Source: Gemmatimonadota bacterium
GTDB taxonomy: Bacteria > Gemmatimonadota > Gemmatimonadetes > JACCXV01 > JAHWKZ01
Reading direction: 5' to 3'
Assembly (NCBI GenBank): GCA_019347645.1
Contig: JAHWKZ010000001.1
Coordinates: forward strand, 1-58,995
Length of the DNA: 58,995 nucleotides
Shown: one piece after another, positions 1-58,995 of the stretch
How positions within the stretch are numbered: the first letter of the stretch is position 1
Layout of the letters: every line of letters starts with the position of its first letter
Notes under the pieces: model-generated
Databases searched by the model: none
Seen by the model: the letters and a program-made list of their open reading frames with translations, nothing else
Told to the model about the DNA's origin: nothing
Translations under genes and position numbers: made by a program

Positions 1-1251
1 GCCCATGTAGGGGCGCAGGGCTTCGGGCACGGTCACCGAGCCGTCCTGGTTCTGGTAGCTCTCGAGGATCGCGATCATCGTCCTCGGGAGCGCGAGCGCG
101 GAGCCGTTCAGCGTGTGCGGATGGTACGTCCCGCCGCCGTTCTCGTGCCGCGCTCGCAGCATCGCCCGCCGGGCCTGGTAGTCCTCGCAGTTGGAGCACG
201 AGGAATCCTCGAGCCACATCTCGCACCCCGGCGCCCACACCTCGAGGTCGTACGTCTTGGCGGCGGCGTTCCCCATGTCGCCGGCGGCCAGCAGAACCAC
301 CCGATAGGGGAGCTCCAGCGCCTGGAGGAGCGCCTCGGCGTCGACGGTCAGCGACTCGAGCGCGTCGTAGGAGTCCTCCGGCTCGACGATCTCGAACAGC
401 TCCACCTTGTCGAACTGGTGGACGCGGATCAGCCCCCGGGTCTCGCGGCCGTGGGCGCCCGCCTCGCGGCGGAAGCACGGCGTATACGATACGTACCGGC
501 GCGGGAGGGTACCGGGATCGAGGATCTCCTCGCGGTGCCATCCCATGATGGGGACCTCGGCGGTCGGTATCAGGTACAGGTCGTCGACCTCGGCGTGGTA
601 GAGCTGGTCGGCGAACTTCGGCAGGTGGCCGGTGGCCGTCGCGGTGACGGGGTTCACCAGGTACGGGGGCGCGAGCTCGAGGTACCCCTTGCCGCGGTGG
701 GTGTCGAGCATGAACGAGATCAGCGCCCGGGCGAGTGCGGCGCCATCCCCGACGAGGCCCACGAACCCGCTCCCGGCGACCTTGGCCGCGCGGTCGAGCT
801 CGAGGATCCCCAGCTCGGGACCGAGGTCCCAGTGGGCCCTGGGCTCGAAATCGAAGGTCCTCGGCTCGCCCCACTCGCGGACGAGCACGTTGTTCTCCGG
901 CCCGCCGACCGGCACCGACGCGTGCGGCAGGTTCGGGATCTCCAGGAGCATCGAGTCGAGCGTCTCCCTGTGGGCGTCGGCCTCCTCGTCCAGGGACTTG
1001 ATCCGGTCCGCCACCTCGCGCATCTCGGCCTTCAGCGCCTCGGCCTCGTCGCTCTTCCCCGACTGGATCAGGGTGCCGATCTCCTTCGAGCGGGCGTTGC
1101 GTACGGCTTTCAGCCGCTCGCTCTCCACCAGCAGCCGACGGTGCTCCTCGTCGAGGGAGACGAGCCGTTCCACGTCGGCGCTCTCGCCGCGCTTCTCCAG
1201 CCCGTCGCGGAGCGCGTCCGGAGCGTTCCTGAGCAGCCGCACGTCGAGCAT
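1..1251 (-). CDS. serS: seryl-tRNA synthetase; the 3' end runs off the window
   Basis: Absent from the ORF track because it is edge-truncated. My minus-strand translation from ATG 1251-1249 reads MLDVRLLRNAPDALRDGLEKRGESADVERL and reaches ...SYQNQDGSVTVPEALRPYMG at base 1, which is the typical SerS N- and C-terminus. Confidence 0.9.
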   Translation of the reverse strand, partial: MLDVRLLRNAPDALRDGLEKRGESADVERLVSLDEEHRRLLVESERLKAVRNARSKEIGTLIQSGKSDEAEALKAEMREVADRIKSLDEEADAHRETLDSMLLEIPNLPHASVPVGGPENNVLVREWGEPRTFDFEPRAHWDLGPELGILELDRAAKVAGSGFVGLVGDGAALARALISFMLDTHRGKGYLELAPPYLVNPVTATATGHLPKFADQLYHAEVDDLYLIPTAEVPIMGWHREEILDPGTLPRRYVSYTPCFRREAGAHGRETRGLIRVHQFDKVELFEIVEPEDSYDALESLTVDAEALLQALELPYRVVLLAAGDMGNAAAKTYDLEVWAPGCEMWLEDSSCSNCEDYQARRAMLRARHENGGGTYHPHTLNGSALALPRTMIAILESYQNQDGSVTVPEALRPYMG

Positions 1252-1253
1252 CG

Positions 1254-1847
1254 CTATGGCGACTCCTCCGTCCCGACGGTCACGTCACGGTTCAGCGGCT
1301 GCCGCTGATACGCCCAACGGAATCTCACGAACCGGGAGCGGGGGTCGTCGGGGATCTCCCGGCCCACCTCGGTGACCTCGAGCTTCGCGTAGTTGATGGG
1401 GACGATGATGCCGCCGAGGCTCGTGATCCGAAACGCGTAGACGTGGCCTTCGACGACCTCGGCCGGCTCGTCCGTGTAACCGCTCTCCGGTACCGTCGTC
1501 ACCGCCTCGAACGTCTGCACCCCGCGGGACTCGGTGAGGTCCAGGATGCCGGTCCTCGTGAGCGACAGGCCCGGCGCCACGTCCGTGAACGGTCGGAAGA
1601 CGAGCGTTTCGGCGGCGGCATCCAGGACCCAGGTTCCGTTGGACGGGGTATCCCCGGTCCCCACGAAGAACCGCTCCCCGGCCGGGAAGATCCATCCGCT
1701 CGGGAAGCCCTCGAGCGCCAGCTCCCACACCTGGCTCGATCCATGGGAGACCAGCGGCGTGGTGCCCCGGAAGGGATTCTCCTCGTCGCACCCGACGATC
1801 ACGAGGATCGTCAGCGCCGCCGCGACTGTTCGGATCGTCCGCATCAT
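1254..1847 (-). CDS. hypothetical lipoprotein
   Basis: Inner start of ORF 1254..1982: MMRTIRTVAAALTILVIVGCDEE gives a signal peptide plus lipobox. Its ATG overlaps the upstream stop (ATGA at 1844-1847). Confidence 0.6.
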   Translation of the reverse strand: MMRTIRTVAAALTILVIVGCDEENPFRGTTPLVSHGSSQVWELALEGFPSGWIFPAGERFFVGTGDTPSNGTWVLDAAAETLVFRPFTDVAPGLSLTRTGILDLTESRGVQTFEAVTTVPESGYTDEPAEVVEGHVYAFRITSLGGIIVPINYAKLEVTEVGREIPDDPRSRFVRFRWAYQRQPLNRDVTVGTEESP

Positions 1848-2803
1848 ACCCTCGCCTGTCTCTCCTCGGCTCCGATTCTGTTCCGCCAGTCGTCCAGCAG
1901 ATCGCGAGCCGTCTCCTGCCATCCGATCCGCGGCGACCAACCGGTCGCCGCCTCCACCTTCGACGGGTCGCCCACGATCCATTCGACCTCCGTGGGGCGG
2001 AGCCGCTCCTCGTCCCGCTCGAGCGTCACCGGACGCTCCGCCAGGCCGACCAGCGTCTCCAGCGCGTCCCCGATCGTGCGGCCGATGCCGGAGCAGACGT
2101 TGTACGCCTCGCCGGGCTGGCCGCGCTCCAGGAGCGCCGCATAGGCGCCCACCACGTCCCGGACGTCGGAGAGGTCACGGACCGCGCCGAGCCAACCCAC
2201 CCGGATCGTCGGCGGTCCCGCGCCCGCCTCCGCCAGAGCGATCCTCCGGGCCACCGACGGGAAGACGAACCGCGGATCCTGCCCGGGTCCCGTATGAGGA
2301 AACGCCCGGACCCGGATGACCGGCAGGCCGAACCCCCGGGCGTACTGGTGGCCCAGCAGGTCCTGCGCGGCCTTGCTCGTCCCGTACGGCGTGATCGGCG
2401 CGAGCGGGGCCGACTCGTTCACCGGCCCGTCCTCCGGCTCGCGGCGTCCGTACACCTCGCTCGAGGAGACCACGACCACCCGCGCCGCGTCCGCCTCCCG
2501 GCACGCTTCCAGCACGTGCAGCGTCCCGAGCGCGTTGACCTGGAAGGTGGCGTCGGGATCCTCGAACGCCGTCGCCACGCTCGTCTGCCCCGCGAGGTGG
2601 ACGACCGCGTCGGGCTCCGCCTCCCGGATCGCCCGCGTGGTCGCCGGCGCGTCGGTGACGTCGAGCGCCACGACCTCCGCGGCCCCCTGGACGGCTCCCC
2701 CCGGCGACAGCGAACTCCCGATCACCCCGTGCCCATCGTCCGCGAGCCGGGCGGCCAGATGCCGTCCGACGAAGCCATCGATTCCGGTGACGAAGACGCG
2801 CAT
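1844..2803 (-). CDS. NAD-dependent epimerase/dehydratase (extended SDR, GDP-sugar dehydratase/reductase-like)
   Basis: MRVFVTGIDGFVGRHL Rossmann motif and a YGTSKAAQD YxxxK catalytic motif; 319 aa. Confidence 0.8.
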   Translation of the reverse strand: MRVFVTGIDGFVGRHLAARLADDGHGVIGSSLSPGGAVQGAAEVVALDVTDAPATTRAIREAEPDAVVHLAGQTSVATAFEDPDATFQVNALGTLHVLEACREADAARVVVVSSSEVYGRREPEDGPVNESAPLAPITPYGTSKAAQDLLGHQYARGFGLPVIRVRAFPHTGPGQDPRFVFPSVARRIALAEAGAGPPTIRVGWLGAVRDLSDVRDVVGAYAALLERGQPGEAYNVCSGIGRTIGDALETLVGLAERPVTLERDEERLRPTEVEWIVGDPSKVEAATGWSPRIGWQETARDLLDDWRNRIGAEERQARV

Positions 2804-2891
2804 GCGATCGACGGGACGTGAGGGGCGGGATCAGGGCGCCGACGGAGGATCGAAGATACCCGCCCGCGGCGAAACGGAGCAAGCGCGTAGA

Positions 2892-3221
2892 CTACCCGCC
2901 GCGCGCCGCCCGCGTGGCCTCGGCCGACCACTCGAGGAGCGCATCGGGGTCCTCGAGCACATCGCCCGGCACCTCCCAATAGCGACGCAACGTCTGGCGC
3001 TCGGTCGCCTGGAAGCGTGAGCAGCCTCGGGACTCGTACCGGCTCCGCGTGGCGTCGTCGGTCTTCAGGTAGAGCCGCCCCCGGTGGACGATGCCGAAGA
3101 AGGTGTCGCGTTGATAGAGGCCCCAGCCGCCGAACATCCGCCTGGCCCGCACACCGCCGAGGGGCTCGAGGCGCTCCACCACCCAGTCGGCGAACGAGCG
3201 ATCGCCTGGATCGGCGCTCAT
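2892..3221 (-). CDS. TfoX N-terminal domain protein
   Basis: 109 aa; RRMFGGWGLYQRDTFFGIVHRGRLYLKTDD resembles the TfoX/Sxy N-terminal domain. Confidence 0.6.
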   Translation of the reverse strand: MSADPGDRSFADWVVERLEPLGGVRARRMFGGWGLYQRDTFFGIVHRGRLYLKTDDATRSRYESRGCSRFQATERQTLRRYWEVPGDVLEDPDALLEWSAEATRAARGG

Positions 3222-3222
3222 C

Positions 3223-4446
3223 TCACCGCCCGACTCCGTGGAGCGAGCGAAGCATCTCTCGCTCGCCCTCGCCCAGCGACTGATCGCGTCGATCCATGGC
3301 GGTGGACGCCGCGCGCTCGAACGGCTCCCAACGCACGGGGACCCGGTCCGAGCCGTCGAACCACGAGAATTCCGGGAGGCGCGGCGGGCTCACCGCCCGG
3401 CCGCCGAAGACGTGGGAGCCCGCTCCGATCCGGGCCCCGGTGGTGAGGAGCGTGCCGATTCCGGTCTTCACGTGGTCGCCCAGGAACGCCCCCACTTTCA
3501 GCAGCCCGGTGTCGATCCGTCCCTCCGCCGCCTCGACCCGCACGGACCCGTAGGTGTTCTTCAGATCGCTGGTGACGGTGTCCGCGCCCAGGTTCGTCCA
3601 CTCGCCCAGGACGGAATGACCGACGAACCCGTCGTGGGCCTTGTTCGCGAACCCCTGGAGGATGGTCTGCTCGATCTCCCCACGGACCTTGCACCGCGGA
3701 CCGATCGAGGCGCCGCCGCCGACCTCGCCGCCGAGGACGACGCTCTCCCGGCCCACGTAGAGAGGGCCGCGGAGACGGGCGTGAGACGCGACCCTGGCGC
3801 CCGAGTCGAGGACGATCGGGCCCTCCCGGACGTCGAGGACGACGAAGGGCCCGACCGTCACGTCGGGCCCCACCTTCAGGTCGTCGTCGTCTCCGAGCAG
3901 CACGAGGGGGTCGACGGCGGCGACGGAATCGACGCCCGCGAACCCGACGGCGTCCCGTTCGATCAGGCCGGGATTGGCGGCCATGACCGACCAGATCGCG
4001 TCCAGGAAGAGCCCCTCCACCGACCGCACCGGGAGTCCGAGGCCGGCCAGCCGCTCGACCAGCTCCCGAGGCGAGCCCGGCCCCTCGCCGGCGAGCTCGG
4101 CGGCCGCCCCGCCGTCCAGCCGCCACGCCACGGGCGCGTCGTCGAGCCGCCACTCGGCCGGGTCCTCCCCGAGGTCGAGCTCGGCGGGCGGGACCCAGGA
4201 GGACAGCGCCACGAGCAGGCCTTGCCCGGGATCCGGCCAGCGGTTGAGCACCGGGCGGTCTCCCGAGCGGAAGGCGCAGCCGGTCACCGACTCGTCGCAC
4301 CAGAGAGAGGCGACCCCGCCGACGACCTCCGCCCAGCGGGCCCGGAAGGTCATCGTCCCCGCCAGCAGGTCGGCCACCGGACGCGCGGCGGCCAGCGGCC
4401 AGAAGGACTCGCGGTGGGGATCGACCAGGACGAGCGGCGGCGTCAA
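3223..4446 (-). CDS. putative sugar nucleotidyltransferase with left-handed beta-helix (GlmU-like)
   Basis: 407 aa. The C-terminal half is full of hexapeptide-repeat-like segments (VGPDVTVGPFVVLD, IGPRCKVRGEI, VGHSVLGEWTNLGA, GDHVKTGIGTLL). Confidence 0.6.
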   Translation of the reverse strand: MTPPLVLVDPHRESFWPLAAARPVADLLAGTMTFRARWAEVVGGVASLWCDESVTGCAFRSGDRPVLNRWPDPGQGLLVALSSWVPPAELDLGEDPAEWRLDDAPVAWRLDGGAAAELAGEGPGSPRELVERLAGLGLPVRSVEGLFLDAIWSVMAANPGLIERDAVGFAGVDSVAAVDPLVLLGDDDDLKVGPDVTVGPFVVLDVREGPIVLDSGARVASHARLRGPLYVGRESVVLGGEVGGGASIGPRCKVRGEIEQTILQGFANKAHDGFVGHSVLGEWTNLGADTVTSDLKNTYGSVRVEAAEGRIDTGLLKVGAFLGDHVKTGIGTLLTTGARIGAGSHVFGGRAVSPPRLPEFSWFDGSDRVPVRWEPFERAASTAMDRRDQSLGEGEREMLRSLHGVGR

Positions 4447-4456
4447 GGGCCCGACC

Positions 4457-4939
4457 TCAAGGATCGGAGCGGACCGCGGTGCGCACCGTCCAGGCGCCTT
4501 CGACCCCCTCGGAGACGAGCCGCTCGCGGAGCCGCTCGGCGGCCCCCCGGTCGAGGAAGTCCCCGACCCGCACCTTCCACCACGGCTCGGCCCACTCGAC
4601 GTACACGGGCTGATCGACGAGCCTCTCGATCCTTCCCGCGAAGGCCTGGGCGGAGGCGCGATCGGGATCGGCCAAGACCTGGACGCGCCATCCGGTCGTC
4701 GTGGACGGCGAGACGGGACGCACGGTCCCGGTCGTCACCGTCGCGCGCTCCACCCGGGTGGTGTCGGGGAGGTCTCCGGAGAGCGTGTCGGCCCGGTAGG
4801 TGCCATCGGCCTCCACCCGTCCGACGACGACCGGCTCCTCGGCGGGATCGGCGGCGTCGGGATCCCGCTCCGCGTACCGTGGAGCGCACCCCCACGCCGC
4901 CCACCCCACCAGGGCGAGGGCCACGACCGCGCGCCTCAC
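4457..4939 (-). CDS. SPOR-domain lipoprotein
   Basis: GTG start at 4939 (GTGA overlap with the manC stop) gives VRRAVVALALVGWAAWGC, a signal peptide with lipobox. The C-terminus WRVQVLADPDRASAQAFAGRIE...WWKVRVGDF is SPOR-like. Confidence 0.6.
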   Translation of the reverse strand: MRRAVVALALVGWAAWGCAPRYAERDPDAADPAEEPVVVGRVEADGTYRADTLSGDLPDTTRVERATVTTGTVRPVSPSTTTGWRVQVLADPDRASAQAFAGRIERLVDQPVYVEWAEPWWKVRVGDFLDRGAAERLRERLVSEGVEGAWTVRTAVRSDP

Positions 4940-6003
4940 CGACCCGCCTCCTTCCGACCGGTCACCGAGCGGACGAACGCCTTCAGGTCGTCCAACCGCT
5001 CCCGTGAGACGACCAGCGTCTCGTCGATGGTCCGCACCACGACGACGTCCGAGAGGCCGAGCGCGGAGATGCGTCCCGACTCCGACCACGCGACGAGATC
5101 CGTGCACTCCTCCAGCTCGACGTCACCGACCGCCACGTTGCCCCTCGCATCGAGTTCCATCCAGCGGGCGAGCGCGTCCCAGGAGCCGACATCGTCCCAA
5201 CCCCAGTCGCTGGCGGGAAGGACGGCGGCGCGATCGGTCTGCTGCATGATCCCGTAGTCGATCGAAGTCGACTCGACGGTCGCGTAGAAGCGCTCGAGGG
5301 ACCGTCGCGGACCCTCGTCCCACCCCGTCACGGCGGCCTGGACCGTCTTCCGCATCAGCGGCAGGTGGCGGCCGTACTCCTCGAGGAACACCGAGGCGCG
5401 CCCGCAGAAGAGCCCGCTGTTCCAGTAGTGCCGGCCATCGTTCCAGAGACGACGGACCGTCTCGGCGTCGGGCTTCTCGAGGAAGGCCGCCACCTCGTAC
5501 GCCTCGACCGTCGTCACGTCGAGCGGCTCGCCGCGGCGGACGTAGCCGTAGCCGGTCTCGGGTCGGCTGGGGACGATCCCGAACAGGACGAGGAGGGCGC
5601 GCTCGGCGGCGAGCTGGAAGGCCCCCTGAACGGAGTCACGGAAGGCGTCGACGTCGCCCACGGCGTGATCGGCCGGCAGAGCCAGGAAGACCGCATCCGG
5701 GTCCCGCGCCTCCAGCAGGCCGGCCGCGAGGCCGACCGCGGGCGCGGTATTCTTCCCCTCCGGCTCACCGATCACGTTGCCGCGCGGTACCTCCGGGAGC
5801 TCACGGGCGACCTCGTCGACCAGGGTAGCGTGGGTGAGGACCATCGTCCGCTCCGGGGACACCACCCCGTCGAGCCGGTCCACTGTCTCCCGAAGCAGGG
5901 TGCGATCGGACAGGAGCGGCAGGAGCTGCTTGGGTCGCAGGGGGGTCGAGGCGGGCCAGAACCGCTCGCCCGTTCCGCCGGCGAGGACGACGGCGTAGTT
6001 CAA
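4936..6003 (-). CDS. manC: mannose-1-phosphate guanylyltransferase
   Basis: MNYAVVLAGGTGERFWPASTPLRPKQLLPL N-terminal nucleotidyltransferase signature; 355 aa. Confidence 0.85.
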   Translation of the reverse strand: MNYAVVLAGGTGERFWPASTPLRPKQLLPLLSDRTLLRETVDRLDGVVSPERTMVLTHATLVDEVARELPEVPRGNVIGEPEGKNTAPAVGLAAGLLEARDPDAVFLALPADHAVGDVDAFRDSVQGAFQLAAERALLVLFGIVPSRPETGYGYVRRGEPLDVTTVEAYEVAAFLEKPDAETVRRLWNDGRHYWNSGLFCGRASVFLEEYGRHLPLMRKTVQAAVTGWDEGPRRSLERFYATVESTSIDYGIMQQTDRAAVLPASDWGWDDVGSWDALARWMELDARGNVAVGDVELEECTDLVAWSESGRISALGLSDVVVVRTIDETLVVSRERLDDLKAFVRSVTGRKEAGR

Positions 6004-6085
6004 AGCGGACCTCCGTGGAGATTCTCCGTCGCGGAGCGAGTCGGTGGAAGTATAACGGCGGGGGGATCGTCGGGCGAAGGCGGTG

Positions 6086-6117
6086 GGAGGCCGGATCGAG
6101 GGCCGGCTCCGGCCTCC
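6086..6117 (-). terminator. 10-bp perfect hairpin 13 nt after the stop of the 6131..6706 gene
   Basis: GGAGGCCGGA (6086-6095) pairs with TCCGGCCTCC (6108-6117). There is no clear U-tract. Confidence 0.3.
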
Positions 6118-6130
6118 CCGTTTCCATGGT

Positions 6131-6706
6131 CTACGGGGTGGTGTCCGCCGCGGTGGGAGCCGCTCCCGGCATGTCGGCTCCGCCGGCCGTCGCTCCTCCC
6201 TCGATCGGGCCGTCGCTGTTCCAGATGTCGCGGTGCCACTTCCAGCCGTCCGCCGTGTTCTTCCAGACGACGACGTAGGAGCCCCGGTCCAGCGGTCCTT
6301 CGGCGCCGCGCATCTCGAACCGGCCGACCTCCCAGGCCATGCCCTCGCCGGCGGGCTGGACCTCGTCGGTCTGGAGCTCCACCCCCGTCAGTCCGGCCCG
6401 CTCGGCGGCTCCGGTCCAGAAGTCCACGATCGCCGTCATCCCCTCGACCGGTGCGGCCCCGGGGGGAAAGATCCTGGCGTCCTCGGTGTAGATCCCCCTC
6501 ACTCCCCCGGCGACGTCGCCGGCCGCCACCGCTTCGCCGACCCGGTCGTTGGCCGCCTCGATCGCCGCCCGGATCTGCGCCGGATCCTCTGCCGCAGCGG
6601 TGTCCGCCGGCTGCTCGTCCACGTCCGCTTCCCGACCGTCCTCGGCGCAGGCCATCAGCAGGGCGACCCCCAGAACCAGGGCCATCGTCTCGAATCCTCT
6701 CTTCAT
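6131..6706 (-). CDS. NTF2-fold (DUF4440/SnoaL-like) lipoprotein
   Basis: Inner start MKRGFETMALVLGVALLMAC (lipobox). The C-terminus YVVVWKNTADGWKWHRDIWNSD is typical of DUF4440-like proteins. Confidence 0.55.
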   Translation of the reverse strand: MKRGFETMALVLGVALLMACAEDGREADVDEQPADTAAAEDPAQIRAAIEAANDRVGEAVAAGDVAGGVRGIYTEDARIFPPGAAPVEGMTAIVDFWTGAAERAGLTGVELQTDEVQPAGEGMAWEVGRFEMRGAEGPLDRGSYVVVWKNTADGWKWHRDIWNSDGPIEGGATAGGADMPGAAPTAADTTP

Positions 6707-6793
6707 CCTACCTCCCGTTCGTGGTTCGATGGACTTCCCCTTATACGCCACTCGACCGCGGGCGGTCAACCTCGTCCGGAAGCGCCGGTTCCG

Positions 6794-8920
6794 CTACCCC
6801 TGGCGGACCAGATCCGCGTCGCGCTCGGCCAGCCGGGCGAGCTTCTCGCGCAGCCCGCGGTGCTCGGGACGCTCGAGGCCGGGGTCGGCGTCAGCGACCG
6901 CGAACGCCGCGGCGCGCGCGCGGGCGAGATGATCGACGTCGCGCTCGACGTCGGCGATCCGGAAGTCGGGGACGCCGTGCTGCCGGGTCCCGAAGACGTC
7001 CCCCTGGCCCCGGAGACGCAGATCCTCCTCGGCGATCACGAACCCGTCGTGGGTCCGGGCGATGACGCCGACGCGATCGCGGGCGGCGTAGCCGGCGTCG
7101 GGGGATACCATGAGGAAGCAGCGAGCGGGCTTCTCGCCGCGCCCCACCCGCCCGCGGAGCTGGTGCAGTTGCGAGAGGCCGAATCGTTCGGCGTGCTCGA
7201 TCACCATGAAGGTGGCGCCGGGGACGTCCACCCCGACCTCGATAACGGTGGTAGCGACCAGCAGGTCGACCTCGCCGGCCGCGAACTCCCGCATGACGCG
7301 GTCCTTCGCCTCGGAAGAGAGACGCCCGTGGACGAGGGCCACGCGGGCGTCGGGGAAACGCGCCGCGAGCGCTTCGTAGCCGCTGGTGGCATCCTTCAGG
7401 TCCATCGCCTCGCTCTCCTCCACCAGCGGGTAGACCACGTACCCCTGCTCGCCGGCGGCGAGACGAGCCCCCAGGAAGGCGTAGAGATCCTCCCGCCGGC
7501 TCTCGCCGAGGACGTGCGTCTTCACCGGCCGCCGGCCGGGCGGCAGCTCGTCGAGACGGGAGACGTCGAGGTCGCCGTAGAAGGTGAGCGCGAGCGAGCG
7601 CGGGATCGGCGTGGCGGTCATGACCAGGACGTCCGGCACCCCGGTGGCGGCGGACGCCTCGACGGCCTCCTCGAGACCGCCCTTGCGGGTGAGGGCCAGG
7701 CGTTGAGCGACCCCGAATCGATGCTGCTCGTCGACGATCGCGAGGCCGAGGCGGCGGAAGTCGACTCCGGACTGGATCAGGGCATGGGTGCCGATCGCGA
7801 CGTCGATGGTGCCTTCCGCGAGTCCCGCCAGGATCGGCTCGCGCGCCCTCCCGGTCACGCTCCCCGTCAACAGCGCCACCGAGACGTCCCGCTCGACGAG
7901 CCCGGCGGTCTCGAGGAGCGCGCCGACGTTCCGCGCGTGCTGCTCGGCGAGGATCTCGGTCGGCGCCATGAGGGCGCCCTGCACGCCGCTCTCCACCGCG
8001 CGCAGGAGCGCCAGCAGCGCCACGATCGTCTTCCCCGAACCCACGTCGCCCTGGAGCAGCCGGCTCATCGGCCGGCTCCTCCGCATGTCGCGGAATATCT
8101 CCAGCAGGACGCGCCGCTGGGCGGCCGTCAGGTCGAACGGGAGGCTCCGGCCGAGGCGCGGTACGAGATCCCCCTCGGTCCCCATCGCGATCCCGGCCTC
8201 CGGACGCCGCCGCGCCACGGCCTTGAGCGCCAGGCGCAGCTCCCACCAGAAGAATTCCTCCCACACGAAGCGCCGCCGCGCGCGGTCGCGATCGAGCGGC
8301 GTGGCCGGCCAGTGGAGGTCGAACAGGGCACGCGAGAGGGGTGGCAGCCCATGCTCCTCGAGAAGCCGCCGGGGCAGGGGGTCTTCGACCGGACCGAGGC
8401 GATCGAGGGCCGCCCTCGTCCACGCGCGGAGCGCCTTCTGGCTCACGTTCTCGGTCAGCGGGTAGACCGGCAGGACCTCCGGCGGCTCCTCGCCCGAGCC
8501 CGGGTCCATGGTCTCGAAGTCGGTGGGTGCGATCTGCAGGCGCGTGCCGTATCGCCCCACCGGGCCGATGGCCCGGATCTCGTCGCCGCGGGAGATCCGC
8601 CGCTCGACCCACGGCTGATTGAACCACACCAGCTGGATGGTTCCGGTTCCGTCGTCCAGAAGCGCGGTGACCAGGGTCCGCCGGCCGCGAAGGCGTCGCG
8701 AGCCGACGGTCGTGATCCGCCCGACCACGCACACCACCTCGCCGGGGACGAGCGCCTCCACGGACGTCGTGCGGCGGGCGTCGAAGTAGTCGCGCGGGTA
8801 GTGGTGGAGGAGGTCCTCGACCGTGGCGATCCCCAGGCGCGCCAGGTCCTTCGCCTTCCTCGGCCCGAGACCCGGGAGGAAGCGAACGTCGGTCTCCAGG
8901 GTCGTGGTATCGCCGCTCAG
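6794..8920 (-). CDS. recG: ATP-dependent DNA helicase RecG (start uncertain)
   Basis: [32 protein letters not shown] wedge N-terminus, GSGKT Walker A, DEQHRFG. The track start at 9067 would overlap ftsY by 150 nt. There is no ATG/GTG/TTG between the ftsY stop and the conserved N-terminus; only a CTG at 8920. Confidence 0.85.
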
Positions 8921-9855
8921 GGGACGAGTCCCTCGGCGAACGCCGCGGAATCGAACGGGGCGAGGTCGTCGGCGCCCTCGCCGAGACCCACGTACTTGAC
9001 CGGGACCCCCAGCTCGCGGCTCACCGCCACCACCACCCCACCCCGGGCGGTCCCGTCCAGCTTGCACAGAACCAGGCCCGACACCGGGAGCCGCTCGGCG
9101 AACGTCCGCGCCTGGGCCAGTGCGTTGTGGCCGGTGGTGGCGTCGAGGACGAGGAGGGTCTCATGCGGCGCGCCCTCCTTCCGCCGGCCGGCCACCTGCG
9201 CCACCTTGGCGAGCTCCTCCATGAGGTCCTTCTGCGTGTGGAGGCGCCCCGCGGTGTCGGCCAGCACGTAGCTGGCGCCGCGTCTCGTGGCGGCGTCGAC
9301 GGCGTCGTAGACCACCGCCGCCGGGTCCCCCTTCGGCTGACCGGCCACCACCGGGACCCCCAGTCGCTCGGCCCACGCCTCCACCTGCTCGATCGCTCCG
9401 GCGCGGAAGGTGTCCGCCGCCACCAGCAGGACCGACTCGCCCTCCCGCTCCAGCCGGCGGGCGAGCCGCGCCATTGTGGTCGTCTTGCCGGCCCCGTTCA
9501 CCCCGACCAGGAGGACGACGGTCGGCGGCTCCTGCGCCCGGGCCAGGGAGCGATCCGGATCTCCTTCCTCCAGGAGCTCGACTATCCGCGCCCGGACAAA
9601 GTCCCGGAATTCCTGACGGGTGCCGATCCGACCCTGCTTCGCGGCGGTCTCCACCTCGTCGACGAGATGGAGGGTGGCGGGAACGCCGAAGTCCGCCTCG
9701 AGCAGCGACTCCTCGAGCCGCTCGACGGCGTCCTCGTCGATCCCCTTCACCAGGACGGCGACGTCCATCAGCGCGACGTCCTTGATCCGATTCCAGAGGC
9801 TCCGGCGCCCGAACGTCTCGTCTCCCGTCTTCCGTCCGATCCGATTCAACGGCAT
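8917..9855 (-). CDS. ftsY: signal recognition particle receptor FtsY
   Basis: [25 protein letters not shown] and [11 protein letters not shown] are SRP GTPase motifs. Confidence 0.92.
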
Positions 9856-9882
9856 GCTCGTCCCCTGCTATGTTCGTTCGTC

Positions 9883-10635
9883 ATGTCGTCCACGATCTGG
9901 TTCCTCAGCGACGTCCACCTGGGCGCGGCCGGACCGTCCGTCGAGGCCGCCAAGGAGCGCGACCTGCTCGACTTCCTCGCGCTGCCCGCCGGTGGCGATC
10001 GACTCTACCTGCTCGGGGACGTCTTCGACTTCTGGTTCGACTTCGGCGAGGCCCCGCCGATCCGGTACGGGCCCGCGCTGGGCGGTCTCGCCGACTGCGT
10101 CGAGCGGGGCGTTCGCGTCCTCTTCATGGGCGGGAACCACGACTACTGGGCCCGCACCGGGCGCGGCCCGGGCTGGCTCGAACGCGAGATCGGGCTCTCG
10201 CTGATCGGCGACCCCCACGAGGTCGAGCACCAGGGGCTCCGTCTCGCGCTGACCCACGGCGACGCGCTGGGGGGCGCCGAAGGGAGGTATCGCTTCGTGC
10301 GCTGGGTGCTCCACCATCCGCTCGCGATCCGCGCCTTCCGACTCCTCCCCGCCCGTCTCGCCTACCGGGTCGGCGACCGCGCGAGCCGGGCCAGCCGCTC
10401 CCGTCACCACCAGGAGATGCTGGAAGAGTACCGACTCCGCCTCCGCGAAAAGGCGATCCGCCGCCTCGCCTCGGGCAGGGTCGACGCCATCGTCGCCGGC
10501 CACGTCCACCATCCCGAGCGGGTCGACACCGGTCATGGAATCTACCTCAATCTCGGCGACTGGGTGGCCCATCGCACGTACGGGCGGCTGAGGGACGGGG
10601 AGCTCGCGCTCGAGACGTTCCGACCCCGGGCATGA
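9883..10635 (+). CDS. lpxH: UDP-2,3-diacylglucosamine hydrolase-like metallophosphoesterase
   Basis: Inner ATG at 9883 of ORF 9127..10635: MSSTIWFLSDVHLG, LLGDVFDFWFD, GGNHDYW, GHVH. Confidence 0.7.
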   Translation: MSSTIWFLSDVHLGAAGPSVEAAKERDLLDFLALPAGGDRLYLLGDVFDFWFDFGEAPPIRYGPALGGLADCVERGVRVLFMGGNHDYWARTGRGPGWLEREIGLSLIGDPHEVEHQGLRLALTHGDALGGAEGRYRFVRWVLHHPLAIRAFRLLPARLAYRVGDRASRASRSRHHQEMLEEYRLRLREKAIRRLASGRVDAIVAGHVHHPERVDTGHGIYLNLGDWVAHRTYGRLRDGELALETFRPRA

Positions 10636-10664
10636 GCGGAGGGAATCCGTTTCCGGAAAGCGGC

Positions 10665-11477
10665 CTACGCCGCCCCCGCGCGGGCGACCTCGACGCCTCC
10701 GATCCTCCCCCCCAGGAACCGCTGCCCCACCCGGAGGAACTGCTCCGGCAGGTCGCTGACCAGGAAGCGGTGCTCCGAGACCGGATCCCCCCGCCGGGCT
10801 AGATCGCGTCGGGCGAGAAGCGCGCCCACCTCCCGGGCGGTCTCCTCCGCCGAATCGATCAGCCGAACGGAGGACCCGAGCGTCTCGCCGATCACCCCCT
10901 TCAGCAGCGGATAGTGGGTGCACCCGAGGATCAGCGCGTCGACGCCGTCGATCCGGAACGGCGCCAGGTACTCCTCGGCCACGAGCCGCGCGGCCGGGTG
11001 GTCGGTCCACCCCTCTTCGGCGAGGGCGACGAACAGGGGGCAGGGCCGTGACACGACCGTCACGTCGGGGGCCAGCGCCGTCAGGGCCTCCCGATAGGCC
11101 CCCGAGCCGATCGTCCCGTGCGTCCCGATCACGCCCACCCGCCGGTTGGTGGTGGCCGCCGCCGCGGCGCGGGCGCCGGGCTCGATCACCCCCACGATCG
11201 GCAGCTCGAACCGGTCGCGGAGGGCCGGGAGCGCGAACGCCGTGGCCGTGTTGCACGCCACCACGATCGCCTTGACGTCGTGCCGGGTGAGAAGCTCGAC
11301 GTTCTCGATCGAGAAGCGTGTTACCGTGTCGCGGGACTTGGGCCCGTAGGGGACCCGTGCGGTATCACCGAAGTAGATCAGGCGTTCGGCCGGCAGCGCC
11401 GCCATGAGCGCGTGCATGACGGTCAGTCCGCCGATGCCGGAGTCGAAAACCCCGATCGACCTCTCGCGATCGCTCAT
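10665..11477 (-). CDS. murI: glutamate racemase
   Basis: IGVFDSGIGGLTVMHAL, YFGDTARVPYGPKS, VVACNTA, LGCTHYP. Confidence 0.92.
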   Translation of the reverse strand: MSDRERSIGVFDSGIGGLTVMHALMAALPAERLIYFGDTARVPYGPKSRDTVTRFSIENVELLTRHDVKAIVVACNTATAFALPALRDRFELPIVGVIEPGARAAAAATTNRRVGVIGTHGTIGSGAYREALTALAPDVTVVSRPCPLFVALAEEGWTDHPAARLVAEEYLAPFRIDGVDALILGCTHYPLLKGVIGETLGSSVRLIDSAEETAREVGALLARRDLARRGDPVSEHRFLVSDLPEQFLRVGQRFLGGRIGGVEVARAGAA

Positions 11478-12175
11478 GGCCCACTCCCCCGGTCGGGCGC
11501 CGACCCGACGCGTAAGCGAAGGCCGGCCCGAATTCGCCGCTCGGCCGGCTCGGCCCGGATGAAGAGCGGGTCGAGCTGGGCCGAGGCGTAGGCGTCGACC
11601 GCCGCGAAGATGACGCTCAGCACGCCGTACGCGTACCAGTCGTTCCGCCGCTCCCGGAGGTCCTCGAGCTGGCCGTCGAGCTCCAGGAACTCCGGGGTGC
11701 GCCGGAACTGCTCCTCGAGCGCGAGCGAGTCCTCGGGCGCGCCTTCCGGAGGATCGGCGAAGAACGCCTCGCGCTCGGCGGCGATCTCGGCGCGCTTGTC
11801 CAGCACGTCCTGCTGCTTTCTATAGCCCAGCGTGAAGAAGGTGGCCTCGGCGACGGCGAAACCGACGCCGCGCAACGGATGGCCGGTATAGAACTGGCCC
11901 CAGCCGGGTATCAGGAAGGACCGGATGGCCGCGTTCCTCGGGTTCTTCGGCAGAACGTCCTCGCTCGGCACCCGGGCCAGCTCCTGCGGCCCGCCCCGCT
12001 CGAGGAACCGGGGCGCCAGGAGCGGGATGGTGTCGGCGGGAACGATGCTCGGCCCGGCGAGGGCTTCCACCGGGATCGGCTCGGCGGGTCGGACCTCGAC
12101 GCCCGCGGTGTCCGGCGGCGTTTCCTGGGCCGAGGCCATGTGCGCGGTGGAGGCCACCGCCACGACCACCAGCAC
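11474..12175 (-). CDS. hypothetical secreted/membrane protein (start uncertain)
   Basis: C-terminal two thirds of ORF 11474..12490. It has a signal-like VLVVVAVASTAHMASA-QE and the motif IPGWGQFYTGHP followed by a hydrophobic helix. Start set at GTG 12175. Its stop overlaps the murI ATG (ATGA). Confidence 0.5.
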   Translation of the reverse strand: MLVVVAVASTAHMASAQETPPDTAGVEVRPAEPIPVEALAGPSIVPADTIPLLAPRFLERGGPQELARVPSEDVLPKNPRNAAIRSFLIPGWGQFYTGHPLRGVGFAVAEATFFTLGYRKQQDVLDKRAEIAAEREAFFADPPEGAPEDSLALEEQFRRTPEFLELDGQLEDLRERRNDWYAYGVLSVIFAAVDAYASAQLDPLFIRAEPAERRIRAGLRLRVGSAPDRGSGP

Positions 12176-12216
12176 GGCGTTCCAAACGACGGACGCGGGC
12201 GACTCCCGATGCGACC

Positions 12217-12732
12217 TCAGGAGGTGCTCGACCCTTGGAAGGCCCAGGTGACCAGGACGTCCCCCTCCACGTCCTGACAGCGTACCCTCGCCTGGAGAGA
12301 GGCCGAGAAGGTGGCCGCCTGCACGGTTCCGGTGAACGCCTCGTCGGCTTCGATCAACTCGCACCCCTCCTCCTGGAGTCCCTCGACCAGGGCTCCCTGG
12401 CCGATCACGACGAAGCGCACGTTCCCGTCGCTCTGGACGGTTCCGGACAGGGTCGTCGAGATCGGCGCCTCGACCTCCAGCTGAGGGCACGGATCGATCC
12501 GCAGCGAGCCGGAGAAGAAACCCCCTCGCGAGCTCGTCACGATGATTCCACCGGGGCAGCGGAGGTCGATGGGTGGATTGTCCGCGATCTGGATGCTGAA
12601 GGTGTGGGTACCGGTGTAGGTCCCCCGGATGTCGGGGCCGTCCGGTCCGGTCGGGCCGTCATCGCCTCCACCACATCCCGCGACCACGGCGAGAGCGACC
12701 AGCGACGCGGCCGCACGTCGTATCTTCCCCAT
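12217..12732 (-). CDS. hypothetical lipoprotein
   Basis: Inner ATG at 12732: MGKIRRAAASLVALAVVAGCGGG (lipobox). High GC3. Confidence 0.6.
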   Translation of the reverse strand: MGKIRRAAASLVALAVVAGCGGGDDGPTGPDGPDIRGTYTGTHTFSIQIADNPPIDLRCPGGIIVTSSRGGFFSGSLRIDPCPQLEVEAPISTTLSGTVQSDGNVRFVVIGQGALVEGLQEEGCELIEADEAFTGTVQAATFSASLQARVRCQDVEGDVLVTWAFQGSSTS

Positions 12733-12859
12733 GCCGAACCTCCTCTGCTCACCCGCCGATGTCTCCGATTTCGAATACGGGAAAGGTAGCATCCACCTGG
12801 GGGCCTCTGCGAGACGGACACCGCGAGCGGAAACCTCGGCTTCGACCGATCTTGCTCCC

Positions 12860-13606
12860 GTGGCTCTCCGGTACCCCGATCCGATCCCGTGGGTTTCGCT
12901 GCTCCTCGCTCTGGCGGCCGGATGCGGCGTCCGGTCGGCGGAACTGCGCACCCCGCGTCCGGTCCCCCGCGACGTCTGCGTCGTTGTGGGTCTCCTCGGC
13001 GGGTTTGACGCTTGGGACGACTCCACGAAGGGGGTGCGGAGACTCGCCCTCGAGCTCCGGAGATCTCCCGGAATCCTCGCGGAGACGTTCGAGAACCGCC
13101 GGTCCGGCCTCGCCCGGGCCTTCCTCGTAGAGGCCCTCGACGCCGACCGGGACGGGCGGGTGTCGTCGACGGAGGCCGCCCGCGCCCGCGTGGTGATCTA
13201 CGGTCAGAGCCTCGGCGGCGGCGCGGCGGCGGCTCTGGCTCGCGCCCTCGTCCGGGACGGCGTCGAGGTCGAGCTCCTGTTGCTGATCGACAGCGTCGGA
13301 CGCCGCGACGACGTGGCTCCACCCTCGGTCGCGAACGCGGCGGTCCTCTATCAGGACGAGGGGTGGTTCATCGCCGGCGAGCCCGAGATCCGTCCGCTGG
13401 ACCCCCGCCGAACGCGGATCCTCGGGGCGTGGCAGTTCGACTACGACCGACCACCGGGATCGACCATCCCGATCGACGATCTCGCCTGGCACGAGAGCGC
13501 CTTCCGGATCGCCCACGCCCGGATGGATCGGGATCCCCGGGTCTGGGCGACGGCGGATTCGCTGATTCGGGCCGCCTGCACGGAGGCCCTGGAGGCCCGC
13601 GGCTAG
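12860..13606 (+). CDS. alpha/beta-hydrolase-like lipoprotein (start uncertain)
   Basis: In-frame GTG at 12860 gives (M)ALRYPDPIPWVSLLLALAAGC, a lipoprotein signal. GQSLGG is a nucleophile-elbow-like motif. Confidence 0.5.
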   Translation: MALRYPDPIPWVSLLLALAAGCGVRSAELRTPRPVPRDVCVVVGLLGGFDAWDDSTKGVRRLALELRRSPGILAETFENRRSGLARAFLVEALDADRDGRVSSTEAARARVVIYGQSLGGGAAAALARALVRDGVEVELLLLIDSVGRRDDVAPPSVANAAVLYQDEGWFIAGEPEIRPLDPRRTRILGAWQFDYDRPPGSTIPIDDLAWHESAFRIAHARMDRDPRVWATADSLIRAACTEALEARG

Positions 13607-13695
13607 AGTCGGTGGAATCTGAATGTCCCGGGTCGGAATCCAGGGAAGCCGACGTGGGCATTTCTCCCACGAGCGCCCGGTCGGGGTCGTCCAGG

Positions 13696-13794
13696 TGGCG
13701 GGAACGTGTGGGAATCGAACCCACCTCGGACGCGGCGCGCGCGCCCGATGACGGTTTTGAAGACCGCAGGGGCCACCAGACCCCATCCGCTCCC
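13696..13794 (-). tRNA. selC: tRNA-Sec (anticodon UCA)
   Basis: Minus strand GGGAGCGGAU-GGGGUC-UGGU-GGCCCC-U-GCGGU-CUUCAAA-ACCGU-(long variable arm UCGGGCGCG..CGCGUCCGA)-GUGGG-UUCGAUU-CCCAC-ACGUUCCC-G-CCA. It has a 6-bp D stem with a 4-nt loop, a UCA anticodon, a long extra arm and an encoded CCA. Confidence 0.85.
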
Positions 13795-13809
13795 CCGACC
13801 CGGAGGCTC

Positions 13810-14052
13810 CTAGATCGCGATGATCTTCGTGACGGTCTGGAGGAACCCGTCGAGCTTCACCCGATCTCCGGCCTTCGGGTCGCCCTCCACGGCCTCGGGC
13901 CCGAGACGGGCCCGGAGAAATCGCTCGGGATCGTCCGGCGCCTCGAGATCTCCGATCACGACGTCGAAATACCGGTCGCCGTGCAACGAGACCGGCTCGA
14001 TCGCCACGAGCACCGCCTCCTGGCCGGGCTCGACGATCATGGAGAGCTCCAT
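13810..14052 (-). CDS. hypothetical small protein (80 aa)
   Basis: MELSMIVEPGQEAVLVAIEPVSLHGDRYFDVVIG...KIIAI. Strong GC3 bias typical of real genes here. No recognisable family. The start could be 14040, 14052 or TTG 14073. Confidence 0.5.
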   Translation of the reverse strand: MELSMIVEPGQEAVLVAIEPVSLHGDRYFDVVIGDLEAPDDPERFLRARLGPEAVEGDPKAGDRVKLDGFLQTVTKIIAI

Positions 14053-14191
14053 CCGGAAGTCATCGCCGATCAAGCTACCGCTCGCCGAGGGGGGCGCAAT
14101 GCGTCCGGGGCCACGGTTGTGCGCCTCGAACGGGCGGCGTAGCTTCTTCGACCATCGCCGACCGATCGAACCCTCATCCAGGAGGAAGCTC

Positions 14192-14398
14192 GTGGAGCCA
14201 AAGAACCTGAAGGATATGGAAATCGGAGAGACGCTCATGCTGGCGCGCGAGATCCAGGAGCGGACCAGCGTGAGCCAGGTCTACGTCAAGGTCGACGACT
14301 CGACCGTCAAGCACTACGACTCGGGCGAGACCATAGGCCTCTCGGCCGACGAGCTCGTCTACCCCTTCGAGCCGGACCACGCCGCCAAGCGTACGTAG
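14192..14398 (+). CDS. hypothetical small protein (68 aa)
   Basis: GTG at 14192 lies 6 nt after AGGAGG (14180-14185): VEPKNLKDMEIGETLMLAREIQERTSVSQVYVKVDD... High GC3. No recognisable family. Confidence 0.5.
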   Translation: MEPKNLKDMEIGETLMLAREIQERTSVSQVYVKVDDSTVKHYDSGETIGLSADELVYPFEPDHAAKRT

Positions 14399-14555
14399 CG
14401 CCTCCCCCGGCTCTTCCGTCCGAACTCGCTCGTTTCGACCGTCGTCATACTCGCGGGACGGGATCGTGCGCCTCGACCCGGGTCAGCACGGGGCGCGGGG
14501 TCGATCGCTCGCTAGCAGCAGAGATTGGCCTTTTTCAACAGACTGCCAGCGGCGC

Positions 14556-15767
14556 TCAGGCCGGGACGGCCTCGTTCCGGCAAGCGAGGATCCGTTCGAT
14601 CGTCTCCCCCACCTTCACGTTGGGAGTCGAGGCTCCGGCGGTGATCCCGATCTCGACCGGTCCCTCCGGGAGCCAACCCCGCATCCGTTCCTCCCGATGG
14701 CCGTCGATCGGCAAGTGGCGGATCGTCTCCGGGTCCTCGATGCAGGACGAGTCGTCGATGTGGTACGTCGGAACCACCTTCGAGCAGATGCGGGCCAGAT
14801 TCCCGGTGTTGCTCGAGTTGTATCCGCCGATCACGACCATCAGGTCCGGCGGAGAGTCCAGCAGCTCGACGACCGCGTCCTGCCGCTCCTGGGTGGCGGA
14901 GCAGATGGTATCCAGGGAGCGGAAGTGCTCCTCGAGCGCCTCCTCCCCGTAGCGGTCGGCCATCGCCTTGCCCAGCTCCTCGGCGACCGCCTCGGTCTCG
15001 CGCATCAGCATCGTCGTCTGGTTCGCCACCCCGACCCTCACGAGATCACGCTCGAAGTCGAACCCGGGACTGACCGCCTCGGCGAACCGCTCGGCGAGGG
15101 CCGCGGGGGAGCCTCCGTGGCGGATGAAATCGGTGACGATCGCGGTCTCGTCGAGATCGCGGACGATCAGATAGGCACCTCCCGGGTATTCCAGCGCGCG
15201 AGAGGCCGTCGCCCGGGTCTCCTCGTGATACCACTTGCCGTGGATCATGGCGGTGTAGCCCTCGCGCGCGAACCGCTCGACGGTCTTCCACACCAGCAGG
15301 ACCGACCCGCAGGTCGTGTCCACCAGCACGCACCCGGTCTCCTTCAGCTTCCGCATGACCTCGGTCGGAGCTCCGAAGGCGGGCAGGAGCACGACGTCCT
15401 CGGGCTCGAGGTCGTCGATCGTCACGTCCTCGGCGTAACTCCCGGTCAGGAAGCCGATCCCCATCGAGACCATCTCGCGGTTGACGTGGGGGTTGTGGAT
15501 CAGTTCGCCGACCAGAAAGATGCGCCGATCCGGGAAGCGCCGGCGCGACTCGTAGGCGTACTGGACCGCGCGATCCACCCCATAGCAGTTCCCGAACTCG
15601 CGCGCGAGCCGAAGGGTCAAGTCGCCGGCCTCCAGTACGTGACCCTTCTCCACCACCCGCTCCACGAGCTCGGAGTGGTACGCCCGGGAGAGGTCTCCGG
15701 CCACCTCCTTCTTGAGGCCGAGGCCCTTGCGATAGTAGAGCTGGTCTTCGCCGATGAGATCCTTCAT
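14556..15767 (-). CDS. ispH: 4-hydroxy-3-methylbut-2-enyl diphosphate reductase (long form)
   Basis: Inner ATG at 15767 of ORF 14556..16433: MKDLIGEDQLYYRKG..., TTCGSV, ANQTTM, ICSATQERQ, GGYNSSNT are IspH/LytB motifs. Confidence 0.88.
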   Translation of the reverse strand: MKDLIGEDQLYYRKGLGLKKEVAGDLSRAYHSELVERVVEKGHVLEAGDLTLRLAREFGNCYGVDRAVQYAYESRRRFPDRRIFLVGELIHNPHVNREMVSMGIGFLTGSYAEDVTIDDLEPEDVVLLPAFGAPTEVMRKLKETGCVLVDTTCGSVLLVWKTVERFAREGYTAMIHGKWYHEETRATASRALEYPGGAYLIVRDLDETAIVTDFIRHGGSPAALAERFAEAVSPGFDFERDLVRVGVANQTTMLMRETEAVAEELGKAMADRYGEEALEEHFRSLDTICSATQERQDAVVELLDSPPDLMVVIGGYNSSNTGNLARICSKVVPTYHIDDSSCIEDPETIRHLPIDGHREERMRGWLPEGPVEIGITAGASTPNVKVGETIERILACRNEAVPA

Positions 15768-15823
15768 GAGCCGGGAATTTAAGCCCGTCGGCCCGAACCT
15801 CCAAACGTCTCGACCGGGGTCGA

Positions 15824-16483
15824 TCAGAACGGACGGCGCCCCGCCACCCGCCGCCTGGCCAGTGGAAACAGCGCCACCAGGCCCGCGGCGCCGAGCAGCG
15901 CCGGGCGGACGGGGTCGAGCGTCTCCTCTCCCGACAGGCCAAGTCCCGCTTCGATCGTCTCGGTGTCGAGACCCGACCAGAAAGCGATCAGGAGCGTCCC
16001 GATCCCCAGCATCGCGACGTACGCCATCGGCAGGCGCGTCGTGGCGAAGAGCTCGGTCGCCAGGACCAGCGGGAGGAGCACCACCGCGAGCGAGATCTGC
16101 TCCGCGACGCTCCGCGCCGCCTCCGACCCCGCCGGGTCGAAGCCGATCACGACGGCGACCACGGCCGCGTGGTAGAGAAGGAAGAGAGTGCCGAGGCCGA
16201 TGAGCTTCCCGAGCACGTAGTCGCCGGGTCTGACTATGTTTGAAGTCAGAAGAGCGTCCAGTCCGAGTTCCCGATCCCGCCCCAGCTCGAAGGAGAGGAG
16301 GAACAGCCAGACGAGCTGCATCCCCACGATCGCCACGTCGGTCCCCACCAGTGGGTCCGACGGCGGCTGGAAGACATAGGCGATCACGCACCCCGCCGGG
16401 TGCGCTATCAGGAGCAGCACGAGAGGGCGCCAACGGAGACGCCGAACCAGCTCGAACCGGACGAGCGGCGGGATCGGGGTCAC
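15824..16483 (-). CDS. ABC-2-like permease, paralog B
   Basis: GTG at 16483 (GTGA overlap with the upstream stop): VTPIPPLVRFELVRRLRWRPLVLLLIA... Multi-TM; the sequence parallels the upstream permease. Confidence 0.65.
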   Translation of the reverse strand: MTPIPPLVRFELVRRLRWRPLVLLLIAHPAGCVIAYVFQPPSDPLVGTDVAIVGMQLVWLFLLSFELGRDRELGLDALLTSNIVRPGDYVLGKLIGLGTLFLLYHAAVVAVVIGFDPAGSEAARSVAEQISLAVVLLPLVLATELFATTRLPMAYVAMLGIGTLLIAFWSGLDTETIEAGLGLSGEETLDPVRPALLGAAGLVALFPLARRRVAGRRPF

Positions 16484-17157
16484 CGTCCTCCGAGACCCGG
16501 CAGCCTGCGCCGGACGAGAGGGAGGAGGATCAGCGTGAGGAGCGGCGAGACCACCAGCGCACGACGCGCCAACGGCCCCAACGTCTCCAATCGGTACGGG
16601 ATCACGGAAAAACCGAACGCCTGCCGGACGAACTCCGGGCCGAGAACCCATGCGACGATCCCCAGGACCACGAAGAGGACGATGACGGCGGCCAGCAACG
16701 GCAGACGAGTCTCCATCGCCGACTCGACGAGCAGGACGAGGGGCAGGAAGTAGAGAGCGAGGAGGAGGAACAGGGCCGCGTGCCAGAGGGCGTGGTCCCC
16801 GGATCCGGCCGAGGCGAGGAGGACGGTCGCCCCGACGAGCCCGCCGATCGCGACGAGAGCGATGGCGAGCGAAGCGACCTTCGCGGCCACGTACCGGTTC
16901 GGGGCGACGAAGTTCGGTACGAGGAGCTCGTCGTACGCTAGGCTCCGGTCGATCCCGAAGCCCGCGTACAGCGTGAAGACCAGCAGCGCCAGTCCGGCGT
17001 CGTCCACCCATCCCAGCGAGCCCGCACCGTAGGCGGCGGGTACGAACACCGCGTAGAGAAGCGCGACGACCTGCTGGGGCCGCGCGCGCGCGCGGCGCAC
17101 GACCTCGAAGCGAATCAGCGCGCCCAGGACCGCCGCCTCGCCGGCACGCGCCGTCAC
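16480..17157 (-). CDS. ABC-2-like permease, paralog A
   Basis: GTG at 17157 (GTGA overlap with the ATPase stop): VTARAGEAAVLGALIRFEVVRRARARP... Multi-TM. Confidence 0.65.
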   Translation of the reverse strand: MTARAGEAAVLGALIRFEVVRRARARPQQVVALLYAVFVPAAYGAGSLGWVDDAGLALLVFTLYAGFGIDRSLAYDELLVPNFVAPNRYVAAKVASLAIALVAIGGLVGATVLLASAGSGDHALWHAALFLLLALYFLPLVLLVESAMETRLPLLAAVIVLFVVLGIVAWVLGPEFVRQAFGFSVIPYRLETLGPLARRALVVSPLLTLILLPLVRRRLPGLGGR

Positions 17158-17789
17158 GGCCGTTCGATCCGGACCCGAACCCCGCCCGCCTCCGCCGGGA
17201 TCCGTTGGTTGGTCGCCACGACGACGACGGCCGTCCGGCACCGCTCTCTCAGGATCTTCGTGAGAGCCTCCTGCCCCGTCTCCGAAAGATGCGAGTACGG
17301 CTCGTCGAGGAGGACGAACGGCGCGGAACGGCGGAGCAGCGATTCGAGCAGCAACCGCTTGGCCTCGCCGGTGCTGAGGTTCGCGACTTTCGTCCGCGGA
17401 TCGGCGAAGGCGGGCCGTAGCGCCTCGCGTCGCGGTGCGCCTCCGGTGAGGGCGTCGACCAGACGGTCCCAGTCCGCCGCCCGCACCTCCGGTGGCAGGC
17501 GCATGGCCGGGTGGTAGTAGAGCGTACGGGTCGACCCGGCGCCGTCGAGCGCCACACGACCGCTCGTCGGCCGCTCGCGTCCGGCCAGCACGCGCAGGAG
17601 CGACGATTTGCCGGCCCCGTTCTCGCCGACCAGCCACGCGATCTCGCCGGCACGGTGGGCCCAATCGAAGCCCTTCAGGATCCAGGTCCGCCGGCGACGA
17701 AGGCCGAGCCCGCAGACCCGCAGCGACGGCACGCCCGACTCCTCGCGGGGGATGACCCTCAGCGCGGCGCGATCGAGCGAGCCGGTCAC
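17154..17789 (-). CDS. ABC transporter ATP-binding protein (atypical motifs)
   Basis: GTG at 17789 (GTGA overlap). Walker A GENGAGKSS, signature LSTGEAKR, Walker B FVLLDEP. The H-loop position reads VVVATNQ (no His). Confidence 0.75.
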   Translation of the reverse strand: MTGSLDRAALRVIPREESGVPSLRVCGLGLRRRRTWILKGFDWAHRAGEIAWLVGENGAGKSSLLRVLAGRERPTSGRVALDGAGSTRTLYYHPAMRLPPEVRAADWDRLVDALTGGAPRREALRPAFADPRTKVANLSTGEAKRLLLESLLRRSAPFVLLDEPYSHLSETGQEALTKILRERCRTAVVVVATNQRIPAEAGGVRVRIERP

Positions 17790-18856
17790 TCGAGCACGCA
17801 CCGATGCCAGCCCGCGTCGTGGTCGATCACGATCGCCGTCCGCGACTTCCCCAGGTACGCGAACCTCTGGGCATTGACGTCGAGGATCCAGGAGCGGAGG
17901 TACTCCAGGTCGGGGGTGGCGCGGATGATCGCCTTTTCGGTCCCGCCCTCGGGGCCGGGTCTTCCCGTACGGGTCAGGTAGAGGTAGTCGCCGCTCGCCC
18001 GGTCGTGACTCGCCGCCAGGACGGGGGTGGCGATCTCGTCGATCTCCTCCTTCTCGAACAGCTCGCTCGGTACCTTGCCCAACCGCCGGCTGGCGGCCCG
18101 GGGGACGGGGACCGTGGTCTCGCGGACGGTGAACCCGCTCCCGCGCGGCCGAATCACGAAAGCCCTGGAGGTGATGAGCTGATGAGCGGCGATCACGGTG
18201 CCGTCGCCGAGCGGGGTCAGCTCGATCAGGTTCGCGAGCGCCTCCACCCGGAGGTCGTGGAAGGGCGCGACAGGGGTCTCCAGGGGCCGGAACGCCCCCG
18301 CGTCCGCGTCCAGCACGTGGACCAGCCTCGCCACCGCGCCGCCTCGCGCGAGGGGGAACGCCGCCATCAGCACCCCCGACGGGCCCGATCGAACGACGCT
18401 GGGTGGGACGTCGGTGCGCAACACTCCCCGATCACGGCCCGCGTGATCGAGGATCTTGATCTGACGGCGTCCGACGTCGGTGATGTAGAGGAGCGAGTCG
18501 TCGACCAGCGCCACCGAGCGGGGCTGCTTCACGCCCGACGGGCCATTCTCCTCGAACTCGACCTCGAAGAGGGGTGTGGCGTCCGAACGATAATGGACCA
18601 CCCGCCGGTCGAGGCCGTAGAGGACCAGGAACGTGGAGTCCGAGGTGGCGACCAGATCCTCGACGACGCCGGCGGCCTCCGACGGTGCGTCCTGCCGGAC
18701 GCACGCGATCTTCGTGGAGCGTTCGACGAAGCCGTCGATCGTCCGGGGCGCGAGCCCCGCCTCTCCCTCGCCGCACCCGATGCCGAGGAGGAGCGCGACG
18801 GCGATGGAGAAGCGGGGGGCCTCGTTCGGTGTCCTCACCGTGGGCACGAGGGCCAA
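17786..18856 (-). CDS. beta-propeller (NHL-like repeat) lipoprotein
   Basis: MALVPTVRTPNEAPRFSIAVALLLGIGCGEG lipoprotein signal. Repeated segments such as DSLLYITDVGRRQIKILDHAGRD and DSTFLVLYGLDRRVVHY. Confidence 0.6.
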   Translation of the reverse strand: MALVPTVRTPNEAPRFSIAVALLLGIGCGEGEAGLAPRTIDGFVERSTKIACVRQDAPSEAAGVVEDLVATSDSTFLVLYGLDRRVVHYRSDATPLFEVEFEENGPSGVKQPRSVALVDDSLLYITDVGRRQIKILDHAGRDRGVLRTDVPPSVVRSGPSGVLMAAFPLARGGAVARLVHVLDADAGAFRPLETPVAPFHDLRVEALANLIELTPLGDGTVIAAHQLITSRAFVIRPRGSGFTVRETTVPVPRAASRRLGKVPSELFEKEEIDEIATPVLAASHDRASGDYLYLTRTGRPGPEGGTEKAIIRATPDLEYLRSWILDVNAQRFAYLGKSRTAIVIDHDAGWHRCVLE

Positions 18857-19014
18857 CGGACGTCGCCGTCCCGGCAGGGAGTCGGGTCCAGTCTCTTCTT
18901 CAGGCGCTCGTCCGGCTCGACCTCGCGGTTCCGGCTCGCTCGCGAAGGGAGGGCGATCGGCAGCGAGACGACCGCGAGCAGCATCGGGCGGATCGCTCGG
19001 CGGATCATCGACAT
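18835..19014 (-). CDS. small secreted peptide precursor (59 aa, 2 Cys)
   Basis: GGAGGAGGG RBS directly upstream of ATG 19014. MSMIRRAIRPMLLAVVSLPIALPSRA signal, then SRNREVEPDERLKKRLDPTPCRDGDVRWPSCPR. The 3' end overlaps the lipoprotein start by 22 nt. Confidence 0.55.
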   Translation of the reverse strand: MSMIRRAIRPMLLAVVSLPIALPSRASRNREVEPDERLKKRLDPTPCRDGDVRWPSCPR

Positions 19015-19083
19015 TCTTCCCTCCTCCTGTCGGAGTTCGATCGGAGGCTGACGGTGGCGGCGCCGTAGGAGCGGGAGGGGGGC

Positions 19084-19123
19084 GACGATCGTCGGGCTCG
19101 TTCGACGGTCTCCGACGATCGTC
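19084..19123 (-). promoter_or_regulatory. 12-bp perfect stem-loop / twin GACGATCGTC palindromes between the two peptide genes
   Basis: GACGATCGTCGG (19084-19095) pairs with CCGACGATCGTC (19112-19123), with a 16-nt loop. It begins 10 nt after the stop of the 71-aa peptide gene. Confidence 0.45.
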
Positions 19124-19132
19124 ACCGCGGGC

Positions 19133-19348
19133 TCAGAAGCCCGTCCTGCCCTTGACGCAGCCGACGAACGACGCGAAGCACTCGATGAACTTGAGCTCCC
19201 GGATGAGCCAGTTCGACTTCTGCCAGGCGATGATCTGGCATCCCTCGTAGTCCTCGGTGCAGCCGGCCAACGCCGGGGCGGGGGCGACCGAACTGGCCCC
19301 GACCGCCACCAGTGCGGCCAGCAGGATACTTCGTCCACTCGACCTCAT
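19133..19348 (-). CDS. small secreted or lipidated cysteine-rich peptide precursor (71 aa, 4 Cys)
   Basis: GAAGGAGGGAAGG RBS before ATG 19348. MRSSGRSILLAALVAVGASSVAPAPALAGC signal (LAGC could be a lipobox). Mature part CTEDYEGCQIIAWQKSNWLIRELKFIECFASFVGCVKGRTGF. High GC3. Confidence 0.65.
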   Translation of the reverse strand: MRSSGRSILLAALVAVGASSVAPAPALAGCTEDYEGCQIIAWQKSNWLIRELKFIECFASFVGCVKGRTGF

Positions 19349-19657
19349 CCTTCCCTCCTTCGTCTGGGTTGGAGAACGGGAAGGCGGCCGCGCGCTCCCT
19401 CCGCCAGCCGGACCGGCCCCCTCCCTGGCCGATCCTTTCAGATTCGGCGCGCGGCGCGCCTTCGATACCGTCGACGACCGGCCGCTCCACTCCCCGGATG
19501 CTTCCGGCCGTGACGCGCGGATCCAGGGGGAGCACGATCGGGGCCGTTCCGGAATCGAAGCCGGGGGCGAATCGGCAACGCGTTGATCGGGAAGGGTTTA
19601 GGGACCGAGGGAGCGGGGCGGGACGGGGCGGCGCCCGATCGGGCGCGGGCTCGACTG

Positions 19658-21856
19658 TCAGCCTGCCGACGGAGAGACCACGCTCTCGCCGGCGATATCG
19701 GGGAGCCACTGCTTGGGAAAGCTCCAGCCGGCGAGACGCGGATCGTGACCGAGAAGGAGGATCTGATGCGTCTCTCCCAGCCGCTCGAGCGTCTCCTCCA
19801 CCCGCGCCAGTCGCTGGCGGTCGAAGTGGAGAAACGGGTCGTCGAGGACGATCGGGAGCGCCCGCTCGGCGGCCATCTCCTCGAGCAGCGATACCCGGAG
19901 CGCGAAGTAGAGCTGGTCGCGGGCACCCCGGCTGAGGCACTCCGCCGGCACGTTCCGCTTCTCCATTCCGTCCACGAAGAGCTCCAGCGATCCCGGATCG
20001 ATCCGCACCCCGTGGTAGCGGCCGCCAGTCATCGTCTCGAACACGCGGCCGATCCGCCGCGCGAGGCGCTGGGTCATCACCTGGAGGAACTCCTCCTTGC
20101 ACGCGTCCAGCGTCACCCAGGCGAGGCGGTACGCGTCGCGGTCGAGCTGGAGGCGCTCGATCTCCTCGTCGATCCGTTCGATCTCGACGGTCAGCCGATG
20201 GGGATCCTCGGCGACCGCGGGAAGGTCGGCCAGCCGGCGACGCCGCTCGAGCTCCTCGGCCTGTGCGCGCTCGCGCTCGGCCTCGAGGCGCGCCTGATCG
20301 GAGAGGAAGCGTCGCTCGTATTCGGGACCGAGCTCGAGGTAGGGGTGGCGCTCGACCAGCTGCCGGTGCTCGAGCCTCAGGACGTCGAGCTTCTCCTCTT
20401 TGATCCGCCGTCGCTCGCGCTCGAGCGCCTCCCGGTCGCCGAGCGCGCGGCGGCTCTCCTGCATGACGTCGAGCTGGGAGCGGAGCCGGCGCGCGCGGTC
20501 GTAACGCTCCAGCTCCTCGGCGAGGTCGACCCGATCGGGATCGACCGGCAACGAATCACCGAGCGCGCGGCGCTCGCGGGCGATCCGCGCCTGCTCGACC
20601 CGCAGAGCGTGCCGCCGGCGCACCAGGTCCCGCCGACGTGAGCGACGGGCGAGAGCCGCCCGGGCGCCACCCGCGGCGAGCAGGAGCCCGGCGGCCAGGG
20701 CGATCCATCCCGCCGGCGGGGCCGCGGCCCCCACCGCCAGGACGGTCCCGGCGATCGCGAGCGCGGCTCCCACCGCGAGCCCGACCAGCGGGAGGACCCG
20801 GCCCGGCATCCTCTCGAGCGCCGCCTGGACCTCCGCCTCCTCCGACTCGATCCGCGCTCCCTCCCGAGCCAGGCTTCCCAGGCGGTGGATCCGCTCCGGG
20901 AAGTCCCGGGAGAAGCGGAGGTAGCCGACCACCGGCTCGAGCGCCGCCGCCCGCTCGCGGACCCTCCGCTCCCAATCGGCGAACCGCCCGATCGCGGCCT
21001 CGATCTCCTCCCGCCGCTCCTTCGCGGCCTCGATCTCCTCCCGGATCCGGCTCGTCCGGCGGATCGCCTCGCGCACCTCGACGCCGTTCTCGAGCTCGCG
21101 ATCGATCTCCGCCGCCCGCTCCCGGGCGCGCTCCAGCGCCTCCTCGGCCTCCCGCCGCGCGCCGCGCGCCGCCTTCGCCGCTTCGCGTCGGCGGACGAGC
21201 TCGTCGCGCCGCTCGGCCAGCTCCTCGATGCGTCGCGGCCTGTGCTTGGCGTTGCGGGGCGGGTGCCTCAGGTCCACCCGGGTGAGGTCGTACCACCCGT
21301 CCTCGAACTCCCTCAGCGCCGCCCGGAAGTCCGCCCGTTCGCTTCCGGAGAGGAGCCGCAGCAGCTCGGTGGCGAGCGGGCGCGCGTCGGCGTCGCCCGG
21401 ACCCACGAATACGGTCTGGCGGAAGATCTCGGGGGAGACGAAGCCGAGGAGGCGCTGGAGCTCGTGATCGTAGGCGGCGAGATCGCTGGAGCGGCCGCGG
21501 GGATTGGGCTCTCCCTCCCACCGGTGGTCGATCGCTCCGTCGACCCGCCACTCCAGGGTCACCGCCTGGGTGTCGAAGTCCCGTCGGATCGTGCACGAGG
21601 TCGTATCCCCCAGGACCCATCGCTGCTCGACCGCGAACGGACCCCCCTCCCAGGGGCGTCGGGCGTCCTCGCGGGACTTGTCCTCGAACCCGAAGAGCCC
21701 GCGGAAGACGGCCGAGGCGAGGGTGGACTTCCCGGCCTCGTTGGGCGCGACGATCACCGTCCCCGGCTCGGCGGCGGGCTCGAGGACGAAGCCCCGGAGC
21801 CGGCCGTACCCCTCCACGGACAGCCGCTCGAGTCGGAGGCGGACCGCGTCGGTCAC
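19658..21856 (-). CDS. SbcC/YhaN-like AAA ATPase with central transmembrane hairpin
   Basis: GTG at 21856 (GTGA overlap). VTDAVRLRLERLSVEGYGRL, Walker A APNEAGKST, long coiled coils, central LPLVGLAVGAALAIAGTVLAV...IALAAGLLLAAGG, C-terminal LPIVLDDPFLHFD. Confidence 0.8.
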   Translation of the reverse strand: MTDAVRLRLERLSVEGYGRLRGFVLEPAAEPGTVIVAPNEAGKSTLASAVFRGLFGFEDKSREDARRPWEGGPFAVEQRWVLGDTTSCTIRRDFDTQAVTLEWRVDGAIDHRWEGEPNPRGRSSDLAAYDHELQRLLGFVSPEIFRQTVFVGPGDADARPLATELLRLLSGSERADFRAALREFEDGWYDLTRVDLRHPPRNAKHRPRRIEELAERRDELVRRREAAKAARGARREAEEALERARERAAEIDRELENGVEVREAIRRTSRIREEIEAAKERREEIEAAIGRFADWERRVRERAAALEPVVGYLRFSRDFPERIHRLGSLAREGARIESEEAEVQAALERMPGRVLPLVGLAVGAALAIAGTVLAVGAAAPPAGWIALAAGLLLAAGGARAALARRSRRRDLVRRRHALRVEQARIARERRALGDSLPVDPDRVDLAEELERYDRARRLRSQLDVMQESRRALGDREALERERRRIKEEKLDVLRLEHRQLVERHPYLELGPEYERRFLSDQARLEAERERAQAEELERRRRLADLPAVAEDPHRLTVEIERIDEEIERLQLDRDAYRLAWVTLDACKEEFLQVMTQRLARRIGRVFETMTGGRYHGVRIDPGSLELFVDGMEKRNVPAECLSRGARDQLYFALRVSLLEEMAAERALPIVLDDPFLHFDRQRLARVEETLERLGETHQILLLGHDPRLAGWSFPKQWLPDIAGESVVSPSAG

Positions 21857-22971
21857 CCGAACACCCTGAGGCCGAGCTTGATGGCCCGATCGACGACCTC
21901 GGCCGTACGCCCCTCCGCCGTCTCCCGCCGGTCCACGAGCCGGCGGAAGAACTCCCCGCGCACCGTCTCCTCCTCCCGCCGCTGCTCGAGCACGTGGCTG
22001 GCGACCATCGACGTCCGGTCCTCCACCCTCAGGTGTCCGTAGCGGGAGGCGAGGGACGCCTCGATCGTCCGCGGCCGCGGGATCACCTCCGGCTCGCCGA
22101 CCAGGGTGGCCTTCCACAGCCGTTCCGCGTCGCACGCCGATTCCACCGCGGCGATCATCTCCTCCTCGTCGGCGGCCCCGGTCACGTCGACCTCCCGGAC
22201 GTCCATCAGCCGCGAGTGGACCTCGACGGGGCGCACCGTCGGTGCGGCGCCGGGCTCGTCCCATTCGACGACCAGCACGTGCCGCGGCCCCCTCTCCGTC
22301 CAGTCGCGCCCCTCGAGCGAGCCGCTGTAGGCCCCCACCACGCGGCCCCCCGCCTCGAAGATCCGGAGGTTGTGGTAGTGCCCGAGCGCGATGTAGTCCA
22401 TCCCGAACCCCGACAGCTCCCGCTCGAGAAACGGGAGGTCCTCCTCGGCGATCGGCCATTCCGGGTTGAACCGACAGGCGGCGTGGACCACCGCCACGTG
22501 GATCCCCTCCTCGCCGGTGCGGGAGAGCGTCTTCCAGCCACCGCCGGTCCGCCGCGGGTCGTACGCGATCCCGTAGATCGTCACCGGCACCCCCTCGACC
22601 TCCAGGCGGACCGGGTCCTCGAAGGTCGGCCGGTCGAAGAAGTGGTGGAACGGGAGGCTCTCGTGGCGATAGACGCACTCGGCGTATCCGAGGCTGTCGT
22701 GGGTGCCGGGGACGCCGAAGACCTTGACCCCCGCCTCCTCGAGCCGTCCGAGCTCGCGTCGGGCGAGTTCCACCGCCGCCGGCTCGGGACGGAAGGTGTC
22801 GAAGAAGTCCCCCGCGATCACCACGACCTGCGCCCGGGCCGCGAGCGCGGCGTCGACCGCGCGCCGGAACGCCTCCTGCTGCTCCGAGCGGCGCTGGCGG
22901 GCGTAGTCGCCGAAGTTCGCGAGCGGGGCGCCCAGGTGGACGTCCGCGATGTGGACCAGCCGGACGCTCAC
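21853..22971 (-). CDS. SbcD/YhaO-like metallophosphoesterase nuclease
   Basis: GTG at 22971 (GTGA overlap). VSVRLVHIADVHLG, IAGDFFD, GTHD, LGHYH. Confidence 0.8.
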   Translation of the reverse strand: MSVRLVHIADVHLGAPLANFGDYARQRRSEQQEAFRRAVDAALAARAQVVVIAGDFFDTFRPEPAAVELARRELGRLEEAGVKVFGVPGTHDSLGYAECVYRHESLPFHHFFDRPTFEDPVRLEVEGVPVTIYGIAYDPRRTGGGWKTLSRTGEEGIHVAVVHAACRFNPEWPIAEEDLPFLERELSGFGMDYIALGHYHNLRIFEAGGRVVGAYSGSLEGRDWTERGPRHVLVVEWDEPGAAPTVRPVEVHSRLMDVREVDVTGAADEEEMIAAVESACDAERLWKATLVGEPEVIPRPRTIEASLASRYGHLRVEDRTSMVASHVLEQRREEETVRGEFFRRLVDRRETAEGRTAEVVDRAIKLGLRVFG

Positions 22972-23597
22972 GCGCCGGCCCCAAGCCGATACCGGGCCAG
23001 GGCCGTATGGCTCGGCCCCGCCGGTCCCAGCTCGCTCGCGTACAGGATCATCTCGTCGACCTCCTCGGCACCCGACTCCGGCCGCCAGTCCCGGACCGCC
23101 TCGACCGCCGGGCGCGACCCGCGGGGTCCCTTGATCCTCCCGAGCGTCAGATGGGCGGTGAACGGGCGCTCGGCGGGCTCGAAGCCGGACGCCCGCGCGT
23201 CCGCCTCCACTCGTTCGGCGAGCCGATCGACGGCTCCGGCGTCCTCGAAGCCGACCCACAGCACCCGCGCGCGGCGCCAGTGGGGGAAGGCGCCCGTCTC
23301 GCCGGGGGACAGGGTCAACGACCCCGACGCCGCGGCCGTCTCGGCGAGACGGCCGTGGAGCTCGGCCAGCGCCCGCGGAGAGGCGTCGCCCAGGAAGCGC
23401 AGGGTGAGGTGGATCCGCTCCGGGTCCGACCACTTCGCGTCGGCGGGTATCGATCGCCACCGCCGTCTCGCTTCGGCCACCGCCGCTCGGAGTCCCGGCG
23501 GGCACGGCAGCGCGACGAAGGACCGGACCGGCCGGTCCAGCCGACGGAACTCGCCGCCCGGGGTGGCGGCACCAAGATCTCCCTCACGTCCGGTCAT
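22968..23597 (-). CDS. thpR: RNA 2',3'-cyclic phosphodiesterase (2H phosphoesterase)
   Basis: Two HxTx motifs: IHLTLRFLG and AHLTLGRI. Confidence 0.8.
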   Translation of the reverse strand: MTGREGDLGAATPGGEFRRLDRPVRSFVALPCPPGLRAAVAEARRRWRSIPADAKWSDPERIHLTLRFLGDASPRALAELHGRLAETAAASGSLTLSPGETGAFPHWRRARVLWVGFEDAGAVDRLAERVEADARASGFEPAERPFTAHLTLGRIKGPRGSRPAVEAVRDWRPESGAEEVDEMILYASELGPAGPSHTALARYRLGAGA

Positions 23598-24423
23598 CGC
23601 ACCACTCCAGGATCCGGTCGTACAGAGCCTCGCGGCCCAGGTCGTTCAACAGCTCGTGGTAGGCCCCCGGGACCCGCTCGATCGTCACGTCGTCGGCTTC
23701 CACCCGCCGGGCCCAGGCGCGCGCCGCCTCCGGGTCGACCACCCGATCGTCGTCGGCCGTCAGGACGAGGAGCGGGACGTCGAGCTGGAGCGTCCCCTCG
23801 CGTGCCGCCTCCATCGCCCGGTCCGTGGACACCATGGCCCGCGGGCTCATCACCCGGTGGATGCGGGGATCGTCCTCGGCCGCCGCTCTGCGCTCGGGAT
23901 CGCGGGTGAGCCGGCCGGGATCGGTGCCTCGCGGCAGCGAAACGCGGGGAGCCAGCTTCGCCAGGAGACGGATCCCCCAGCGGTACCACTCCGGCCGCTC
24001 CTCCACCAGGCCGAGCGGGGGGCCCGAGAGGACCAGTCCTTTCACGGGAAGCCGCCCCACCCCTCCCGACCATACGATCGCGACCAGCGCGCCCAGGCTA
24101 TGGGCCACGACGAAGACCGGGAGATCGGGATAGCGGTCGCGGGTGACCTCCACGAACCTGCCGAGGTCGGCGACGAGATCCTGGAAATCGAAGTCGCCGC
24201 GACGACCCGGCGTATCGCCGTGGCCCCGCTGGTCGTAGCCGGTCGCGTGCCATCCGCGCTCCACCGCCCGATCGAACCACTCGCGGTACTTCTCGACGTA
24301 TTCGCCGAGTCCGTGGAGGAGGACGATCGCGCCCCGTGCCGCCGCCCCCGCGTCGGCGACATCGAAGTGCAGGAGCGTCCCGTCGGCGCCCCGGAACCAG
24401 CACGACCGGGCGACCAGCGTCAC
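23584..24423 (-). CDS. alpha/beta hydrolase (lysophospholipase/monoacylglycerol-lipase-like)
   Basis: GTG at 24423 (GTGA overlap with the cinA stop). LLHGLGEY, nucleophile elbow AHSLGA, C-terminal GAYHELLND. Confidence 0.75.
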   Translation of the reverse strand: MTLVARSCWFRGADGTLLHFDVADAGAAARGAIVLLHGLGEYVEKYREWFDRAVERGWHATGYDQRGHGDTPGRRGDFDFQDLVADLGRFVEVTRDRYPDLPVFVVAHSLGALVAIVWSGGVGRLPVKGLVLSGPPLGLVEERPEWYRWGIRLLAKLAPRVSLPRGTDPGRLTRDPERRAAAEDDPRIHRVMSPRAMVSTDRAMEAAREGTLQLDVPLLVLTADDDRVVDPEAARAWARRVEADDVTIERVPGAYHELLNDLGREALYDRILEWCDDRT

Positions 24424-25679
24424 GACGCTCCTCCTTCCCCGCGACAGGCCCGCAGCAACATTCCCATCGCGGTCAGCACCGAGCGGCGCCGAATGTCCTC
24501 CCGGCTGCCGGGGTAGGTGAGCCGGCGCACCTCCGCGCCCTCCGGCGTCGCCACGCCGCAGAAGACCAACCCGACGGGCTTCTCCTCGCTCCCGCCGCCG
24601 GGGCCGGCGATCCCGGTGATCGCGCACCCGACGTCGGCGCCGATCACCTTCCTCGCCCCGGCGGCCATGGCCCGACACGTCTCTTCGCTGACCGCCCCGT
24701 AGGCGGCGAGGTCCTCGCCCGCTATGCCGAGGAGCGAGGTCTTGACCTCGTCCGAGTACGCCAGGACGCCCCCCGCGAACCACTCGCTCGATCCCGGAAC
24801 CGTGGTGATCTCGCCCCCGAGGAGGCCGGCGGTGCACGACTCGGCCACCGCCAGCACCCAACCCCGAGCTCGGAGCGTCTCCCCGATCGCCTCCGCCAGG
24901 GTCGTGTCGTCGTACCCCCAGAACCAGGGCCGGGCCCGCCCGGCGATCGCCTCGGCGAGCGCGGTCAGCCGCGCCCCGGCCTCCTCGGCCGGGAGTCCGG
25001 CGGCCGTCAGCCGGACGTCCACCTGTCCGGTCCGCGGCAGGAACGCGACCTCGAGCGGATCGGCCGACTCGACCAGGTCCTCGAGCTTCTCGGCCAGGGC
25101 GGATTCGCCGATCCCGACGGTGTGGACCACCCGGGACTCGACGACCGGCGCCCCCTTGCCGGCCGCCTCGATGAGCGCGGGCAGGACCGCGTCCTCCAGG
25201 AGCGCCTCCATCTCTTTGGGCACGCCGGGCAGGACGAACAACGTGAAGCCTTCCTCCTCGATCACCAGGCCCGGAGCGGTGCCGTGCGGGTTGGCCACGG
25301 CGCGCGCCCCCCGCGGCACCATCGCCTGGCTGACATTCGACGCCGGCATCTCGTCGTATCCGAACCTCCGGAACTTCTCCTTCACGATCTCGAGCTGCTC
25401 CTCGTCGAGGACCAGGGGACGGCCGAGGACCTCGGCCACGACCTGCCGGGTCCGATCGTCGCCGGTGGGGCCGAGCCCGCCCATGGCGATCGCCCACCGG
25501 GCTCGCCCGCGCACCTCGCGGAGGACGACCGCCATCCGCTCCGGGTCGTCTCCCACCATGGTGACCCGAACGACACGGCCACCGATCTCGGCCAGCCGAC
25601 GCGCCACGGCGGCGCTGTTCGTATCGACGGTCTCGCCGAGGAGCAGCTCGTTGCCGATGGCGACGATCTCGATCTCCAC
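24420..25679 (-). CDS. cinA: CinA family protein (competence/damage-inducible; NMN deamidase domain)
   Basis: MEIEIVAIGNELLLGETVDTNSA MoCF-type N-terminus and ESCTAGLLG in the C-terminal domain. Confidence 0.88.
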   Translation of the reverse strand: MEIEIVAIGNELLLGETVDTNSAAVARRLAEIGGRVVRVTMVGDDPERMAVVLREVRGRARWAIAMGGLGPTGDDRTRQVVAEVLGRPLVLDEEQLEIVKEKFRRFGYDEMPASNVSQAMVPRGARAVANPHGTAPGLVIEEEGFTLFVLPGVPKEMEALLEDAVLPALIEAAGKGAPVVESRVVHTVGIGESALAEKLEDLVESADPLEVAFLPRTGQVDVRLTAAGLPAEEAGARLTALAEAIAGRARPWFWGYDDTTLAEAIGETLRARGWVLAVAESCTAGLLGGEITTVPGSSEWFAGGVLAYSDEVKTSLLGIAGEDLAAYGAVSEETCRAMAAGARKVIGADVGCAITGIAGPGGGSEEKPVGLVFCGVATPEGAEVRRLTYPGSREDIRRRSVLTAMGMLLRACRGEGGAS

Positions 25680-25703
25680 GATCCTCCTGGCGCCCCGATC
25701 CGT

Positions 25704-26159
25704 CTAGAGAGCCCAGCGTCCCAGAGTCAGCAGCGCGGCCCCCACCAGGCCCGCGACGACGTCGTCGAGCATCACCCCCCACCCGCCGCGGACCGCCTGC
25801 AATCGCCCCAGAGGAGGTGGCTTGGCGATGTCGAGGAAGCGGAACAGGGCGAAGGCAACGCCCGCGCCCACCCAGCCGCGCGGGGCGGCGAGGAGCGCGA
25901 TCCCCATTCCCGCGACCTCGTCGATCACGATCCGGCCGTCGTCGTGGCCGAGGACGGCTTCGGCGCGATCGGCCACGGCCGCTCCGGCCACGATCGATCC
26001 CGCCACCACGGTCGACCACGCCCACCCCGGCCACGGCAACATCCAGAGAGCCGCCGTGATCGCCGAGGCGACCGTGCCGGGGCCCCACGGCCAGTACCCG
26101 ATCGGACCCAGGGTCGCGGCCGCCGTGGCGGCGCGGGTCAGCCGGCCCGGCCGAGCCAC
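25704..26159 (-). CDS. pgpA: phosphatidylglycerophosphatase A
   Basis: GTG at 26159 gives (M)ARPGRLTRAATAAATLGPIGYWPWGPGTVAS... and FRFLDIAKPPPLG. It overlaps the pgsA 3' end by 22 nt. Confidence 0.75.
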   Translation of the reverse strand: MARPGRLTRAATAAATLGPIGYWPWGPGTVASAITAALWMLPWPGWAWSTVVAGSIVAGAAVADRAEAVLGHDDGRIVIDEVAGMGIALLAAPRGWVGAGVAFALFRFLDIAKPPPLGRLQAVRGGWGVMLDDVVAGLVGAALLTLGRWAL

Positions 26160-26728
26160 AACCGCCGGTGGGCGTGGAGATAGTCGATGAGCGACAGGAC
26201 GGTCAGGACGACCACGAACCAGAACCCCACCTCGATGACGGCGCGGGTGTATCCCATCCAGTGATCCCACCACGGGCCGCCGGCGCCCCGTTCGACGTAG
26301 CCGAGGTTGATCCGCAGCACCAGGACCGAGCCGATGAACCAGTTCTGGACCATCGCCTTCGATTTTCCCCACCCGCTCGCCGCGATCACCACACCGCGGT
26401 TCGACGCGAAGCGACGGAAGGCGGTGATGATCGCCTCACGCGACAGCACCAGGATCACGAGCCACAGCGGGAGGAGACCGATGCCGTAGAGCGGCACGAA
26501 GGTGACCAGGACGAGGAGCTTGTCGGCGATCGGGTCGAGGAGCTGTCCGAAGCGGGTGATCTCCCCCCGGGTCCGCGCCAGGTTTCCGTCGACGACGTCG
26601 CTGATCGCCGCCGCCACGAACAGCAGGAACGAGGACCACCGCTCGGTCAAGCCGTCCTGATAGATGAGCCAGGCGAGGACCGGCGTCACCGCGATCCGCG
26701 CGATGGTGATCTTGTTCGGGGTGGTCAC
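26138..26728 (-). CDS. pgsA: CDP-diacylglycerol--glycerol-3-phosphate 3-phosphatidyltransferase
   Basis: PNKITIARI..., DVVDGNLAR...G..LDPIADK CDP-alcohol phosphatidyltransferase motif. Confidence 0.9.
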   Translation of the reverse strand: MTTPNKITIARIAVTPVLAWLIYQDGLTERWSSFLLFVAAAISDVVDGNLARTRGEITRFGQLLDPIADKLLVLVTFVPLYGIGLLPLWLVILVLSREAIITAFRRFASNRGVVIAASGWGKSKAMVQNWFIGSVLVLRINLGYVERGAGGPWWDHWMGYTRAVIEVGFWFVVVLTVLSLIDYLHAHRRLWLGRAG

Positions 26729-26771
26729 GGAGCCGAAAGGTACCCGTCGCGCACCGGCGATGCCGGCCTCA

Positions 26772-27362
26772 CTACAGCTCCCGACGGGCCGAAAGTGCCT
26801 CTCCCACCGTCACCTCGTCGAGGAACTCGAGGCTGCCGCCCATCGGGATGCCGCGGGCGAGGCGCGTCACCTTCACGCCCACGGGCCCGAGGGCGCGCCT
26901 GAGGTAGAGAGCCGTGGCCTCGCCTTCCACGTCTGGATTGGTGGCGAGGATCACCTCCTGGACCATGTCCTCCCGCGCGCGTCCGAGGAGGCCGTCCACC
27001 GTGAGCGCCTCGGGTCCCACCCCATCGAGCGGCGAGAGGCGGCCGTGGAGGACGTGGTAGCGACCCCGATAGTGGCCGCTCCTCTCGATGACGTGGATGT
27101 CGCTCGGCTCCTCCACCACGCAGATCGTCGCGTCGTCGCGGCGCGGATCGCGGCAGATGGCGCAGCGGGGACCCTCGGCGATGTTGCCGCACGTCTCACA
27201 GAAGACGATCCGATCCTTCACCTGCCGAATCGCCTGCGACAGCGCGTAGGCCGTGTCCTTCGACTGCTTGAGGAGGTGGAACGTCAGCCGACTGGCGGTC
27301 TTGCGCCCGATCCCCGGCAGCTTCGCCAGCTCCTCGATCAGCTGCTCGACCGCATCCGCCAC
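26772..27362 (-). CDS. recR: recombination protein RecR
   Basis: LAKLPGIGRKTASRLTFHLL HhH, CETCGNIAEGPRCAIC zinc finger, Toprim region. Confidence 0.93.
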   Translation of the reverse strand: MADAVEQLIEELAKLPGIGRKTASRLTFHLLKQSKDTAYALSQAIRQVKDRIVFCETCGNIAEGPRCAICRDPRRDDATICVVEEPSDIHVIERSGHYRGRYHVLHGRLSPLDGVGPEALTVDGLLGRAREDMVQEVILATNPDVEGEATALYLRRALGPVGVKVTRLARGIPMGGSLEFLDEVTVGEALSARREL

Positions 27363-27396
27363 GACCCGCTACCGCTCCCCTTCGATCTCGCCCGAC

Positions 27397-27741
27397 CTAG
27401 AACAAACCGGGGAGGGGCATTCCCCCCGTCAGCCTCTTCATCTCCTCCGCCGCCATCTCGCCCGCCCGCGTCAGCGCCTCGCTCACCGCGGCCACCACGA
27501 GGTCCTCGAGCATCTCGACGTCCTCGGGATCGACGACCTGCGGGTCGATCGAGATCGATACGAGCTCCTGCCGGCCGTTCACCACCGCGGTCACCATGCC
27601 CCCGCCCGCCGTCGCCTCCACCGTACGGTCGGCGAGCTCGGACTGCATCCGGGACACCTGGCTCTGGATCCGCTGGGCCTGCTTCAGGAGGTTCTGGATG
27701 TTGTTGTTGTTCATCGGCTCCTCATAGGGGTCCATCGTCAT
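27397..27741 (-). CDS. ybaB: YbaB/EbfC nucleoid-associated protein
   Basis: NIQNLLKQAQRIQSQVSRMQSELADRTVEATAGGGMVTAVVNG. The start could be 27741 (ATGA overlap with dnaX) or the MNNNN methionine at 27714. Confidence 0.9.
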   Translation of the reverse strand: MTMDPYEEPMNNNNIQNLLKQAQRIQSQVSRMQSELADRTVEATAGGGMVTAVVNGRQELVSISIDPQVVDPEDVEMLEDLVVAAVSEALTRAGEMAAEEMKRLTGGMPLPGLF

Positions 27742-29426
27742 GAATGGGTCGTCGGCCGCCGCAGGCGAACGACGTTGGCGTCGAACAGCTCGACGACCTG
27801 CTGCAGGAGGGGGTCTCCCTTCAACCTGGCGTCGACGTCCCGCTCGGCGGCCTCACGGGCGCTCGGCCCGCGCGCCGGGCGGGGGTTTCGTTCCTCGGCC
27901 GCCTCCTCGGCCGTTTCCACTTCGATCCGACCGCTCCAGCCCCATCGAGACTCCAGAACCCCGCAGAGGGGTTGGAGGGTCCCCTTGCCGCGCAGCTGCT
28001 CCATCCGAAACTCGGCGTCGGCCGGGAGCGCCAGGACGATCCGCTCCACCGAGCACCCGACCGGTCGCGCGCCGAGCAACGCGGCCGCGACCGTCGGCCG
28101 GACCCGGTGTACCGCGTCGACGACCGACTCCCACGCCCCGGAGAGGCGCTCCAGCGTCAGTGGCCCCTCGGGCCGGCTCGTCGGCCGGGAGGACGCGGCC
28201 CGCGGTGTCGGGCGAGCCGCTTCGGCCGGGATCGACACCCCCTTTCGACCGGCGCCGTCCGGAGCCTTCGCCGGGCCCGCCGCGCCGGCCGCGCCACTAA
28301 CTTTTCCCAGCGCCGCCAGCGCCCGGTCCAGCTCGACCGTCCGGTCCAGGAGCGCCAGCCGCACCAGCAATACTTCGAGCACCAGGCCCTGCTGACTGGA
28401 GCGGCGGAAGGCCCGCTCCTCGTCGGTGGCCAGGGACAGCATCCGCAGCAGGTCCTCGGCACCGAGCTCGCCGGCCAGCTTCCGGTACGTCTCGTGGTAC
28501 CTCTCCGGCACCTCGCTCGTTCCCGCCCCGTCCCCGATGGCGAACAGCAGGCAGTCCCGGAGGTGCTCGAGAAAGCCGGTGTAGAACTCCTCGAGGTCGT
28601 ATCCGGACGCGCGCACCTCGCGGGCGAGCGCCAGCGCGCCGGCCGCGTCGCCGTCGGCGAGGATCGAGGTCAGCTGCAAGTATCGCTCCTCGTCGGGCAT
28701 CCCGATCAGCCGCCGCAGCGTCGCCACGTCGATCGCGTCGCCTCCGAAGGCGACCACCTGGTCGAGCAGGGAGAGGGCGTCCCGCAGCCCGCCGTCGGCC
28801 TTCTTCGCGATCGCGTGCTCGGCGGGCTCCTCGATCTCGAACCCTTCCGCCTCGGCGATCCGCCGGATCCGCTCCCGGATCGCGGGCAGCGGGATCGGCC
28901 GAAAGTCGAACCGCTGGCAGCGCGAGAGGATGGTCGGGAGGATCTTGTGCGGCTCGGTCGTCGCGAGCACGAACACCACGCTCTTCGGCGGCTCCTCCAG
29001 CGTCTTCAGGAACGCGTTGAAGGCGTCCTTGGAGAGCTGGTGGACCTCGTCGACGATGTAGACCTTCCAGAGCCCCTGGGCGGCCGCGTACTTGACCGTC
29101 TCGCGGAGCTCCTTGATGTCGTCGATGCCGCGGTTGGACGCCGCGTCGATCTCGATGACGTCCAGCGAGCGGCCGGCCGCGATCGCCCGACAGTTCTCGC
29201 ACGCGTCGCACGGCTCGCCGGAGATCCCGGTCTCGCAATTCAACGCCTTGGCCAGCAGACGAGCGGTCGTCGTCTTGCCGGTCCCGCGAGGACCGGCGAA
29301 GAGGTACGCCTGCGCGATCCGGCCGCGATCGAGGGCGTTCCGGAGCGTGCGGGTGACGTGGTCCTGGGCGACGACGTCCGCGAAGGTGGCGGGACGGTAT
29401 TTCAGCGCCAGCGGCTGATGGGTCAT
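27738..29426 (-). CDS. dnaX: DNA polymerase III subunit gamma/tau
   Basis: Inner ATG at 29426: MTHQPLALKYRPATFADVVAQDHV..., GPRGTGKTT, CGEPCDACENC, VYIVDEVH. Confidence 0.92.
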   Translation of the reverse strand: MTHQPLALKYRPATFADVVAQDHVTRTLRNALDRGRIAQAYLFAGPRGTGKTTTARLLAKALNCETGISGEPCDACENCRAIAAGRSLDVIEIDAASNRGIDDIKELRETVKYAAAQGLWKVYIVDEVHQLSKDAFNAFLKTLEEPPKSVVFVLATTEPHKILPTILSRCQRFDFRPIPLPAIRERIRRIAEAEGFEIEEPAEHAIAKKADGGLRDALSLLDQVVAFGGDAIDVATLRRLIGMPDEERYLQLTSILADGDAAGALALAREVRASGYDLEEFYTGFLEHLRDCLLFAIGDGAGTSEVPERYHETYRKLAGELGAEDLLRMLSLATDEERAFRRSSQQGLVLEVLLVRLALLDRTVELDRALAALGKVSGAAGAAGPAKAPDGAGRKGVSIPAEAARPTPRAASSRPTSRPEGPLTLERLSGAWESVVDAVHRVRPTVAAALLGARPVGCSVERIVLALPADAEFRMEQLRGKGTLQPLCGVLESRWGWSGRIEVETAEEAAEERNPRPARGPSAREAAERDVDARLKGDPLLQQVVELFDANVVRLRRPTTHS

Positions 29427-29474
29427 AGGGATCGAGACGGCTCGGGATCGGGGAAACGCGACACCATGGCGAAA

Positions 29475-29570
29475 GCCCCAGGCGAGCCGCAGCGACCCGA
29501 CTCTCCACGTACCGCTGCTACCTTCCGGTCCTGACGGGGTTGATGGCGTCGAGCCCTGGGGGCCTGGGGC
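29475..29570 (-). ncRNA. ffs: signal recognition particle RNA (4.5S type)
   Basis: The minus strand contains GUCAGGACCGGAAGGUAGCAGC (E. coli 4.5S: GUCAGGUCCGGAAGGAAGCAGC), closed by GCCCCAGG...CCUGGGGC. It sits in the classic position upstream of dnaX. Confidence 0.85.
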
Positions 29571-29643
29571 ATGCAAGAAACTACCCCCGGGCCGGGGGGC
29601 ACGTCAACGGGCCGCTCGGCCGGCGGCCGCCCGGCGGGTCCGC

Positions 29644-29814
29644 TCAGCCCCGCCGGGAGTCCCCCTCCGCCCGCGGCGCCGGAAGCCGATCGAAGAACAG
29701 CTCCGGCTCGTCCGGCTCTTCCGGATCCTCGGCCGCGACGGGCGACGCCGGGCCGCAAGAGGTGCAGAGCGCCGCGACGACGAGGAAGCCGACCGCGAAT
29801 CGTCCGAGCCTCAT
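29644..29814 (-). CDS. small lipoprotein (56 aa)
   Basis: MRLGRFAVGFLVVAALCTSCGP signal plus lipobox. ATGA overlap with the upstream stop. Confidence 0.5.
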   Translation of the reverse strand: MRLGRFAVGFLVVAALCTSCGPASPVAAEDPEEPDEPELFFDRLPAPRAEGDSRRG

Positions 29815-30089
29815 CGGTCCCCCGCGTCCGGCGACGATCGGCTCCCGTCTCCGCGGGAAGTCGCGGGAGGAGCCCCCTCCGACTCGTCGAACCGGAGCCA
29901 GAGGCGCAGGCCCACCAGTCCCACCGCCATGAGCATCAACCGGGTGCCCTCCTGGTGGAAGAGCTCGGCCGTTCCGTGGACGATGACCACCATGCCGTAG
30001 GCGGCCAGCGCGCCGTTCACCACCCACCACAGGACCCTCTTCGCCTTGCGGGTCTCGTCCTCCAGGGTCGTATCCAACAGATCGGTCAC
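29811..30089 (-). CDS. small two-helix membrane protein (92 aa)
   Basis: GTG at 30089 preceded by GAGGAGGG and overlapping the receiver-gene stop (GTGA). VLWWVVNGALAAYGMVVIV and LMLMAVGLVGLRLWL hydrophobic helices. Confidence 0.55.
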   Translation of the reverse strand: MTDLLDTTLEDETRKAKRVLWWVVNGALAAYGMVVIVHGTAELFHQEGTRLMLMAVGLVGLRLWLRFDESEGAPPATSRGDGSRSSPDAGDR

Positions 30090-30604
30090 CGTCCCTCCTC
30101 TTCGATTCGACCGGCTCGCACCGCATCGCCCCCGCACGCTGGTCTCTTCCCCGTCCTCGATGGAGCTCCGCGTGGTCTTCGTGCCGATCGGCGACCCTCT
30201 CGCCGGGTCAGCCGCCGCCGGATCCCCGTCAGGGTCTCTTCCAGGCGGAGACGCGACACCGGCTTCTGCAGAAGGTCGTAGACGCCCGCCCGCGTGGCCG
30301 CGGCCTGGACCTCGCGCGACCTCCAGGAGGTCGCGAGCACGGAACCGGGCGAAGCCGACTCCACGATCCGTGTCGCCAATCGGCATCCGGCCGCGGAATC
30401 CTCGTCGAAGTCGATCACCACCAGGTCGGGGCGGAACCGCCGGATGCCGTCCAGATGCCGCTCGGTCGCCGTCCCCGGACGGATGCTCATTTCGTACTGG
30501 ATGTTGAACCCCTGGCGCGACGCCACCTCGTTCACGATCGCTTGCAGCTCCCCGTCCGCGGAGAGGATCATCGCCGTCCACGATTCCGCTTCGGCCTCGG
30601 CCAT
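30086..30604 (-). CDS. single-domain response regulator (CheY-like receiver with Arg-rich tail)
   Basis: AMILSADGE..., PDLVVIDFDED (acceptor Asp), VLATSW, LLQKP are receiver landmarks. Confidence 0.7.
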   Translation of the reverse strand: MAEAEAESWTAMILSADGELQAIVNEVASRQGFNIQYEMSIRPGTATERHLDGIRRFRPDLVVIDFDEDSAAGCRLATRIVESASPGSVLATSWRSREVQAAATRAGVYDLLQKPVSRLRLEETLTGIRRRLTRREGRRSARRPRGAPSRTGKRPACGGDAVRAGRIEEEGR

Positions 30605-30629
30605 CTCTATTCTCGCGACCTCACCCTCG

Positions 30630-31050
30630 ACTCAATAAGGTCATCCACCCTAGCGGAAGACCGGATCTCCTGTCAAGGCGTCGCCTTCCACAGATGCGGA
30701 ATCGGAATTCCACGAACGTGGAGACCCGGATCCGAATAGGAGAGTCGTTTTCATGATATTCAAGCTACATAACCTATTGCGAAATGGTAACCTGCGGGCT
30801 CTTAACTAGATTCTGGGTACGTGGTCTGGAGCTAGGTCATGCCTATAACGAAAGATTACAAGCTAGTGATCCAAAAAAATATCAAATTATCCGGTGGACG
30901 CCTCCCGTCATCGCGGCTCTAATCCGGCCTTTCTGTAAGTCCTCTGCCCGATCTACTGCGAATCGTGAATCCATGTTCGGGGGGAGATCGAGATTGTACT
31001 ATTTCGTTATGCTTTACAGAGGGGACATTTCTTTTGGAATGACGAGGGAA
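30630..31050. other. anomalously AT-rich non-coding spacer between the histidine kinase and the receiver gene
   Basis: My hand count over 30741-30900 gives 66 G+C of 160 (about 41%), against roughly 70% in the flanks. No convincing ORF on either strand. Contains a cluster of palindromes at 30704-30734. Confidence 0.7.
30647..30676 (-). promoter_or_regulatory. candidate sigma70-type promoter of the receiver operon
   Basis: Minus strand TTGACA (30676-30671), 18-nt spacer, TAGGGT (30652-30647), about 45 nt upstream of ATG 30604. The -10 is weak. Confidence 0.2.
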
Positions 31051-31109
31051 CCGCACGCGTGTGCCGAAGGAACGCGGGGGCGGGGCCATCACGCCTGACG
31101 ATCCCCGGC

Positions 31110-34100
31110 TCACCCGCCGTTCGTTCGCAGCCTCAAATGGATGGCGGTCCCCGCTGGACGGCGACGCTCCCACTCCACCGATCCGCCCCAGGTCTCGACG
31201 GTCCGCTTCACGATGGCGAGGCCCAGCCCCGTCCCCCGCGTCTTGGTCGAGAAGGACGGCTCGAACAGCCGATCGGTGGCGTCCGCCGACAGACCGGTTC
31301 CGTCGTCGACCACGGAGACACGCGCCTCCTCGGCGTCCCCGGCGAAGTCGATCTCGACCGCCACGCGACCCTTTCGGGCGGCGGTTCCGAGCACCGCCTC
31401 GCGGGCGTTCTGCAGCAGGTTCACCAGCACCCGCCGGAAGCCCTCGGCCTCCCCCAGGACCGGTCGGGCCTCGCCGGTGACCTCGAGCGCGTAGTCGATC
31501 TTCTCGTCGCCCGGCCGGAACAGCTCGATGGCGTCCCGGGCCACCGCCACGGCGTCGAACGGCTCGACCACGGTCGGCTGGGGAACGCCGAACCGGGCGA
31601 AGGAGCCGGCGATCCGCTCCAGGCGGTCGATCTCGGAGAGCACGAGATCGAGGTTGCGATGGAAGAGCCGCTCGAAGTCGGGTGCGCGGTCCTCGACGGT
31701 CTTCTCGAGGTGCTGCAGCGAGAGCTTCATCGGCGTGAGCGGGTTCTTGATCTCGTGGGCGACCTGACGCGCCATCTCCCCCCAAGCGAGCACCCGCTGC
31801 GACTGTACGTTCGCGGTGATGTCCTCGAAGGCGACGACCAGCCCGCGCTCCTCGCCGGCGCCGTCGACGAGGCCGGTGCAGACGACGTGGTAGTGGCGCT
31901 CCGCCCCCTCCCTGCGTAGGACCAGGTCGCGATCGGCGCGCGCTCCACGGACCGACGCCTCGGCGACGGCGCGCCAGAAGGGGGCGGCGGGGCGCTCCCT
32001 GCGGGCGAGCTCCTCCACCGATCGGCCGAGCACGTCCTCGGCCTCTTCGTCGAGCAGGTCGGCCGCTCGGTCGTTGAGCAGGCGCACCCCTCCGCGGGCG
32101 TCGAGAGCGACGACACCGGCCCCCACCGATGCGAGGATCGCCTGGACCCGCGACTTCTCCCGCTCGAGCGCCCGCTGGCTGGCGTCGAGGCGCCCGGCCA
32201 TGGCGTTGAACGCCCGCTGGACGCGGCCGAACTCGTCCCGCCGGGCGGGCGTCGACAACCGATAGGAGAGCCGGCCGGCGGCGATATGCCGGGTGCCCTC
32301 CTCGAGCGCCGACAGCGGCCGGGACATGAATCGGGCCAGCCCCCATCCCACGACGAGCAGGAATCCGATGGAGAACGCCGACAGCAGGAAGACTCCCTCG
32401 CCGAGGCGCTGGAGGTCGACCCGGACCCGATCCTCGCGGATCAGCAGCGGCGTCGCCAGGGCGTAGCCGGGCGGCACGTCGGGCTCGGAGAGCGCCCGGT
32501 AGGCGACCAGGAACGAGCGCTCGCCGAGCGTCGTCTCGTCGAAGGCGATCGGCCTTCGCTCGGCGAAGAGTGTCGCGTACACCGACCCGTCGATCCGGTC
32601 CGCGAAGACCCGGGAGGCGAAGATCTCCGGGCGGCTGGAGGCTCTCGTGTGGCCGCGCCAGTAGAGGACGAGGTCCTGCTGGAGGACGTCTCCGATCTCG
32701 CGAAGGCGCGCCGAGAGCTCACGGTCGGAGGCGATCGCGAGCGCCCGGTCGCGGGCCAGCAGCCGACTGGCTGCGTTCAACGCCTCGCTGGCCGCCGATC
32801 GTGTAGCCTCCTCGAGCTCGAGACGCGTGGTCCGGTACCCCAGGACGGCGTAGAGGGTGAGCGGGAGCGCCGCCACGGCGAGGAAGGCGAGGACGAGCTG
32901 GGCACGGAAGGAGCGGAGCGGGTTCTCCGCCGCGATCCGCGCGCGCCACGCGGTCCTGGCCCGCGGATCCCCCGCCCGCTCGAGCAAGCCCAGCGCCAGC
33001 GCCAGCGCGGAGGCGGCCAGGACGAACACCGCCGTTCCACGGGGCCCGGGGAGAAGGGGATCGAGCGGCATGGCGAGCTGGAGGGTGCCGACCTCGCCCT
33101 CCGCGTCGAAGGCCCGGACGCGAGTCAGCAAGGTTCGCGGCGGCGGCTCCTCTTCGGGGCCCAGTGTGGTGTACCCCGGTACGTCCGGCTCGATGCCGCC
33201 GCCGGCCAGGAGGTCGGTCAGCACGAAACCGGTCCCCTGCTCGCGCAGCTCCACGGAGCCCGTCGTCATCGCCACCGCCGTTCCGTTCCGCCGGCCCGCG
33301 GCGTCGAGGACGGGGACGACCGCCCACCGGACGGCGCCGGTGCCCTGCGATCCTCGGACGGGGATCTGGGCCGGCTCGAGTGCGGCCACGTAGCGCCGAG
33401 CGCGGTCGGTCAGGTCCTCGGGGGCGAGGGAGAACTGGCTCACGACCCGCCCCTCGGCGTCGAACAGAAACAGCCCGGTGGCGAAGTCGAGCTCGCGCAG
33501 CGGACTGCGGCTCCACAGGGCGAGCGCCGCGTCGCGGTTCTCCTCGGCGATCGCCTCGCTCACCGCCGGCTCGTTCGCGAGGAACTCCACGGTCCGGGTC
33601 ATCGTGTAGTCGAGCCACTGGCTGGACGCCTCGCCGATCCGCTGCGCCCGCTCGACGAGGAGCTCGTGCGCCGCCTGGACGCGCGCGAAGGCCGCCAGGG
33701 GAAGCGTGGCCAGGGCCCCCACGGCCGTCGCCACGATCGCGAGACGCACCAGCCGCACCCGCCGCGCCCCGCGCGGCCGGCCGACGGCGAGGGTGGCCCA
33801 GGCGCCGGCCACGATCGCGATCGCCGACGGCGCGACCACCTCGACCGGATGTCCCGCCATCGATGCTTCGGGGAGACGCCAAGCGGCGATGCCCACCGCC
33901 GCCCCCACCACCAGGGCGGCACCCCCTCCCCACGCGGGCCCGTCCGGCGTCCCCGCCCACCGCAGCACCCCCGCGAGGGCCACCACGACGGCCGCGCCGA
34001 ACAGGGCGAAGCCCAGCAGGACCAGGAGAAGCGGGGGAGCGAACAGGAGCGTGGGACTGAAGAACGCCGCGGGGCTCATGCCCTCGAGGGCCCCTTCGAG

Positions 34101-35405
34101 CGACGGGACCGCCAGTCGCCCGAGGCCCCACGTCACCGCGAGCGCCACGACGACCGTCAGGGTCGCCACCACCGGGCGGCGCCGACCCTCCCGCCGCGTG
34201 ACGAGGAGCGACCAGGCGGTCCAGGCCATGATCGCCGTCGCCGCCGCCGTCACCAGGAGGTGCCCCGCCGATCGGCCGGCCGGTCCGAAGGCCGGGGCCG
34301 CGAAACCCAGCGGGCTGAACCACTCTTCCGGCAGGAGACGAGCCGGGAGCCGGCTCTCGACCAAGAGGGCCCAGACGAGAGCGACGAGACCCAGCCGGAC
34401 GAGGAGGGCGGCGATCGCCTCGCCCCTTCCGCCGGCCCCGATCCGAGGTACGACCCGCGCCGTCCGTCGCGACGCTTCCCAGCCGACACCCACCGCCCAG
34501 GCCAGCGGCCACAGCAACAGCAGCGCCATCGCCCGCTCGCCCTGCCGCCGGCGCTCGGCCACGTACCGCTGGAGGAGGAAGCCTTCGCTGGCCACGCCCG
34601 CCACCACCTCCCGCGAACCCCCGACCACCGACGATCGCTCGGACGGGGCGAGGGTGTCTCCGCCGGGGAGGAGCCGGAACGCCAGATGCCGCTCCCGGGA
34701 GAGTCGGGCCAGGATCAGGTCCGGCTCGAGCGCCTCCCGGCGAAGCGGGGACTCGACCGCCCAGAGGTCCTTGACGACGACACGGAAGGTGTCGCGGCCG
34801 ATGGTCTGTGGCTTCCCCACGTATGCGATCACCCATCCGGTGGGGTTGCGCACCACCCCGCCGGCGAGCGCCGCCGCGATCGAGTCCGGCGGCAATCGCT
34901 CTCCGCGAGGATCGCCCCACCAGGCCCGCAGCGCGCCCTCAGAGTCGTAGAGCTCCAGGCCGATCCCCTCGGACAACCGTTCGGGCGTGGCTCGCCCCAG
35001 GGACACGAACCATTCGCTCTCCTCGTCCGGGAGCGGGAGCGAGCCTCCCGATGCCAGCCGCCGGGCCGTGGTCTCGGCCAGCTCCCGATCCTCGGCGAGT
35101 CGCGCGCTCAGCGCGCGTGCCACCCCGGCTCGCGCCTCGGATTCCAACCGGGCCGCCGCCCCTGGCCCCGCCATCGTCACCCGCCACGTGTCGAACGCCG
35201 TCCACGCCCAGATCCCGAGGTAGGCGATCAGGAGCCCGTAGGCGATCCTCGCGCCCCACCGCTCGGGGCGCCCCGCCACGGCGCCCCAGACCACAAGCCC
35301 GATGGCCGCCGCCACGGCCGCGACGGGCGCCGGGGCGGGGACGGCGCCGAATGACACCGCGGCGAGGCCGGTGGCGAGGAAGAGCGCGGCCGCGGCCCGT
35401 TTCAC
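31110..35405 (-). CDS. giant multi-pass sensor histidine kinase (NtrY-like HAMP-PAS-HisKA-HATPase C-terminus)
   Basis: 1431 aa; GTG start at 35405 (GTGA overlap with the exbD stop). Many hydrophobic helices in the first ~950 aa, then a HAMP-like region, AHEIKNPLTPM H-box, NLLQNAREA, DDGTGL and GTGLGLAIV. Confidence 0.85.
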   Translation of the reverse strand: MKRAAAALFLATGLAAVSFGAVPAPAPVAAVAAAIGLVVWGAVAGRPERWGARIAYGLLIAYLGIWAWTAFDTWRVTMAGPGAAARLESEARAGVARALSARLAEDRELAETTARRLASGGSLPLPDEESEWFVSLGRATPERLSEGIGLELYDSEGALRAWWGDPRGERLPPDSIAAALAGGVVRNPTGWVIAYVGKPQTIGRDTFRVVVKDLWAVESPLRREALEPDLILARLSRERHLAFRLLPGGDTLAPSERSSVVGGSREVVAGVASEGFLLQRYVAERRRQGERAMALLLLWPLAWAVGVGWEASRRTARVVPRIGAGGRGEAIAALLVRLGLVALVWALLVESRLPARLLPEEWFSPLGFAAPAFGPAGRSAGHLLVTAAATAIMAWTAWSLLVTRREGRRRPVVATLTVVVALAVTWGLGRLAVPSLEGALEGMSPAAFFSPTLLFAPPLLLVLLGFALFGAAVVVALAGVLRWAGTPDGPAWGGGAALVVGAAVGIAAWRLPEASMAGHPVEVVAPSAIAIVAGAWATLAVGRPRGARRVRLVRLAIVATAVGALATLPLAAFARVQAAHELLVERAQRIGEASSQWLDYTMTRTVEFLANEPAVSEAIAEENRDAALALWSRSPLRELDFATGLFLFDAEGRVVSQFSLAPEDLTDRARRYVAALEPAQIPVRGSQGTGAVRWAVVPVLDAAGRRNGTAVAMTTGSVELREQGTGFVLTDLLAGGGIEPDVPGYTTLGPEEEPPPRTLLTRVRAFDAEGEVGTLQLAMPLDPLLPGPRGTAVFVLAASALALALGLLERAGDPRARTAWRARIAAENPLRSFRAQLVLAFLAVAALPLTLYAVLGYRTTRLELEEATRSAASEALNAASRLLARDRALAIASDRELSARLREIGDVLQQDLVLYWRGHTRASSRPEIFASRVFADRIDGSVYATLFAERRPIAFDETTLGERSFLVAYRALSEPDVPPGYALATPLLIREDRVRVDLQRLGEGVFLLSAFSIGFLLVVGWGLARFMSRPLSALEEGTRHIAAGRLSYRLSTPARRDEFGRVQRAFNAMAGRLDASQRALEREKSRVQAILASVGAGVVALDARGGVRLLNDRAADLLDEEAEDVLGRSVEELARRERPAAPFWRAVAEASVRGARADRDLVLRREGAERHYHVVCTGLVDGAGEERGLVVAFEDITANVQSQRVLAWGEMARQVAHEIKNPLTPMKLSLQHLEKTVEDRAPDFERLFHRNLDLVLSEIDRLERIAGSFARFGVPQPTVVEPFDAVAVARDAIELFRPGDEKIDYALEVTGEARPVLGEAEGFRRVLVNLLQNAREAVLGTAARKGRVAVEIDFAGDAEEARVSVVDDGTGLSADATDRLFEPSFSTKTRGTGLGLAIVKRTVETWGGSVEWERRRPAGTAIHLRLRTNGG

Positions 35406-35818
35406 CGCGGCCGGTCCGGCTCCTCCGGCCGGGTCGCCACGACGAGCGCCTCCGCCCCGGCCCGTCGCGCGGCGTCCATCGCCTGGACCACCCGCCCGTG
35501 GGGCACGCGCTCGTCGGCTTCCAGGACGACCCGGTCGAGCCCCTCCCGCTCCATACGCGCGGAGAGCGTGTCGGCGAGGGCCTCCTGCCCCACGCGGTCC
35601 TCGCCCACCCAGGTCCCGCCGTCGGCGGCGAGACGCACGGTGAGCTCCTCCCGCGAGGCGACCGGCGCGGATCCCGCTTCGGGCAGCGTCAGGTCGATGC
35701 CCGGCCGCTCGAGGAACGTGGAGGTCACGACGAAGAAGATCAGCAGCAGGAAGACGACGTCGATCAGCGAGGTGACGTCGATCGCCGTCCTCCGGCGATG
35801 CGGCCTATCGAGGCGCAT
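35402..35818 (-). CDS. exbD: ExbD/TolR biopolymer transport protein
   Basis: AIDVTSLIDVVFLLLIFFVVTS single TM followed by a periplasmic domain; 138 aa. Confidence 0.88.
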   Translation of the reverse strand: MRLDRPHRRRTAIDVTSLIDVVFLLLIFFVVTSTFLERPGIDLTLPEAGSAPVASREELTVRLAADGGTWVGEDRVGQEALADTLSARMEREGLDRVVLEADERVPHGRVVQAMDAARRAGAEALVVATRPEEPDRPR

Positions 35819-36427
35819 CGGTCGTCGAGAAGCCGAGGATCTTCTTCATCAGTCGGTTGGTGTGCGCCTCGATGTCGAGGACGAGACGCTCCGCCCGGCC
35901 CACGAGCCAGTTGTACGCCACCAGCGACGGGATCCCGATCGACAATCCGGTGGCGGTCGTGATGAGGGCCTCCGAGATCCCTCCCGAGAGCCCCTGGCCC
36001 CTCCCGCTCCCTCCCGCGCCACCACCTCGAAGACGTCGATCATCCCGAGCACGGTGCCCAGCAACCCCAGCAGCGGCGCGATGGCCGCGATCGTCCCGAG
36101 GACGCCGAGTCCCCGCTCCAGCCGCGCCACCTCCTGCCGCCCCTGGTCCTCCACCGCTTCCCGCATCTCCTCCCGGGACCGACCGCGGAACTCGAGGGCG
36201 GTCAGGACGAGAGACGAGAACGGCCCCGGGTTCCGCCCGCAGATCGAGCGCGCCAGCGGCACGTCGCCGGGGCCCTGCAGGGTTTCGATGAGATCCACGA
36301 TCTCCGACTTGACGACCCGGTCGCGGCGCAGGTGCCAGGCCCGGTCGAAGACGATCCACAGCGCGAGGACCGAGCATGCCGCGAGCGGGACCATCAGCAC
36401 GCCGCCCTGGAGGAGCGTCTCCCACAT
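35805..36427 (-). pseudogene. exbB: MotA/TolQ/ExbB proton channel, reading frame broken by a 1-nt indel
   Basis: The N-terminal 2/3 (MWETLLQGGVLMVPL...LGLLGTVLGMIDVFEVVA) is in the frame of ORF 35849..36427. The C-terminal third (GLSGGISEALITTATGLSIGIPSLVAYNWL) is in the frame of ORF 35805..36425. The switch lies in the G/C run near 35991-36001. Confidence 0.75.
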
Positions 36428-36430
36428 CGG

Positions 36431-37345
36431 CTATCGCTCCGGGACCACATTGAAGTAGAAGTGGGCGGTGACCTCGAGGTACGGCTCCGGGAAGTCCGGC
36501 GGGAGAGGCTCGTAGTCGGCCGCGCCCTCGAGGGCGTCGGTGGCCACGTACTGGAGGCCGTCCACCCCCCGATGGTCGAGGAGCTGGAGGGACGTCAACC
36601 GGCCGTCGGGGGCGATCCGGAATCGGACCCGGGTGACCCAGGCGGCCGTGCCGTAGTAGAAGGCCGCGGGCGGGGAGATGTGCTCCTCGACCCTCCGCTT
36701 GAGGCGCTCCATGTACGGGCCCCAGCGCCAGGCGGTCGTGTTGAGGCTGAATTCTTTGTCGTACGCCGCCTGGGTCAGCCGCTGGTCGACCTCCGGCACC
36801 GGAAGCGCCCCGTCGCCCGGCGGCTCGCGCAAGCGCGGGGTGGCCATCGGCAGCGCGAGTCGGGGGTCCACCGCCGGGGAGGCGTTCGATGGCGGCCCGT
36901 CGTCGTCCTCGGCCTCCCGGACGGGCTCGGGGAGGGGCTCCGCCTCGGAGGCGCCCCGGGCGCCGGACGCCGGAGCGCCGCTCGAGCGTGGGGTGGTGGG
37001 CGCCGGCGCCGGGCCAGCCGAGAATGCCGCCCCCTCGGGCCGCTCCGGCGGGGCGTTCGGTTGCGCCGCCCTGGCATCCGTCGACGACAGATCGCTCGGC
37101 TCCTCCGGCGGCTCCGCCTCTACGGGCTGGGGATCCACGAACCGGAAGACCATCGGCTCGTCCGCCTCGGAGAAGGCTTCCTGGTTCCCGACCCCGACGA
37201 AGTCGCGGACGGGTGCCACCAGAGCCGCATGGAGGAGCAACGACGCCGCGAGGGCGATTCGGGAGGATCGATCGTCCAGCATCTTCTGCCTGAGACGATC
37301 AATATACCCCGCGGGTTCCCTGGACCGTACCCGAAGGGAGTCCAC
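36431..37345 (-). CDS. TonB-like energy transducer
   Basis: N-terminal anchor IALAASLLLHAALVAPV, a Pro/Glu/Ala-rich linker, and a C-terminal VTRVRFRIAPDGRLTSLQLLDHRGVDGLQYVATDAL TonB_C-like domain. The start is either GTG 37345 or ATG 37282. Confidence 0.65.
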   Translation of the reverse strand: MDSLRVRSREPAGYIDRLRQKMLDDRSSRIALAASLLLHAALVAPVRDFVGVGNQEAFSEADEPMVFRFVDPQPVEAEPPEEPSDLSSTDARAAQPNAPPERPEGAAFSAGPAPAPTTPRSSGAPASGARGASEAEPLPEPVREAEDDDGPPSNASPAVDPRLALPMATPRLREPPGDGALPVPEVDQRLTQAAYDKEFSLNTTAWRWGPYMERLKRRVEEHISPPAAFYYGTAAWVTRVRFRIAPDGRLTSLQLLDHRGVDGLQYVATDALEGAADYEPLPPDFPEPYLEVTAHFYFNVVPER

Positions 37346-37373
37346 CTCCCGTCGGCGCGCCCCGGGGCCCCGC

Positions 37374-38066
37374 TCAGCCGGAGGTCACGGGGGCCTCGGC
37401 GAGCGACCGCGCGCGCGCGACGGGGCGATGCCGGCGGAGCTCGTTGGCGTCGCCGGTCAGCAGCGTTGCGATGTCGGCCGACGCCATCACCAGGGCCGAG
37501 AGGCCGGCCCAGGCGCGCAGGATGTCGGGACCGGGAGCGATGAAGAGCACCAGGACGGCGGTGTGGGGAGCGACCCCCAGCCAGATCCTCCAGGCCGCGA
37601 CTCCGAGGCGCCCGAGCCGCGCCCTCCACGCCCGTCGCCGCCGGGATCCGACGATCGCCGCCGCGGCGATGAGGGGCGCCGCGACCGCCACGGTCGCGAC
37701 GGCGTAGACGATCGTGACCGGAAGCAGCGCCCACTCGGCCCACCCCCGCCCCACCGGGGCGCGTCCGCCGCCCCGTCCGTTCGCCCGATAGCGGGCCTTC
37801 TGCATCAGCTCGAAGCCGCGGAAGTGACGGACGAGGTAGTCCCGCGCGGCGTTGATCTCCTGGATCTTCCGCGTCGCCCGAGCGCGTTCCTCCACCGTCT
37901 CGAACCGGTCGGGATGGATGCGCCTGGCGCGCGCCCTGTGCGCCCGGTGGACGTCCTCGATCTCGATCGGCGGGAAGAGCCCGAGCGCGCGCAGCGAGTC
38001 GCGATAGCGGACCTCGTCGTACCGGCCGCGCCCGCCCGGCGGGAGCGGTCGGTCGAGCTGCTTCAT
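37374..38066 (-). CDS. membrane-anchored J-domain protein
   Basis: Inner ATG at 38066 (ATGA overlap with the AAA+ stop). J domain with HPD (ARRIHPDRFETVEERARATRKIQEINAARDYL), followed by 3-4 hydrophobic helices. Confidence 0.7.
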   Translation of the reverse strand: MKQLDRPLPPGGRGRYDEVRYRDSLRALGLFPPIEIEDVHRAHRARARRIHPDRFETVEERARATRKIQEINAARDYLVRHFRGFELMQKARYRANGRGGGRAPVGRGWAEWALLPVTIVYAVATVAVAAPLIAAAAIVGSRRRRAWRARLGRLGVAAWRIWLGVAPHTAVLVLFIAPGPDILRAWAGLSALVMASADIATLLTGDANELRRHRPVARARSLAEAPVTSG

Positions 38067-39532
38067 GGCTCGGCGGTCCCGGGGACGGCCGCCCCGGTCG
38101 GCGGAGCCGACGCGGGCGATGCCGACGCGGGCGGAGCCGACGCGGGCGGAGCCCCGCTCTCCGCGTCCCCGACCCCCTCCCCCGGCATGTCCAGGAAATA
38201 GGAGCGGCAGGCGCGGTCCAGCAGGCGGGTCGAGAGGATCGGCTCGACGTCGAGGTACCGGGCCTCGTCGCAGAGGTGGTCGAGCAGGTCGCGCGGGTGG
38301 CACGAACGGGCCGGGATGGACCGCCTCTCGTAGTATTCGCGCCAGATCCAGCGGACGGCGTCCGGCTCGAAGGCGATCTGCCGGGCGATGCATCCCCTGC
38401 GAAAGATCTGCAGGTACTGCTCGAACGTCGGGTCCGGGACGAGGATCTTGTAGTGGATCCGCCGCAGGAAGGCCTCGTCCACGAGCTCGAGCGGATCGAG
38501 GTTCGTGGCGAAGACGAGCAGACAATCGAAAGGCACCGGGAACTTGTGGCCGGTGTGCAACGTCAGGAAGTCGAGGCGCTTCTCGAGCGGCACGATCCAG
38601 CGGTTCAGCAGGTCCCGCGGTCGCACGATCTGCCGCCCGAAATCGTCGATGATCAGGACCCCGCCGTTGGCCTTCACCTGGAAGGGGGCCTGATAGATCT
38701 TCGTGTGCGGATCGTACTGGAGGTCGAGCTGATCGAGCGTCAGCTCTCCGCCGGTGAACACGACCGGCCGGCCGACGCGCGCGAAGCGCCGGTCGTAGGG
38801 AGTGGGCTTCGCGAGCCATTCGGGCTCCTCGTCCGCCGCGGCGGCCGGACCCACCTTGCGGTCCGGCAGCGAAGAGTGGTGGACCGGGTCGTGGACGACC
38901 ATCACGTGGCCGCCGATCTCGACCGCGTAGGGCACGTACAGCTCGCCGCCCATCATCCGCGCGATCGCCTCCGCCAGCGTGGTCTTCCCGTTCCCGCTGT
39001 CGCCGTAGAGGAACATCGACTTGGCCGAGTTCACCGCCGGCCCGATCTGCTCCAGGAAATCGGGATCGAGAACAAGGTGGCTGAAACCGGACTCGATCGC
39101 TTCCCGGTCGAGTCGGGCGTTGCGGATCGAGCCGGCGGCCACCCAGGCGCGGTACTTCTCGAGCGGGACCGGGGCCGGTCCCACGTACTGGCCCGCGGCC
39201 ATCGATTCGCGCGCCCGCTCGCGTCCCTTGGAGGTGAGGTCGAAGGTATAGCCGCCGCGGCCGTGACCCTTGGCGCCGCGGACCTCGAGCAGCATCCGCT
39301 GCTGGAGGTCCTGGAGCCGGTCGTCGAGGATCGAGAACGGGAGCCGGACGTCCTCGACGAGACGTTGCCCCGTCCGCGCGCCCCGGACGTAGAGGGTCTT
39401 GAGCACGAGCTCGGCGACCGTCTCGGCGGAGAGACCGCTCTCCGCCAGCGTCCCCGGCACCTTCGGCGCCTTCTCGGCCGCGAACTGCGGCCGCTGGTTC
39501 AGGCTGGAGCGGGGGCGCGCGTCCAGGGTCAC
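38063..39532 (-). CDS. AAA+ ATPase of unassigned family
   Basis: GTG at 39532 (GTGA overlap with the DUF192 stop). Walker A FLYGDSGNGKTT, Walker B GVLIIDDFGRQ, sensor-like LVFATNL, FLRRIHYKI. C-terminal PPASAPPASASPASAPP repeat tail. Confidence 0.75.
   Translation of the reverse strand: MTLDARPRSSLNQRPQFAAEKAPKVPGTLAESGLSAETVAELVLKTLYVRGARTGQRLVEDVRLPFSILDDRLQDLQQRMLLEVRGAKGHGRGGYTFDLTSKGRERARESMAAGQYVGPAPVPLEKYRAWVAAGSIRNARLDREAIESGFSHLVLDPDFLEQIGPAVNSAKSMFLYGDSGNGKTTLAEAIARMMGGELYVPYAVEIGGHVMVVHDPVHHSSLPDRKVGPAAAADEEPEWLAKPTPYDRRFARVGRPVVFTGGELTLDQLDLQYDPHTKIYQAPFQVKANGGVLIIDDFGRQIVRPRDLLNRWIVPLEKRLDFLTLHTGHKFPVPFDCLLVFATNLDPLELVDEAFLRRIHYKILVPDPTFEQYLQIFRRGCIARQIAFEPDAVRWIWREYYERRSIPARSCHPRDLLDHLCDEARYLDVEPILSTRLLDRACRSYFLDMPGEGVGDAESGAPPASAPPASASPASAPPTGAAVPGTAEP
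38091..38150 (-). repeat. in-frame 15-bp tandem repeat (about 4 units) in the AAA+ C-terminal tail
   Basis: gccgacgcgggcgat / gccgacgcgggcgga / gccgacgcgggcgga at 38106-38150, preceded by a diverged unit at 38091-38105. Encodes SAPPA-type pentapeptides. Confidence 0.7.
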
Positions 39533-39885
39533 GCCGCCTCCGACCACGACAGGTGGTCCCCGAGCAGCGTGCCCGTGGAACCGAGCGTGCCTTCGGGCAG
39601 CTCGAGCGCGAACCGGGCCTCCCCGTGCCACTTCGAACGCGCTCCGGGCGCCAGTCCGCGGTAGAGGGCCACGACCTCCCGCTCCTCGTCCATGAACGCG
39701 ACGTCGATCGGATACCGCATGCCGTACATGTGGACCCCCCGACAGGGGACCATCAACAGACCCTGCCCCTCCTCCAGTGGGCCGTGACCGATCAGTCCCC
39801 GGAGTCGCGGCCACCACCAGTCGGCCAGGTCCACCTGCTCCCCCAGGACCGACCCCCGGGTCTCGTTGACGACTTTCAAAGCCAT
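39529..39885 (-). CDS. DUF192 (COG1430) family protein
   Basis: Inner ATG at 39885: [33 protein letters not shown]...[25 protein letters not shown]. The ATG shares one base with the tadC TGA. Confidence 0.65.
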
Positions 39886-40814
39886 CACATCAGATCCTTC
39901 ATCTGGGCCAGGATGTGGAGGATCGCCGGCCCGAGGATGACCACGAACATGGCCGGGAAGATGAACAGGACCAGCGGGAAAACCAGCTTGATGGTCGTCT
40001 TCGCCGCCGCCTCCTCGGCCCGCTGGCGGCGCTTCGTCCGCAGCGTGTCGGAGTGGACGCGCAGCGCGGTGGCGACCGAGGTCCCGAACCGGTCGGTCTG
40101 GATCAGCATCGCGGTCAGCGCCTTCAGATCTCCGACCCCGGTCCTCTCGCCGAGGTTGCGGAGCGCCTCGTCCCGGGGCGTACCGTGGCGGATCTCGAAG
40201 TTGGTGAGCATCAGCTCCTCGGCCATCGTCCGGCTCACGTGCTCGATCTCCTCGGAGACCCGCACCAGCGCCTGGTTGAGTCCGAGCCCGGCCTCGACGC
40301 AGACGACCAGCAGGTCGAGCGAGTCGGCCAGCGCCTTCTGGAGCTCGCCCTGGCGCTTGCGGGTGCGGCGCTTGATCGCGTAACGGGGCAGGATCCACCC
40401 GCCGAGCGCCGCGACGCCGGTCACGAGCAGGATCACCCCCGGCCTGGCGCCGAGGATCGTGGCGCCGAAGAAGCCGGCTGCGGCCAGGATCGCGACGGCC
40501 GTAAAGCGGAGCGCCACGTACACGGGGACGGCGGACGGACGGCGATAGCCGGCCTGGACCAGCATTCGCTGGATCTCGCTCCAGTCGATCTTTTTGCTCG
40601 CGACCTTCTCCCCGAACGCCTCCAGCAGCGACTCAAGTCGTTCGCGCTTCTCCTGACGGCGGCGACGTTGCAGCGCGTAGTGCCGGCTCGCGCCCGACTC
40701 GAGTTCGGCGAGGCGCTTCCCGATCGCCCGCGAGCGCGCCGGGGCGAGCGTGGCGACGCTGTAGACGAGCGTCACCACGGACATCATGACCAGAGCGACG
40801 ATGAGATAGACCAT
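39885..40814 (-). CDS. tadC: Flp pilus assembly platform protein TadC (T2SS F family)
   Basis: 309 aa; [22 protein letters not shown] and [19 protein letters not shown]; AGGAG RBS. Confidence 0.88.
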
Positions 40815-40826
40815 GGCCCGCGACTC

Positions 40827-41816
40827 CTAGATCTCGATGTCGATGATCCGTCGGATCGCGAAGAATCCGACCACCTGCAGGAGCAGCGCGACCGAGATCA
40901 TCATCCGCCCCGTAGGCTCGGTGAAGAGGATCGACATGTACTCGTGGTTCATGATCCCGATCAATGCGCCGACGCCGATCGGCAGCACGGCAAGCAGATA
41001 GCCGGTGAAACGGCCCTGGGCGGTGTAGACCCGGACCTGTCGCTGGATGGTGAACCGCTCCCGGATCGTATGGGCGATCTTGTCCAGGATCTCGGCGAGG
41101 TTCCCCCCGACCTCGCGCTGGATCAGCAGCGCGGTGACGAAGATCCGCATGTCGAGCAGGTCGATCCGGTCGGCGAGGGCCAGCATCGAGTCCTCGATGG
41201 AGAGGCCGAATCGCTGTTCCTCGAAGACCCGGCGGAACTCGGCGGAGACGGGCTCGGGGCTCTCCTCGGCGACCATCCCGAGCCCGGTCGAGAAGGCGTG
41301 CCCAGCCCGGATCGCCCGGCCCAGCAGGTCGATCGCCTCGGGGAAGTGCTCCTCGAAGCGCTCGATTCGCTTCGCCTTCTTGCGCTTCACGTACAGGTAG
41401 GGCAGAGTGGCGCCGAACGCGGCCGCGGCCAGGGCCACGATCGCGAGTTTCGTCATCACCCAGGCGGCCAGGCCGAAGCCGACGGCCCCTCCCACCGTGT
41501 ACAGGACGAAGGAGCCGACGCGCCAGTCGAGGTCGGCCTGATCGATCAGGTGCTGGAGGTCCCGGGCGTGGGGGAGCCGCGCCACGAGCGGCTTGAGCCA
41601 CCTCACGTCCGTCAGCTCCTCGTCGCGGAACAGGTCCCCGAAGGGATCCCCCTCCTTCCGGGGACCCTCTCCGGTCAGGCCGCCGAGCCGGTCGACGATC
41701 TCCTTGCGCCGCCTCCGGTCGACCCACCACTCCCACAGGAAGACCAGCGAGAGGACCCCCAGGGCCACCGCCGCGAAGACCAGGATCGCCGGAGCGAGGT
41801 TCGCCGGCGCGCTCAC
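40827..41816 (-). CDS. tadB: Flp pilus assembly platform protein TadB (T2SS F family)
   Basis: GTG at 41816 (GTGA overlap with the tadA stop). [34 protein letters not shown]. Confidence 0.88.
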
Positions 41817-43354
41817 CGCTCCGCCCCGGCGAAGAACTCGGCGTTGGAGAACAGCCCCGCCGGAAGGTCGATGCCGCTGGTGCGCAGCCGCTCGCCGAAC
41901 CGCGGACGGATCCCGGTTGCCTTGAACCGGCCCAGGACCCTTCCGTCCTCGTCGATCCCCTGCCGCTCGAAGGTGAAGATCTCCTGCATGGTGATGATGT
42001 CCCCCTCCATCCCGACGATCTCCGAGATCGACGACAGCTTCCGTCTCCCGTCGGAGAGACGCGAGACCTGGAGCACCACGTCGATCGCCGCGGCGATCTG
42101 CTGGCGCATCGCCTTCTCGGGGAGATTGAGGTTGGCCATCGAGATCATCGTCTCCAGACGGCTGAGCGCGTCCCGCGGGCTGTTGGCGTGGAGGGTCGTC
42201 AACGAGCCGTCGTGGCCGGTGTTCATCGCTTGCAGCATGTCGACCGCCTCCGACCCGCGAACCTCGCCCACGATGATCCGGTCCGGCCGCATCCGCAGCG
42301 CGTTGATCACCAGCTGACGGGCCGTGACCTGCCCCTGCCCCTCGACGTTCGGCGGGCGCGTCTCGCACCGGACCACGTGCGGCTGGCGGAGCTGGAGCTC
42401 GGCCGAGTCCTCGATGGTCACGATCCGCTCGTCGGGCGGGATCGACGACGACAGGACGTTGAGCAGCGTCGTCTTCCCGGCGCCGGTGCCGCCGGAGATC
42501 AGCACGTTCAGCCGGGCCTTCACGATCCCCTGCATGAGCTCCAGCATCGCCGCGGTCAACGTCTCGTAGCGGAGCAGGTCCTCGGCGGAGAGCGCGTCGG
42601 TCTTGAACTTCCGGATCGAGACGTGGGGCCCATCCACCGCCAGCGGCGGGATGATCGCGTTGACGCGCGAGCCGTCGGCCAGGCGGGCGTCGACCATCGG
42701 GCTCGAGTCGTCGATCCGCCGGCCCACCGCCGAGACGATCCGATCGATCACCTGAAGCAGGTGCTTGTTGTCCTTGAACCGGACGTCGGTCCGCTGGAGC
42801 CGGCCGTCCCGCTCGATGAAGACGCGGTCGTAGGTGTTCACCAGGATGTCGGAGACCGACGGGTCCTGCAGCAGCGGCTCGAGGGGCCCGAGGCCGAAGA
42901 TCTCGTTCAGGACCTGCTCGACGAGCGATTCGCGCTCCTCGAAGTTGAGCGGCGCCGATTCGCGGGCCAGGAGGTCCTGGACGACCTTGCGGATCTCGGA
43001 CACGACCATGTCCCGGTCGTGGGAGTCGAGGTTCGAGAGGTTCAGCCGGTCGACGAGCTGTTTGTGGATCCGGCCCTTGATGTCGTGGATGACGCTGCCG
43101 TCGTCGTCGGTTTCGTGCGAGGCGCGCCGGCGCTCCGAGAGTCTCGGTGGAGGCGGGTCCGCGGCGCCTGCGAGCGGTCCGTTCCCTTCCTCCCGGGTCC
43201 GCTCCTCGGCTTCCTCGGAGACGAAGGCCGGAACTCCCTCCTCCTCCTCGACGTCGTCGGGCGACTCGGGCGGCTCCCACGGGAGTCGGTCACGGTTGAC
43301 CTCCCCATCGTCACCGAACAGGGGCACCGAATACGGATCGTGATCGTTCGTCAC
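41813..43354 (-). CDS. tadA: Tad/Cpa secretion ATPase (CpaF/TadA)
   Basis: GTG at 43354 (GTGA overlap with the tadZ stop). [54 protein letters not shown]. Confidence 0.93.
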
Positions 43355-44634
43355 GATTCACCTCCGACCACAGCGGGTGGGGGAAGAAGGAACGCGTCCT
43401 CGATCTCCTGGTCCATCCCGAGCATCGTCTTCATCCGGTCCACCGAGCGGGCGAGCCAGCCCCGCTTCCTCGGGACGGCGCCGGGCACGCCGGCGATCTT
43501 CGCGCCCAGTGCCTGGAGCTCCTCGGAGTAGAGCGACTTGTCGTCGAGGAGCACGGGGCGGCCGGTGTTGATCGCGTAGATGACTGCCTCGTAGTCGTTG
43601 GGCAACGTCCAGTAGACGTCCATGTCCAGCGCCCGCTCGACGTCGTCGAGGGTGATGTCGTTGTCCGGCTGATAGCGGTTGACGATCAGACGGACCTCGT
43701 GGCCCTTCTCGCTCATCCGCTCGAGCAGATGCTGCGCGCGCTGGATGTTCCTGAGCGACGGCAGGTCGACGTTGGCGACGAGGTACACCTCGTCGGCCAG
43801 GTCGAACGTCGCCAGGGTGCGAGCCGTGAAGGAGTTCGAGGTGTCGACCACCACGTAGTCGTAGTGCTGGCGGAGGAAGTGGAGGATCTGGCGGATCTGA
43901 TCCGCCGTCACCGCCTCCGCCTTCTCGGGATGGTACGGCGCGGAGAGGACGTGGACGCCCGTATCGTGGCACTCGATGAACGAGGCCAGGAGTCCGGCGT
44001 CCATCCGATGGACGTTCTTGGCCAGGTCGACGAAGTTGAACCGCGGCTCGATTCCCAGGAACAGCGCGCTCTCGCCGAGCTCGAGGTCGAGGTCGACGAC
44101 CACGGTCTTCTTGCCGGTCAGGCGTTGCATCTGGATGGCCAGGTTTGTGGCCACCGTGGTCGAGCCGGCGCCCCCCTTGGCCGCGAAGAACGCCAGCAGC
44201 TTGCCGGGCTGGCGCGGACCGCTGCCGTTCGCCCCTCCGACCATCTTCTTCCGCGCGCGGGTCACCGCCGCGGCCAGCGACTCCACGGTGACGGGCTTCG
44301 GCAGATAATCGCCGATCCCCGCCTGCATCGCCTGCATCAGGAACTCGGGCGACCCCTCGCCCCCGGCGGCGATCATGCGTCTCTTGGGGTTCGTCTCGGC
44401 GAGGAACTGGGCCAGCTTCACGCCCAGGACCGGGTCTTCCTCGAGGTCGAGGAAGATCAGCTCGGGATCGACGTACCGGAGCTCCTCGAGATGGCCGTGG
44501 CTGATCTTCTTGAACGGCACCACGATCTCGAACTCGATGTCGATCGGGTGGTCGGCGTCGATCCCCTCCCGGACCGCGGTCCGGAAGTCCCCGTCCGTCG
44601 ACACGATCGCGGCGCGTATGGCCTGGCTTTCCAT
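43351..44634 (-). CDS. tadZ: TadZ/CpaE: atypical receiver domain fused to a ParA/MinD-like ATPase
   Basis: Inner ATG at 44634 with GAGGAG RBS. Receiver-like N-terminus, then [18 protein letters not shown] deviant Walker A. Confidence 0.88.
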
Positions 44635-44648
44635 GTTTGCTCCTCTGC

Positions 44649-45797
44649 TTACTCGACGAGGCGGACGAACTTCACCTCGGGGCCCTCGGTGGCGCCGCCG
44701 AGGCCGTCGGAACCCACGCCGACTCCCGTGGCGAACAGAAAGCGTCCCACCACGTCCTTCCCCTTCATCTCCTCGACCCAGAACGCCGTGATGTTGTTGA
44801 AGACGATCGGCTTCTTGCCGGGGTCCACGGGTTGGGTCGGGTCGAACAGCGGAATGTTGGCGACCCGGGGGCTCGCCTTCCACGGCACATATCGGCTGTT
44901 CACCACGCTGTCGGCGGCGAGATCCCAGCTGGCGTCCGGATCCTGGTCGATGAGGTCCTCGACTCCCTGACGCGTGGGTCCGGTCATGTTGCCGTTCTCG
45001 ACCATGTACGCCTCTCCCAACCGGATCACCGAGGTGTTGCAGTTGGCGATGTTCCAGCGGTACCGAGACGCCCCGGTCGCGGGCGACCCGGACACCTGGG
45101 GGACGTCCCACGGGAAGTACCAGGAGGGGACGATCGCTTCCTGCGGCGTCCCCTCCTTGAGGACGATCGGACGACCGAAGTCGTCCTCGTACGTCGTCCC
45201 GTCGGGATCCACCCCGTTCTGCGAGGGCTGGCCGTTTCGGAAGTCGGACCCGTAGCCGGTGTCGGTCGGGTGGTAGTACTCGCCCGAGTCGTACCGATCG
45301 TCGAGGTCGACGTCGTCCCAGGCGTCGGGAACCGCGAAGGGCTTCAGGCACGTGGCGGCCCCGGCCGGCGACGCCTCGGCGGTGGCGCGCGCCGCGACGT
45401 CGACTTCGTCCACGCCGAAGACTCGCGCGAACCAGGTCGCTACGGCGAGCCCGCGATCGGCCGTGCGACGGACCGTCACGGTGACCCGCATGCGAGGCAC
45501 GTCGACCTCCACGTCCTCGGGGACGAGCGCCACCGCGTCCTTCCGGACCGAGTTCGCCGCCGCGTACTGGACCGCGATGTCGCGGGCTCGCTGTTCGTTG
45601 TCCGGCGCTTCGATGAACGAGGCCGCTCCGGCGAGGGCGGCCGAGTCCGCCGCCCGCTGGGCCTCGCCGCGGGCGGTGAACAGCATGCCGAGGTCGATCG
45701 CGAGGGCGAGGATGGACAGCAGCGCCGTCATCGCCACCGCCGCGAGGACGATCGTCGAACCCCGCTCGTCGCGCAGGAGGGACGTCGGCCGCTTCAC
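44649..45797 (-). CDS. tadG: TadG-like pilus assembly protein
   Basis: GTG at 45797 (GTGA overlap with the cpaC stop). ERGSTIVLAAVAMTALLSILALAIDLGMLFTARGEAQRAADSAALAGA is a Tad_N-type N-terminus. Confidence 0.75.
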   Translation of the reverse strand: MKRPTSLLRDERGSTIVLAAVAMTALLSILALAIDLGMLFTARGEAQRAADSAALAGAASFIEAPDNEQRARDIAVQYAAANSVRKDAVALVPEDVEVDVPRMRVTVTVRRTADRGLAVATWFARVFGVDEVDVAARATAEASPAGAATCLKPFAVPDAWDDVDLDDRYDSGEYYHPTDTGYGSDFRNGQPSQNGVDPDGTTYEDDFGRPIVLKEGTPQEAIVPSWYFPWDVPQVSGSPATGASRYRWNIANCNTSVIRLGEAYMVENGNMTGPTRQGVEDLIDQDPDASWDLAADSVVNSRYVPWKASPRVANIPLFDPTQPVDPGKKPIVFNNITAFWVEEMKGKDVVGRFLFATGVGVGSDGLGGATEGPEVKFVRLVE

Positions 45798-47191
45798 TCG
45801 TCCCCCGTCGGTCCCACCGGAGCGGGCGCGATCGGCTCCTTCAGCGCGTCGTCCCAGTCCCACGTCTCCGGCTCGCCGGTCGGGACCGGGGGCGGGGCCT
45901 CCGATGGCTGCACGATCCGCGGCGTCACGAGCACGAGCAGCTCGGTCCGATTCTCGCGGATCCCCTTGCTGCTGAAGAGCCTACCCAGGATCGGGATGTC
46001 TCCCAGGATCGGGAACTTGTCGACGTTCTCGGTGATCGAGTTGTCGAGGAGTCCTCCGATCGCGAACGTCTGGCCGTCCCGAAGCTCGACCTCGGTGGAG
46101 GCCCTCCGGCTCAGCAGGGTGGGGATCTGGAAGCCCGACAGCTGGAGACCGTTCGCGAAATCGAGGCTCGACACCTCCGGGGCGACGGTCAGCCGGATGT
46201 TCCCCGCGTTGGTGATGTGGGGCGTGAAGTTGAGCCGGACCCCGAACTCCTTGAACAGGATGGTGATGTTCGTGCCGCCCGCGGTCGCCTGCGGGACGGG
46301 ATAGGGGAACTCCCCGCCCGCCAGGAACGACGCCTCCTGCCCGTCCATGGCCAGGAGGTTGGGCTCGGCCAGGCTTCGGAACATCCCCTTCGCGGAGAGG
46401 GCCCGGATGAACGCCCCGACGCTCTCGCCCTCGTGGAACAGATAGAGGTTCACGACGTCGCTGAAGGTCTGCTCCGGCCCGACCGGGTCGTTGGCGAAGT
46501 TGCCCGCCGGCGGGGTGTGCTGGCCCGTGGAGAGGGCCCCCTCGTCGTCGCCCCGCGGGTTCAGCGGATCGAACCGGAGGATGTTGATCCCGTACTCCTT
46601 GATGGCGGTGCGGTTGACCTCCGCGAAGCGGACCTGGAGGAGGATCTGGTCGGGGGCCGGGACCTGCAGGTTGTCGATGACCGTCGCGCCGGTCGCCGCG
46701 GCGATCTCCAGCGCCCGTCGCGCCACCGAAGCCTCCTTCAGCGTACCCGACAGGATGTAGGTGTCGCCGCTGGCGGTGACGTCGATCCGCTCGTCGGGGA
46801 ACAGCGCCAGGAAGTGGCGCTCGAGGGCCTCGGCGTCGACGGTGACCTCCACCTCGTGGAGCCGCCGTGCCCCCACCTGATCCCACAGGACCAGGGTGGT
46901 GGTGCCGGTCTGCTTCCCATGGATCATCACCTCGGTCGGCGAGACGACGACCGCCTCGGCGACGTCGGCGTCGGCCACCGAGACCCGGCGCAGCGTGGTG
47001 CCGTTGGAGACCAGGGCGGCCTTGCCCACCGCGACGGTGACGGATCGATAGTCGGAGCCGGCGTCCTGACCGGCCACCGCCGGCGGCCGCGCCAGGCCAA
47101 ACGCGACGACGCCCAGGGCGAGCGCGACCAGGCGCGCCGGCCTCCGATGCCGATGGAGGCGGCCGCGAGTCCTACTCTCGTTGGTTTTCAT
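45794..47191 (-). CDS. cpaC: Flp pilus secretin CpaC/RcpA
   Basis: Signal peptide, BON-like region, and a secretin C-domain (EPNLLAMDGQEASFLAGGEFPYP, DKFPILGDIPILGRLFSS). GGGAGG RBS. Confidence 0.92.
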   Translation of the reverse strand: MKTNESRTRGRLHRHRRPARLVALALGVVAFGLARPPAVAGQDAGSDYRSVTVAVGKAALVSNGTTLRRVSVADADVAEAVVVSPTEVMIHGKQTGTTTLVLWDQVGARRLHEVEVTVDAEALERHFLALFPDERIDVTASGDTYILSGTLKEASVARRALEIAAATGATVIDNLQVPAPDQILLQVRFAEVNRTAIKEYGINILRFDPLNPRGDDEGALSTGQHTPPAGNFANDPVGPEQTFSDVVNLYLFHEGESVGAFIRALSAKGMFRSLAEPNLLAMDGQEASFLAGGEFPYPVPQATAGGTNITILFKEFGVRLNFTPHITNAGNIRLTVAPEVSSLDFANGLQLSGFQIPTLLSRRASTEVELRDGQTFAIGGLLDNSITENVDKFPILGDIPILGRLFSSKGIRENRTELLVLVTPRIVQPSEAPPPVPTGEPETWDWDDALKEPIAPAPVGPTGDE

Positions 47192-47203
47192 GCGGTTGCC
47201 TCC

Positions 47204-48031
47204 CTAGAAGGTGGTTTCGGTTCGCTTGTCGCCGTTGTACGTGACGATGGTGGTGCCCCGGCTGACCGGGGCCGACGAGCGGCGCGCGGTGCGCGGCGCG
47301 GGCGCCACCACGGCCGCGCCCACGAGCGTCTTGGCTTTCACGCCGTCGGTCTCGACCTCGGCCTGGTCGAGGGTATTGCGGAGCGCGAGCTGGATGCGAC
47401 CCTCGGTGGACGACAGCGTCAGCGTCTCGGCCTCCTCGGGCGAGACGAGGAGCGTGATGACGGTCACCGTCTGCGGCTCTCCGTCCACGTCCCGCTTGTA
47501 CTCCTGGCCGGCCGCCAGGACCTGGACGTTCTGAAGGACGAGCCGGCTGGCGGCCTCCTCCCGCTCGTTGGTCGGGTTCAGGGTCACCAGAACGTCGACG
47601 CGCGTGCCGGCCCTGATGAATCCGGCCACGCCGATGACTTCGTCGACCTTCACGCTCACCGCCCGCTTCCCCTCGGGGATCACGATCGGCAGGCCGCCGC
47701 CCTCCTCCTTCGTCGCGAGCTTCGCCGCCAGGAGAGGCTCGTTGGCCGACACGTGCTGGATCAGGCCCCGGCCGACGACCGCGTCCACCGTCCCCGCGTA
47801 TCCGGGCGGCACGAATCGCGCGGGCCAGTCCACGACCTTCACGTCCGCGGAGGTGAGCACGCGACCGAGCTCGAGGTCCCGCGCGGCCACGACCACCCGG
47901 GACGACTCGCTGGCGGTCGCCGCCTTCGGGCTCAACGGCCGGTCGAGATGGTTCAGCGCGAGCCAGCCCGCGGCGCCGCCCGACACGAGCGCCATCACGA
48001 GCGCGATCCACTTCCGACGCTTCCTTCTCAT
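47204..48031 (-). CDS. cpaB: Flp pilus assembly protein CpaB/RcpC
   Basis: MRRKRRKWIALVMALVSGGAAGW anchor, SAF-like VVVAARDLELGRVLTSADV. AGGAGGAG RBS. Confidence 0.88.
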   Translation of the reverse strand: MRRKRRKWIALVMALVSGGAAGWLALNHLDRPLSPKAATASESSRVVVAARDLELGRVLTSADVKVVDWPARFVPPGYAGTVDAVVGRGLIQHVSANEPLLAAKLATKEEGGGLPIVIPEGKRAVSVKVDEVIGVAGFIRAGTRVDVLVTLNPTNEREEAASRLVLQNVQVLAAGQEYKRDVDGEPQTVTVITLLVSPEEAETLTLSSTEGRIQLALRNTLDQAEVETDGVKAKTLVGAAVVAPAPRTARRSSAPVSRGTTIVTYNGDKRTETTF

Positions 48032-48053
48032 CGTTCTCCTCCTGCGTGGGCGT

Positions 48054-48503
48054 CTATTCGTTCCGCATCGTGACGGCGGTCGACAGGCTGATCGCCCCCG
48101 GGACCGTGGATGACTCCCCGAGCAGGGAGACGACCGGGCCCAGGAACGCGAACTCGTAGGGATATTCGATCTCCACCTGGCTCGGGGTGCCGACCCCGTT
48201 CCCCTGGCCGGTGATCGTGATCGTTCCCAGCGCGGGGTCGAGCGCGGCGTCGGCGAGATAGCTCTCGATCGTCGTGCGCACGTCCGACTCCGCGTTGGTC
48301 GGAATGACCGCGGCGCGAGCGCCCTCGCGGGCCGCGTTGGTGAGGACCTGGTAGACGTTCCAGGCGCGTCCCATCTCGAAGATGCCGACCAGCAGGGCCA
48401 GCAGGATCGGCAGGACGATCGCCAGCTCGACGAGCGACTGGCCGCGCTCGCCCCGTCCCTCGGGGCGCCGCGCGAGAAGGGTGTAGCCGCTCACGCCCAC
48501 CAC
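48054..48503 (-). CDS. tadE: TadE-like pseudopilin
   Basis: ERGQSLVELAIVLPILLALLVGIFEMGRAW TadE-type N-terminus. Several in-frame GTG starts at 48494-48503 overlap the cpaA stop. Confidence 0.85.
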   Translation of the reverse strand: MVGVSGYTLLARRPEGRGERGQSLVELAIVLPILLALLVGIFEMGRAWNVYQVLTNAAREGARAAVIPTNAESDVRTTIESYLADAALDPALGTITITGQGNGVGTPSQVEIEYPYEFAFLGPVVSLLGESSTVPGAISLSTAVTMRNE

Positions 48504-49000
48504 CCGACGAGCGCGCCGAGCGCGATCGCCACCCCGTAGGGGACGGCGAGCGCGCCCGGCGTCGCGAGTGTGCGGACGGGAACGGCGCCTCTCCCCGGCA
48601 GGACCCTCCGGACGAGGGCCCGGCAGTGAGCGAGGGTCTCGCCGATCGCGCCGTGGCGGGCGGCGAGGGTGATCGCCATCGCCCCACCCGCGACCGCGGT
48701 CACCAGAAGGACGACGGGAAGGCCGTCGATTCCGACGAACGCGCCCACGGCCGCCAGCAGCTTGGCGTCCCCGCCACCGAGCCCGCCCGCCAGGACGAGG
48801 GGCAGGGCCAGCGCCAGCGCCACTCCCGCGCCGAGGACGCCGACGGCGAACGCGTCCACGCCTTCCGGAACGCGCAGAGCCAGCCCGGCCACCAGGCCGG
48901 TCAGGGTGAGCGCGTTCGGGATGCGTCGGCTCGCGACGTCGGTCGCGACGGCGGCCGCCACCAGGGCGACGAGAAGGAGGGTCTGGAGCGCGTCGGTCAT
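48491..49000 (-). CDS. cpaA: prepilin peptidase CpaA/TadV (A24 family)
   Basis: Inner ATG at 49000: MTDALQTLLLVALVAAAVATDVASRRIPNALT and GGLGGGDAKLLAAVGAFVG. Confidence 0.85.
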   Translation of the reverse strand: MTDALQTLLLVALVAAAVATDVASRRIPNALTLTGLVAGLALRVPEGVDAFAVGVLGAGVALALALPLVLAGGLGGGDAKLLAAVGAFVGIDGLPVVLLVTAVAGGAMAITLAARHGAIGETLAHCRALVRRVLPGRGAVPVRTLATPGALAVPYGVAIALGALVGWWA

Positions 49001-49031
49001 GGGCCCGATCTTCGTGCGAGGGGAAAGAGTG

Positions 49032-49066
49032 GATCGGGGCCCGCTCCCCCGAGACGAACCCCGATC
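49032..49066 (-). terminator. 8-bp hairpin after the pilin genes (possible partial terminator)
   Basis: GATCGGGG (49032-49039) pairs with CCCCGATC (49059-49066), about 30 nt after the flp stop and followed on the minus strand by CACUCUUUCCCC. Confidence 0.3.
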
Positions 49067-49095
49067 CTTTGTCGCGGCCTGAACGGGCGCTCCGG

Positions 49096-49263
49096 TTAGC
49101 CGAGCGCCGCAGCGATGTTTTCGAAGACGGTCATGATGTTCCCGCCCAGCAGGGTGACCGCCGCGATCACCACGATGGCGATCAACGCGATCAGCAGGGC
49201 GTACTCGGCGAGGTCCTGACCGGCCTCGTCGTTCCACAGGGCGTTCCAGAGTAGTGCCAGCAT
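49096..49263 (-). CDS. flp: Flp family type IVb pilin (downstream copy, 55 aa)
   Basis: GGAGGAAACGCA-ATG. MLALLWNALWNDEAG-QDLAEYALLIALIAIVVIAAV has the Flp G/xxxxEY processing motif plus a hydrophobic helix. Confidence 0.9.
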   Translation of the reverse strand: MLALLWNALWNDEAGQDLAEYALLIALIAIVVIAAVTLLGGNIMTVFENIAAALG

Positions 49264-49307
49264 TGCGTTTCCTCCCCGGCGCTCAGGCCGCGTTGGGGTG
49301 TCTGAGA

Positions 49308-49517
49308 TCAGCTGAACGGCAACGTGGCGACGATGTCGTTGTACATCGCCACGAGCGCGTCGCCGAACAGGGCGACGGCGCCCACCACGACGAGCGCGAT
49401 GAGCCCGATCAGGATCGCGTATTCCGCGAGGTCCTGACCGTCCTCGTTCCGCCGATCTCCCGGCGCGTCCCGCGACGGGGTGCAGTCCTGGATCTCGAGC
49501 GGAGCTCGCTGGCTCAT
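49308..49517 (-). CDS. flp: Flp family type IVb pilin (upstream copy, 69 aa, long leader)
   Basis: GAGGAAACG-ATG. MSQRAPLEIQDCTPSRDAPGDRRNEDG-QDLAEYAILIGLIALVVVGAV. Confidence 0.85.
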   Translation of the reverse strand: MSQRAPLEIQDCTPSRDAPGDRRNEDGQDLAEYAILIGLIALVVVGAVALFGDALVAMYNDIVATLPFS

Positions 49518-49930
49518 CGTTTCCTCGTTCGGAGGTCGTGATGTCTGCCGGTGACCGCGGGAAGAAGGAGCATCGGCCGTACCGAACCGGCCGGGCCCGA
49601 TCGAGAGGTCGGGCCGGGTCGAAGAGGCGATTTGGAGCCGCGAGCGGGCGGGCGGGAAGAGGCGGCGAGATCGCATCGGAAGGACGTTGCCGCGACGGAA
49701 AGGGTCTTCCATCGGCGAGGAACTTCGGTACCGATCCGGCGTCGGCCGACGGGAGCGGACGCGGGGGCATGGCTCCGTCGAAGATCCTGCGTCCTTCCGT
49801 GCAACCGGCTCGGAGCACTGTACTTAGGAGACTTTTGGACGGTATTCTGCCGATCCGGCTTGCATTCTGCCGGCTTCGGGGTGCCACGGGAGGGTCCAAG
49901 GGGCGCGTCGGGCTGCGCGGCGGCGGCCGC

Positions 49931-50929
49931 TCAGGCCTCGATCTCGTACCGTTTGACCTTGTTGAGGAGGGACTTGTAGCTGATCTCGAGGTCGGCGGCT
50001 GCCCGCTTCTTGTTCCACTTCGCCGCCTGGAGCGCGCGTTCGATCGCCTGCGACTCGATCCGGGCGACTACCCGGGCCACCATCTGCTTGAGGGGCAGGC
50101 CGGAGTCGAGGATCTCCTCATCGGTGGAGCCACCCGGTCCTTTCTTGCTGCCCAGCTCCTCGCGGATCGTTTCCTCGTCTTCGATCACCAGGAAGCGCCG
50201 GATCACCCGCTCGAGCTCGCGGACGTTGCCCGGCCAGCGGTACCCCTGCAGGAACTTGACGAACCCGGTCCGCAGGACGCGGATCTTCGAACCGTAGAAC
50301 GTGCCGTACTTCTGAAGGATGTGGTTGGCGAGCAGCGGGACGTCCTCCGGACGGTCGCGCAGCGGCGGGACCTCGATCCGAACGGCTCCACCGACCGCCC
50401 CCCACTCCTTCTCGAGCTTGTCGAGCGCGGAGTTTCCTAGCGACGGCTGCTCGCAGGAGAGGACGAACCGCGGCTCCGAGCCGTCCGCGGCGCGCTGACG
50501 CTTCCACTCGCGCAGCCGCTCGCTCAGCTCTGCGGGAAGGGATTCGATGCCGTGGATGTAGAGGGTGCCCCCGCCGACCGCCTCGAGCTTGCCGCCGTCA
50601 CCGCCGTCGAACAGCTCCCTTTCGATCGCGGCGCTCGGGATCGCGTAGCAGTTGAGCGAGGCGAGGGGACGCGAGGCCCGACTCGAGAGATCGTGGATCC
50701 CGCGGGCGAGGATCTCCTTGCCGACGCCGCGCTCGCCGCACAGCACCACGGTCAGCGAAGTATCGGCCACCTGGCCGAGGCGCTCGCGCGCGGCGATCAC
50801 GCGCTCGTCGACGCTCAGCAGGAAGTTCGGATGACCGCCGATCTCCCAGTAGGCGGACGCCGGGGGGTCGGGGCTACCGTCCGTTCGCGCGGGGGATGCG
50901 GGCTCGGCAGTCACGGCGCGGCTAGACAA
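49931..50929 (-). CDS. sigma54-activator-like AAA+/Fis-HTH regulator lacking a GAFTGA loop and the Walker B acidic pair
   Basis: VVLCGERGVGKE Walker A, VPPLRDRPEDVPLLANHIL, PGNVRELERV, and a C-terminal IERALQAAKWNKKRAAADLEISYKSLLNKVKRY HTH. There is no receiver domain. TTG start at 50929, or GTG at 50914. Confidence 0.8.
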   Translation of the reverse strand: MSSRAVTAEPASPARTDGSPDPPASAYWEIGGHPNFLLSVDERVIAARERLGQVADTSLTVVLCGERGVGKEILARGIHDLSSRASRPLASLNCYAIPSAAIERELFDGGDGGKLEAVGGGTLYIHGIESLPAELSERLREWKRQRAADGSEPRFVLSCEQPSLGNSALDKLEKEWGAVGGAVRIEVPPLRDRPEDVPLLANHILQKYGTFYGSKIRVLRTGFVKFLQGYRWPGNVRELERVIRRFLVIEDEETIREELGSKKGPGGSTDEEILDSGLPLKQMVARVVARIESQAIERALQAAKWNKKRAAADLEISYKSLLNKVKRYEIEA

Positions 50930-50972
50930 TGCAATCCCCGTACCACCTGAACTCCCGGGGGCGATCAGCGGA

Positions 50973-51860
50973 TCAGCGGGGGCCGCGCGACAACAGGACG
51001 TCGGCGTGGCGATCGGCTTCGAAGGCTCCCAGAAACTCTCGTCCCGCGGTCGGGCGACCGCCGAAGAGGTGCAGTGCTCCGGCCACGAACGCGCTATCGG
51101 GATCCCCGTCCGCGGCTCGCCGGAGGGAAGCCTCCAGGACCGTCACGAGGCGCGCCTCGTCCCCCCACAGCCGACTCCACCCCAGGTCCAGCGGCAGCCA
51201 GGCCGGCCATCGGTCGACGCTCTGGCGCCACGCCTGGGCGGCGGCCGCGTCCTCCCCCATTCCGGCGAGCGCCGCACCCAGGCCCAGGTATCCGTGGGGC
51301 AGCTCGGGCGCGGCGACGGTCGCCCTCCGATACGCCGTGGCCGCGTCCAGCTCGCGGCCTTCGAGCATCGCGCGGTCGCCCCGGCGGATCCACCCCGCCG
51401 CCTCGGCGATGCGGCCGTCCTTCCTCAGCGCGGTCCATGCCGAACGATACCGGTCGAAGATCCACCCGTCGTAGGCGTACAGACCCCATGGAGAGAAGAA
51501 CGGGTGCGGCTCCACCCTGGGGACGAGCCCGGCCGCCGCGAACCAGCTCGACCAACGGTCGACGCCGTACGCGTGGGCCGGTCCGATCCCGATCCAGTGC
51601 GGCTGCCACCTCGCCGCGACTTCCATCCACGCGGTCGGGAGCACGGCCGCACGAGCGCGGGCTGCGTCGGCGGTGGCGGCCCGGCTGGAGGCCTCGGGGA
51701 GAGGCATGACGCCCTCCTCGAGGGACTTCTCCCGGGTCTCTCGCTCGACCTCGCTCGATCCGATCGCCGGGCTCAGCGGCCGCACGTCCTGGGCGATCGC
51801 CGGGACCCGCGGGAATCCCACGAGCCCGAGCGCCACGACTGCGATCCAGGTCTTTGGCAT
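50973..51860 (-). CDS. secreted hypothetical protein with TPR-like C-terminal region
   Basis: MPKTWIAVVALGLVGFPRVPAIAQD signal; GGAGG RBS; helical-repeat-like C-terminal half. Confidence 0.5.
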   Translation of the reverse strand: MPKTWIAVVALGLVGFPRVPAIAQDVRPLSPAIGSSEVERETREKSLEEGVMPLPEASSRAATADAARARAAVLPTAWMEVAARWQPHWIGIGPAHAYGVDRWSSWFAAAGLVPRVEPHPFFSPWGLYAYDGWIFDRYRSAWTALRKDGRIAEAAGWIRRGDRAMLEGRELDAATAYRRATVAAPELPHGYLGLGAALAGMGEDAAAAQAWRQSVDRWPAWLPLDLGWSRLWGDEARLVTVLEASLRRAADGDPDSAFVAGALHLFGGRPTAGREFLGAFEADRHADVLLSRGPR

Positions 51861-51892
51861 CCCCCGACCTCCGCTCCTATCTTAGGTTGCCC

Positions 51893-52651
51893 ATGTGTCC
51901 CCTTCCACTCCTTCCCGTCCTCGCGGCGCTCGTCGCGTCGCTCGCGACGGGATGCGGAGGGGTCGAGGAGGACCGACCCCAGCCGGATCCCGAAGACGCC
52001 GGGGAAGAGATCGCGACGATCCCGTTCGCCGAGCGTGGCCTGGCCCGAGACGATTTCCTCCTCGTCTCGGGGGCGGGCGATACGATGCGCTTCACCACCG
52101 TGGCCGGAGACGGGCCGCGAATCCGCCTCGTTCGCACCCTCCGGACGCCGAGCGGCACCGACAGCATCGCGGCGCTGATCGACGCCCGCACCAAGGAACC
52201 GGTCGCCTCCTACCAGCGCCGATTCGCCGACGACGGCGACGTCATCGTCGCCCACGTCTCGTACGGGACCGGCTTCGAAGGCCAGGCCCGGCTCAGGCTG
52301 ACCACCCCCCGGGGATCGGGAAGCGAGAACCTTCGAACTCCCTCTCCGGTCCTCGACGCCGCTCAGCTCCCCCAGACCTTCTCCGCGCTCGACTTCTCGC
52401 GCCCCGACACCATCTCGTTCAACTACGTCGCTCCCTTCGAGAAGAGGGCGCTGGCCGCGCGCGTCGAGATCGGCGGCCTCGACACCCTCCGCATCGATGA
52501 TGGAGCGATTCCGGCCCATCGGATCACGATCCGGGTCTCGGGCCTGGTCGAGCGCGCGTGGTTCGCCGCTCCACCCGGCGGTTTCCGCCTGCTGCGGTAC
52601 GAGGAGTCGACGCGCGGCGTGACGTGGAGCCGCCCTTCGGCTCCCGAATGA
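51893..52651 (+). CDS. hypothetical lipoprotein
   Basis: MCPLPLLPVLAALVASLATGCGG lipoprotein signal (an alternative TTG start lies at 51854). Its stop overlaps the next ATG (ATGA). Confidence 0.55.
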   Translation: MCPLPLLPVLAALVASLATGCGGVEEDRPQPDPEDAGEEIATIPFAERGLARDDFLLVSGAGDTMRFTTVAGDGPRIRLVRTLRTPSGTDSIAALIDARTKEPVASYQRRFADDGDVIVAHVSYGTGFEGQARLRLTTPRGSGSENLRTPSPVLDAAQLPQTFSALDFSRPDTISFNYVAPFEKRALAARVEIGGLDTLRIDDGAIPAHRITIRVSGLVERAWFAAPPGGFRLLRYEESTRGVTWSRPSAPE

Positions 52652-53880
52652 CCTCGCTTCGTCGAGCCGCCGCGGCCCTCGTGGTCGCCGCCACTCTCGC
52701 CTCGCCGGGGCCGCTGCCGGCCCAGCAGAGGGCTCCCGCGTCGCTGGTCGCCGCCGCGCGGGCGGTGACCCTGGAAATCGCCGGACTGCGGGGCCTCGCC
52801 GTCCGCGAGCCGGTCGACTTTCGAGTGAGCGACCGGGCGACGATCCGCGCGTACGCCCGCGCCTCCCTGGAGCGCGAGATGCCCGCGGGGCGATGGGCCG
52901 CTTACGAGGCGCTTCTCTCGCACACCGGGCTCGTCCCCGACACGGTGGAGCTCTCCGACCTCGTCCTCTCGCTCTACACCGAACAGATCGCGGGCTACTA
53001 CGATCCGGCCAGGAAAACGTTCTATCTGGCGGATTGGTTGCCCCGACTCCTCCAACGGGCGGTGGTCGCGCACGAGGCCACCCATGCGCTGCAGGATCAG
53101 CACTTCGATCTGGATCGCTGGCTGAGCGAGCTCTCGCCGACGGAGGACGGGGCGCTCGCGCGCGCCGCCGTCGCGGAAGGGGACGCCATGGCCACGATGC
53201 TCGCCTACCTGCTGGTCCCGACGGGAGCCTCGCTGGACGACCTCCCGGGGGTGGGCGAGCTGCTGCGTCGGAACGCCGGGGCGAGCCGGGCGGCGTTTCC
53301 GACGTTCGACGCGGCGCCCCGGGCGCTCCAACGGCTGCTCCTCTTCCCGTACGTGGAGGGAGCGGACTTCGTCCTCGCATCGCGGCGGCGCGGGGGCTGG
53401 AGGGCGGTCGATCGACTCTACCGGGAGCCGCCGGAATCCAGCGAGCAGATCCTCCATCCCGAGCTCTACTGGGAGACCCGGGACGACCCGCGGGCGGTGG
53501 AACCACCCACCGGCGCGCCCGGGGACTCGCTCCTGACGTCGGGGTCGTGGGGCGAGTTCGGCCTCTCTCTCGTGCTCGAGGCCGCGCTGGAGGATTCCAC
53601 CGACGCCCGCGAGGCCGCCCGCGGCTGGGACGGCGATCGCTACGCCTTGTGGCGCGCCCCGGACGGAGCGCTCGCCTATCGCTGGTCGCTGGTCTGGGAC
53701 TCGACGGATGCGGCCGAGCGCTTCGCCGAAGCCTACGCCCGGGCGACCGTAGCTCGCTTCCCCGGGTCCGCTCGCTTCACGACCGGAGAGGGACGCTTCG
53801 AGTTCGAGGGGTCGGGGCGGGCCCTGGACTTGACGTGGAGCGGGGACCGCGTCGAGGTTCGGGAGCACTCCGCGCCATAG
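52648..53880 (+). CDS. secreted HExxH metallopeptidase-like protein (MA-clan-like)
   Basis: MTSLRRAAAALVVAATLASPGPLPAQQ signal, then VVAHEATHALQDQH followed by AVAEGDAMA (a candidate third ligand Glu). Confidence 0.55.
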   Translation: MTSLRRAAAALVVAATLASPGPLPAQQRAPASLVAAARAVTLEIAGLRGLAVREPVDFRVSDRATIRAYARASLEREMPAGRWAAYEALLSHTGLVPDTVELSDLVLSLYTEQIAGYYDPARKTFYLADWLPRLLQRAVVAHEATHALQDQHFDLDRWLSELSPTEDGALARAAVAEGDAMATMLAYLLVPTGASLDDLPGVGELLRRNAGASRAAFPTFDAAPRALQRLLLFPYVEGADFVLASRRRGGWRAVDRLYREPPESSEQILHPELYWETRDDPRAVEPPTGAPGDSLLTSGSWGEFGLSLVLEAALEDSTDAREAARGWDGDRYALWRAPDGALAYRWSLVWDSTDAAERFAEAYARATVARFPGSARFTTGEGRFEFEGSGRALDLTWSGDRVEVREHSAP

Positions 53881-53939
53881 TGATGTTGAACGTTCCGGGG
53901 ATCTTCCGCGTCCACACGAACGAGATCAGACTCCCAGTG

Positions 53940-55283
53940 ATGCTTCGCGTCGTACTCGCCATCGCCCTCGGCCTGACGCCGGCTCTCGCCGCGCCCGCGC
54001 CGGCACTCGGCCAGAGAGCTCCGGCCGACACCGTCGCGCTGTCGCTCCAGGAGGCGCTCGACCTCGGCCTGCGGCGCAACCCGCAGGTCCATCAGGCCGC
54101 CGCCGATCGGGCGGCCGTGGGCGCGGGGTTGTGGGAAGCGTGGGGGACCCTCCTGCCGCAGGTGAGCGCGCAGGGGCAGATCCAGCGCAGTCAGCAGGGC
54201 GCCTTCGTTCTGGCAGGCACGGAATTCCAGAGCCCCACGACCTACACGGGCGCCTTCCAGTGGGACCTGACCCATTCGCTGCTCGACAGCGGTCGGGATC
54301 TCTTTCGCATCAAGGAGGCTCGGGCGGAGGTGGATGGCGCGCTCGCTCGCTATGACGAGACGGCGCTCGAGACCGCCTCCGACGTCAAGACCCAGTACCT
54401 GAGCGTCCGGCGTCAGGAGGCTCTCGTCCGGCAGGCCGAGCGCGAGATCGATCGCCGCGAGGGGCACCTCCGTCTGGCCGAAGGGCGCTACGAGGTCGGG
54501 GCGGTGACGCGCTCCGACGTCCTCCAGGCGCGGCTGTCGGTGACCCAGGGCGAGGTGGCCCTGCTCCAGGCGCTCCAGGATGCCGAGGAGGCCCGTCTCG
54601 CGCTCCGGCGGCTTCTGGGGGGATCGCTGCCCGGCGGGCCGCTCGCCCTCACGTCCGACTTCACCGTCTTCGAGCCCGAGTACGAACCCGACGCGCTCGT
54701 CGCCCGCGCGCTGGGAGACCACCCGGGCCTGCGGGAGAGCCGGGCCGCCCAGCGGGCCGGCGAGGCTCAGGTTTGGATCGCCCGCTCGAGCTACCTTCCC
54801 ACGTTCCAGTTCCAGTACTCGCTCGCCCGATCGGTAGTCGACACGGTGGAGTTCTCCTTCAGCGACTGGAACGATCGTGACTTCTGGGTCGTCAGCATGA
54901 GCTGGCCGCTGTTCGGTCGCTTTGAGCGATACCATCAGACGAGCCGGGCGAGTGCCAACCTCCGGACGGCGAAGGAAGAGGAGCGCGCCCGAGCGCTCCA
55001 GATCGAGGAGCAGGTCCGGGTGGCTCACTCCAGGCTCCACACCGCCTATGCCACGTACGAGGCCAACGTCACCGCGTTCGAGCTCGCGCGAGAGGATCTC
55101 CGGCTCGGCGAGGCGCGGTACGAGACGGGCACGGGTTCGTTCGTCGACCTCCTCGACGCCCGGGTCCGGGCGGCGGAGGCCGAGACGAACCTGATCGCCT
55201 CCACCTACGACTTCCACATCGCGCTGGTCGACCTGGAACGGGCCACCGGGAGGGAGCTGATGCCCGAAGGAGCCGTCCGGTGA
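53940..55283 (+). CDS. TolC-family outer membrane efflux protein
   Basis: Start at ATG 53940: MLRVVLAIALGLTPALAAPAPALGQ. LSLQEALDLGLRRNPQV and two coiled-repeat halves. Confidence 0.85.
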   Translation: MLRVVLAIALGLTPALAAPAPALGQRAPADTVALSLQEALDLGLRRNPQVHQAAADRAAVGAGLWEAWGTLLPQVSAQGQIQRSQQGAFVLAGTEFQSPTTYTGAFQWDLTHSLLDSGRDLFRIKEARAEVDGALARYDETALETASDVKTQYLSVRRQEALVRQAEREIDRREGHLRLAEGRYEVGAVTRSDVLQARLSVTQGEVALLQALQDAEEARLALRRLLGGSLPGGPLALTSDFTVFEPEYEPDALVARALGDHPGLRESRAAQRAGEAQVWIARSSYLPTFQFQYSLARSVVDTVEFSFSDWNDRDFWVVSMSWPLFGRFERYHQTSRASANLRTAKEEERARALQIEEQVRVAHSRLHTAYATYEANVTAFELAREDLRLGEARYETGTGSFVDLLDARVRAAEAETNLIASTYDFHIALVDLERATGRELMPEGAVR

Positions 55284-56518
55284 ACCGCAAGAGGTGGCTG
55301 CTGATCGGCGGGGCGGGCCTCGTCGTGATCCTGATCGTCGTCAGCGTCCTGACGAGCCGGGAGAGCGGGATCACGGTCGAGTACGAGGAGGTCACGCACC
55401 ACGACCTGACCGCGATCGTCAGCGCCAGCGGCGAGATCGAGCCGAAGCAGTCGGTCTCGATCAGCGCCACCACCCCCGGGGAGGTGGTTCGAATCGGCGT
55501 CACCGAAGGCCAGCGCGTGAACAAAGGGGACTTCCTGCTGCAACTCGATCCCGTCAACGTCGCGGCCGGCGCCAGCGGTCAGGCGGCCGCGCTCGAGGCC
55601 GCCCGCGCGGAGCTGGAATCGGCGCGCGCCCAGGCGGAGTACGCCCGTCAGGAGTACGGGCGCCGAAACGCGCTCGCCGAGCGTGACCTGATCCCTCGCT
55701 CGGAACTGGACGCCGCCCTCGCCGAGCTCAGGGCCCGCGAGGCGGCCGTCGCCGCGGCGCGGAATCGGGTCGGGCAGGCGGAGGCGTCGCTGCGCAGCGC
55801 GCGCCACGACCTCGCCCGGGTCACGATCAGGAGCCCGATCGACGGCGTCGTCACCCGGGTCAACGTCGAGGAGGGGGAGGTGGCGATGATCGGCACCATG
55901 AACCAGCCGGGGACGGTGCTCCTGTCGATCGCCGACCTGGGGGTGATGGAGGCGACCGTCGAGGTGGACGAGACGGACGTGGTCAGCATCGACACCGGCC
56001 AACCCGCACGGGTAACCGTGGACGCTTTCCCGGATACGACCTTCCAGGGGACGGTGACGGAAGTGGCGACGAGCCCCAAGGTCCAGCCGACCGCGTCCGG
56101 CCCTGGCGGGGCCGGCGCGACCGATTTCGAGGTCACGATCACCCTAGAGGGAACACTGCCGGCGGCTCGATCGGGCCTCTCGGCCTCGGCCGAGATCGTC
56201 ACCGCCACCCGGGAGAACGCGCTCGTGATCCCGATCCAGTCGCTGGTCGTCCGCCCGGTGGCCGAGGACACGGCATCGGGGGGCGTGGTCGAGAGGGAAG
56301 GGGTCTTCGTGGTGCGGGACGGCAGGGCGCATTTCGTCCCGGTGAAGGTGGGGATCGCCGGGGACCGCTTCTTCGAGGTCGAGCGCGGTCTCGAGGAGGG
56401 CGCCCGGGTCGTCAGCGGCCCGTATCAGGCGCTCCGTGATCTGCGGGACGGCCAGATCGTCGAGGCCGAGGAGGCCGAGCGCGAGGGTCCACTGTCGGCG
56501 CGGAGGGGGTCGTCGTGA
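55280..56518 (+). CDS. macA: HlyD/MacA-family periplasmic adaptor
   Basis: GTG start (GTGA overlap). N-terminal TM, coiled-coil hairpin, [18 protein letters not shown] lipoyl-like and beta-barrel segments. Confidence 0.85.
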
Positions 56519-57228
56519 ACGACTCCCGGCCGATCATCCAGGTCCGCGGGCTGACGAAGATCTACCGGATGGGCGGCGAGGAGATCCACGCCCTGGACGG
56601 CGTCGACCTCGACATCGAGCGGAACGAATACGTTGCCATCATGGGCCCCTCGGGCTCCGGCAAGTCGACGCTCATGAACCTGATCGGCTGCCTCGATACC
56701 CCGACCGCGGGCGACTACTGGTTGAACGAACGGAAGGCGAGCGAGCTGGACGACGACGAGCTGGCGCGAGTCCGCAACCGTGAGATCGGTTTCGTCTTCC
56801 AGACCTTCAACCTGCTGCCCCGCGCCACCGCTCTCCACAACGTCGAGTTGCCGCTCGTCTACGCGGGGATCTCCCGTGAGGAGCGGTTGGAGCGGGCCCG
56901 CGCCGCGCTGGAGGCCGTCGACCTGATCGACCGCGCCGACCACAAGCCGAGCGAGCTCTCCGGCGGTCAGCGTCAGCGGGTGGCGATCGCCCGCGCGCTG
57001 GTGAACCGCCCGTCCATCCTCCTGGCCGACGAGCCGACCGGGAATCTCGACTCGAAGACGAGCGAGGAGATCATGGTGGTCTTCGAGAGCCTCCACGCGG
57101 GCGGGAACACGATCCTGCTGGTCACCCACGAGCGCGACATCGCGGGCCACGCGCAACGCCAGATCCACCTGCTGGATGGAAAGATCGAGACGGATACGGC
57201 CGCCTCCCCCGCGCCCGCGACCCACTAG
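56515..57228 (+). CDS. MacB/LolD-type ABC ATP-binding protein (no fused or adjacent permease)
   Basis: GTG start (GTGA overlap). [52 protein letters not shown]. Confidence 0.9.
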
Positions 57229-57282
57229 ACATCCGCCGGCCAACGACTCGCGGCCGACGTCCGGGGACGGTAAATTCCCGCC

Positions 57283-58416
57283 ATGATGCGAGATACGTGG
57301 ACCGAGATCGAGCCGGGAACCCGCGTCGTCGTGGCGATGAGCGGCGGGGTGGACTCCAGCGTCGCCGCCGCGATCCTCGCCGAGCGGGGATGCGAGGTGA
57401 TCGGCGTCACCATGAAGAACTTCTGCTATTCGGCGGTCCCCGAGGAGCATGCCGATGCCGCGTGTTGCTCGCTGGAGGCGATCGAAGACGCCCGTTCGGT
57501 GGCCCGCGAGGTCGGCTTCGTCCATCACGTCCTCGACTTCGAGGGGCCGTTCCGCGAGGCCGTCCTGGACCCCTTCGTGGCCGAGTACGCCGCCGGGCGG
57601 ACCCCCAACCCGTGCGTCCGATGCAACCGGTACGTCCGCTTCCCGCGGTTGTGGACGAAGGCCCGGCTGCTGGGCGCCGAGTTCGTGGCCACCGGGCACT
57701 ATGCCCGGGCGATCCGCGGCGCCGACGGAGCGGTCGAGCTCCTCCGGCCCGCCGATCGCGCCAAGGATCAGACGTTCTACCTGTGGGGGCTGACCCGGCC
57801 GCTCCTCGAGCGCGCGCTCTTCCCGCTCGGCGACGCCACGAAGGAGGAGGTGCGCGAGAAGGCGCGCGGGCTGGGCCTCCGGGTGGCCGGAAAGGTGGAG
57901 AGCCAGGACATCTGTTTCATCCCCGACGGAGACCTGGCCGGCTTCCTCACGCGCCGCGTGGCCGAGCGGGCGGATCTCGCCGCCGAGCGCTTCGGGCCTG
58001 GACCGATCGTGGACGAATCCGGCGCCGTCGTCGGCGAACACTCCGGCAGCGGCTTCTTCACGGTCGGACAGCGCCGCGGTCTCGGCCTCGCCGGGTTCGA
58101 CGAGCCGCGCTACGTCACCGCGATCGAGGAACGCAATACCCTGGTCGTGGGCCCCGAGGACGATCTCTTCCGGGACGGACTGGTGGCCGAGGAGGTCAAC
58201 TGGCTGAGCGACCGGCCGAAGGACCCGTTCCGCGCGGAGGCCCAGGTGCGTTACCGCTCCGAGCCGGTCGACGCGGGGATCGAGCCGGGGGAAGGACGGG
58301 AGGCCACCGTACGCTTCGACGAGCCCGTCCGCGCGATCGCCCCCGGCCAGTCGGTCGTGTTCTACGACGGGGAGCGGGTTCTGGGCGGGGGCACGATCGC
58401 GCGCGCCATCGACTGA
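57283..58416 (+). CDS. mnmA: tRNA 2-thiouridine(34) synthase
   Basis: VVVAMSGGVDSSVAA PP-loop, NPCVRCNR, DQTFYLW. Confidence 0.92.
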   Translation: MMRDTWTEIEPGTRVVVAMSGGVDSSVAAAILAERGCEVIGVTMKNFCYSAVPEEHADAACCSLEAIEDARSVAREVGFVHHVLDFEGPFREAVLDPFVAEYAAGRTPNPCVRCNRYVRFPRLWTKARLLGAEFVATGHYARAIRGADGAVELLRPADRAKDQTFYLWGLTRPLLERALFPLGDATKEEVREKARGLGLRVAGKVESQDICFIPDGDLAGFLTRRVAERADLAAERFGPGPIVDESGAVVGEHSGSGFFTVGQRRGLGLAGFDEPRYVTAIEERNTLVVGPEDDLFRDGLVAEEVNWLSDRPKDPFRAEAQVRYRSEPVDAGIEPGEGREATVRFDEPVRAIAPGQSVVFYDGERVLGGGTIARAID

Positions 58417-58449
58417 GACTCACCCGCTCGTCGGACCGGGTCGCCCCCT

Positions 58450-58471
58450 CTCCGGGACCGCGTTCCCGGAG
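58450..58471. terminator. 8-bp perfect hairpin between convergent genes
   Basis: CTCCGGGA (58450-58457) pairs with TCCCGGAG (58464-58471), with a 6-nt loop. There is no U-tract. Confidence 0.3.
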
Positions 58472-58509
58472 AACCCGCCGACGGCTCTCCGTGATCGAGC
58501 GGCTTCGTC

Positions 58510-58926
58510 TCACTGCACCGCTTCCCCCCTACGCTTGGTCCGGATGATCACCACGCCGCCGCCCGGCTGGCCGAACTCCATCTGGCCGGCGTAGCTGATG
58601 ATGACCGCGACCTCCTCGATCTCGCCGTAGCTGCCGTTGTCGGCGGGGACGAAGGAGTCGTCCCCGAACAGCTCGAGGAGGCGCGCGGCTTCCGGTCCGT
58701 CCTCATCCATGTGAAGCAGCGTGTCCACGATCCGCTTTGACGTGCCGTCGCCGTAGACCTCGGCCGTGTCGATCCAGTTCATCCCCGCGTCCAGCGCGGC
58801 GCGGATGGTCGCGATCACGTCCTCGGCGGATTCGTTGGGGCCATAGTCGTCGCCCCCCGCCTCCCACGCGCCGAACCCGACCACGGACAGCTCCGGTCCC
58901 TCGCGTCCCAGCCGCTTGGTCTTCAT
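58510..58926 (-). CDS. truncated aldo/keto-reductase-like ORF (possible gene remnant)
   Basis: MKTKRLGREGPELSVVGFGAWEAGGDDYGPNESAEDVIATIRAALDAGMNWIDTAEVYGDGTSKRIV matches an AKR N-terminus. The ORF stops after about 138 aa (AKRs are about 300+ aa) and its tail is not AKR-like. Confidence 0.45.
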   Translation of the reverse strand: MKTKRLGREGPELSVVGFGAWEAGGDDYGPNESAEDVIATIRAALDAGMNWIDTAEVYGDGTSKRIVDTLLHMDEDGPEAARLLELFGDDSFVPADNGSYGEIEEVAVIISYAGQMEFGQPGGGVVIIRTKRRGEAVQ

Positions 58927-58995
58927 GCTGAGGTTGTACCCGCGGCGGGAACGATCCACGCGGGAAGAGATCCGGGGCGGACCCGGTTCCCGTTG

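Follow-up and report, generated by a model that had tools for sequence, protein, structure and literature searches.

Gene Layout of the pep1 Operon

The window, by which we mean the whole 58,995-nucleotide stretch of Gemmatimonadota DNA that was analyzed, carries six co-directional minus-strand genes between positions 15824 and 19348 (Table 1). They encode two small preproteins (pep1 and pep2), a lipoprotein, an ABC ATPase and two permeases, an arrangement that an earlier note, made from the DNA letters alone, had described and that we found at the same coordinates. GC3 values range between 0.86 and 0.91 across all six reading frames, and these frames go beyond chance, since the cysteine pattern of pep1 is invariant among its 53 homologues and the same gene order is present in 16 distinct loci. 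The operon is real, conserved and uncharacterized, and it is known so far from Gemmatimonadota only; none of its protein families has been described before, in keeping with the note, which had recognized no described system.

The translational start of the lipoprotein is more likely the GTG codon at 18838 (350 aa) than the TTG codon at 18856 (356 aa, the length given in the note), because the 350-aa form is held by NCBI/nr and is also called on a Logan contig. GTGA overlaps are found at positions 18838, 17789, 17157 and 16483. Since the GTG start places the lipoprotein gene in such an overlap with the stop codon of pep2, five genes are chained in this way, and not only the last four as previously read.

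Table 1. Features of the pep1 operon region in the window and the evidence on which each assignment rests.
Feature	Position	Strand	Evidence
Sigma-54-type -24/-12 promoter-like element CGGCCCCGATCGTGCT (GG-N10-GC)	19531..19546	-	positional conservation
Structured 5' leader RNA, two hairpins, 49 base pairs, between promoter-like element and pep1	19378..19516	-	conservation, covariation
pep1, 71-aa preprotein	19133..19348	-	sequence, RBS, 53-member family, AF2 model, GC3 0.90
GC-rich intercistronic stem-loop directly 3' of the pep1 stop codon	19081..19126	-	folding
pep2, 59-aa ORF, GTGA-coupled to the lipoprotein gene	18835..19014	-	L022 orthologue, relatives, GC3 0.88
Lipoprotein, 350 aa, six-bladed NHL-like beta-propeller	17786..18838	-	AF2, Foldseek, family profile
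ABC ATPase, 215 aa (or 211 aa from the GTGA-overlap start 17789), CcmA-like, divergent	17154..17801	-	ABC_tran
Permease 1, 225 aa, about 6 TM, ABC-2-like	16480..17157	-	hydropathy, paralogy with permease 2
Permease 2, 219 aa, about 6 TM, ABC-2-like	15824..16483	-	hydropathy, paralogy with permease 1

The Secreted Peptide Pep1 and Its Decaying Paralogue

Both peptide genes begin with an ATG codon that is preceded at a distance of 5 nt by a GGAGG sequence, the strong ribosome-binding site that had been noted for each of them, and the mature sizes and cysteine counts given earlier hold as well (43 aa with four cysteines for Pep1, about 33 aa with two for the tail of Pep2). The Sec signal of Pep1 ends in ALA|GC, and the cysteines of the mature part follow the pattern C-x6-C-x19-C-x6-C. 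In all 53 members of the Pep1 family, which derive from Gemmatimonadota or Longimicrobiales wherever a source is named, the spacing is exactly C-x6-C-x18/19-C-x6-C and a Sec signal with an A-x-A site is present, so that the notion of a Sec-exported, unmodified four-cysteine mini-protein is well borne out. Mature family members range from neutral to acidic, with net charges between -7 and +1 and a median of -2. AF2 modeling yields a helix-loop-helix with helices at residues 24-42 and 47-69 and a pLDDT of about 85 across precursor residues 31-60. Pep1 is a tiny secreted helical peptide that is probably pinned by two disulfides.

Purifying selection acts along the entire mature peptide, including polar motifs like CLNDSWD and ADVECFAEYVGC. 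Among relatives, the primary peptide is one of the best-conserved proteins of the module: identities amount to 62-69% for Pep1, 47-54% for the lipoprotein and the permeases, and 66-72% for the ATPase. The number of peptide copies per locus varies from one to three as copies arise and decay, whereas the handler genes remain single.

Pep2 is a case of such decay. In one related locus (L022), its orthologue has kept the twin-CX6C pattern intact and is aligned with the Pep1 family by hhalign at a probability of 91.5% (E = 8.7e-7); the window copy retains the signal peptide and the segment LDPTPC, whereas 12 nt and the first CX6C pair are missing from it. Another copy (L004) contains no cysteine at all, and in two further loci (L002 and L003) the gene has been deleted and its start and signal have been fused onto the lipoprotein reading frame. 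Hence, only pep1 is a conserved gene and pep2 is a degenerating paralogue of it whose cysteines vary among relatives; the idea of a pair of cysteine-paired peptides does not survive this comparison. The pep2 reading frame may now serve chiefly in translational coupling to the lipoprotein gene.

The Propeller Lipoprotein and the ABC Transporter

In the lipoprotein, the lipobox cysteine (Cys22) is invariant among nine homologues, as are Cys46 and Cys347. Its AF2 model (pLDDT 85.7, pTM 0.86) finds its best Foldseek matches in six-bladed NHL domains (E about 1e-10), and the family profile matches the NHL-derived 'Pizza' propellers (E = 9e-8) and also PknD. The protein does not reach Pfam NHL and falls into no Pfam or NCBIfam family; the NHL-like propeller proposed earlier is therefore upheld as a fold and not as membership in that Pfam family. 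Extracytoplasmic NHL propellers, such as that of PknD, act as sensor domains.

One ABC ATPase and two small paralogous permeases are encoded downstream, as had been noted. The ATPase matches Pfam ABC_tran (1.8e-17); its best NCBIfam match is CcmA with 82 bits, below the cut-off of 131.6. Its Walker A, Walker B and signature motifs are preserved. The Q-loop glutamine is replaced by histidine or arginine, and 9 of 10 relatives have asparagine in place of the H-loop histidine; lacking these canonical residues, the enzyme may not be capable of vigorous pumping. The two permeases share 34% identity (E = 7e-9) and have about six hydrophobic segments each. Members of the permease 1 family, for which 1.84 billion representative proteins yield only 74 clusters, give sub-threshold matches to ABC2_membrane, and permease 2 matches ABC2_membrane_3 weakly (E = 0.023). 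The top PDB match of the permease profile, PmtD, is non-significant (E about 0.9) and is the sole structural hint for these proteins. Loci of the sister clade (clade 2) possess a single permease in place of two.

Promoter-Like Element, Leader RNA and Stem-Loop

The sigma-54-type element occupies the same position in all five distinct upstream regions of the window's clade (clade 1), at -196 to -205 from the pep1 ATG, and it is found in eight of nine clade-2 regions at -92 to -119. In the clade-2 intergenic alignment near the promoter, GG.CC......TGC is the only invariant cluster besides the Shine-Dalgarno sequence and the ATG. In the window by itself, the pattern was found 2 times against 1.6 expected, which is no rarer than chance predicts. 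Transcription would start from this sigma-54-type promoter, and in the sister clade the adjacent gene encodes a GAFTGA-containing activator of the sensor-less PspF type that consists of AAA+ and HTH domains only; no sigma-54 activator is linked to the loci of clade 1.

The clade-1 transcript would then traverse the 139-nt leader RNA, which is the best-conserved DNA of the locus (89-92% identity to relatives, compared with 62-78% for the operon genes). Standard pairs make up 96.9% of its pair cells and compensatory changes occur at five pairs; among 500 shuffles, one reaches the covariation score, and in slid controls the paired share is 35-52%. A covariance model (R1) detects one leader per clade-1 locus and nothing elsewhere, and the leader has no match in Rfam. 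Its 3' strand CCUUCC could pair either inside the leader or with the Shine-Dalgarno sequence of pep1. A strong stem-loop directly behind pep1 is present in 12 of 12 folded loci (seven of clade 1, five of clade 2); its structure is kept while its sequence varies, no U-tail follows, and no terminator is called there. Pep1 would be translated first, and the stem-loop past its stop codon probably leads to an excess of the peptide over the downstream proteins.

An activator built of AAA+ and HTH domains only must be controlled in trans, and this invites a signaling interpretation: Pep1 would be an autoinducer-like signal in the periplasm or outside the cell, the propeller its receptor, and the atypical ATPase complex, with its degenerate H-loop and Q-loop, would relay receptor occupancy to the sensor-less activator and thereby feed back on the operon. 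ABC ATPases can control transcription factors, as MalK does with MalT, and the sensor role of NHL propellers fits this circuit. We nevertheless judge it improbable: the window's clade lacks a linked activator, the contact between ATPase and activator, like the whole of the circuit, is conjectural, and the peptide has no route across the outer membrane.

Linkage and Inheritance of the Module

The neighborhood comparison proposed in the note reveals an invariable linkage. In 16 of 16 distinct loci, whether found via the lipoprotein or via the peptide, pep1 lies directly upstream of the lipoprotein gene, which is followed by the ATPase gene and one or two permease genes wherever the contig reaches far enough. 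Different genes flank it in the two clades (SbcCD and IspH in clade 1; the activator and a fumarase in clade 2), so that the conserved unit consists of the peptide, the lipoprotein and the ABC module. This module is vertically inherited in conserved chromosomal housekeeping synteny; it has no match among the PLSDB plasmids, and no presence/absence polymorphism was seen.

Inheritance of this kind, within housekeeping neighborhoods, would also suit an envelope-maintenance or stress module, in which the exporter and the propeller transport or detect some unrelated hydrophobic component of the envelope and Pep1 acts in the periplasm as an accessory or regulatory subunit in stoichiometric amount, neither cargo nor effector. 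Purifying selection over the whole mature peptide with its polar motifs, the PspF-type activator without a sensor domain in clade 2, as in membrane-stress regulons, and extracytoplasmic NHL propellers that serve as sensor domains (the PknD profile match) all agree with it. A precedent is PedA1A2BC, an ABC operon in which a periplasmic beta-propeller of unknown role is encoded next to an ATPase and a permease (PMC6839425); the propeller PedA2, however, is of the YVTN type, and Ped includes a substrate-binding protein and functions in lanthanide-dependent growth, whereas the pep1 locus has neither a substrate-binding protein nor a PQQ/lanthanide context and combines an NHL-like propeller with a cysteine-peptide gene. 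We consider the envelope interpretation rather unlikely, although less so than the signaling circuit. The copy number of subunits rarely varies, yet one to three peptide paralogues, some of them decaying, are found per locus; the stem-loop behind pep1 argues for a non-stoichiometric excess; and no alternative substrate candidate or biosynthetic gene is linked to the module in either clade.

A Possible Dedicated Peptide-Handling Module

We tentatively favor, as a possibility that falls short of being probable, a lineage-specific peptide-handling module of Gemmatimonadota that is dedicated to Pep1. The lipoprotein and the ABC pump probably handle the peptide. Pep1 would be exported by Sec and cut by signal peptidase I after A-x-A, and oxidation in the periplasm would produce an alpha-hairpin of about 43 aa with two nested disulfides (C1-C4, C2-C3) and one largely hydrophobic helix. 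The membrane-anchored six-bladed propeller lipoprotein may bind this peptide, and an ABC-2-type exporter, composed of an ATPase dimer and a heterodimer of permeases 1 and 2, may remove it either from the inner membrane's outer leaflet or from the periplasm, for self-protection and/or onward release. In favor of this reading are the invariable linkage, the twin-CX6C pattern and A-x-A site kept by all family members, the turnover of peptide copies beside single handler genes, and the stem-loop behind pep1. Against it weigh the missing sequence membership in bacteriocin, immunity and LanFEG families, the neutral to acidic charge of the peptides, the lack of a linked outer-membrane component or adaptor, and the atypical H-loop and Q-loop of the ATPase. 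A further counterpoint is that Pep1 is well conserved and resides in housekeeping synteny, which fits a physiological partner better than an arms-race toxin.

Comparison with Bacteriocin Immunity and Peptide Export Systems

LanFEG/LanI systems combine one ATPase and small paralogous 6-TM permeases with a lipoprotein. On this layout, the earlier note had read the operon as a candidate toxin or signal peptide pair with a dedicated self-protection or export module. As a classical bacteriocin locus, it would use Pep1, alone or together with Pep2, to kill competitors, and the module would solely protect the producer. The likeness is genuine: as with NisFEG/NisI and SpaFEG/SpaI, an ATPase, two paralogous 6-TM ABC-2-type permeases and a lipoprotein stand beside, and here behind, a gene for a small exported peptide. 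However, no protein of the module passes any sequence membership test for LanFEG, LanI, bacteriocin or immunity families; the lipoprotein is a six-bladed NHL-like propeller and not a LanI fold, Pep1 is unmodified and Sec-dependent, the host is diderm, the promoter is of the sigma-54 type, and the sister clade makes do with a single permease. In agreement with the note, none of the six proteins matches LanB/C/M, radical-SAM, YcaO or C39-peptidase families, nor do related loci have a gene of this kind next to the module.

The bacteriocin interpretation can also draw on the turnover of peptide paralogues and on a peptide scaffold of glycocin type (PMC5974097). Sublancin and glycocin F show this (CX6C)2 spacing as well, and their disulfides are nested (Cys7-Cys36 and Cys14-Cys29 in sublancin; Cys5-Cys28 and Cys12-Cys21 in glycocin F) (PMC5974097, PMC10125368); the glycocins as a group (sublancin 168, glycocin F, pallidocin) measure about 40 aa, fold as a helix-loop-helix and contain two C-x6-C pairs (PMC5974097, PMC10125368, PMC6405829). 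Sequence homology between Pep1 and the glycocins is undetectable, though, and the pep1 locus is without a SunS-type glycosyltransferase, a SunT-type peptidase/ABC exporter, Bdb genes and a double-glycine leader; the glycosylated loop residue of glycocins has no conserved counterpart in the window's clade, and the interhelical spacing of Pep1 is longer (18-19 residues).

The bacteriocin interpretation is a narrower form of the peptide-handling explanation, and the same counter-evidence therefore applies to it: the peptides range from acidic to neutral, the module is passed on vertically and outside any plasmid or mobile context, and the Pep2 copy of the window is degenerate. With diderm hosts and neither an outer-membrane component nor an adaptor linked to the module, a secreted toxin does not follow. 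Consequently, of the proposal in the note the conserved, linked module with its LanFEG-like layout stands, while the peptide pair does not, and sequence comparison gives no support for membership in the LanFEG, LanI or bacteriocin families. A toxin-plus-immunity function of the operon is possible; a classical bacteriocin with producer immunity as the sole task of the module strikes us as very unlikely.

Two peptide export systems resemble the handling module that we prefer. The phenol-soluble modulins of staphylococci are core-genome helical peptides with varying numbers of paralogues and a conserved two-permease ABC-2-type transporter, PmtABCD, which exports these peptides and also protects the producer. 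In contrast to Pep1, they have neither signal peptide nor disulfides and leave directly from the cytoplasm, Pmt has no lipoprotein, and PmtD is matched by the permease profile only at the E value given above. A precedent for uptake from the periplasm is provided by enterotoxin STII (STb), a Sec-exported two-disulfide mini-protein that is taken over by MacAB-TolC (PMC5985334). MacB is a 4-TM type VII protein with a large periplasmic domain that requires MacA and TolC, whereas the permeases of the window are small, 6-TM and ABC-2-like and no gene for an adaptor or an outer-membrane channel is present at the locus; the two peptides themselves are alike in being small Sec preproteins with two disulfides, which have been demonstrated for STII and are predicted for Pep1.

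Structure of the operon

All six minus-strand open reading frames that the earlier note had described were recovered at their positions within this 59-kb contig of a Gemmatimonadetes MAG (G+C about 70%), and GC3 in the six reading frames lies between 0.86 and 0.91. They encode two small peptides (pep1 and pep2), a lipoprotein, an ABC ATPase and two permeases. For the lipoprotein, GTG 18838 is the most likely start, since the resulting 350-aa form is both the NCBI/nr entry ('hypothetical protein KY397_00115') and the call on a Logan contig. This GTG forms a GTGA overlap with the pep2 stop codon, and further GTGA overlaps join lipoprotein and ATPase (17789), ATPase and permease 1 (17157), and permease 1 and permease 2 (16483); the overlaps noted previously are therefore present, but they chain five genes, pep2 included, and not just the last four. 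Pfam, NCBIfam and PADLOC searches with all six proteins, HMM searches having been proposed earlier, returned generic ABC ATPase matches only.

Features of the operon and of other loci on the contig
Feature	Position	Strand	Remarks
Palindrome CAACGCGTTG	19576-19585	-	about 30 nt upstream of the -24 element
Putative sigma-54-type GG-N10-GC element CGGCCCCGATCGTGCT	19531-19546	-	position conserved in both clades
Structured leader RNA	19378-19516	-	139 nt; clade 1, between promoter element and pep1
pep1	19133-19348	-	71 aa; ATG start, GGAGG 5 nt upstream
GC-rich stem-loop	19081-19126	-	15 bp; directly after the pep1 stop codon
pep2	18835-19014	-	59 aa; ATG start, GGAGG 5 nt upstream
ATPase gene	17154-17801	-
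Permease 1 gene	16480-17157	-	225 aa
Permease 2 gene	15824-16483	-	219 aa
tRNA-Sec gene	13700-13794	-	Rfam, 74.4 bits
Bacterial small SRP RNA gene	29473-29569	-	Rfam, 55.3 bits
Activator-like ORF	49931-50929	-	332 aa
Same ORF with adjoining Flp-pilin-like ORF	49096-50929	-

Distribution and genomic context

Related loci were gathered in two ways, via the lipoprotein and via the peptide, and amount to 16 distinct loci. The pep1 gene lies immediately upstream of the lipoprotein gene in every one of them, and the ATPase and one or two permeases come next wherever the contig reaches far enough; the co-occurrence of peptide, lipoprotein and ABC genes, for which a gene-neighbourhood analysis had been suggested, was thus found. 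Clade 1, to which the window belongs together with loci L002, L003, L004, L022, L025 and L026, possesses two permeases and is located between SbcCD-like genes and ispH; the sister clade 2 (L006-L019) has a single permease, other neighbours and, always directly upstream, the gene for a sigma-54 activator. Because gene order is constant although the flanking genes of the two clades differ, the conserved unit consists of the peptide(s), the propeller lipoprotein and the ABC module. ispH is not part of it, since in L002 (11145-12081) two foreign genes, one for a SocA_Panacea-domain protein and the other a 118-aa ORF, separate it from permease 2. Inheritance of the module is vertical. The G+C content of windows over the locus (0.67-0.72) falls inside the range of the remainder of the contig, and a search of a plasmid collection for the module gave zero matches.

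Two conserved ORFs are convergent to the clade-2 operon (L012, 3338-4205, minus strand; L016, 10920-11725, minus strand). Their products, in one case low in complexity and rich in R/G/Y (151-173 aa) and in the other 86-95 aa long with the C-terminus …GVGFAEE..ATEHKTGRTDE, both look like stress proteins. A radical SAM gene near clade-2 loci was examined as a possible maturase and dismissed on account of its housekeeping-like conservation (about 80%), its location on the opposite strand some 3.5 kb away, and its absence from the L016-type context.

The pep1 family of twin-CX6C mini-proteins

Profile searches assign pep1 to a family of 53 proteins, most of them unnamed and the remainder labelled 'hypothetical'; wherever a source is named, it belongs to the Gemmatimonadota or Longimicrobiales. 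Each of the 53 possesses a signal peptide that ends in A-x-A, followed by one variable residue and then by exactly four cysteines in the arrangement C-x6-C-x18/19-C-x6-C (twin-CX6C). The four-cysteine, Sec-targeted mini-protein read from the window is hence a member of a real, conserved family. The mature peptides comprise about 40-43 aa and carry a net charge between -7 and +1 (median -2).

As judged from the alignment, cleavage occurs at a signal peptidase I site and no lipobox is present, because the residue preceding Cys1 varies across the family (S, D, G, E, P and others). For the same reason, a lipoprotein nature of pep1, as the 'LAGC' of clade 1 might imply, was rejected; within clade 1 itself position -3 is Q or E in some members, and the A-x-A rule fits the whole family.

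The structure prediction proposed earlier for the peptides yields, with AF2, a helix-loop-helix for pep1 (helix 24-42, a four-residue loop, helix 47-69; pLDDT about 85 over precursor residues 31-60). Since Cys i and i+7 share one helical face, this model fits a predicted alpha-hairpin with two nested disulfides. The second helix (WLIRELKFIECFASFVGCV), read from its sequence, is hydrophobic on most faces, which suggests contact with a partner or with the membrane. Foldseek found no significant match to the AF2 model in the PDB, the family profile matched no PDB chain sequence at E <= 10, and neither Pfam nor NCBIfam contained a match to pep1.

Decay of pep2 and turnover of peptide genes

The orthologue of pep2 in L022 is a 66-aa ORF with the shared MxxIRRAIRPML signal and an intact twin-CX6C core, and hhalign relates it to the pep1 family with 91.5% probability (E = 8.7e-7). 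The pep2 of the window has kept this signal and the 'LDPTPC' motif and has lost 12 nt together with the first CX6C pair; its last two cysteines are now spaced x9. No cysteine is left in the L004 copy, and in L003 and L002 the body of pep2 is deleted, and the lipoprotein ORF has acquired the pep2 start and signal by fusion. By these sequence comparisons, pep2 is a decaying paralogue of pep1, and the notion of a pair of Cys-paired peptides has to be given up for the window, where pep2 no longer has the pattern. Our first reading of pep2, as a merely detached lipoprotein signal peptide, was dropped in view of the intact L022 orthologue. L004 carries one additional diverged peptide copy behind its lipoprotein gene, L011 carries two behind its permease gene, and L019 has two in front. 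Taken with the decayed pep2 copies, these point to birth and death of the peptide gene around one strongly conserved, promoter-proximal copy.

The propeller lipoprotein

The lipobox Cys22 and the pair Cys46/Cys347 are invariant in nine homologues of the lipoprotein. A confident AF2 model built on their alignment (pLDDT 85.7, pTM 0.86) is all-beta, its strands forming six four-stranded blades, the last of which is completed by the N-terminal strand. Its nearest Foldseek neighbours are the six-bladed NHL domains of Brat, TRIM71, TRIM2 and Thin (E about 1e-10; TM 0.67-0.74, normalised to the target). The family profile matches the NHL-derived 'Pizza' propellers (E = 9e-8), the NHL domains of TRIM3/Thin (E = 0.006-0.009) and the PknD sensor domain (E = 0.049). 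The designation 'NHL-like propeller' given in the earlier note is consequently right at the level of the fold, on the strength of the model, Foldseek and the Pizza match; the Pfam NHL threshold is not reached, with no match for the window protein and E = 0.06 in one of the nine homologues.

The ABC ATPase and the permeases

The ATPase is a divergent ABC_tran protein (E = 1.8e-17) whose top NCBIfam match, CcmA, lies under the cut-off; a CcmA link was set aside, this match being sub-threshold and CcmB or CcmC matches being absent. Members of its family keep Walker A, Walker B and the signature motif; the H-loop His is replaced by Asn in nine of ten of them, and the Q-loop Gln by His or Arg. The two permeases are paralogues with 34% identity (E = 7e-9) and about six hydrophobic segments each, and the layout of one ATPase with two paralogous permeases that had been likened to LanFEG is indeed present. 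Only 74 clusters among 1.84 billion representatives belong to their family. Permease 2 matches Pfam ABC2_membrane at E = 0.023 and other members of the family do so at E = 2.5e-4 to 0.025, all of these matches being sub-threshold, and the six-TM topology with an N-terminal amphipathic, R-rich segment is consistent with the ABC-2 family, so that the permeases can be called ABC-2-like only weakly, from their sequences. The best PDB sequence match of the permease profile, PmtD, is non-significant (E about 0.9).

Promoter, leader RNA and stem-loop

Of 14 distinct upstream regions, 13 have the GG-N10-GC element, with the canonical spacing of -24 GG and -12 GC, at a conserved position (5/5 in clade 1, 8/9 in clade 2). 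Apart from the Shine-Dalgarno sequence and the ATG, the clade-2 intergenic alignment shows no invariant cluster near the promoter other than GG.CC......TGC. Within the one GC-rich window, the pattern occurs at least as often as expected by chance; the proposed sigma-54 promoter is for this reason based on conservation and on the neighbouring activator. In clade 2, this activator (343-354 aa; for instance L016, 6539-7603) consists of an AAA+ domain with GAFTGA and an HTH only, and by its domain content has a PspF-like architecture that lacks a sensor domain. We consider a peptide-signalling circuit feeding into such a sensor-less activator quite unlikely; in a circuit of this kind the ABC complex might report the peptide load to the PspF-like protein. 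CAAC-N2-4-GTTG palindromes similar to CAACGCGTTG of the window (clade-2 alignment, columns ~145-160) and TGCGCG...CGCGCA inverted repeats are seen upstream of the promoter in clade-2 loci, and palindromes and repeats may be activator or IHF sites. Neither a sigma-70 promoter nor a credible terminator was found inside the operon.

A GAFTGA activator was not found next to the window operon. The sole activator-like ORF of the window has 28% tblastn identity to the clade-2 activator and a Walker-type GERGVGK, and adjoins an ORF with a Flp-type pilin-like C-terminus (…DLAEYALLIALIAIVVIAAV…). Because it lacks GAFTGA and has this neighbour, we rejected it as activator of the operon and regard it as unrelated; from its sequence and setting it may be a Tad/Flp pilus regulator.

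Between clade-1 genomes the DNA of the leader is 89-92% identical; ispH reaches 83-85% and the operon genes 62-78%. The predicted fold comprises two hairpins and 49 pairs, with standard pairing in 96.9% of pair cells (35-52% in slid controls). Compensatory changes occur at five pairs and the covariation score was reached by 1 of 500 shuffles, at a power that is low with 6 distinct sequences and stays so because a metagenome scan yielded only 2 loci. A covariance model of the leader gave one match per clade-1 locus and none elsewhere, and an Rfam search with it returned no family. The loops are rich in GGGAG/AGGGAG. Since CCUUCC in the 3' strand can pair alternatively with the 5' GAAGG of the leader or with the pep1 Shine-Dalgarno sequence, the sequence suggests translational control of pep1. 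The stem-loop behind the pep1 stop codon was found in all 12 loci folded, its sequence varying and its structure kept, which fits production of the peptide in excess over the downstream proteins.

Relation to known systems

With LanFEG/LanI the window operon shares one ATPase and two paralogous six-TM ABC-2-like permeases; unlike LanFEG, the sister-clade loci have a single permease. The permeases match no NCBIfam or Pfam family, LanE and LanG included, and the best NCBIfam match of the ATPase is CcmA, below the cut-off, not LanF. In contrast to LanI, the window lipoprotein is a six-bladed NHL-like propeller, and it has no LanI family match. The reported lack of LanB/C/M-type modification enzymes holds: neither these nor a lanthipeptide precursor were found among the six proteins or adjoining the module in related loci.

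Sublancin (Cys7-Cys36, Cys14-Cys29) and glycocin F (Cys5-Cys28, Cys12-Cys21) carry nested disulfides in the arrangement that is predicted for pep1 (PMC5974097, PMC10125368, PMC6405829). The twin C-x6-C is present in 53/53 pep1 members, and a helix-loop-helix is predicted for pep1; the leader, of the double-glycine type in glycocins, is a Sec signal with A-x-A in pep1. A SunS-type glycosyltransferase and a SunT-type/C39 peptidase or ABC exporter are absent from the loci examined. Sequence homology of the pep1 profile to glycocins was not detected in Pfam, in NCBIfam or, at E <= 10, among PDB chains, a set in which sublancin and glycocin F are presumably represented by their NMR structures.

STII/MacAB provides a precedent for the action of an ABC system on a Sec-exported peptide from the periplasm (PMC5985334). 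Unlike MacAB-TolC, the window permeases are of about 220 aa with short loops and have no MacB-type periplasmic domain, and adaptor or TolC genes were found in none of the loci examined.

Possible function of the module

The module is real, conserved and of narrow distribution. We infer a function centred on the peptide from the invariant gene linkage, the paralogue turnover around a stable handler, the stem-loop behind the peptide gene, the LanFEG/LanI-like layout and the STII/MacAB precedent (PMC5985334). Our preferred reading, a tentative one given somewhat less than an even chance, is that of a dedicated peptide-handling module. In it, the hairpin, exported by Sec and pinned by disulfides, would serve as cognate ligand or cargo for the propeller lipoprotein and the ABC-2 exporter; these two would remove it from the surface of the inner membrane or from the periplasm, for self-protection, release or both.

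Against a classical bacteriocin, to which the LanFEG-like layout had pointed the earlier note, stand the acidic to neutral peptides, the strong purifying selection on the primary peptide copy, vertical inheritance with housekeeping synteny, and the absence of an outer-membrane route; sequence tests placed none of the proteins in a bacteriocin or immunity family. The main rival, an envelope or stress machine with pep1 as accessory or regulatory subunit, we consider somewhat unlikely; if it is a periplasmic partner, pep1 would correspond in bacteria to the twin-CXnC helical hairpins known from the mitochondrial intermembrane space. If the peptide is instead an effector, it would stand for a new class of peptide toxins or signals in diderms, and protection or relay would likewise use a new mechanism. 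A diderm could then produce a glycocin-like (CX6C)2 scaffold free of glycosylation and export it through Sec, and the propeller lipoprotein could stand in for LanI-type immunity proteins.

The kinds of components are all known (Sec peptide, NHL-like propeller, ABC-2-like exporter, sigma-54 control); the families and the combination of parts are undescribed. Three protein families without annotation, namely the twin-CX6C mini-protein, the NHL-like propeller lipoprotein and the ABC-2-like permease, are accompanied by an unannotated structured leader RNA. We rate as unlikely the full picture of a hitherto unrecognised, unmodified, Sec-dependent relative of the glycocin scaffold in a diderm phylum, joined to a new propeller-lipoprotein/ABC-2 machine with an ATPase devoid of the canonical catalytic His and Gln, to control by sigma-54 and a sensor-less activator, and in one clade to control by a new structured leader RNA. 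Gemmatimonadota are abundant soil bacteria, and to our knowledge almost no secreted peptides or envelope systems have been characterised in them.

Other RNA genes of the window

The window also contains a tRNA-Sec gene, which makes it probable from sequence that this Gemmatimonadota MAG uses selenoproteins, and the gene for a bacterial small SRP RNA.

Follow-up and report, generated by a model that had tools for sequence, protein, structure and literature searches.

Lantibiotic immunity of the LanFEG and LanI type (NisFEG/NisI) involves a secreted peptide, a lipoprotein, and an ABC transporter made up of one ATPase and two paralogous permeases with six transmembrane (TM) segments each. Class II microcins and Sec-dependent class II bacteriocins, such as microcin L, lactococcin 972, and enterocin P, are small, unmodified, disulfide-containing ribosomal peptides that are co-encoded with ABC components and, in Gram-negative producers, often anionic. 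Plant α-hairpinins (CX3C...CX3C) share the principle of two helices that are stapled together by Cys pairs. In twin CX9C/CX3C (CHCH) proteins of the mitochondrial intermembrane space, two antiparallel helices carry Cys pairs at helical-repeat spacing that are joined by nested disulfides (PMC12114033). [quoted passage not shown]

Here, we compare these systems with a small peptide gene and its operon in a Gemmatimonadota bacterium (assembly GCA_019347645.1). The stretch of DNA analysed, called the window below, comprises 58,995 nucleotides (contig JAHWKZ010000001.1, positions 1 to 58,995). The peptide gene is the first in an operon of ~3.5 kb with the following features:

19349..19360, minus strand: Shine-Dalgarno (SD) region AAGGAGGGAAGG, AGGAGG core 5 nt from the ATG, read from the sequence
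19133..19348, minus strand: coding sequence (CDS) of the peptide pre-protein, 71 codons, ATG to TGA (open reading frame, ORF, and its translation)
19265-19348, minus strand: predicted signal peptide, residues 1-28
19136-19264, minus strand: predicted mature peptide, residues 29-71, 43 aa, GCTEDYEGC...CFASFVGCVKGRTGF
18835..19014, minus strand: 59-codon ORF with a signal-like N-terminus, preceded by a strong SD of its own (GGAGGAGGG)
17786..18838, minus strand: propeller lipoprotein, 350 aa, with an invariant Cys22 after a hydrophobic stretch and a six-bladed NHL-type β-propeller
17154..17801, minus strand: minimal ABC ATPase, ~200-215 aa (Pfam ABC_tran, E 1.8e-17)
15824..17130, minus strand: two paralogous membrane proteins (~16480-17130 and ~15824-16474), ~216 aa and 5-6 predicted TM segments each

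Comparison with described systems

The order of the genes, with the peptide first and then the lipoprotein, the ATPase, and two paralogous 6-TM proteins, is like that of LanFEG/LanI in architecture only. The window peptide is unmodified and Sec-dependent and has no LanB/C/M/T/P genes, its lipoprotein is an NHL propeller instead of a LanI fold, the TM proteins lack a significant ABC-2 match, the hosts are diderm, and control is probably of the σ54 type. From the class II microcins it differs in having neither a double-glycine leader nor a C39-peptidase ABC exporter, adaptor, or TolC, and bacteriocin HMMs from Pfam and NCBIfam gave no match to it.

STb is likewise a 71-aa Sec prepeptide with four Cys and an ABC system, but the nested disulfides are only predicted in the window peptide, the Cys are spaced differently, and STb has no dedicated operon. 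MacB, an ABC protein of another type, has a large periplasmic domain and works with an adaptor and TolC, whereas the window ATPase is minimal, its TM proteins are small, an adaptor and an outer-membrane factor are absent, and the peptide family is anionic. Sequence homology to STb was not detected (BLASTP against an STb sequence, E 1.3; no Pfam match). The likeness to CHCH proteins lies in the modelled position of the Cys at i/i+7, i.e., two helical turns, in a constant i+j register, and is best regarded as an analogy of fold principle, not as homology: the spacing is 6 instead of 3 or 9, there is no Pfam match at E<=0.1, and the bacterial peptide, which has a dedicated operon, would be matured by Sec/Dsb and not by Mia40. 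Entericidins and Lpp have precursors of similar size, and the window peptide carries a canonical LAGC, but in its family the lipobox is not conserved and the four mirrored Cys are invariant.

A search of the literature on twin CX6C proteins, Gemmatimonadetes bacteriocins, and NVEALA/propeller pairs yielded no described family. Two further comparisons were made and rejected. Maturation of a ribosomal peptide (RiPP) by the radical-SAM gene found near L010, L011, and L013 reflects lineage synteny only, as that gene is absent from L008 and from the window, and a pair of small subunit and propeller like that of the quinoprotein amine dehydrogenases has no radical-SAM, protease, or haem partner here, where the peptide has a Sec signal.

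The peptide gene and its family

From its sequence features, we conclude that the 71-codon ORF is a genuine and conserved gene whose product is a small exported protein, because a strong SD site, the composition of its third codon positions, purifying selection, and conservation with synteny all point the same way. GGAGG-type sites occur at the same position in the aligned peptide loci L003 and L004. The part encoding the mature peptide has 61.1% GC, compared to 70.8% for the whole window, and its GC content at codon positions 1, 2, and 3 is 0.43/0.43/0.98, as is characteristic of translated frames in this genome, where long genes nearby have a GC3 of 0.90. Between the window and L001, L003, and L004, the dN/dS of the peptide gene is 0.24-0.37. 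The original prediction, made from the letters of the window, had quoted the identical translation and had described a host-adapted gene whose mature coding part had about 61% GC and G/C-rich third positions, and these data agree with it on each point.

The Cys of the window peptide (C30, C37, C57, and C64) form a C-x6-C pair, a spacer of 19 residues, and a second C-x6-C pair. We collected 104 family members from Gemmatimonadota, Acidobacteriota, and one low-GC organism, and every one carries C-x6-C-x(18-20)-C-x6-C. In 25 aligned relatives with 25-75% identity the four Cys are the sole invariant columns, and together with the presence of the pattern in 104/104 members this argues that the mirrored arrangement proposed earlier is not due to chance; retention of the Cys by homologues was a point on which that proposal had been made to depend in advance. 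Many exposed aromatic and hydrophobic residues are also conserved. Variation in length is confined to the stretch between the two pairs (18-20 residues), which in the model below holds the inter-helix turn. The net charge is below zero in 98/104 members and 0 in the window peptide. Between the window and its relatives, the peptide is 62-74% identical and thus evolves as slowly as the ATPase, compared to 49-51% for the propeller. One or two paralogous peptides per operon are found in L001, L007, and L015.

Among 5.8 billion database proteins, the module around the peptide is rarely encountered. Scans of the peptide against Pfam and NCBIfam found no significant family, a profile search of the family against PDB sequences gave no match, and no locus was found with family alignment A1 in GTDB genomes. 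By sequence, the window peptide belongs to an unannotated and unnamed family.

Predicted fold

In the AlphaFold2 model, the peptide is a helix-turn-helix hairpin with helices at residues 25-42 and 47-69 and a pLDDT of ~95 in the mature part. The Cys are in register (30+64 = 37+57), and such equal sums of residue numbers fit two rungs of an antiparallel hairpin, while a local i/i+7 disulfide is excluded by the helix that runs unbroken through each C-x6-C. The modelled peptide thus probably folds as two helices that are pinned by two predicted disulfides. In the oxidising periplasm, it would adopt the hairpin with its turn at K44-S45-N46, stapled by nested inter-helix disulfides C30-C64 and C37-C57. 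In the PDB, Foldseek found for the peptide model only helical hairpins without significance, with E of 4 or more.

Of the two-disulfide helical hairpin that had been proposed from the sequence, the hairpin is borne out by the mirrored Cys, the restriction of indels to the turn, and the model confidence, and the disulfides stay a prediction. The amphipathic character ascribed to the stretch between the pairs holds only weakly, with helical hydrophobic moments of 0.03 in the first helix and 0.27 in the second.

Operon partners

In all 13 loci with enough flanking sequence, the module has the same order: the peptide, a protein of 290-460 aa, an ABC ATPase, and one or two 5-6-TM proteins. The peptide ORF is retained in every relative that has the downstream genes; its loss from such relatives was a second outcome by which the original prediction would have been refuted. 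The module itself is located in different genomic neighbourhoods among the loci. An outer-membrane exporter, adaptor, or protease is not encoded in the operon, and metal-resistance genes are present in none of the 13 loci. These operon partners, the σ54 link, and the conserved leader described below were absent from the original prediction.

The propeller lipoprotein is all-beta, with six four-stranded blades, in its AlphaFold2 model (pTM 0.86), Foldseek matches it to TRIM/Brat NHL domains (E 1e-10), and among PDB sequences a profile of its family picks up PknD and the NHL-derived 'Pizza' proteins (E down to 9e-8), while no Pfam match at threshold and no significant NCBIfam family were obtained. 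All loci that were found with the propeller as query have a family peptide just upstream, and the propeller is the presumed binding partner of the peptide. Between the window-type propeller and the Acidobacteria-type protein of ~300 aa, hhalign detects no homology, and a PDB profile search with the latter was without match.

The ATPase is a stand-alone protein of ~200 aa with intact Walker A and Walker B motifs and the signature LSTGE. In the alignment its H-loop His is replaced by Asn, as in 7/8 type-A loci, which suggests slow ATP turnover. Its best NCBIfam match, CcmA, is below the cutoff, and the nearest PDB sequences are generic ABC proteins. The two TM proteins, whose TM segments were counted from hydropathy, are 34% identical to each other, syntenic in L001, L003, L008, and L010-L013, and presumed to be the permease halves of the ABC transporter; they match no Pfam or NCBIfam family significantly and gave one sub-threshold hit to ABC2_membrane_3 (E 0.022).

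The 59-codon ORF is a gene candidate of uncertain status. Its stop overlaps the GTG start of the propeller gene (GTGA), its GC3 is 0.87, and only its N-terminal part is conserved with L001_566. In L003 there is no separate ORF, and the propeller protein itself starts with a similar sequence (MPLIRRAIAP). No significant family emerged for the 59-aa product from Pfam or NCBIfam.

Putative promoter, candidate leader, and 3' hairpin

Three non-coding features flank the peptide gene:

19531..19546, minus strand: σ54-type -24/-12 motif CGGCCC-CGATC-GTGCT (GG-N10-GC), CGGCCCCGATCGTGCT, 183-198 nt upstream of the ATG
19380..19515, minus strand: conserved non-coding block of 136 nt between the σ54-like motif and the SD
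19081..19126, minus strand: stem-loop of ~15 bp immediately 3' of the peptide stop (within 75 nt to which RNAfold assigns -35 kcal/mol)

Five related loci (L008 and L010-L013) yielded the motif YGGYCY-N5-STGCY, which in them lies between a gene for a σ54 activator and the peptide gene, 94-118 nt upstream of the latter. The motif has 3 matches in the 59-kb window, with 2.3 expected by chance, and one of them is that at 19531-19546, which is conserved in L001 and L004 and from which transcription probably starts. An activator gene is directly upstream in 8 related loci. None is encoded beside the operon in the window, and another σ54-type AAA+ protein is encoded in the window at ~49937-50797. 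The type-A activators consist of AAA+ and HTH domains only, like PspF.

Among the window, L001, and L004, the conserved block is 88-92% identical, compared to 70-79% for the CDS and 53-59% for flanking non-coding DNA. In the consensus fold from RNAalifold, three pairs of the block (16/45, 93/115, and 98/111) show compensatory changes, and we regard it as a candidate 5' leader RNA that is structured into two helical domains; alternatively, it may be a promoter-proximal region to which a regulator binds. The transcript would then carry a conserved structured leader of ~170 nt. The block is single-copy in the window, matches in Rfam were at chance level (E >2), and a covariance model built on the leader detected it nowhere beyond the clade of the window. 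A metagenome scan with the 22 invariant leader bases gave one match, inside an unrelated coding region, which we attribute to chance. A small coding ORF in the block was rejected, since it has no codon-position GC signal and its substitutions are not periodic.

The modelled 3' stem-loop looks like an attenuator or an mRNA-stabilising hairpin. Equally strong hairpins of unrelated sequence are located 3' of the peptide gene in L001, L003, L004, L005, L007, and L008. Such a hairpin after the stop would raise the peptide message above that of the downstream genes.

Proposed function

Our best explanation overall, which we hold tentatively and at a little under an even chance, is a Sec-exported hairpin peptide that is under σ54-type control and has its own receptor and pump. 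The more specific model of a bacteriocin-like effector with self-protection by the propeller and the ABC transporter is possible and is put forward with less confidence. The peptide would be an abundant extracytoplasmic product and not a stoichiometric subunit of a machine, since the strong 3' hairpin behind the peptide genes points to synthesis in excess. The NHL-propeller lipoprotein would bind it at the outer face of the inner membrane, and the ABC transporter, consisting of the ATPase and two 6-TM halves, would spend ATP on keeping or clearing it off the membrane of the producer. Such an architecture would be that of a Sec-dependent bacteriocin- or microcin-like effector with self-protection in the style of LanI/LanFEG, as is suggested by the tandem paralogous peptides and by an ATPase, two 6-TM proteins, and a lipoprotein that copy the LanFEG/LanI layout. 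An accessory trait would be expected to show the varied neighbourhoods and the rarity seen for the module. To cross the outer membrane, the peptide would depend on a generic route, as E. coli STb does.

Several observations speak against the bacteriocin-like model. The anionic family is unlike the classical cationic membrane-active peptides, and its slow, ATPase-like evolution is unlike the arms-race pattern of many toxins. The producers are diderm and have no outer-membrane exporter, adaptor, or protease in the operon. The TM proteins lack a significant family match, and the H-loop of the ATPase carries Asn. The σ54 activator is not adjacent in the window, and the window-type propeller and the Acidobacteria-type protein of ~300 aa are not detectably homologous.

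Alternative explanations

The alternative that survives best, although we consider it unlikely, is a periplasmic mini-protein for stress or handling, i.e., an inducible small binder, chaperone, or accessory of the propeller and the ABC transporter that is not a weapon. ZraP, which is σ54-controlled, and other small helical envelope-stress proteins (Spy and CpxP) would be analogues of such a protein. Putative control of the operon by σ54 and its activator is consistent with this reading, as are Sec export into a diderm periplasm with no outer-membrane exporter in the operon, the slow evolution and anionic charge of the family, and the conserved exposed aromatic and hydrophobic residues that would suit protein-protein binding. 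A stoichiometric partner, however, would need neither a strong attenuator hairpin nor tandem paralogues, a rare module in varied contexts is not core to the lineages that carry it, and searches of Pfam, NCBIfam, Foldseek, and PDB profiles gave no similarity to known periplasmic chaperone families.

Improbable, in our judgement, is a thiol-based metal or redox site, in which the two Cys layers, C30/C64 and C37/C57, would either remain reduced as ligands of soft metals such as Cu(I), Hg(II), or Zn, or switch between the dithiol and the disulfide state, with the ABC transporter serving detoxification. It would account for the absolute conservation of the four Cys alone, a copper-binding periplasmic helical dimer (7vw1) is among the non-significant fold matches (E 7.6-8.6), and the best families of the ATPase, all below cutoffs, are CcmA/CydDC-type exporters linked to periplasmic redox. 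However, the peptide has no His, Met, or CxxC metal motifs, its Cys pairs are ~10 Å apart along the helix, which makes a single tetrathiolate site impossible, and the 0/13 loci with metal-resistance genes count against detoxification. Exported Cys pairs in the diderm periplasm are, moreover, normally oxidised by Dsb.

We give similarly little credence to a signalling peptide, where the hairpin would be sensed by the propeller and the ABC transporter with feedback on the σ54 activator, in a circuit for quorum or envelope status. Type-A activators that have only AAA+ and HTH domains need a trans-acting input, NHL propellers act as extracytoplasmic sensor domains (e.g., in PknD), and the degenerate H-loop of the ATPase could suit a signalling rather than a pumping ABC protein. 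Against this, the module encodes no kinase or anti-activator, and in the window the activator is not adjacent.

A further alternative concerns the exported product itself, for which the original prediction had left open a free peptide or a tiny lipoprotein on account of an ambiguous signal peptidase I/II site. The ambiguity is real for the window sequence. By inspection, its signal has a positively charged n-region MRSSGRS, a hydrophobic h-region ILLAALVAVGASSV, and a polar c-region APAPALA|G with an AxA site, so that it ends in ...APAPALAGC, and it satisfies both AxA and a lipobox rule of the PROSITE PS51257 type ({DERK}(6)-[LIVMFWSTAG](2)-[LIVMFYSTAGCQ]-[AGS]-C; Cys at 15-35; K/R in the first 7). 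In the lipoprotein reading, Lgt and signal peptidase II would process ...L-A-G-C, and a 42-residue peptide with lipidated Cys30 and three free Cys would be anchored in the membrane. The window peptide fits this with its LAGC, an uncharged stretch from -10 to -5, an Arg among its first 7 residues, and its Cys as residue 30, and Gly at -1 is frequent in the family (81/103). However, only 18/103 members comply with the lipobox rule, including 2/5 in the closest subfamily, whereas 83/103 have AxA at a distance of 1-5 residues ahead of the first Cys. Judging from the family sequences, cleavage by signal peptidase I to a free peptide of 43 residues is for this reason the most likely fate of the product. 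Sites that do not match the rule include VEAGC, ARADC, ANANC, AQRC, and PDC, and in members of the family position -1 is occupied by D, E, N, R, P, or V, position -3 by E, or AxA is followed by a linker of 2-5 residues; among the closest relatives, P0005 has VEAGC, and position -6 is E or R in P0002 and P0004. The co-operonic paralogue in L001 has ...PARA|DC at the cleavage region, and the Pro-rich c-region between the h-region and the Cys (APAPA, often PRP) is typical of signal peptidase I substrates. Lipidation would also leave an odd number of Cys, although two mirrored Cys pairs are the only invariant feature of the family. We thus judge a lipoprotein to be very unlikely, and the free-peptide half of the earlier proposal to be the one that stands: the Sec system would export the 71-aa pre-protein, and signal peptidase I would cut after Ala28 (ALA|GC) and release the 43-residue peptide of ~4.93 kDa.

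That the peptide frame is no gene but one of the many long spurious ORFs that arise in GC-rich genomes, several of which overlap the region on both strands, has a negligible probability and is refuted by the comparative data, as the GC3 of 0.98 is confined to the peptide frame, which has an SD site and is under purifying selection, and the 104 homologues retain invariant Cys and conserved synteny.

Implications for Gemmatimonadota and Acidobacteriota

Gemmatimonadota and Vicinamibacterales are abundant, hard-to-culture soil bacteria whose secreted peptides are almost unstudied. The peptide family described here has a simple signature, a signal peptide followed by C-x6-C-x18-20-C-x6-C, and fixed partners in the propeller lipoprotein, the ABC transporter, and putative σ54 control. 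The leader is more conserved than the gene behind it and is a separate candidate for a new regulatory RNA. In its broadest form, our proposal is that Sec/Dsb-matured twin-CX6C α-hairpins are a class that has gone unrecognised, namely the effector or signal of a σ54-controlled envelope system of peptide, propeller lipoprotein, and ABC transporter in soil Gemmatimonadota and Acidobacteriota, which in the clade of the window would also be under a new structured leader RNA; taken as a whole, we regard this as doubtful, if conceivable. If the peptide is an antagonistic effector, it would offer a new small antimicrobial scaffold that, with 43 residues and two disulfides, is chemically simple and synthesisable, whereas a role as periplasmic partner or signal would mark a new envelope system. 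If the proposal is true, these phyla would have a new class of bacteriocins or microcins, or else a new envelope signalling circuit.

The peptide gene and its operon

Translation of positions 19133-19348 on the minus strand returns exactly the 71-residue precursor of the original prediction, with the ATG immediately preceded by AAGGAGGGAAGG. The GC content of the part encoding the mature peptide (residues 29-71), put at about 61% by hand, is 61.1% when computed, against 70.8% for the window. Within this part GC3 reaches 97.6% with positions 1 and 2 at 43%, while GC3 is about 0.90 in the long genes that adjoin the ORF, and since no other frame of the interval has this signature, the peptide frame is the translated one. 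Pairwise comparison with close relatives over the c-region and mature part gave dN/dS values of 0.24-0.37 (dS 0.46-0.66) and thus purifying selection. The peptide gene is real, and it is the first of a co-directional minus-strand cluster that is followed by ispH.

Features of the operon and its candidate leader
19380-19515, minus strand: conserved non-coding block of 136 nt between a sigma54-like motif and the SD
19133-19348, minus strand: peptide ORF (ATG to TGA, 71 codons), first gene of the cluster
18835-19014, minus strand: 59-codon ORF of doubtful status, its SD strong and its N-terminus (MSMIRRAIRP...) signal-like
17786-18838, minus strand: 350-aa protein, NHL-type propeller and probable lipoprotein
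17154-17801, minus strand: ABC ATPase with intact Walker A and Walker B
about 16480-17130 and 15824-16474, minus strand: two paralogues of 216 aa, each with 5-6 TM segments

The 350-aa protein is a probable lipoprotein because its invariant Cys22 follows a hydrophobic stretch. Its AlphaFold2 model is all-beta (pTM 0.86) and resembles six-bladed NHL propellers (E ~1e-10), and a profile built from its family finds NHL-derived Pizza proteins and the sensor domain of PknD (E down to 9e-8). The stop codon of the 59-codon ORF overlaps the propeller start (GTGA). An N-terminus akin to that of the ORF (M..I.RA..P) is part of the propeller protein in the sister locus L003 and in most homologues, so that this ORF may not be an independent gene; it could represent a 5' end that has been split or duplicated, or a coupling ORF. 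In the window ATPase the signature reads LSTGE, and Asn (ATNQ) takes the place of the H-loop His. This Asn occurs in 7 of 8 loci with a propeller-type partner, whereas ATPases from Acidobacteria-type loci retain His, which suggests that ATP hydrolysis by the window-type enzyme is slow. The TM proteins matched no family. Directly upstream of the operon lie genes for SbcC-like (AAA_23/AAA_27) and SbcD-like nuclease proteins (19658 to about 23000, minus strand), which are not conserved as neighbours in other loci.

A peptide family with a conserved operon partnership

An initial search found three relatives (63-75% identity), all with the four Cys, and an exhaustive profile search together with a second word-indexed search using a wider alignment raised the count to 104 small proteins with lengths of 53-79 aa, alongside one over-call of 125 aa. 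The mirrored cysteine pattern noted in the window peptide (C30 and C37, 19 residues, C57 and C64) is carried as C-x6-C-x(18-20)-C-x6-C by every member found, and in a 25-sequence alignment (25-75% identity) no column other than those of the four Cys is invariant; loss of the cysteines from homologues, which would have spoken against the prediction, was thus not seen among the aligned relatives. By name, the sources are MAGs of Gemmatimonadetes/Longimicrobiales and Acidobacteria (Vicinamibacterales). Members lack Pfam domains and are named only "hypothetical protein", the window peptide matched nothing in Pfam or NCBIfam, and the family profile matched nothing in the PDB. Overall the family is anionic, 98 of 104 members having a net charge below 0; the mature 43-mer of the window has a mass of 4934.7 Da, a pI of 6.3 and a net charge of 0.

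L001 and L003, the sister loci, have the same gene order as the window. Five distant loci (L008, L010-L013) encode a peptide, a propeller (31-38% identical), an ATPase (45-54%) and a TM protein, as does L015, whose operon ends with a second peptide. In L016, L005, L007 and L017 the peptide, which is present in two copies in L007, is accompanied by a TM protein, an ABC ATPase and a 290-460 aa protein that is unrelated or undetectably related. L016 (2337-5623, partner protein 460 aa, longer ATPase of 293 aa) lies on a contig of 35% GC, so the module extends beyond high-GC soil phyla. With the propeller as query, four GTDB loci were retrieved, each with a family peptide 100-150 nt upstream. The module is present in 13/13 loci with enough flank, and the peptide ORF was found in the loci examined that keep the downstream genes, where its absence would have counted against the prediction. 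The operon partnership is conserved.

Divergent second paralogues of the peptide, about 30-50% identical, are located between propeller and ATPase in L001 (1834-2040), right after the first peptide in L007 (4548-4748) and at the operon end in L015 (6587-6802). In Acidobacteria-type loci, genes for a GspH-like pseudopilin and PilZ-domain proteins directly precede a sigma54 activator (L005 5463-6457, L007 1739-2578, L017 449-1383), and the ATPase is followed by a 550-750 aa protein bearing a CarboxypepD_reg domain. In L008 and L010-L013 a PTR2/POT peptide transporter gene, transcribed divergently, lies upstream of the activator. Longimicrobiales-type loci also have a radical-SAM gene on this side of the activator (L010 635-1663, L011 165-1166, L013 58-1077, all minus strand); as it is absent from L008 and the window, we rejected it as a module part and regard it as lineage synteny.

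Probable processing and predicted fold

The original prediction had left open whether the product is a free peptide or a tiny lipoprotein, and for the window sequence by itself this ambiguity is genuine, as it fits the PROSITE-type lipobox rule. The rule is satisfied, though, by only 18 of 103 N-terminally complete members and by 2 of the five closest sequences: the close family sequence P0005 reads V-E-A-G-C, and in P0002 and P0004 position -6 is E or R. Elsewhere in the family the sequence reads ...ARA/DC, ...ANA/NC, ...AFA/QRC, ...ASA/SGPDC or ...AEA/ARAVPC (the slash marking the site). In 83 of the 103, an A-x-A site is found 1-5 residues ahead of the first Cys, the same-operon paralogue of L001 reads ...PARA/DCEDNYSVC, and the Pro-rich c-region between h-region and Cys is typical of SPase I substrates. 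With Cys30 lipidated, moreover, three Cys would remain, although two mirrored pairs are what defines the family. This family pattern argues for Sec export, cleavage by SPase I after Ala28 and release as a free peptide, and makes a lipidated product highly improbable.

AlphaFold2 modelling with the 25-sequence alignment (mean pLDDT 85; 95-97 over residues 31-60) predicts a signal-peptide helix followed by a two-helix hairpin (helices 25-42 and 47-69, turn Q43-N46). In line with a hairpin, the turn reads K-P-N in two close homologues, and the shorter members drop one residue exactly there and carry Gly in place of N46. The i/i+7 spacing of each Cys pair equals two helical turns and so places both Cys on the same helix face, where the best-conserved non-Cys positions (Y34, A41, I55, F/Y61, G63) are also found, and the sums 30+64 = 37+57 give the register expected of two rungs in an antiparallel hairpin. 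Because the helix is continuous across each C-x6-C, C30-C37 and C57-C64 bridges are ruled out in the model, from which we infer nested disulfides C30-C64 and C37-C57. The proposed two-disulfide helical hairpin is thereby supported, with the disulfides themselves deduced from the model; "amphipathic" holds only weakly (hydrophobic moment 0.27 for helix 2, 0.03 for helix 1). A Foldseek search of the PDB with the peptide model found nothing significant.

Putative promoter, candidate leader and hairpin

The peptide gene is directly preceded by a sigma54-activator gene in L005, L007, L008, L010-L013 and L017, eight loci in all; in propeller-type loci the activator consists of AAA+ and HTH domains only. 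A GG-N10-GC element, YGGYCY-N5-STGCY, occurs 94-118 nt ahead of the start codon in L008 (about 7883-7898) and L010-L013. Both strands of the 59-kb window together hold 3 matches to it (2.3 expected); one of these, at 19531-19546 (minus strand), is 183-198 nt upstream of the peptide ORF and is kept in L001 and L004. These motifs point to putative sigma54 control of the operon. Some 30 kb away, another sigma54-activator-type AAA+ gene (about 49937-50797, minus strand; 28-34% identical to the cluster-linked activators) indicates that the organism uses sigma54.

Among the window, L001 and L004, identity is 88-92% in the non-coding block, compared with 70-79% in the CDS and 53-59% in the surrounding non-coding sequence. 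The block has no coding signature, no Rfam match and no second copy, and was found only in the window's own clade. For the three sequences, RNAalifold predicts a fold with two helical domains, and the few substitutions include three compensatory pair changes. The block is a candidate for a new structured, cis-regulatory 5' leader RNA. A second GG-N10-GC element, TGGCGGAGGGAGCGCG, lies at -58 inside the block; alternatively, this invariant TGGCGG-N5-GCGC could be the promoter and the block a dense regulator-binding region.

Downstream of the peptide stop codon is a hairpin of ~15 bp (19081-19126, minus strand), and a strong GC-rich hairpin without a T-run also lies 3' of every other peptide gene examined (L001, L003, L004, L005, L007 and L008). 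Their sequences are unrelated between lineages, so it is the position that is conserved. Such a layout is seen where a small product must exceed the downstream genes, which may apply here.

Relation to known systems and possible function

The operon logic closest to the peptide cluster is that of LanFEG/LanI, a likeness that would be of architecture only, as the TM proteins of the window operon have no family match. In structural principle, the helix-hairpin of mitochondrial CHCH proteins with its twin CX3C/CX9C motifs (PMC12114033) is closest, but the spacing in the window peptide is 6 and there is no homology (no Pfam hit). The closest functional analogue is E. coli STb, a 71-aa Sec prepeptide with four Cys and two nested DsbA-made disulfides that an ABC system picks up in the periplasm (PMC6356903, PMC5985334); the window peptide is without sequence similarity to it, and the type of ABC system differs. 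The window peptide belongs to none of these families.

Any reading of peptide function is speculative. Our tentative preference, held with less than even confidence, is an abundant extracytoplasmic effector peptide that would be bound by the propeller lipoprotein and removed from the producer's inner membrane by the ABC transporter, an architecture that would correspond to a bacteriocin or microcin that depends on Sec and has self-protection of the LanI/LanFEG type. This model is favoured by the tandem paralogous peptides, the 3' attenuator hairpin, the set of one ATPase, two 6-TM halves and a lipoprotein, the varied genomic neighbourhoods and the rarity of the module. Counting against it, the peptides are anionic and slowly evolving, the operon encodes no outer-membrane export component, the TM proteins are without family match and the ATPase H-loop carries Asn in nearly all propeller-type loci. 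A periplasmic stress or partner mini-protein is rather unlikely, and both a thiol metal or redox site and a signalling peptide that feeds back on the activator are quite improbable.

The observation that prompted this analysis is confirmed. The peptide belongs to a new, unannotated family of a known general kind, that of small helical peptides exported by Sec, stapled by disulfides and associated with ABC partners. Its interest would be higher if the module were a new class of bacteriocin or an envelope system, or if the leader were a new regulatory RNA.

Follow-up and report, generated by a model that had tools for sequence, protein, structure and literature searches.

The low-GC island downstream of a large histidine kinase gene on this Gemmatimonadota contig is probably (at roughly 55%, in our estimate) a composite control region between two operons, not a gene. 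The window, meaning the whole stretch of DNA analysed, is 58,995 bp long. Our verdict is that the island is a regulatory spacer of an ordinary kind, though an extreme example, and nothing in it pointed to a concealed gene for an RNA or a protein. By itself the result is modest: even a conspicuous anomaly in composition can be free of hidden genes, and this one would resolve into a transcript end, a promoter, operators and anonymous filler at a junction prone to rearrangement. The by-products are predictions for an uncultured lineage of Gemmatimonadetes: a promoter consensus (TTGACR-N17/18-TANNNT) tied to the 5' end of the SRP RNA, a candidate operator of the pilus regulon (TTCCRC-N4-GYGGAA) common to the flp and kinase-downstream promoters, and a TadZ-like receiver protein, an orphan, that seems to be part of this regulon.

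Composition and genomic setting of the island

A direct count gave 66 G+C in 30741-30900 (41.3%), exactly the number reported in an earlier reading of this DNA made from its letters (hereafter, the sequence-only reading). The value of about 40% GC that it gave for the island fits the central 160-200 nt and not 30630-31050, which has 48.2%; the full kinase-receiver spacer (30605-31109) has 52.1%, and the contig 70.8%. The drop is as abrupt as it had claimed. With 160-nt windows, 30599-31093 was the sole stretch below 55% GC in the 58,995 bp (minimum 39.4%), and the lowest 100-nt window in the island has 40% GC, the contig's next-lowest having 54%. The AT-rich core (30736-31050, 315 nt) has 45% GC and dips to 33-35% at 30840-30879 and 31000-31039, and the trinucleotide signature of the island is the most deviant in the contig. 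GC-window statistics, proposed for the whole genome, were run on the contig and on 1.15 Mb of other high-GC loci, and showed the island to be rare: in those loci, ~10 real islands lie 20 GC points or more under the local mean, ~6 of them non-coding, and the present one is the longest among the non-coding islands. It is a true compositional outlier.

The flanking genes and the core are as follows.

31110..35405, minus strand: histidine kinase, HAMP-PAS-HisKA-HATPase, 1431 aa (Pfam domains)
30736..31050, no strand: AT-rich core, lineage-specific, 45% GC, in which no gene, structured RNA or repeat family is detectable
30086..30604, minus strand: stand-alone receiver-like protein, 172 aa (Pfam Response_reg, 31 bits)
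30089..29811, minus strand: small membrane protein, 92 aa, GTG start, GGAGG ribosome-binding site
29814..29644, minus strand: 56-aa ORF, ATG start, signal-peptide/lipobox-like N-terminus

The earlier placement of the island between the kinase and the receiver gene needs a correction, in that both genes are on the minus strand. The kinase, whose stop codon borders the island and whose full-length orthologs share 58-63% identity, is the last gene of an 18-kb tad/flp pilus and TonB-ExbB-ExbD operon (upstream tad genes by tblastn and Pfam). The receiver is the first gene of a three-gene mini-operon, in which the two small ORFs 3' of it overlap and span 29644..30089 (minus strand), based on a frame switch in the GC3 signal; the genes of this operon have a native GC3 of 0.80-0.97. 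The receiver aligned to the contig's own CpaE (27% identity over 145 aa, E=5e-15) and also matched the CpaE of two relatives (L087 and L086), and by these alignments it is a paralog of the N-terminal atypical receiver domain of TadZ/CpaE. No close relative of the receiver protein was detected among the 5.8e9 proteins searched.

Because the receiver has no relatives, orthologous kinase-receiver spacers are absent from public data, and kinase orthologs (nine loci) were used for comparison, the receiver being too isolated as an anchor. Nearly all nine loci have a different gene content 3' of the kinase. Between the kinase and ffs, relatives have no cargo, a P450 gene, or flp-tadE-tad genes; in L001 a different gene again precedes ffs, and L081 and L082 have convergent genes after the kinase, with no ffs-dnaX seen within the locus. 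When synteny was followed via dnaX, the SRP RNA alone was conserved at the DNA level, and the contig of the closest relative, on which an unrelated ORF is found, stops 551 nt short of ffs. In L084 the place of the island is taken by another AT-rich one (36% GC), unrelated to it and bearing the flp1 promoter. The relatives fit a transcript end and a promoter into 90-260 nt, which bears out the remark that the present island is longer than these functions require.

Probable transcript end, predicted promoter and putative operators

The elements assigned to the transcript end and to the control of the receiver and flp promoters are listed below.

31051..31109, minus strand: GC-rich (76%) tail directly 3' of the kinase stop, hairpin-capable, without a U-tract
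30962..31052, minus strand: candidate Rho-loading (rut-like) zone, C-rich, G-poor and unusually unstructured
30709..30722, no strand: putative operator site A, TCCACGAACGTGGA, a perfect 14-bp palindrome
30686..30701, no strand: putative operator site B, TTCCACAGATGCGGAA, of TTCC-N8-GGAA form
30676..30647, minus strand: predicted sigma-70-type promoter of the receiver operon, TTGACA-N18-TAGGGT (pattern match, placement)
30644..30657, no strand: putative operator site C, TCCACCCTAGCGGA, overlapping the -10 hexamer
49707..49722, no strand: the second and only other TTCC-N8-GGAA palindrome of the contig, upstream of the flp pilin promoter
49931-50929, minus strand: sigma-54 activator with an HTH_8 domain, without a receiver domain (Pfam)

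The 18-kb transcript of the tad/flp, TonB-ExbBD and kinase genes would end within the island, in agreement with the sequence-only reading. No intrinsic terminator (hairpin plus U-tract) was found on either strand in 30400-31300, and the hairpin of the GC-rich tail, with fold z-scores of -0.4 and 0.0, is by its sequence not a canonical intrinsic terminator. The adjoining rut-like zone has a C/G ratio of 2.0-2.27 in 78-nt windows (contig 99th percentile, 1.9), moderate in absolute terms with 25-30 C vs 11-17 G per 78 nt, and the minus strand of 30960-31059 has a folding z of +2.2. The rest of the AT-rich core is without a C>G bias, and an excess of C over G just 3' of the kinase stop was also found in the relatives L084, L086, L087 and L088. 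In its sequence the zone thus looks like a Rho-dependent terminator, with at least ~80 nt of untranslated RNA 3' of the stop that is weakly structured and richer in C than in G, and it is a candidate for Rho loading. Since there is no intrinsic terminator and the GC-rich tail is followed by ~90 nt of C-rich, G-poor and unstructured RNA, we infer that termination is probably Rho-dependent.

The promoter of the receiver operon, also expected within the island by that reading, is well supported as TTGACA-N18-TAGGGT, with a predicted start near 30640 and a 5' UTR of ~35 nt. Its -10 hexamer has three of the six consensus bases and was missed by a generic promoter scan. The pattern TTGACR-N17/18-TANNNT occurs twice in the contig (expected 0.11; none of 100 shuffles reached two), and the second copy, the promoter of the SRP RNA, stops 9 nt short of that RNA's Rfam-anchored 5' end. 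In the relatives, it marks the ffs promoters and the kinase-downstream promoters.

Palindromic sites cluster around this promoter. TCCRC-N4-GYGGA has three matches in 59 kb, all within 79 bp (30644-30722), with centre-to-centre spacings, from the coordinates, of 22 bp between A and B and 43 bp between B and C; site B ends 10 nt upstream of the -35 hexamer. The TTCC-N8-GGAA form has two copies in the contig and two in the nine kinase-ortholog loci (L086 7926 and L087 10384), every one in a tad promoter region, at a background rate of 0.56 per 100 kb. Across 191 kb, six of the 10 matches of a relaxed palindrome fall in kinase-downstream spacers, ~4 being expected overall. A 27-nt block with site B aligned to L088 7184-7211, above every shuffle, and the right half of site A is kept in the same spacer; palindromes are conserved at equivalent positions in the kinase-downstream spacers of relatives, with this conservation resting on four relatives at ~60% protein identity. 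The sites have dyad symmetry, cluster more than chance would allow and recur at promoters that are orthologous or co-regulated, which suggests that they are operators bound by a regulator. A small ORF across the block (VEFRFRICG in the window vs VEVRFRDRG in L088) was considered and rejected: the similarity of the two frames stops after six residues, and the identical codons in that block point to a DNA motif and not a coding motif. Six metagenomic matches to the 27-nt block were likewise set aside as chance, being inside unrelated CDS that encode VE(V/F)RFR.

The contig's other TTCC-N8-GGAA palindrome is ~130-155 nt upstream of a sigma-54-like promoter, GGTACGgccgATGCT (49583..49569), that precedes the flp pilin genes; convincing sigma-54-like sites in the contig are those at 50945 and 49584. 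With TTGACA-N18-TAGGGT driving the receiver mini-operon, a dimeric helix-turn-helix regulator of the pilus regulon would bind the three palindromes on the same helix face (22 + 43 bp), two just upstream of the -35 and one over the -10, and the position of the latter suggests repression or tight switching. The palindrome common to the flp and receiver promoters would tie the receiver operon to pilus regulation. Candidates for the binding protein, whose identity we propose tentatively, are the receiver-less sigma-54 activator (HTH_8) adjoining flp and the partner regulator of the kinase. The regulator landing pad suggested by the sequence-only reading finds support only in the receiver-proximal ~100 bp (30644-30722), where three phased palindromes bracket the promoter.

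The AT-rich core and rival explanations

Beyond the rut-like zone, ~220 further nt of AT-rich DNA without a detectable signal would be lineage-specific filler at a rearranged junction, presumably without a function of its own, although it may passively insulate the next promoter from read-through. Other spacers of the contig never fall below 54% GC, so a core of 45% GC must have arrived recently or be under selection for a high AT content, and the word filler does not say which.

The island is non-coding, as first described. GC is flat across the codon positions of its 104-aa ORF (hereafter, ORF104; 0.50/0.53/0.50) and of the longest minus-strand ORF (30650..30763; 0.47/0.53/0.58), which has 37 aa and not the 35 aa first given, compared with a GC3 of 0.80-0.94 in real genes here; no island ORF and none of the six frames matched Pfam, PHROG or NCBIfam. 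ORF104 has no word-sharing homolog, and its six HMMER hits in an exhaustive search were rejected as weak matches summed over internally repeated target proteins, different parts of the query matching unrelated proteins. At gathering score, Rfam recovered only tRNA-Sec and SRP RNA from the whole contig, and at E<=10 it returned for 30400-31300 a single noise-level snoRNA match (18.7 bits vs a gathering score of 50), so the Rfam scan that had been suggested placed no RNA family in the island. Excess folding relative to dinucleotide shuffles was lacking over the 505 nt (z = +0.44 on the minus and +0.26 on the plus strand), in local 100-nt windows of the core (z from -0.9 to +2.2) and in the repeat-bounded 176 nt (z = -0.15 and -1.19), the palindromic operator zone being the sole exception in the island. 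With no conservation in 1.19 Mb of related loci either, the earlier idea of a structured or small RNA is unsupported.

Searches for related DNA were equally negative. Using blastn, nothing similar to the island was found in plasmids, in phages, in the rest of the contig or in 89 related loci (1.19 Mb), and nothing similar to the core was found in viral contigs or metagenomes. The core has no counterpart in the nine orthologous kinase loci, which leaves the proposed alignment of kinase-receiver spacers without material, and tblastn revealed no remnant of flp, tadE or another tad gene in it. No convincing att-like direct repeats surround the receiver islet. For the idea of an origin of replication, no good DnaA box was seen by eye near the island, and the genes on both sides run the same way. 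An imperfect inverted repeat is present in the core:

30845-30864 and 30991-31010, no strand: arms of an imperfect 20-nt inverted repeat (17/20) that bounds 166 bp

The main competitor of a control region is a core that is a non-functional scar: when the receiver mini-operon came to lie between the kinase and the gene for SRP RNA, a piece of foreign or rearranged DNA, or a decayed relic, would have stayed behind. It overlaps in part with our preferred reading and differs by denying the core a role in termination or insulation. We consider it possible, if on balance unlikely. The scar of foreign DNA raised by the sequence-only reading gains from the hypervariable junction, where the kinase-to-ffs cargo differs in nearly every relative, from the lack of a counterpart to the core, from its deviant composition and trinucleotide signature, and from the marginal inverted repeat; it loses from the absence of similarity to phages, plasmids, viral contigs or metagenome contigs, of a protein remnant in six frames, and of flanking att-like or target-site repeats. 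In addition, the native GC3 of the adjoining receiver operon indicates that the core was not simply co-acquired with those genes recently. A more specific version, in which the 166-bp segment (30845-31010) is a MITE inserted into a shorter ancestral spacer, scarcely deserves credence: the 17/20 inverted repeat and the much shorter spacers of relatives speak for it, but the repeat reaches only p ~0.057 vs shuffles, is not flanked by a target-site duplication, and has no second copy in the contig or the 1.19 Mb of related loci (the paired-arm pattern had zero matches in metagenomes, and a repeat arm zero in viral contigs), and the AT-rich zone runs ~110 nt past one arm.

Other explanations give the core an active role. 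A small RNA or small protein (ORF104, or a 27-aa ORF at 30839) would find space there, a small RNA need not be strongly structured, and a GGAG located 7 nt before its ATG at 30839 gives the 27-aa ORF (30839-30922, plus strand) a plausible ribosome-binding site. The Rfam, folding, conservation, codon-position and homology results all argue against such a gene, as does the lack of any promoter-like, terminator-like or sigma-54-like site within the core, and we regard it as very improbable. In the island as a whole, the best sigma-54 score was 7/12 against TGGCACG-N4-TTGCW, reached by two sites, neither on the minus strand between the operators and the receiver start. Lsr2, MvaT, H-NS and MucR-type proteins are known to target AT-rich tracts in GC-rich genomes (PMC8476142, PMC6584129, PMC9410896). 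The core is AT-rich relative to its genome, at 25 GC points below it, and sits directly upstream of a regulated promoter, so a nucleoid-associated or silencer-type protein with a preference for AT could land there and silence or insulate the receiver promoter. This is quite doubtful, however, given a short tract that has no foreign gene inside to silence and a single A/T tract of at least 5 nt, without phasing. To our knowledge, moreover, no xenogeneic silencer or AT-sensing nucleoid protein has been described for Gemmatimonadota. Broader, and still improbable, is a core whose AT content selection maintains, either as a platform that proteins bind for insulation or silencing or as a regulatory RNA without structure, and that couples the end of the pilus/kinase transcript to a switch-like receiver promoter; if true, it would point to an AT-sensing nucleoid protein in Gemmatimonadota.

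Comparison with known systems

The composite control region that we favour has partial likenesses elsewhere. At glnAp1 of enteric bacteria, NtrC sites overlap a sigma-70 promoter. Likewise, several dyad sites here are beside the -35 and over the -10 or start of a sigma-70-type promoter, and the same type of site is also found at a distance upstream of a sigma-54 promoter (49707-49722, flp). Unlike in the NtrC system, the half-site here is TTCCRC, which bears no relation to the NtrC site, the island has no downstream sigma-54 promoter, repression is suggested by site position only, and for the binding protein there are candidates. The transcript end resembles rut sites at operon ends in having untranslated, C-rich, G-poor and weakly structured RNA after the last stop, without a hairpin plus U-tract, but differs from typical Rho terminators in its moderate C/G bias, limited to ~90 of the 315 AT-rich nt and known here from sequence.

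The sharp AT excess at a variable junction of a GC-rich genome is shared with targets of H-NS, Lsr2, MvaT, Rok and MucR (PMC8476142, PMC6584129, PMC9410896), whereas islands under xenogeneic silencing are unlike this one of only ~0.3-0.4 kb with no foreign gene inside. Closest in setting is the AT-rich spacer of L084 (10354-10562, flp promoter; local GC minimum 36%), which directly follows the orthologous kinase and has a promoter of the same TTGACR-N17/18-TANNNT type and related TTCCAY/TTCCRC dyads. The two sequences are not alignable, the cargo in the window is a TadZ-like receiver operon and not a pilin, and the AT-rich part of the window is upstream of the operators and ~200 nt longer. Finally, the receiver aligns with the N-terminal domain of the CpaE proteins of the contig and of relatives; unlike TadZ/CpaE, it is a stand-alone protein of 172 aa without the ParA/MinD ATPase domain and with no close homolog in public data.

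Composition and gene neighborhood of the low-GC island

The complete contig (58,995 bp, Gemmatimonadetes MAG) has a GC content of 70.8%, and the low-GC non-coding island that the sequence-only reading had noticed between the kinase and receiver genes was confirmed by a G+C recount and by window scans. The hand count of 66 G+C in 30741-30900 is exact, and 30630-31050 as a whole has 48% GC. In 160-nt windows the contig drops under 55% GC only at 30599-31093 (minimum 39%), and in 100-nt windows the island minimum is 40%, the next-lowest place being 54%. The island also has the contig's most deviant trinucleotide signature. Across 1.15 Mb of other high-GC loci, about 10 real islands fall 20 points or more under the local mean, two further apparent ones being runs of N that were not counted; about six are non-coding, and the window island is the longest among the non-coding ones. 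Given an outlier in its own contig and about 10 comparable islands per 1.15 Mb, the anomaly can be taken as real; it is uncommon, with roughly one such island per 100-200 kb, but not unique. At locus L017, apparent 21-25% GC at 5379-5704 and 10988-11296 is an artefact of 100-N masked runs.

Features of the island and its neighbors, in the direction of transcription; both neighboring genes are on the minus strand
35405..31110 (-), histidine kinase, HAMP-PAS-HisKA-HATPase by domain matches, closing a long co-directional cluster
31109-31051, island part 1, GC-rich tail
31052-30962, part 2, candidate rut-like stretch
30960-30740, part 3, ~220 nt of featureless AT-rich DNA
30722-30644, part 4, candidate operator/promoter module
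30709-30722 (A), 30687-30700 (B), 30644-30657 (C), TCCRC-N4-GYGGA sites from a pattern scan
30676..30647 (-), predicted promoter TTGACA-N18-TAGGGT, between sites B and C
part 5, 5' UTR of about 35 nt
30604..30086 (-), "receiver", weak Response_reg match (31 bits)
29644-30089 (-), two small overlapping ORFs after the receiver, joined via GTGA and ATGA overlaps
29578-29607 (-), predicted SRP RNA promoter TTGACG-N18-TAGTTT, ending 9 nt ahead of the Rfam-defined RNA 5' end
29569..29473 (-), bacterial small SRP RNA (ffs), Rfam match of 55 bits

The upstream cluster begins with two flp pilins (~49.45-49.10 kb) and continues with prepilin peptidase, TadE, RcpC, secretin, Tad, CpaE/TadZ, the T2SSE ATPase, T2SSF proteins, TonB-ExbB-ExbD and the kinase. 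The ExbD stop and the kinase start share 4 nt (35402-35405), as in orthologs, so translation of the kinase is coupled to the TonB-ExbB-ExbD module within the tad pilus operon, an unusual combination. The receiver has no close relative found among 5.8 billion proteins. It matches the contig's own CpaE (~43.4-44.7 kb; 27% identity over 145 aa, E=5e-15) and the CpaE of two kinase-ortholog loci (L087 and L086), and retains the Asp of the 'VVID' strand and the 'KP' motif, with SAD replacing the DD pair. Judged by these matches, it is a stand-alone paralog of the CpaE/TadZ N-terminal atypical receiver domain. Both small ORFs are predicted to be translationally coupled to it; the first encodes a 92-aa membrane protein with two hydrophobic helices (GC3 about 0.93-0.97), and the second 56 aa with a signal-peptide/lipobox-like start (MRLGRFAVGFLVVAALCTSC). 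The SRP RNA and then dnaX come after them. A mechanical 612-aa dnaX ORF (27738..29576) runs across the SRP RNA, so the true dnaX start must lie below 29473. Elsewhere in the contig, a tRNA-Sec (13696-13794, minus strand, anticodon TCA; Rfam 74 bits, ARAGORN agreeing) indicates that the organism uses selenocysteine.

Directly upstream of the flp pilins is a sigma-54 activator (49931-50929, minus strand; AAA+ plus HTH_8) with no receiver or sensor domain of any kind. Two sigma-54-like cores GGTACG-N4-WTGCW were found on the minus strand: one (50930-50945) abuts the annotated activator start and the other (49569-49583) lies ~55 nt ahead of the first flp start codon. The receiver-less activator, the orphan receiver and the large kinase together suggest a split or unusual signaling arrangement.

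Gene turnover at the junction in relatives

The receiver being without homologs, the kinase was chosen as the anchor, and nine orthologs at 58-63% identity (L081-L089) were compared with their flanks. Gene content after the kinase is different in nearly all of the nine loci.

Gene content after the kinase in related loci
L085, SRP RNA and dnaX straight after the kinase
L083, P450 gene, then ffs-dnaX
L084, flp-tadE-tad-flp-flp-peptidase, then dnaX
L087, flp-like small gene with TadE, RcpC, Tad, CpaE
L086, TadE, RcpC, Tad, CpaE, with no called pilin
L088, flp-like small gene, then contig end
L081 and L082, unrelated convergent genes

In L085 the ffs promoter begins right at the stop codon of the kinase. 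In L001, the closest relative by dnaX (70% identity), a different ORF again lies upstream of ffs, in 1-551, and at least five distinct gene contents occur between kinase and ffs-dnaX among ten related genomes. This marks the stretch from kinase to ffs as a hot spot for gene turnover. For the AT-rich core (30736-31050) no relative has a counterpart, local alignments being no better than shuffles and blastn and nhmmer blank. At this junction a soil Gemmatimonadetes contig (L084, 10354-10562) has an AT-rich island of its own (minimum 36% GC), unrelated to that of the window; it carries the flp1 promoter TTGACG-N17-TACGAT, upstream of which are a perfect palindrome, AATTCCAT-N5-ATGGAATT, and more TTCCAT half-sites.

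Transcript end, promoter and candidate operators

The sequence-only reading held that the island must contain the end of the long upstream transcript and the receiver-operon promoter, and both were located, the transcript end as a candidate. No intrinsic terminator is present in the island: the GC-rich hairpin after the kinase stop has no U-tract and a stability that does not exceed that of shuffles. The next ~90 nt of RNA (31052-30962) have a C/G ratio of 2.0-2.27, over the contig's 99th percentile, and are unusually unstructured (z = +2.2). In the four relatives whose downstream promoter is co-directional, C also exceeds G just past the kinase stop. This stretch may be a Rho-loading (rut-like) site.

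The predicted receiver-operon promoter is well supported, because its pattern is rare, shared with the SRP RNA promoter and recurrent in relatives. The contig has exactly two copies of TTGACR-N17/18-TANNNT, against 0.11 expected, and none of 100 shuffles has as many; the other copy is the SRP RNA promoter, and in relatives the pattern marks ffs promoters and kinase-downstream flp promoters. The island was also searched for a sigma-54 promoter and rejected as one, with no sigma-54-type core found.

Site C overlaps the promoter -10 and site B abuts the -35. All three copies of TCCRC-N4-GYGGA in the contig fall inside 79 bp (1.09 expected contig-wide), spaced 22 and 43 bp centre-to-centre, about two and four helical turns. 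A slightly relaxed pattern, scanned over 191 kb (window, kinase loci and L001), places 6 of 10 matches in the ~1.4 kb of kinase-downstream spacers, about four being expected overall. The sole alignable block of the island, 30685-30734, is part of this palindrome cluster and beats all shuffles against the kinase-downstream spacers of L088, L087 and L084b. The stricter TTCC-N8-GGAA occurs only at site B and at 49707-49722 (TTCCATCGGCGAGGAA), the latter about 130-155 nt upstream of the sigma-54-like promoter (GGTACGgccgATGCT) before the flp pilins, a typical upstream-activator distance; among the nine kinase loci it is confined to the kinase-to-flp spacers of L086 and L087 (background 0.56 per 100 kb). 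The suggested regulator landing pad stands as a candidate, a palindrome cluster at a promoter. The candidate pilus-regulon operator, the promoter consensus and the orphan TadZ-like receiver are reusable predictions.

Nature of the AT-rich core

A structured or small RNA gene, another proposed explanation, is not supported. The suggested Rfam scan was run and no family matched even at E<=10, the lone hit being an 18.7-bit snoRNA model; the island belongs to no Rfam family. Folding of the 505-nt spacer does not beat shuffles (z = +0.44 and +0.26 on the two strands), 100-nt windows sliding over the core give z from -0.9 to +2.2, and the single modest signal (30635-30734, z about -2.2 on both strands) is the DNA palindrome cluster. 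No coding signal was seen either: the 104-aa ORF at 30784..31098 has flat codon-position GC (0.50/0.53/0.50; GC3 of real genes 0.80-0.94) and no words in common with any database protein, and no island ORF or six-frame translation matches Pfam, PHROGs or NCBIfam. Six HMMER hits to this ORF from an exhaustive search were rejected, each summing many ~20-30-bit matches to internally repeated proteins, with separate query parts matching unrelated proteins. The sole island ORF with a plausible ribosome-binding site (GGAG 7 nt ahead of ATG) is a 27-aa ORF at 30839-30922 (+), MPITKDYKLVIQKNIKLSGGRLPSSRL, with no homolog or family match. A MITE was also rejected: the 20-nt inverted repeat 30845-30864/30991-31010 (17/20) reaches marginal significance (p of about 0.057) and lacks a target-site duplication, and no second copy turned up in the contig, in related loci, in metagenomes or among viral contigs. 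No similarity of the island to phages or plasmids was found.

Since relatives fit termination, operator and promoter functions within 90-260 nt, about 200-300 nt of the AT-rich DNA in the window are extra and lineage-specific. Other contig spacers have at least 54% GC and the adjoining receiver-operon genes have native GC3, so the core would be either the scar of a fairly recent insertion or rearrangement, or DNA kept AT-rich for a hidden reason such as insulation or nucleoid-protein binding. The original interpretation stands in part: the promoter, the candidate transcript end and the candidate regulator pad are retained, an RNA gene finds no support, and a scar is possible.

Overall, the island is a new example of a type of feature that is already known, and its interest is modest. 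Its arrangement would work as where dyad sites lie across a sigma-70 promoter and sites of that type act from a distance on a sigma-54 promoter elsewhere, for which NtrC at glnAp1/glnAp2 is the textbook case. The C-rich unstructured stretch past the last stop codon would fit the type of Rho-dependent operon ends. Silencer-bound AT-rich islands occur in GC-rich genomes (PMC8476142, PMC6584129, PMC9410896), and the likeness of the window island to these is one of composition only.

Follow-up and report, generated by a model that had tools for sequence, protein, structure and literature searches.

Predicted division of a Gemmatimonadota Tad pilus locus into tandem same-strand transcription units

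Tad pili serve adhesion and biofilm formation in many phyla, and their disassembly, quality control and regulation are poorly understood beyond a few Proteobacteria. The stretch of DNA analysed here (the window, 58,995 bp) carries a complete Tad/Flp (type IVc) pilus locus from an uncultured Gemmatimonadota MAG. A first-pass annotation described this locus as an uninterrupted 18.4-kb supercluster of 20 genes, in which transcription would continue past the canonical Tad set through nine further genes, and took their physical coupling to mean that these genes act with the pilus machine. Is the locus one operon, or a series of units that happen to share a strand? The explanation we favour, with a probability of roughly 0.6, is that the locus consists of at least two tandem same-strand transcription units with proposed roles, and not of one operon.

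Gene content, junctions and predicted unit boundaries

Coding on the minus strand is continuous from 49517 to 31110, as GC3 frame analysis and ORF calls both indicate, which agrees with the earlier statement that everything from flp1 to the kinase stop lies on that strand; the number of genes came to 18 rather than 20. Gene identities were assigned from Pfam and NCBIfam profile matches and agree with the names given in the first-pass annotation. All features described below are on the minus strand. The locus opens with two Flp pilin genes, flp1 (49308..49517), which has a long leader and a G/QDLAEY processing motif, and flp2 (49096..49263). The PF04964 match is below the gathering score for flp1 (E = 3.8e-5) and above it for flp2 (36.8 bits), and the G-QDLA-EY motif was read in both translations. 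They are followed by the prepilin peptidase gene cpaA/tadV (48491..49000; PF01478, E = 2e-17), a tadE-like pseudopilin gene (48054..48503; PF07811, E = 4e-18), cpaB/rcpC (47204..48031; PF16976 and a SAF domain), the secretin gene cpaC/rcpA (45794..47191; PF00263, E = 1e-47, and PF13629) and a tadG-like pseudopilin gene (44649..45797; PF13400). Next come tadZ/cpaE (43351..44634), whose product joins an N-terminal receiver domain to a ParA/MinD-type ATPase (PF13614, PF01656, and PF00072 at 33.1 bits, above the gathering score), the secretion ATPase gene tadA/cpaF (41813..43354; PF00437, E = 3e-66), and the platform protein genes tadB (40827..41816; PF00482) and tadC (39885..40814; PF00482). The core machinery is thus all present, with Pfam scores above gathering for TadV, RcpA/CpaC, RcpC/CpaB, TadA, TadB, TadC and TadE/G, while TadZ was recognised through its ATPase and receiver domains and not through a TadZ-specific model. 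No Pfam or NCBIfam match to rcpB or tadD was found within the cluster; the N-terminus of a 295-aa protein encoded upstream resembles a signal peptide, and this protein gives a weak TPR match (E = 1e-3).

The junctions described earlier were borne out by the junction table of the window. There are 4-nt overlaps at seven junctions: the six that had been named (cpaC/tadG, tadZ/tadA, tadA/tadB, DUF192/AAA, AAA/J and exbD/kinase) and, in addition, tadC/DUF192. The cpaA/tadE overlap is 13 nt, and that of exbB/exbD is 14 nt after repair of a frameshift described below. The largest gap is 95 nt, as stated before for flp to cpaA, and lies between flp2 and cpaA. The second largest, 91 nt, separates the J-protein gene from tonB when the tonB start is placed at ATG 37282, as alignment with the closest relative's ortholog indicates. 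The minus-strand run is wider than the cluster, extending from 51860 to at least 24420 and taking in a receiver-domain gene, an SRP RNA gene, dnaX, ybaB, recR, a CDP-alcohol phosphatidyltransferase gene and cinA. Co-directionality is therefore not special to the Tad cluster. Tight spacing and a shared strand are insufficient to call an operon, and this supercluster is divided by conserved cis-elements.

The first of these elements lies in the flp2-cpaA gap and is a GC-rich hairpin whose tail is poor in U (49031..49067; -31.0 kcal/mol, z -3.8), matched in stability by 2 of 300 shuffles. In 30 of 34 relatives, a hairpin of differing sequence occupies the same post-flp site, so that structure is kept. 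Its conservation points to what is likely an attenuator, a partial terminator or an RNA-stability element. Such a hairpin would probably stop or stabilise most pilin transcripts, and read-through past it would yield a translationally coupled message covering cpaA to tadC and the DUF192, AAA+ and J-protein genes; the first unit would run from flp1 to the J-protein gene. Upstream of flp1, no sigma-54 promoter of the form TGGCAC-N5-TTGC was seen by eye, and alignment of the flp upstream region with that of one relative gave no conserved block. A sigma-70 consensus scan of the region returned 0 matches against 0.5 expected. This null result is uninformative, because the consensus may not be that of Gemmatimonadota promoters. 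Also upstream lies a gene for a degenerate sigma-54-activator-like regulator with a Fis-type HTH (49931..50929; partial PF00158, PF25601 and PF02954). Read from its sequence, this protein has no receiver domain, GAFTGA loop or Walker B DE; it is likewise found 5' of flp in the relative used for the upstream alignment (64% identity) and in one other (30%).

The second element, in the gap between the J-protein gene and tonB, is the sequence TATATT (37301..37306), 18 nt upstream of the tonB ATG and a putative -10 hexamer of a tonB-exbB-exbD-kinase promoter. The hexamer has no second copy on either strand of the whole window. Among 21 related loci, 20 carry it 5' of tonB or, in those that lack tonB, 5' of the kinase gene, and one has TATACT instead; it is unique in each of nine relative loci of 15-24 kb that were checked. 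Four relatives carry a hairpin followed by seven T between the J-protein gene and tonB, forming canonical terminators shortly ahead of the hexamer, one of which was the top-listed terminator-like site of the scan. Across the relatives, this gap measures 21-916 nt (median 236), and all other junctions are at most 20 nt. The conserved TATATT and the terminators of the four relatives argue that the J/tonB junction, as it appears from this conservation, is a transcription-unit boundary with a predicted promoter for the tonB-kinase unit, and make a single operon unlikely. In the window itself, this gap has no convincing terminator, so read-through from the first unit is likely as well.

A single 18.4-kb operon from flp1 to the kinase gene, with all nine extra genes as parts of the pilus machine, would fit the tight packing of the locus: no junction exceeds 95 nt, nine of them overlap, a consensus scan finds no intrinsic terminator on the window's minus strand, and the whole gene order recurs in nine relatives, including the closest. 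We nevertheless consider it quite improbable. From the first to the last gene, the run is predicted to hold internal promoter or terminator signals, namely the conserved post-flp hairpin, the conserved and unique TATATT before tonB or the kinase gene, and the canonical terminators seen in relatives; furthermore, tonB is missing from 3 and exbBD from 5 of the 13 lineage loci, and exbB is frameshifted. "Uninterrupted" was thus too strong a word for a run whose flp2-cpaA gap holds a hairpin and whose J-tonB gap holds a conserved promoter-like sequence, and the proposal that transcription passes through all nine extra genes as one operon is unlikely to hold.

The DUF192, AAA+ and membrane-protein genes

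Under the tandem-unit reading, the first unit continues past tadC into a gene for a cytoplasmic DUF192 protein (39529..39888; PF02643, E = 2e-15) and one for an AAA+ ATPase (38063..39532). Of 83 Gemmatimonadota loci, 82 have DUF192 immediately 5' of the AAA+ gene, and tadC is upstream of it in all 70 of 70; DUF192 and the AAA+ gene overlap by 4 nt in 56 of 82 loci, and the start/stop overlaps are conserved. A scan seeded with TadC instead of the AAA+ protein covered 40 loci, of which 31 have DUF192 and 28 the AAA+ gene downstream, in three gene orders. One of these orders, tadC-AAA-membrane protein-DUF192, is that of a Vicinamibacterales (Acidobacteriota) locus. DUF192 also follows tadC on a Moraxella bovis plasmid and lies near a Tad locus on a Streptomyces plasmid. 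One Gemmatimonadales copy of the AAA+ gene has neither DUF192 nor tadC upstream. Judged by this synteny, the uncharacterised DUF192 and AAA+ genes are long-standing terminal members of the Tad operon across Gemmatimonadota and Acidobacteriota. Because DUF192 and an ATPase that is not of the PilB type stay by tadC despite shuffled order, they are testable candidates for missing Tad components, and for DUF192 (PF02643) this is the first consistent genomic context. The DUF192 protein has no TM segment or signal peptide, and a PDB sequence search with it gave no match; its relation to 3PJY and 3M7A is taken from the literature.

The AAA+ family is wider than this locus. A constant link to Tad genes was ruled out by four of four AAA+-seeded contexts inspected, in Acidobacteriota (Korobacteraceae), a "Deltaproteobacteria" MAG, Dormibacterota and one further contig, where the gene stands alone, away from Tad genes and also without DUF192. 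Being a Tad component is therefore not inherent to the family. Restriction to Gemmatimonadota was ruled out as well, with 1,231 representatives (50% clustering) at E < 1e-30 and named members from other phyla.

The AAA+ protein of the window (489 aa) has an N-terminal winged helix, an AAA+ core and a lid domain. Pfam gave weak P-loop matches only, with no family covering the protein, and its motifs were identified directly: Walker A (GDSGNGKT), Walker B (LIIDDF), sensor 1 (ATN) and an RR pair as arginine finger. In an alignment of 108 sequences, G177, G180, G182, K183, D296 and D297 are invariant, and N344, R357 and R358 are at least 90% conserved. The AF2 model built from this alignment has a pLDDT of 90.3, rising to 96-99 over residues 21-140 of the winged helix. 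It superseded a first model from a 17-sequence alignment, which had a pLDDT of 59 and generic Foldseek matches. The top Foldseek ranks for the current model were 8P49, LonB (4ZPX, 3K1J) and RuvB with moderate TM-scores; chains A, B and F of 8P49 gave target-normalised TM-scores of 0.53-0.62 with an rmsd of 3.6-3.9 Å over about 300 columns. By model comparison, the protein is of the Lon/RuvB-like (HCLR group) fold class. Assignment to spastin, Vps4 or midasin, suggested by PDB sequence searches, reflected P-loop similarity only and gave way to the structure comparison. The protein is not a Lon protease, as it has no C-terminal Ser-Lys protease domain and ends in a disordered Pro/Ala tail. A sigma-54 activator was also rejected, with PF00158 covering residues 160-192 only and neither a GAFTGA loop nor HTH_8 present.

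These features bear on whether the AAA+ protein might instead be a regulator, whose winged helix binds DNA and whose ATPase controls tad transcription or an unrelated target. The winged helix is confidently predicted, the structural neighbours include the DNA motors RuvB and MCM as well as sigma-54 activators, and the family also occurs alone in other phyla. We regard such a role as very improbable: the sigma-54 hallmarks are lacking and the Pfam match is to the P-loop, the best structural matches are Lon-type unfoldase modules, and the translational coupling to DUF192 and the constant presence of a small membrane protein suit a membrane-associated machine better.

That membrane protein is always encoded next after the AAA+ gene, and its family varies by lineage. 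In the window, it is a J-domain protein (37374..38066) with an N-terminal J-domain and C-terminal TM helices. Its own PF00226 match (22.1 bits) is below the gathering score; each of the 10 tested members of its family has a match to this profile (best E = 4.9e-8), and the HPD tripeptide is invariant in 10 aligned orthologs. The J-type was found after AAA+ at 18 loci in one set and 21 in all, constantly in one lineage and in no other, namely that in which AAA+ shares at least 65% identity with the window protein. About 48 loci have a coiled-coil/TM type, and Vicinamibacterales and one other locus have a PEMT-like type. As a working model, DUF192 and AAA+ would act in the cytoplasm on pilin or on the TadA/TadB/TadC/TadZ platform, serving as an ATPase for remodelling or quality control, the small membrane protein would tether the ATPase to the inner membrane, and the J-domain of this lineage's protein would additionally recruit DnaK.

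The TonB-ExbBD and kinase genes

The second unit would consist of tonB, exbB, exbD and the kinase gene, behind its own conserved TATATT promoter element and in one lineage. Translation of the TonB-like gene (36431..37282) gives an N-terminal TM segment with an SxxxH motif (SLLLH) and a Pro-rich linker, and its TonB_C match (PF03544, E = 6e-4) scores 20.6 bits against a gathering score of 24.6. Compared with the closest relative, whose ortholog is intact, the exbB gene (35805..36427) carries between 35997 and 35996 a 1-nt deletion that splits it and leaves its C-terminal half in another frame; PF01618 is matched over profile positions 13-79 of 127 only. Orthologs in the closest relative and in a second one are intact (207 and 217 aa), and the window encodes no intact ExbB of the MotA/TolQ/ExbB channel type. 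ExbD (35402..35818; PF02472, E = 3.5e-30) has its TM aspartate, in LIDVVF within the TM segment. Given the frameshift, this organism may lack a working TonB-ExbBD motor, or the assembly may contain an error. With TonB present in 10 of 13 lineage loci and ExbBD in 8 of 13, both are optional in the lineage.

The 1431-aa kinase (31110..35405) has about 10 TM segments with large loops, followed by HAMP, PAS, HisKA and HATPase_c domains, and its H-box (AHEIKNPL) together with HATPase_c identifies it as a histidine kinase. Every lineage locus with enough sequence, 13 of 13, has the kinase gene, and the exbD/kinase overlaps are conserved in relatives. What lies downstream varies between dnaX, radical-SAM genes and a second Tad cluster, the last in 6 of 10 loci. 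A homolog search with the sensor region returned 10 proteins among the matches listed, and orthologs there, 52-58% identical, were from the same lineage only. Low-complexity words saturated the candidate list, so that absence elsewhere, and with it confinement of the kinase to one lineage, is weakly supported. Set against this synteny, the earlier argument from physical coupling stands in part. The nine extra genes fall into three groups: DUF192 and AAA+ are tied to tadC, the J-protein and kinase genes are constant in the lineage, and TonB-ExbBD are optional; a single operon is unlikely.

Could the tonB-exbB-exbD-kinase genes have no function in the pilus and instead form, say, an uptake or envelope-stress module that is a stable neighbour in one lineage, within a long co-directional stretch? 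They have their own promoter-like element, the minus-strand run goes on into housekeeping genes, most Gemmatimonadota Tad loci do not have them, and no DNA-binding response regulator is adjacent. We find this doubtful, since the kinase stays with the Tad-DUF192-AAA-J block in 13 of 13 loci despite differing downstream neighbours and lies between two Tad clusters in 6 of 10, kinases with this sensor region were found in this lineage only, among the matches listed, and control of type IV and Tad pili by TonB-like motors and by two-component systems has precedents.

We therefore return to the reading in which the second unit serves the pilus. Here, the polytopic kinase would sense an envelope or pilus-related signal, and the TonB-ExbBD proton-motive-force motor, where present, would help, perhaps through a contact with the secretin of the kind proposed for PocAB-TonB3 and PilQ. 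The cluster has no adjacent gene for a DNA-binding response regulator, and the only nearby receiver domains are those of TadZ and of a lineage-variable relic protein. The receiver-like N-domain of TadZ would be the most likely phosphorylation target of the kinase. It conserves the equivalents of CheY D13, D57 and K109 phylum-wide, and with only three of the five canonical CheY residues its phosphorylation is uncertain. The other protein, a stand-alone receiver domain (30086..30604; PF00072, 31 bits), has its best tblastn matches in two relatives to the N-termini of a second tadZ copy, and is probably a relic of tadZ from a lost second Tad cluster. It was rejected as the kinase partner on account of these matches and of its absence after the kinase in most relatives. 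The kinase/TonB unit is a possible route from envelope sensing to pilus assembly.

A more far-reaching proposal is that DUF192, the winged-helix Lon-like AAA+ protein and an interchangeable membrane adaptor (J, coiled-coil or PEMT-like) form an unrecognised Tad accessory machine of Gemmatimonadota and Acidobacteriota, perhaps one that uses ATP to extract or recycle Flp pilin or platform subunits, to which, in one lineage, a TonB-ExbBD-coupled kinase adds envelope or pilus-load signals fed to TadZ. We put this forward as speculation and consider it rather unlikely as a whole. We know of no dedicated retraction ATPase in Tad systems, which leaves them short of a disassembly or quality-control activity; if the proposal were true, this machine would supply it.

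Comparison with known systems

The Aggregatibacter flp-tad and Caulobacter cpa loci have the same core set in one co-directional cluster, with G/XXXXEY pilins. Relative to these canonical loci, the operon here goes on into DUF192, AAA+ and J-domain membrane protein genes, no rcpB or tadD is recognised, and TadZ has a receiver domain in which the Asp and Lys positions are retained. With its terminator-like form, the hairpin behind the pilin genes is reminiscent of the "termination cascade" that has reportedly been described in the Aggregatibacter tad locus. Membrane-anchored J-domain proteins of the DjlA type tether a J-domain with HPD to the inner membrane and are presumed to recruit DnaK. The window protein is likewise a membrane-tethered J-domain with HPD, but its topology is reversed, with the J-domain N-terminal and the TM helices C-terminal, and, within a pilus operon, its gene and an AAA+ gene are translationally coupled. 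For the AAA+ model, the best structural matches are the archaeal LonB ATPase module and Pyrococcus furiosus Q8U0N8 (PDB 8P49), at sequence identities of 14-18%; the window protein differs in lacking a protease domain and in having an extra N-terminal winged helix, and 8P49, the nearest solved structure, is itself uncharacterised.

In Pseudomonas, the two-component system PprAB flanks the flp/tad cluster. A two-component system next to flp/tad also regulates it in Pectobacterium (PMC3767616). As in these systems, a sensor kinase is encoded by the Tad genes here, whereas no DNA-binding response regulator is adjacent and the kinase is a 1431-aa polytopic protein in an operon with exbD. The PocAB-TonB3 system of Pseudomonas aeruginosa is needed for type IVa pilus production and polar placement, and a contact between TonB3 and the PilQ N0 domain has been proposed (PMC5285504). 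Its components are ExbB, ExbD and TonB homologs, like the motor predicted from the genes of the window. In contrast to PocAB-TonB3, the genes here belong to a Tad (type IVc) locus, show translational coupling with a histidine kinase gene, are optional within the lineage and include an exbB that is frameshifted in the window. Finally, tad operons of Firmicutes (Bulleidia, Helcococcus) carry a gene for a DUF192 protein of about 110-130 aa at their 3' end (PMC12786226), a distal position like that seen here. There, DUF192 is followed by a coiled-coil Smc-like protein, whereas here it is followed, with a 4-nt overlap, by the AAA+ ATPase.

Gene content and surroundings of the cluster

Because the G+C content of the DNA is ~ 70%, genes were called from third-position GC and frame, and they were named with Pfam and NCBIfam. 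From high to low coordinates on the minus strand (49517 to 31110), the Tad set flp1, flp2, cpaA/tadV, tadE, cpaB, cpaC, tadG, tadZ, tadA, tadB, and tadC is followed by genes for a DUF192 protein, an AAA+ ATPase (489 aa), a membrane J-domain protein (230 aa), a TonB-like protein, ExbB, ExbD, and a polytopic histidine kinase (1431 aa). This amounts to 18 genes, not the 20 counted in the first-pass annotation. The six 4-nt overlaps it reported are all present in the junction table, with one more at tadC/DUF192, and the largest gap is the 95 nt between flp2 and cpaA. All genes do share the minus strand, as that annotation emphasized, but this is not particular to the cluster. The run goes on well past both ends, upstream through a regulator and a TPR-like gene, and downstream through a receiver-domain gene, an SRP RNA gene, dnaX, ybaB, recR, a CDP-alcohol phosphatidyltransferase gene, and cinA, so the common strand alone carries little weight. 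The small SRP RNA gene (55 bits; 29473-29569, minus strand) lies just upstream of dnaX, and a tRNA-Sec gene (74 bits) was found at 13700-13794 on the same strand.

The exbB gene is broken in the window: the Pfam match spans its first half only, and the C-terminal half lies in another frame. When aligned to the intact ortholog of L094, the closest relative, the gene lacks 1 nt between 35997 and 35996, within a G-rich stretch (35990-36005, minus strand). The deletion is either an assembly error or the mark of a recent pseudogene.

The regulator upstream of flp (49931-50929) resembles a sigma-54 activator. It has no receiver domain, no GAFTGA loop, and no Walker B DE pair (LYIHGI replaces LFLDEI), and is probably just a Fis-type DNA-binding protein. 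It was also observed 5' of flp in two related loci, L012 and L079. The 413-nt region upstream of flp1 holds two copies, 20 nt apart, of the direct repeat CGGCAGAAT (49844-49872, minus strand), a possible binding site for a regulator. The locus is headed by a gene for a 295-aa protein (50973-51860) that begins with what looks like a signal peptide and has a weak TPR match, with no family match found; it could take the role of TadD.

Linkage of DUF192 and the AAA+ ATPase to tadC

Synteny seeded on the AAA+ protein yielded 85 non-redundant Gemmatimonadota loci, with AAA+ identities to the window of 56 to 83%. Among loci with enough sequence, the gene immediately upstream of the AAA+ gene was DUF192 in 82/83, and tadC was found upstream in 70/70. 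The sole exception among the 83 is L083, the second AAA+ copy of a MAG that also holds L028; the 790 nt ahead of it contain neither DUF192 nor tadC. DUF192 and AAA+ overlap by 4 nt in 56/82 loci and tadC and DUF192 by 4 or 1 nt in 59/80, both of which are upper estimates because start-codon choice favours small gaps.

As a check against circularity, metagenomes were scanned with a TadC profile, counting loci in which 1,200 nt or more follow tadC. Downstream, an AAA+ gene was present in 28 of the 40 loci and DUF192 in 31. Three gene orders were observed: tadC-DUF192-AAA, tadC-AAA-x-DUF192, and tadC-x-DUF192 with the AAA+ gene further on. The second belongs to the Acidobacteriota order Vicinamibacterales, in which one locus reads flp, flp, cpaA, cpaB, secretin, tadZ, tadA, tadB, tadC, AAA (4-nt overlap), PEMT-like membrane protein, DUF192. 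On a Moraxella bovis plasmid, too, DUF192 comes after tadC; it also lies near the Tad locus of a Streptomyces plasmid and has been noted at the end of Firmicutes tad operons (PMC12786226). Because the linkage persists through reshuffling across phyla, it offers good evidence, at the level of gene order, for a functional tie of DUF192 and the AAA+ protein with Tad. In our literature searches, no paper was found that describes the AAA+/DUF192 association with Tad for Gemmatimonadota or Acidobacteriota. The AAA+ family has many members (1,231 representatives at 50% clustering with E <1e-30), and in 4/4 AAA+-seeded contexts (Korobacteraceae, a 'Deltaproteobacteria' MAG, Dormibacterota, and one further contig) it is encoded by a stand-alone gene without Tad or DUF192 neighbours.

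The structure of the AAA+ ATPase was predicted with confidence from a 108-sequence alignment (pLDDT 90.3, pTM 0.86): a winged helix at the N-terminus, then an AAA+ core that carries β-hairpin inserts, then a lid domain. Among PDB entries, the model best matches 8P49 (the P. furiosus Q8U0N8 hexamer, itself uncharacterised), the ATPase domain of archaeal LonB, and RuvB. Catalytic motifs are conserved, and the protein has no protease domain.

The gene after AAA+ depends on the lineage. A J-domain membrane protein is found there only where the AAA+ protein shares 65% identity or more with the window copy (21 loci, hereafter the J-lineage); HPD is invariant, and PF00226 matches 10/10 orthologs tested. 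In ~ 48 loci the position is taken by a protein that has a coiled coil and a single TM segment, and in 7 by a GT39-like membrane protein. The coiled-coil type (L001 11362-12081 and ~ 48 other Gemmatimonadota loci), which most Gemmatimonadales have at this position, is conserved, ~ 200-240 aa long without a Pfam match, combines an N-terminal coiled coil bearing an RRLRR motif with the TM segment and a repeated periplasmic region, and its gene often overlaps the AAA+ gene by 4 nt. In Vicinamibacterales and one stand-alone context (L093 10001-12096, L175 10001-11983), a PEMT/ICMT-like membrane protein comes directly after. The basic unit of the family may be an AAA+ gene plus a small membrane-protein gene.

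Predicted transcription units and the TonB-kinase module

The cluster had been described as uninterrupted, and two conserved elements speak against this. The first is a hairpin in the flp2-cpaA gap (-31 kcal/mol, z = -3.8); strong hairpins of unrelated sequence occupy the same gap in 30/34 relatives. The hairpin fits reports of terminator-like elements 3' of the pilin genes at other Tad loci. The second is TATATT, a putative -10 hexamer of which the window has a single copy, 18 nt ahead of the tonB start codon (ATG 37282, assigned by homology). It precedes tonB, or the kinase gene where tonB is absent, in 20/21 lineage loci, the remaining one (L005) having TATACT, and in nine loci of 15-24 kb that were checked for further copies there were none. 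Between the J-domain gene and tonB lie 91 nt in the window and a median of 236 nt in relatives, where all other junctions are at most 20 nt; in L015-L018, a canonical hairpin-plus-T7 terminator lies between the J-domain gene and TATATT. From the hexamer, the relatives' terminators, and the long gaps, tonB-exbB-exbD-kinase reads as a unit with its own predicted promoter. A consensus scan found no consensus terminator on the coding strand of the cluster, and because no good terminator was found ahead of tonB in the window, the unit there probably also receives read-through.

Among J-lineage loci with enough sequence, the kinase was present in 13/13 (11/11 without the two that were kinase-seeded), TonB in 10/13, and ExbBD in 8/13. 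The synteny proposed for the extra genes recurs for tadC-DUF192-AAA, in an order shuffled between phyla, but TonB and ExbBD are missing from some J-lineage loci. In an insensitive homolog search, kinases with the window's sensor region were found in the J-lineage only. Where tonB and exbBD are absent, in L013 (10987-11080) and L014 (3059-3150), TATATT is followed by a ~ 15-codon ORF whose stop overlaps the kinase start (GTGA), which may be an exbD remnant or a leader peptide.

What lies past the kinase varies: dnaX in some loci, radical-SAM genes in others, and in 6/10 a second, partial Tad cluster. This cluster lies downstream on the kinase's strand (L006, L008, L009, L012, L017, L086) and contains flp, sometimes cpaA, tadE, cpaB, tadG, a tadZ-like gene, tadB, and tadC; the L086 copy is without tadA and a secretin gene. 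The window has no such cluster. Past its kinase stop (30086-31110) is a 480-bp AT-rich spacer (GC 44-55% vs ~ 70% elsewhere), and beyond it a stand-alone gene for a receiver-domain protein that best matches the N-terminus of the relatives' second tadZ copy. Given the spacer and these matches, the region looks like the deletion scar of a lost second Tad cluster.

A working model and its precedents

The first-pass observation is thus confirmed in part, as is its interpretation that the extra genes act with the pilus machine supported in part. The main value of the analysis lies in two candidates for Tad accessory components, DUF192 and the Lon-like AAA+ ATPase. What it establishes is the gene map with its junctions, the synteny counts, the cis-elements, the frameshift, and the fold class. 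In the model we propose beyond these results, DUF192 and the ATPase would work with the Tad platform, the ATPase would be tethered by the variable membrane protein, and the J-domain would bring in DnaK. The kinase would control the pilus, with the TonB motor's help where present, perhaps via TadZ, in whose receiver domain the residues corresponding to CheY D13, D57, and K109 are retained throughout the phylum, though not those corresponding to D12 and T87. There is precedent for a TonB-like motor acting on type IV pili (PMC5285504) and for an adjacent two-component system acting on Tad pili (PMC3767616). The cluster is a known Tad system in a variant form, with DUF192 and AAA+ add-ons.
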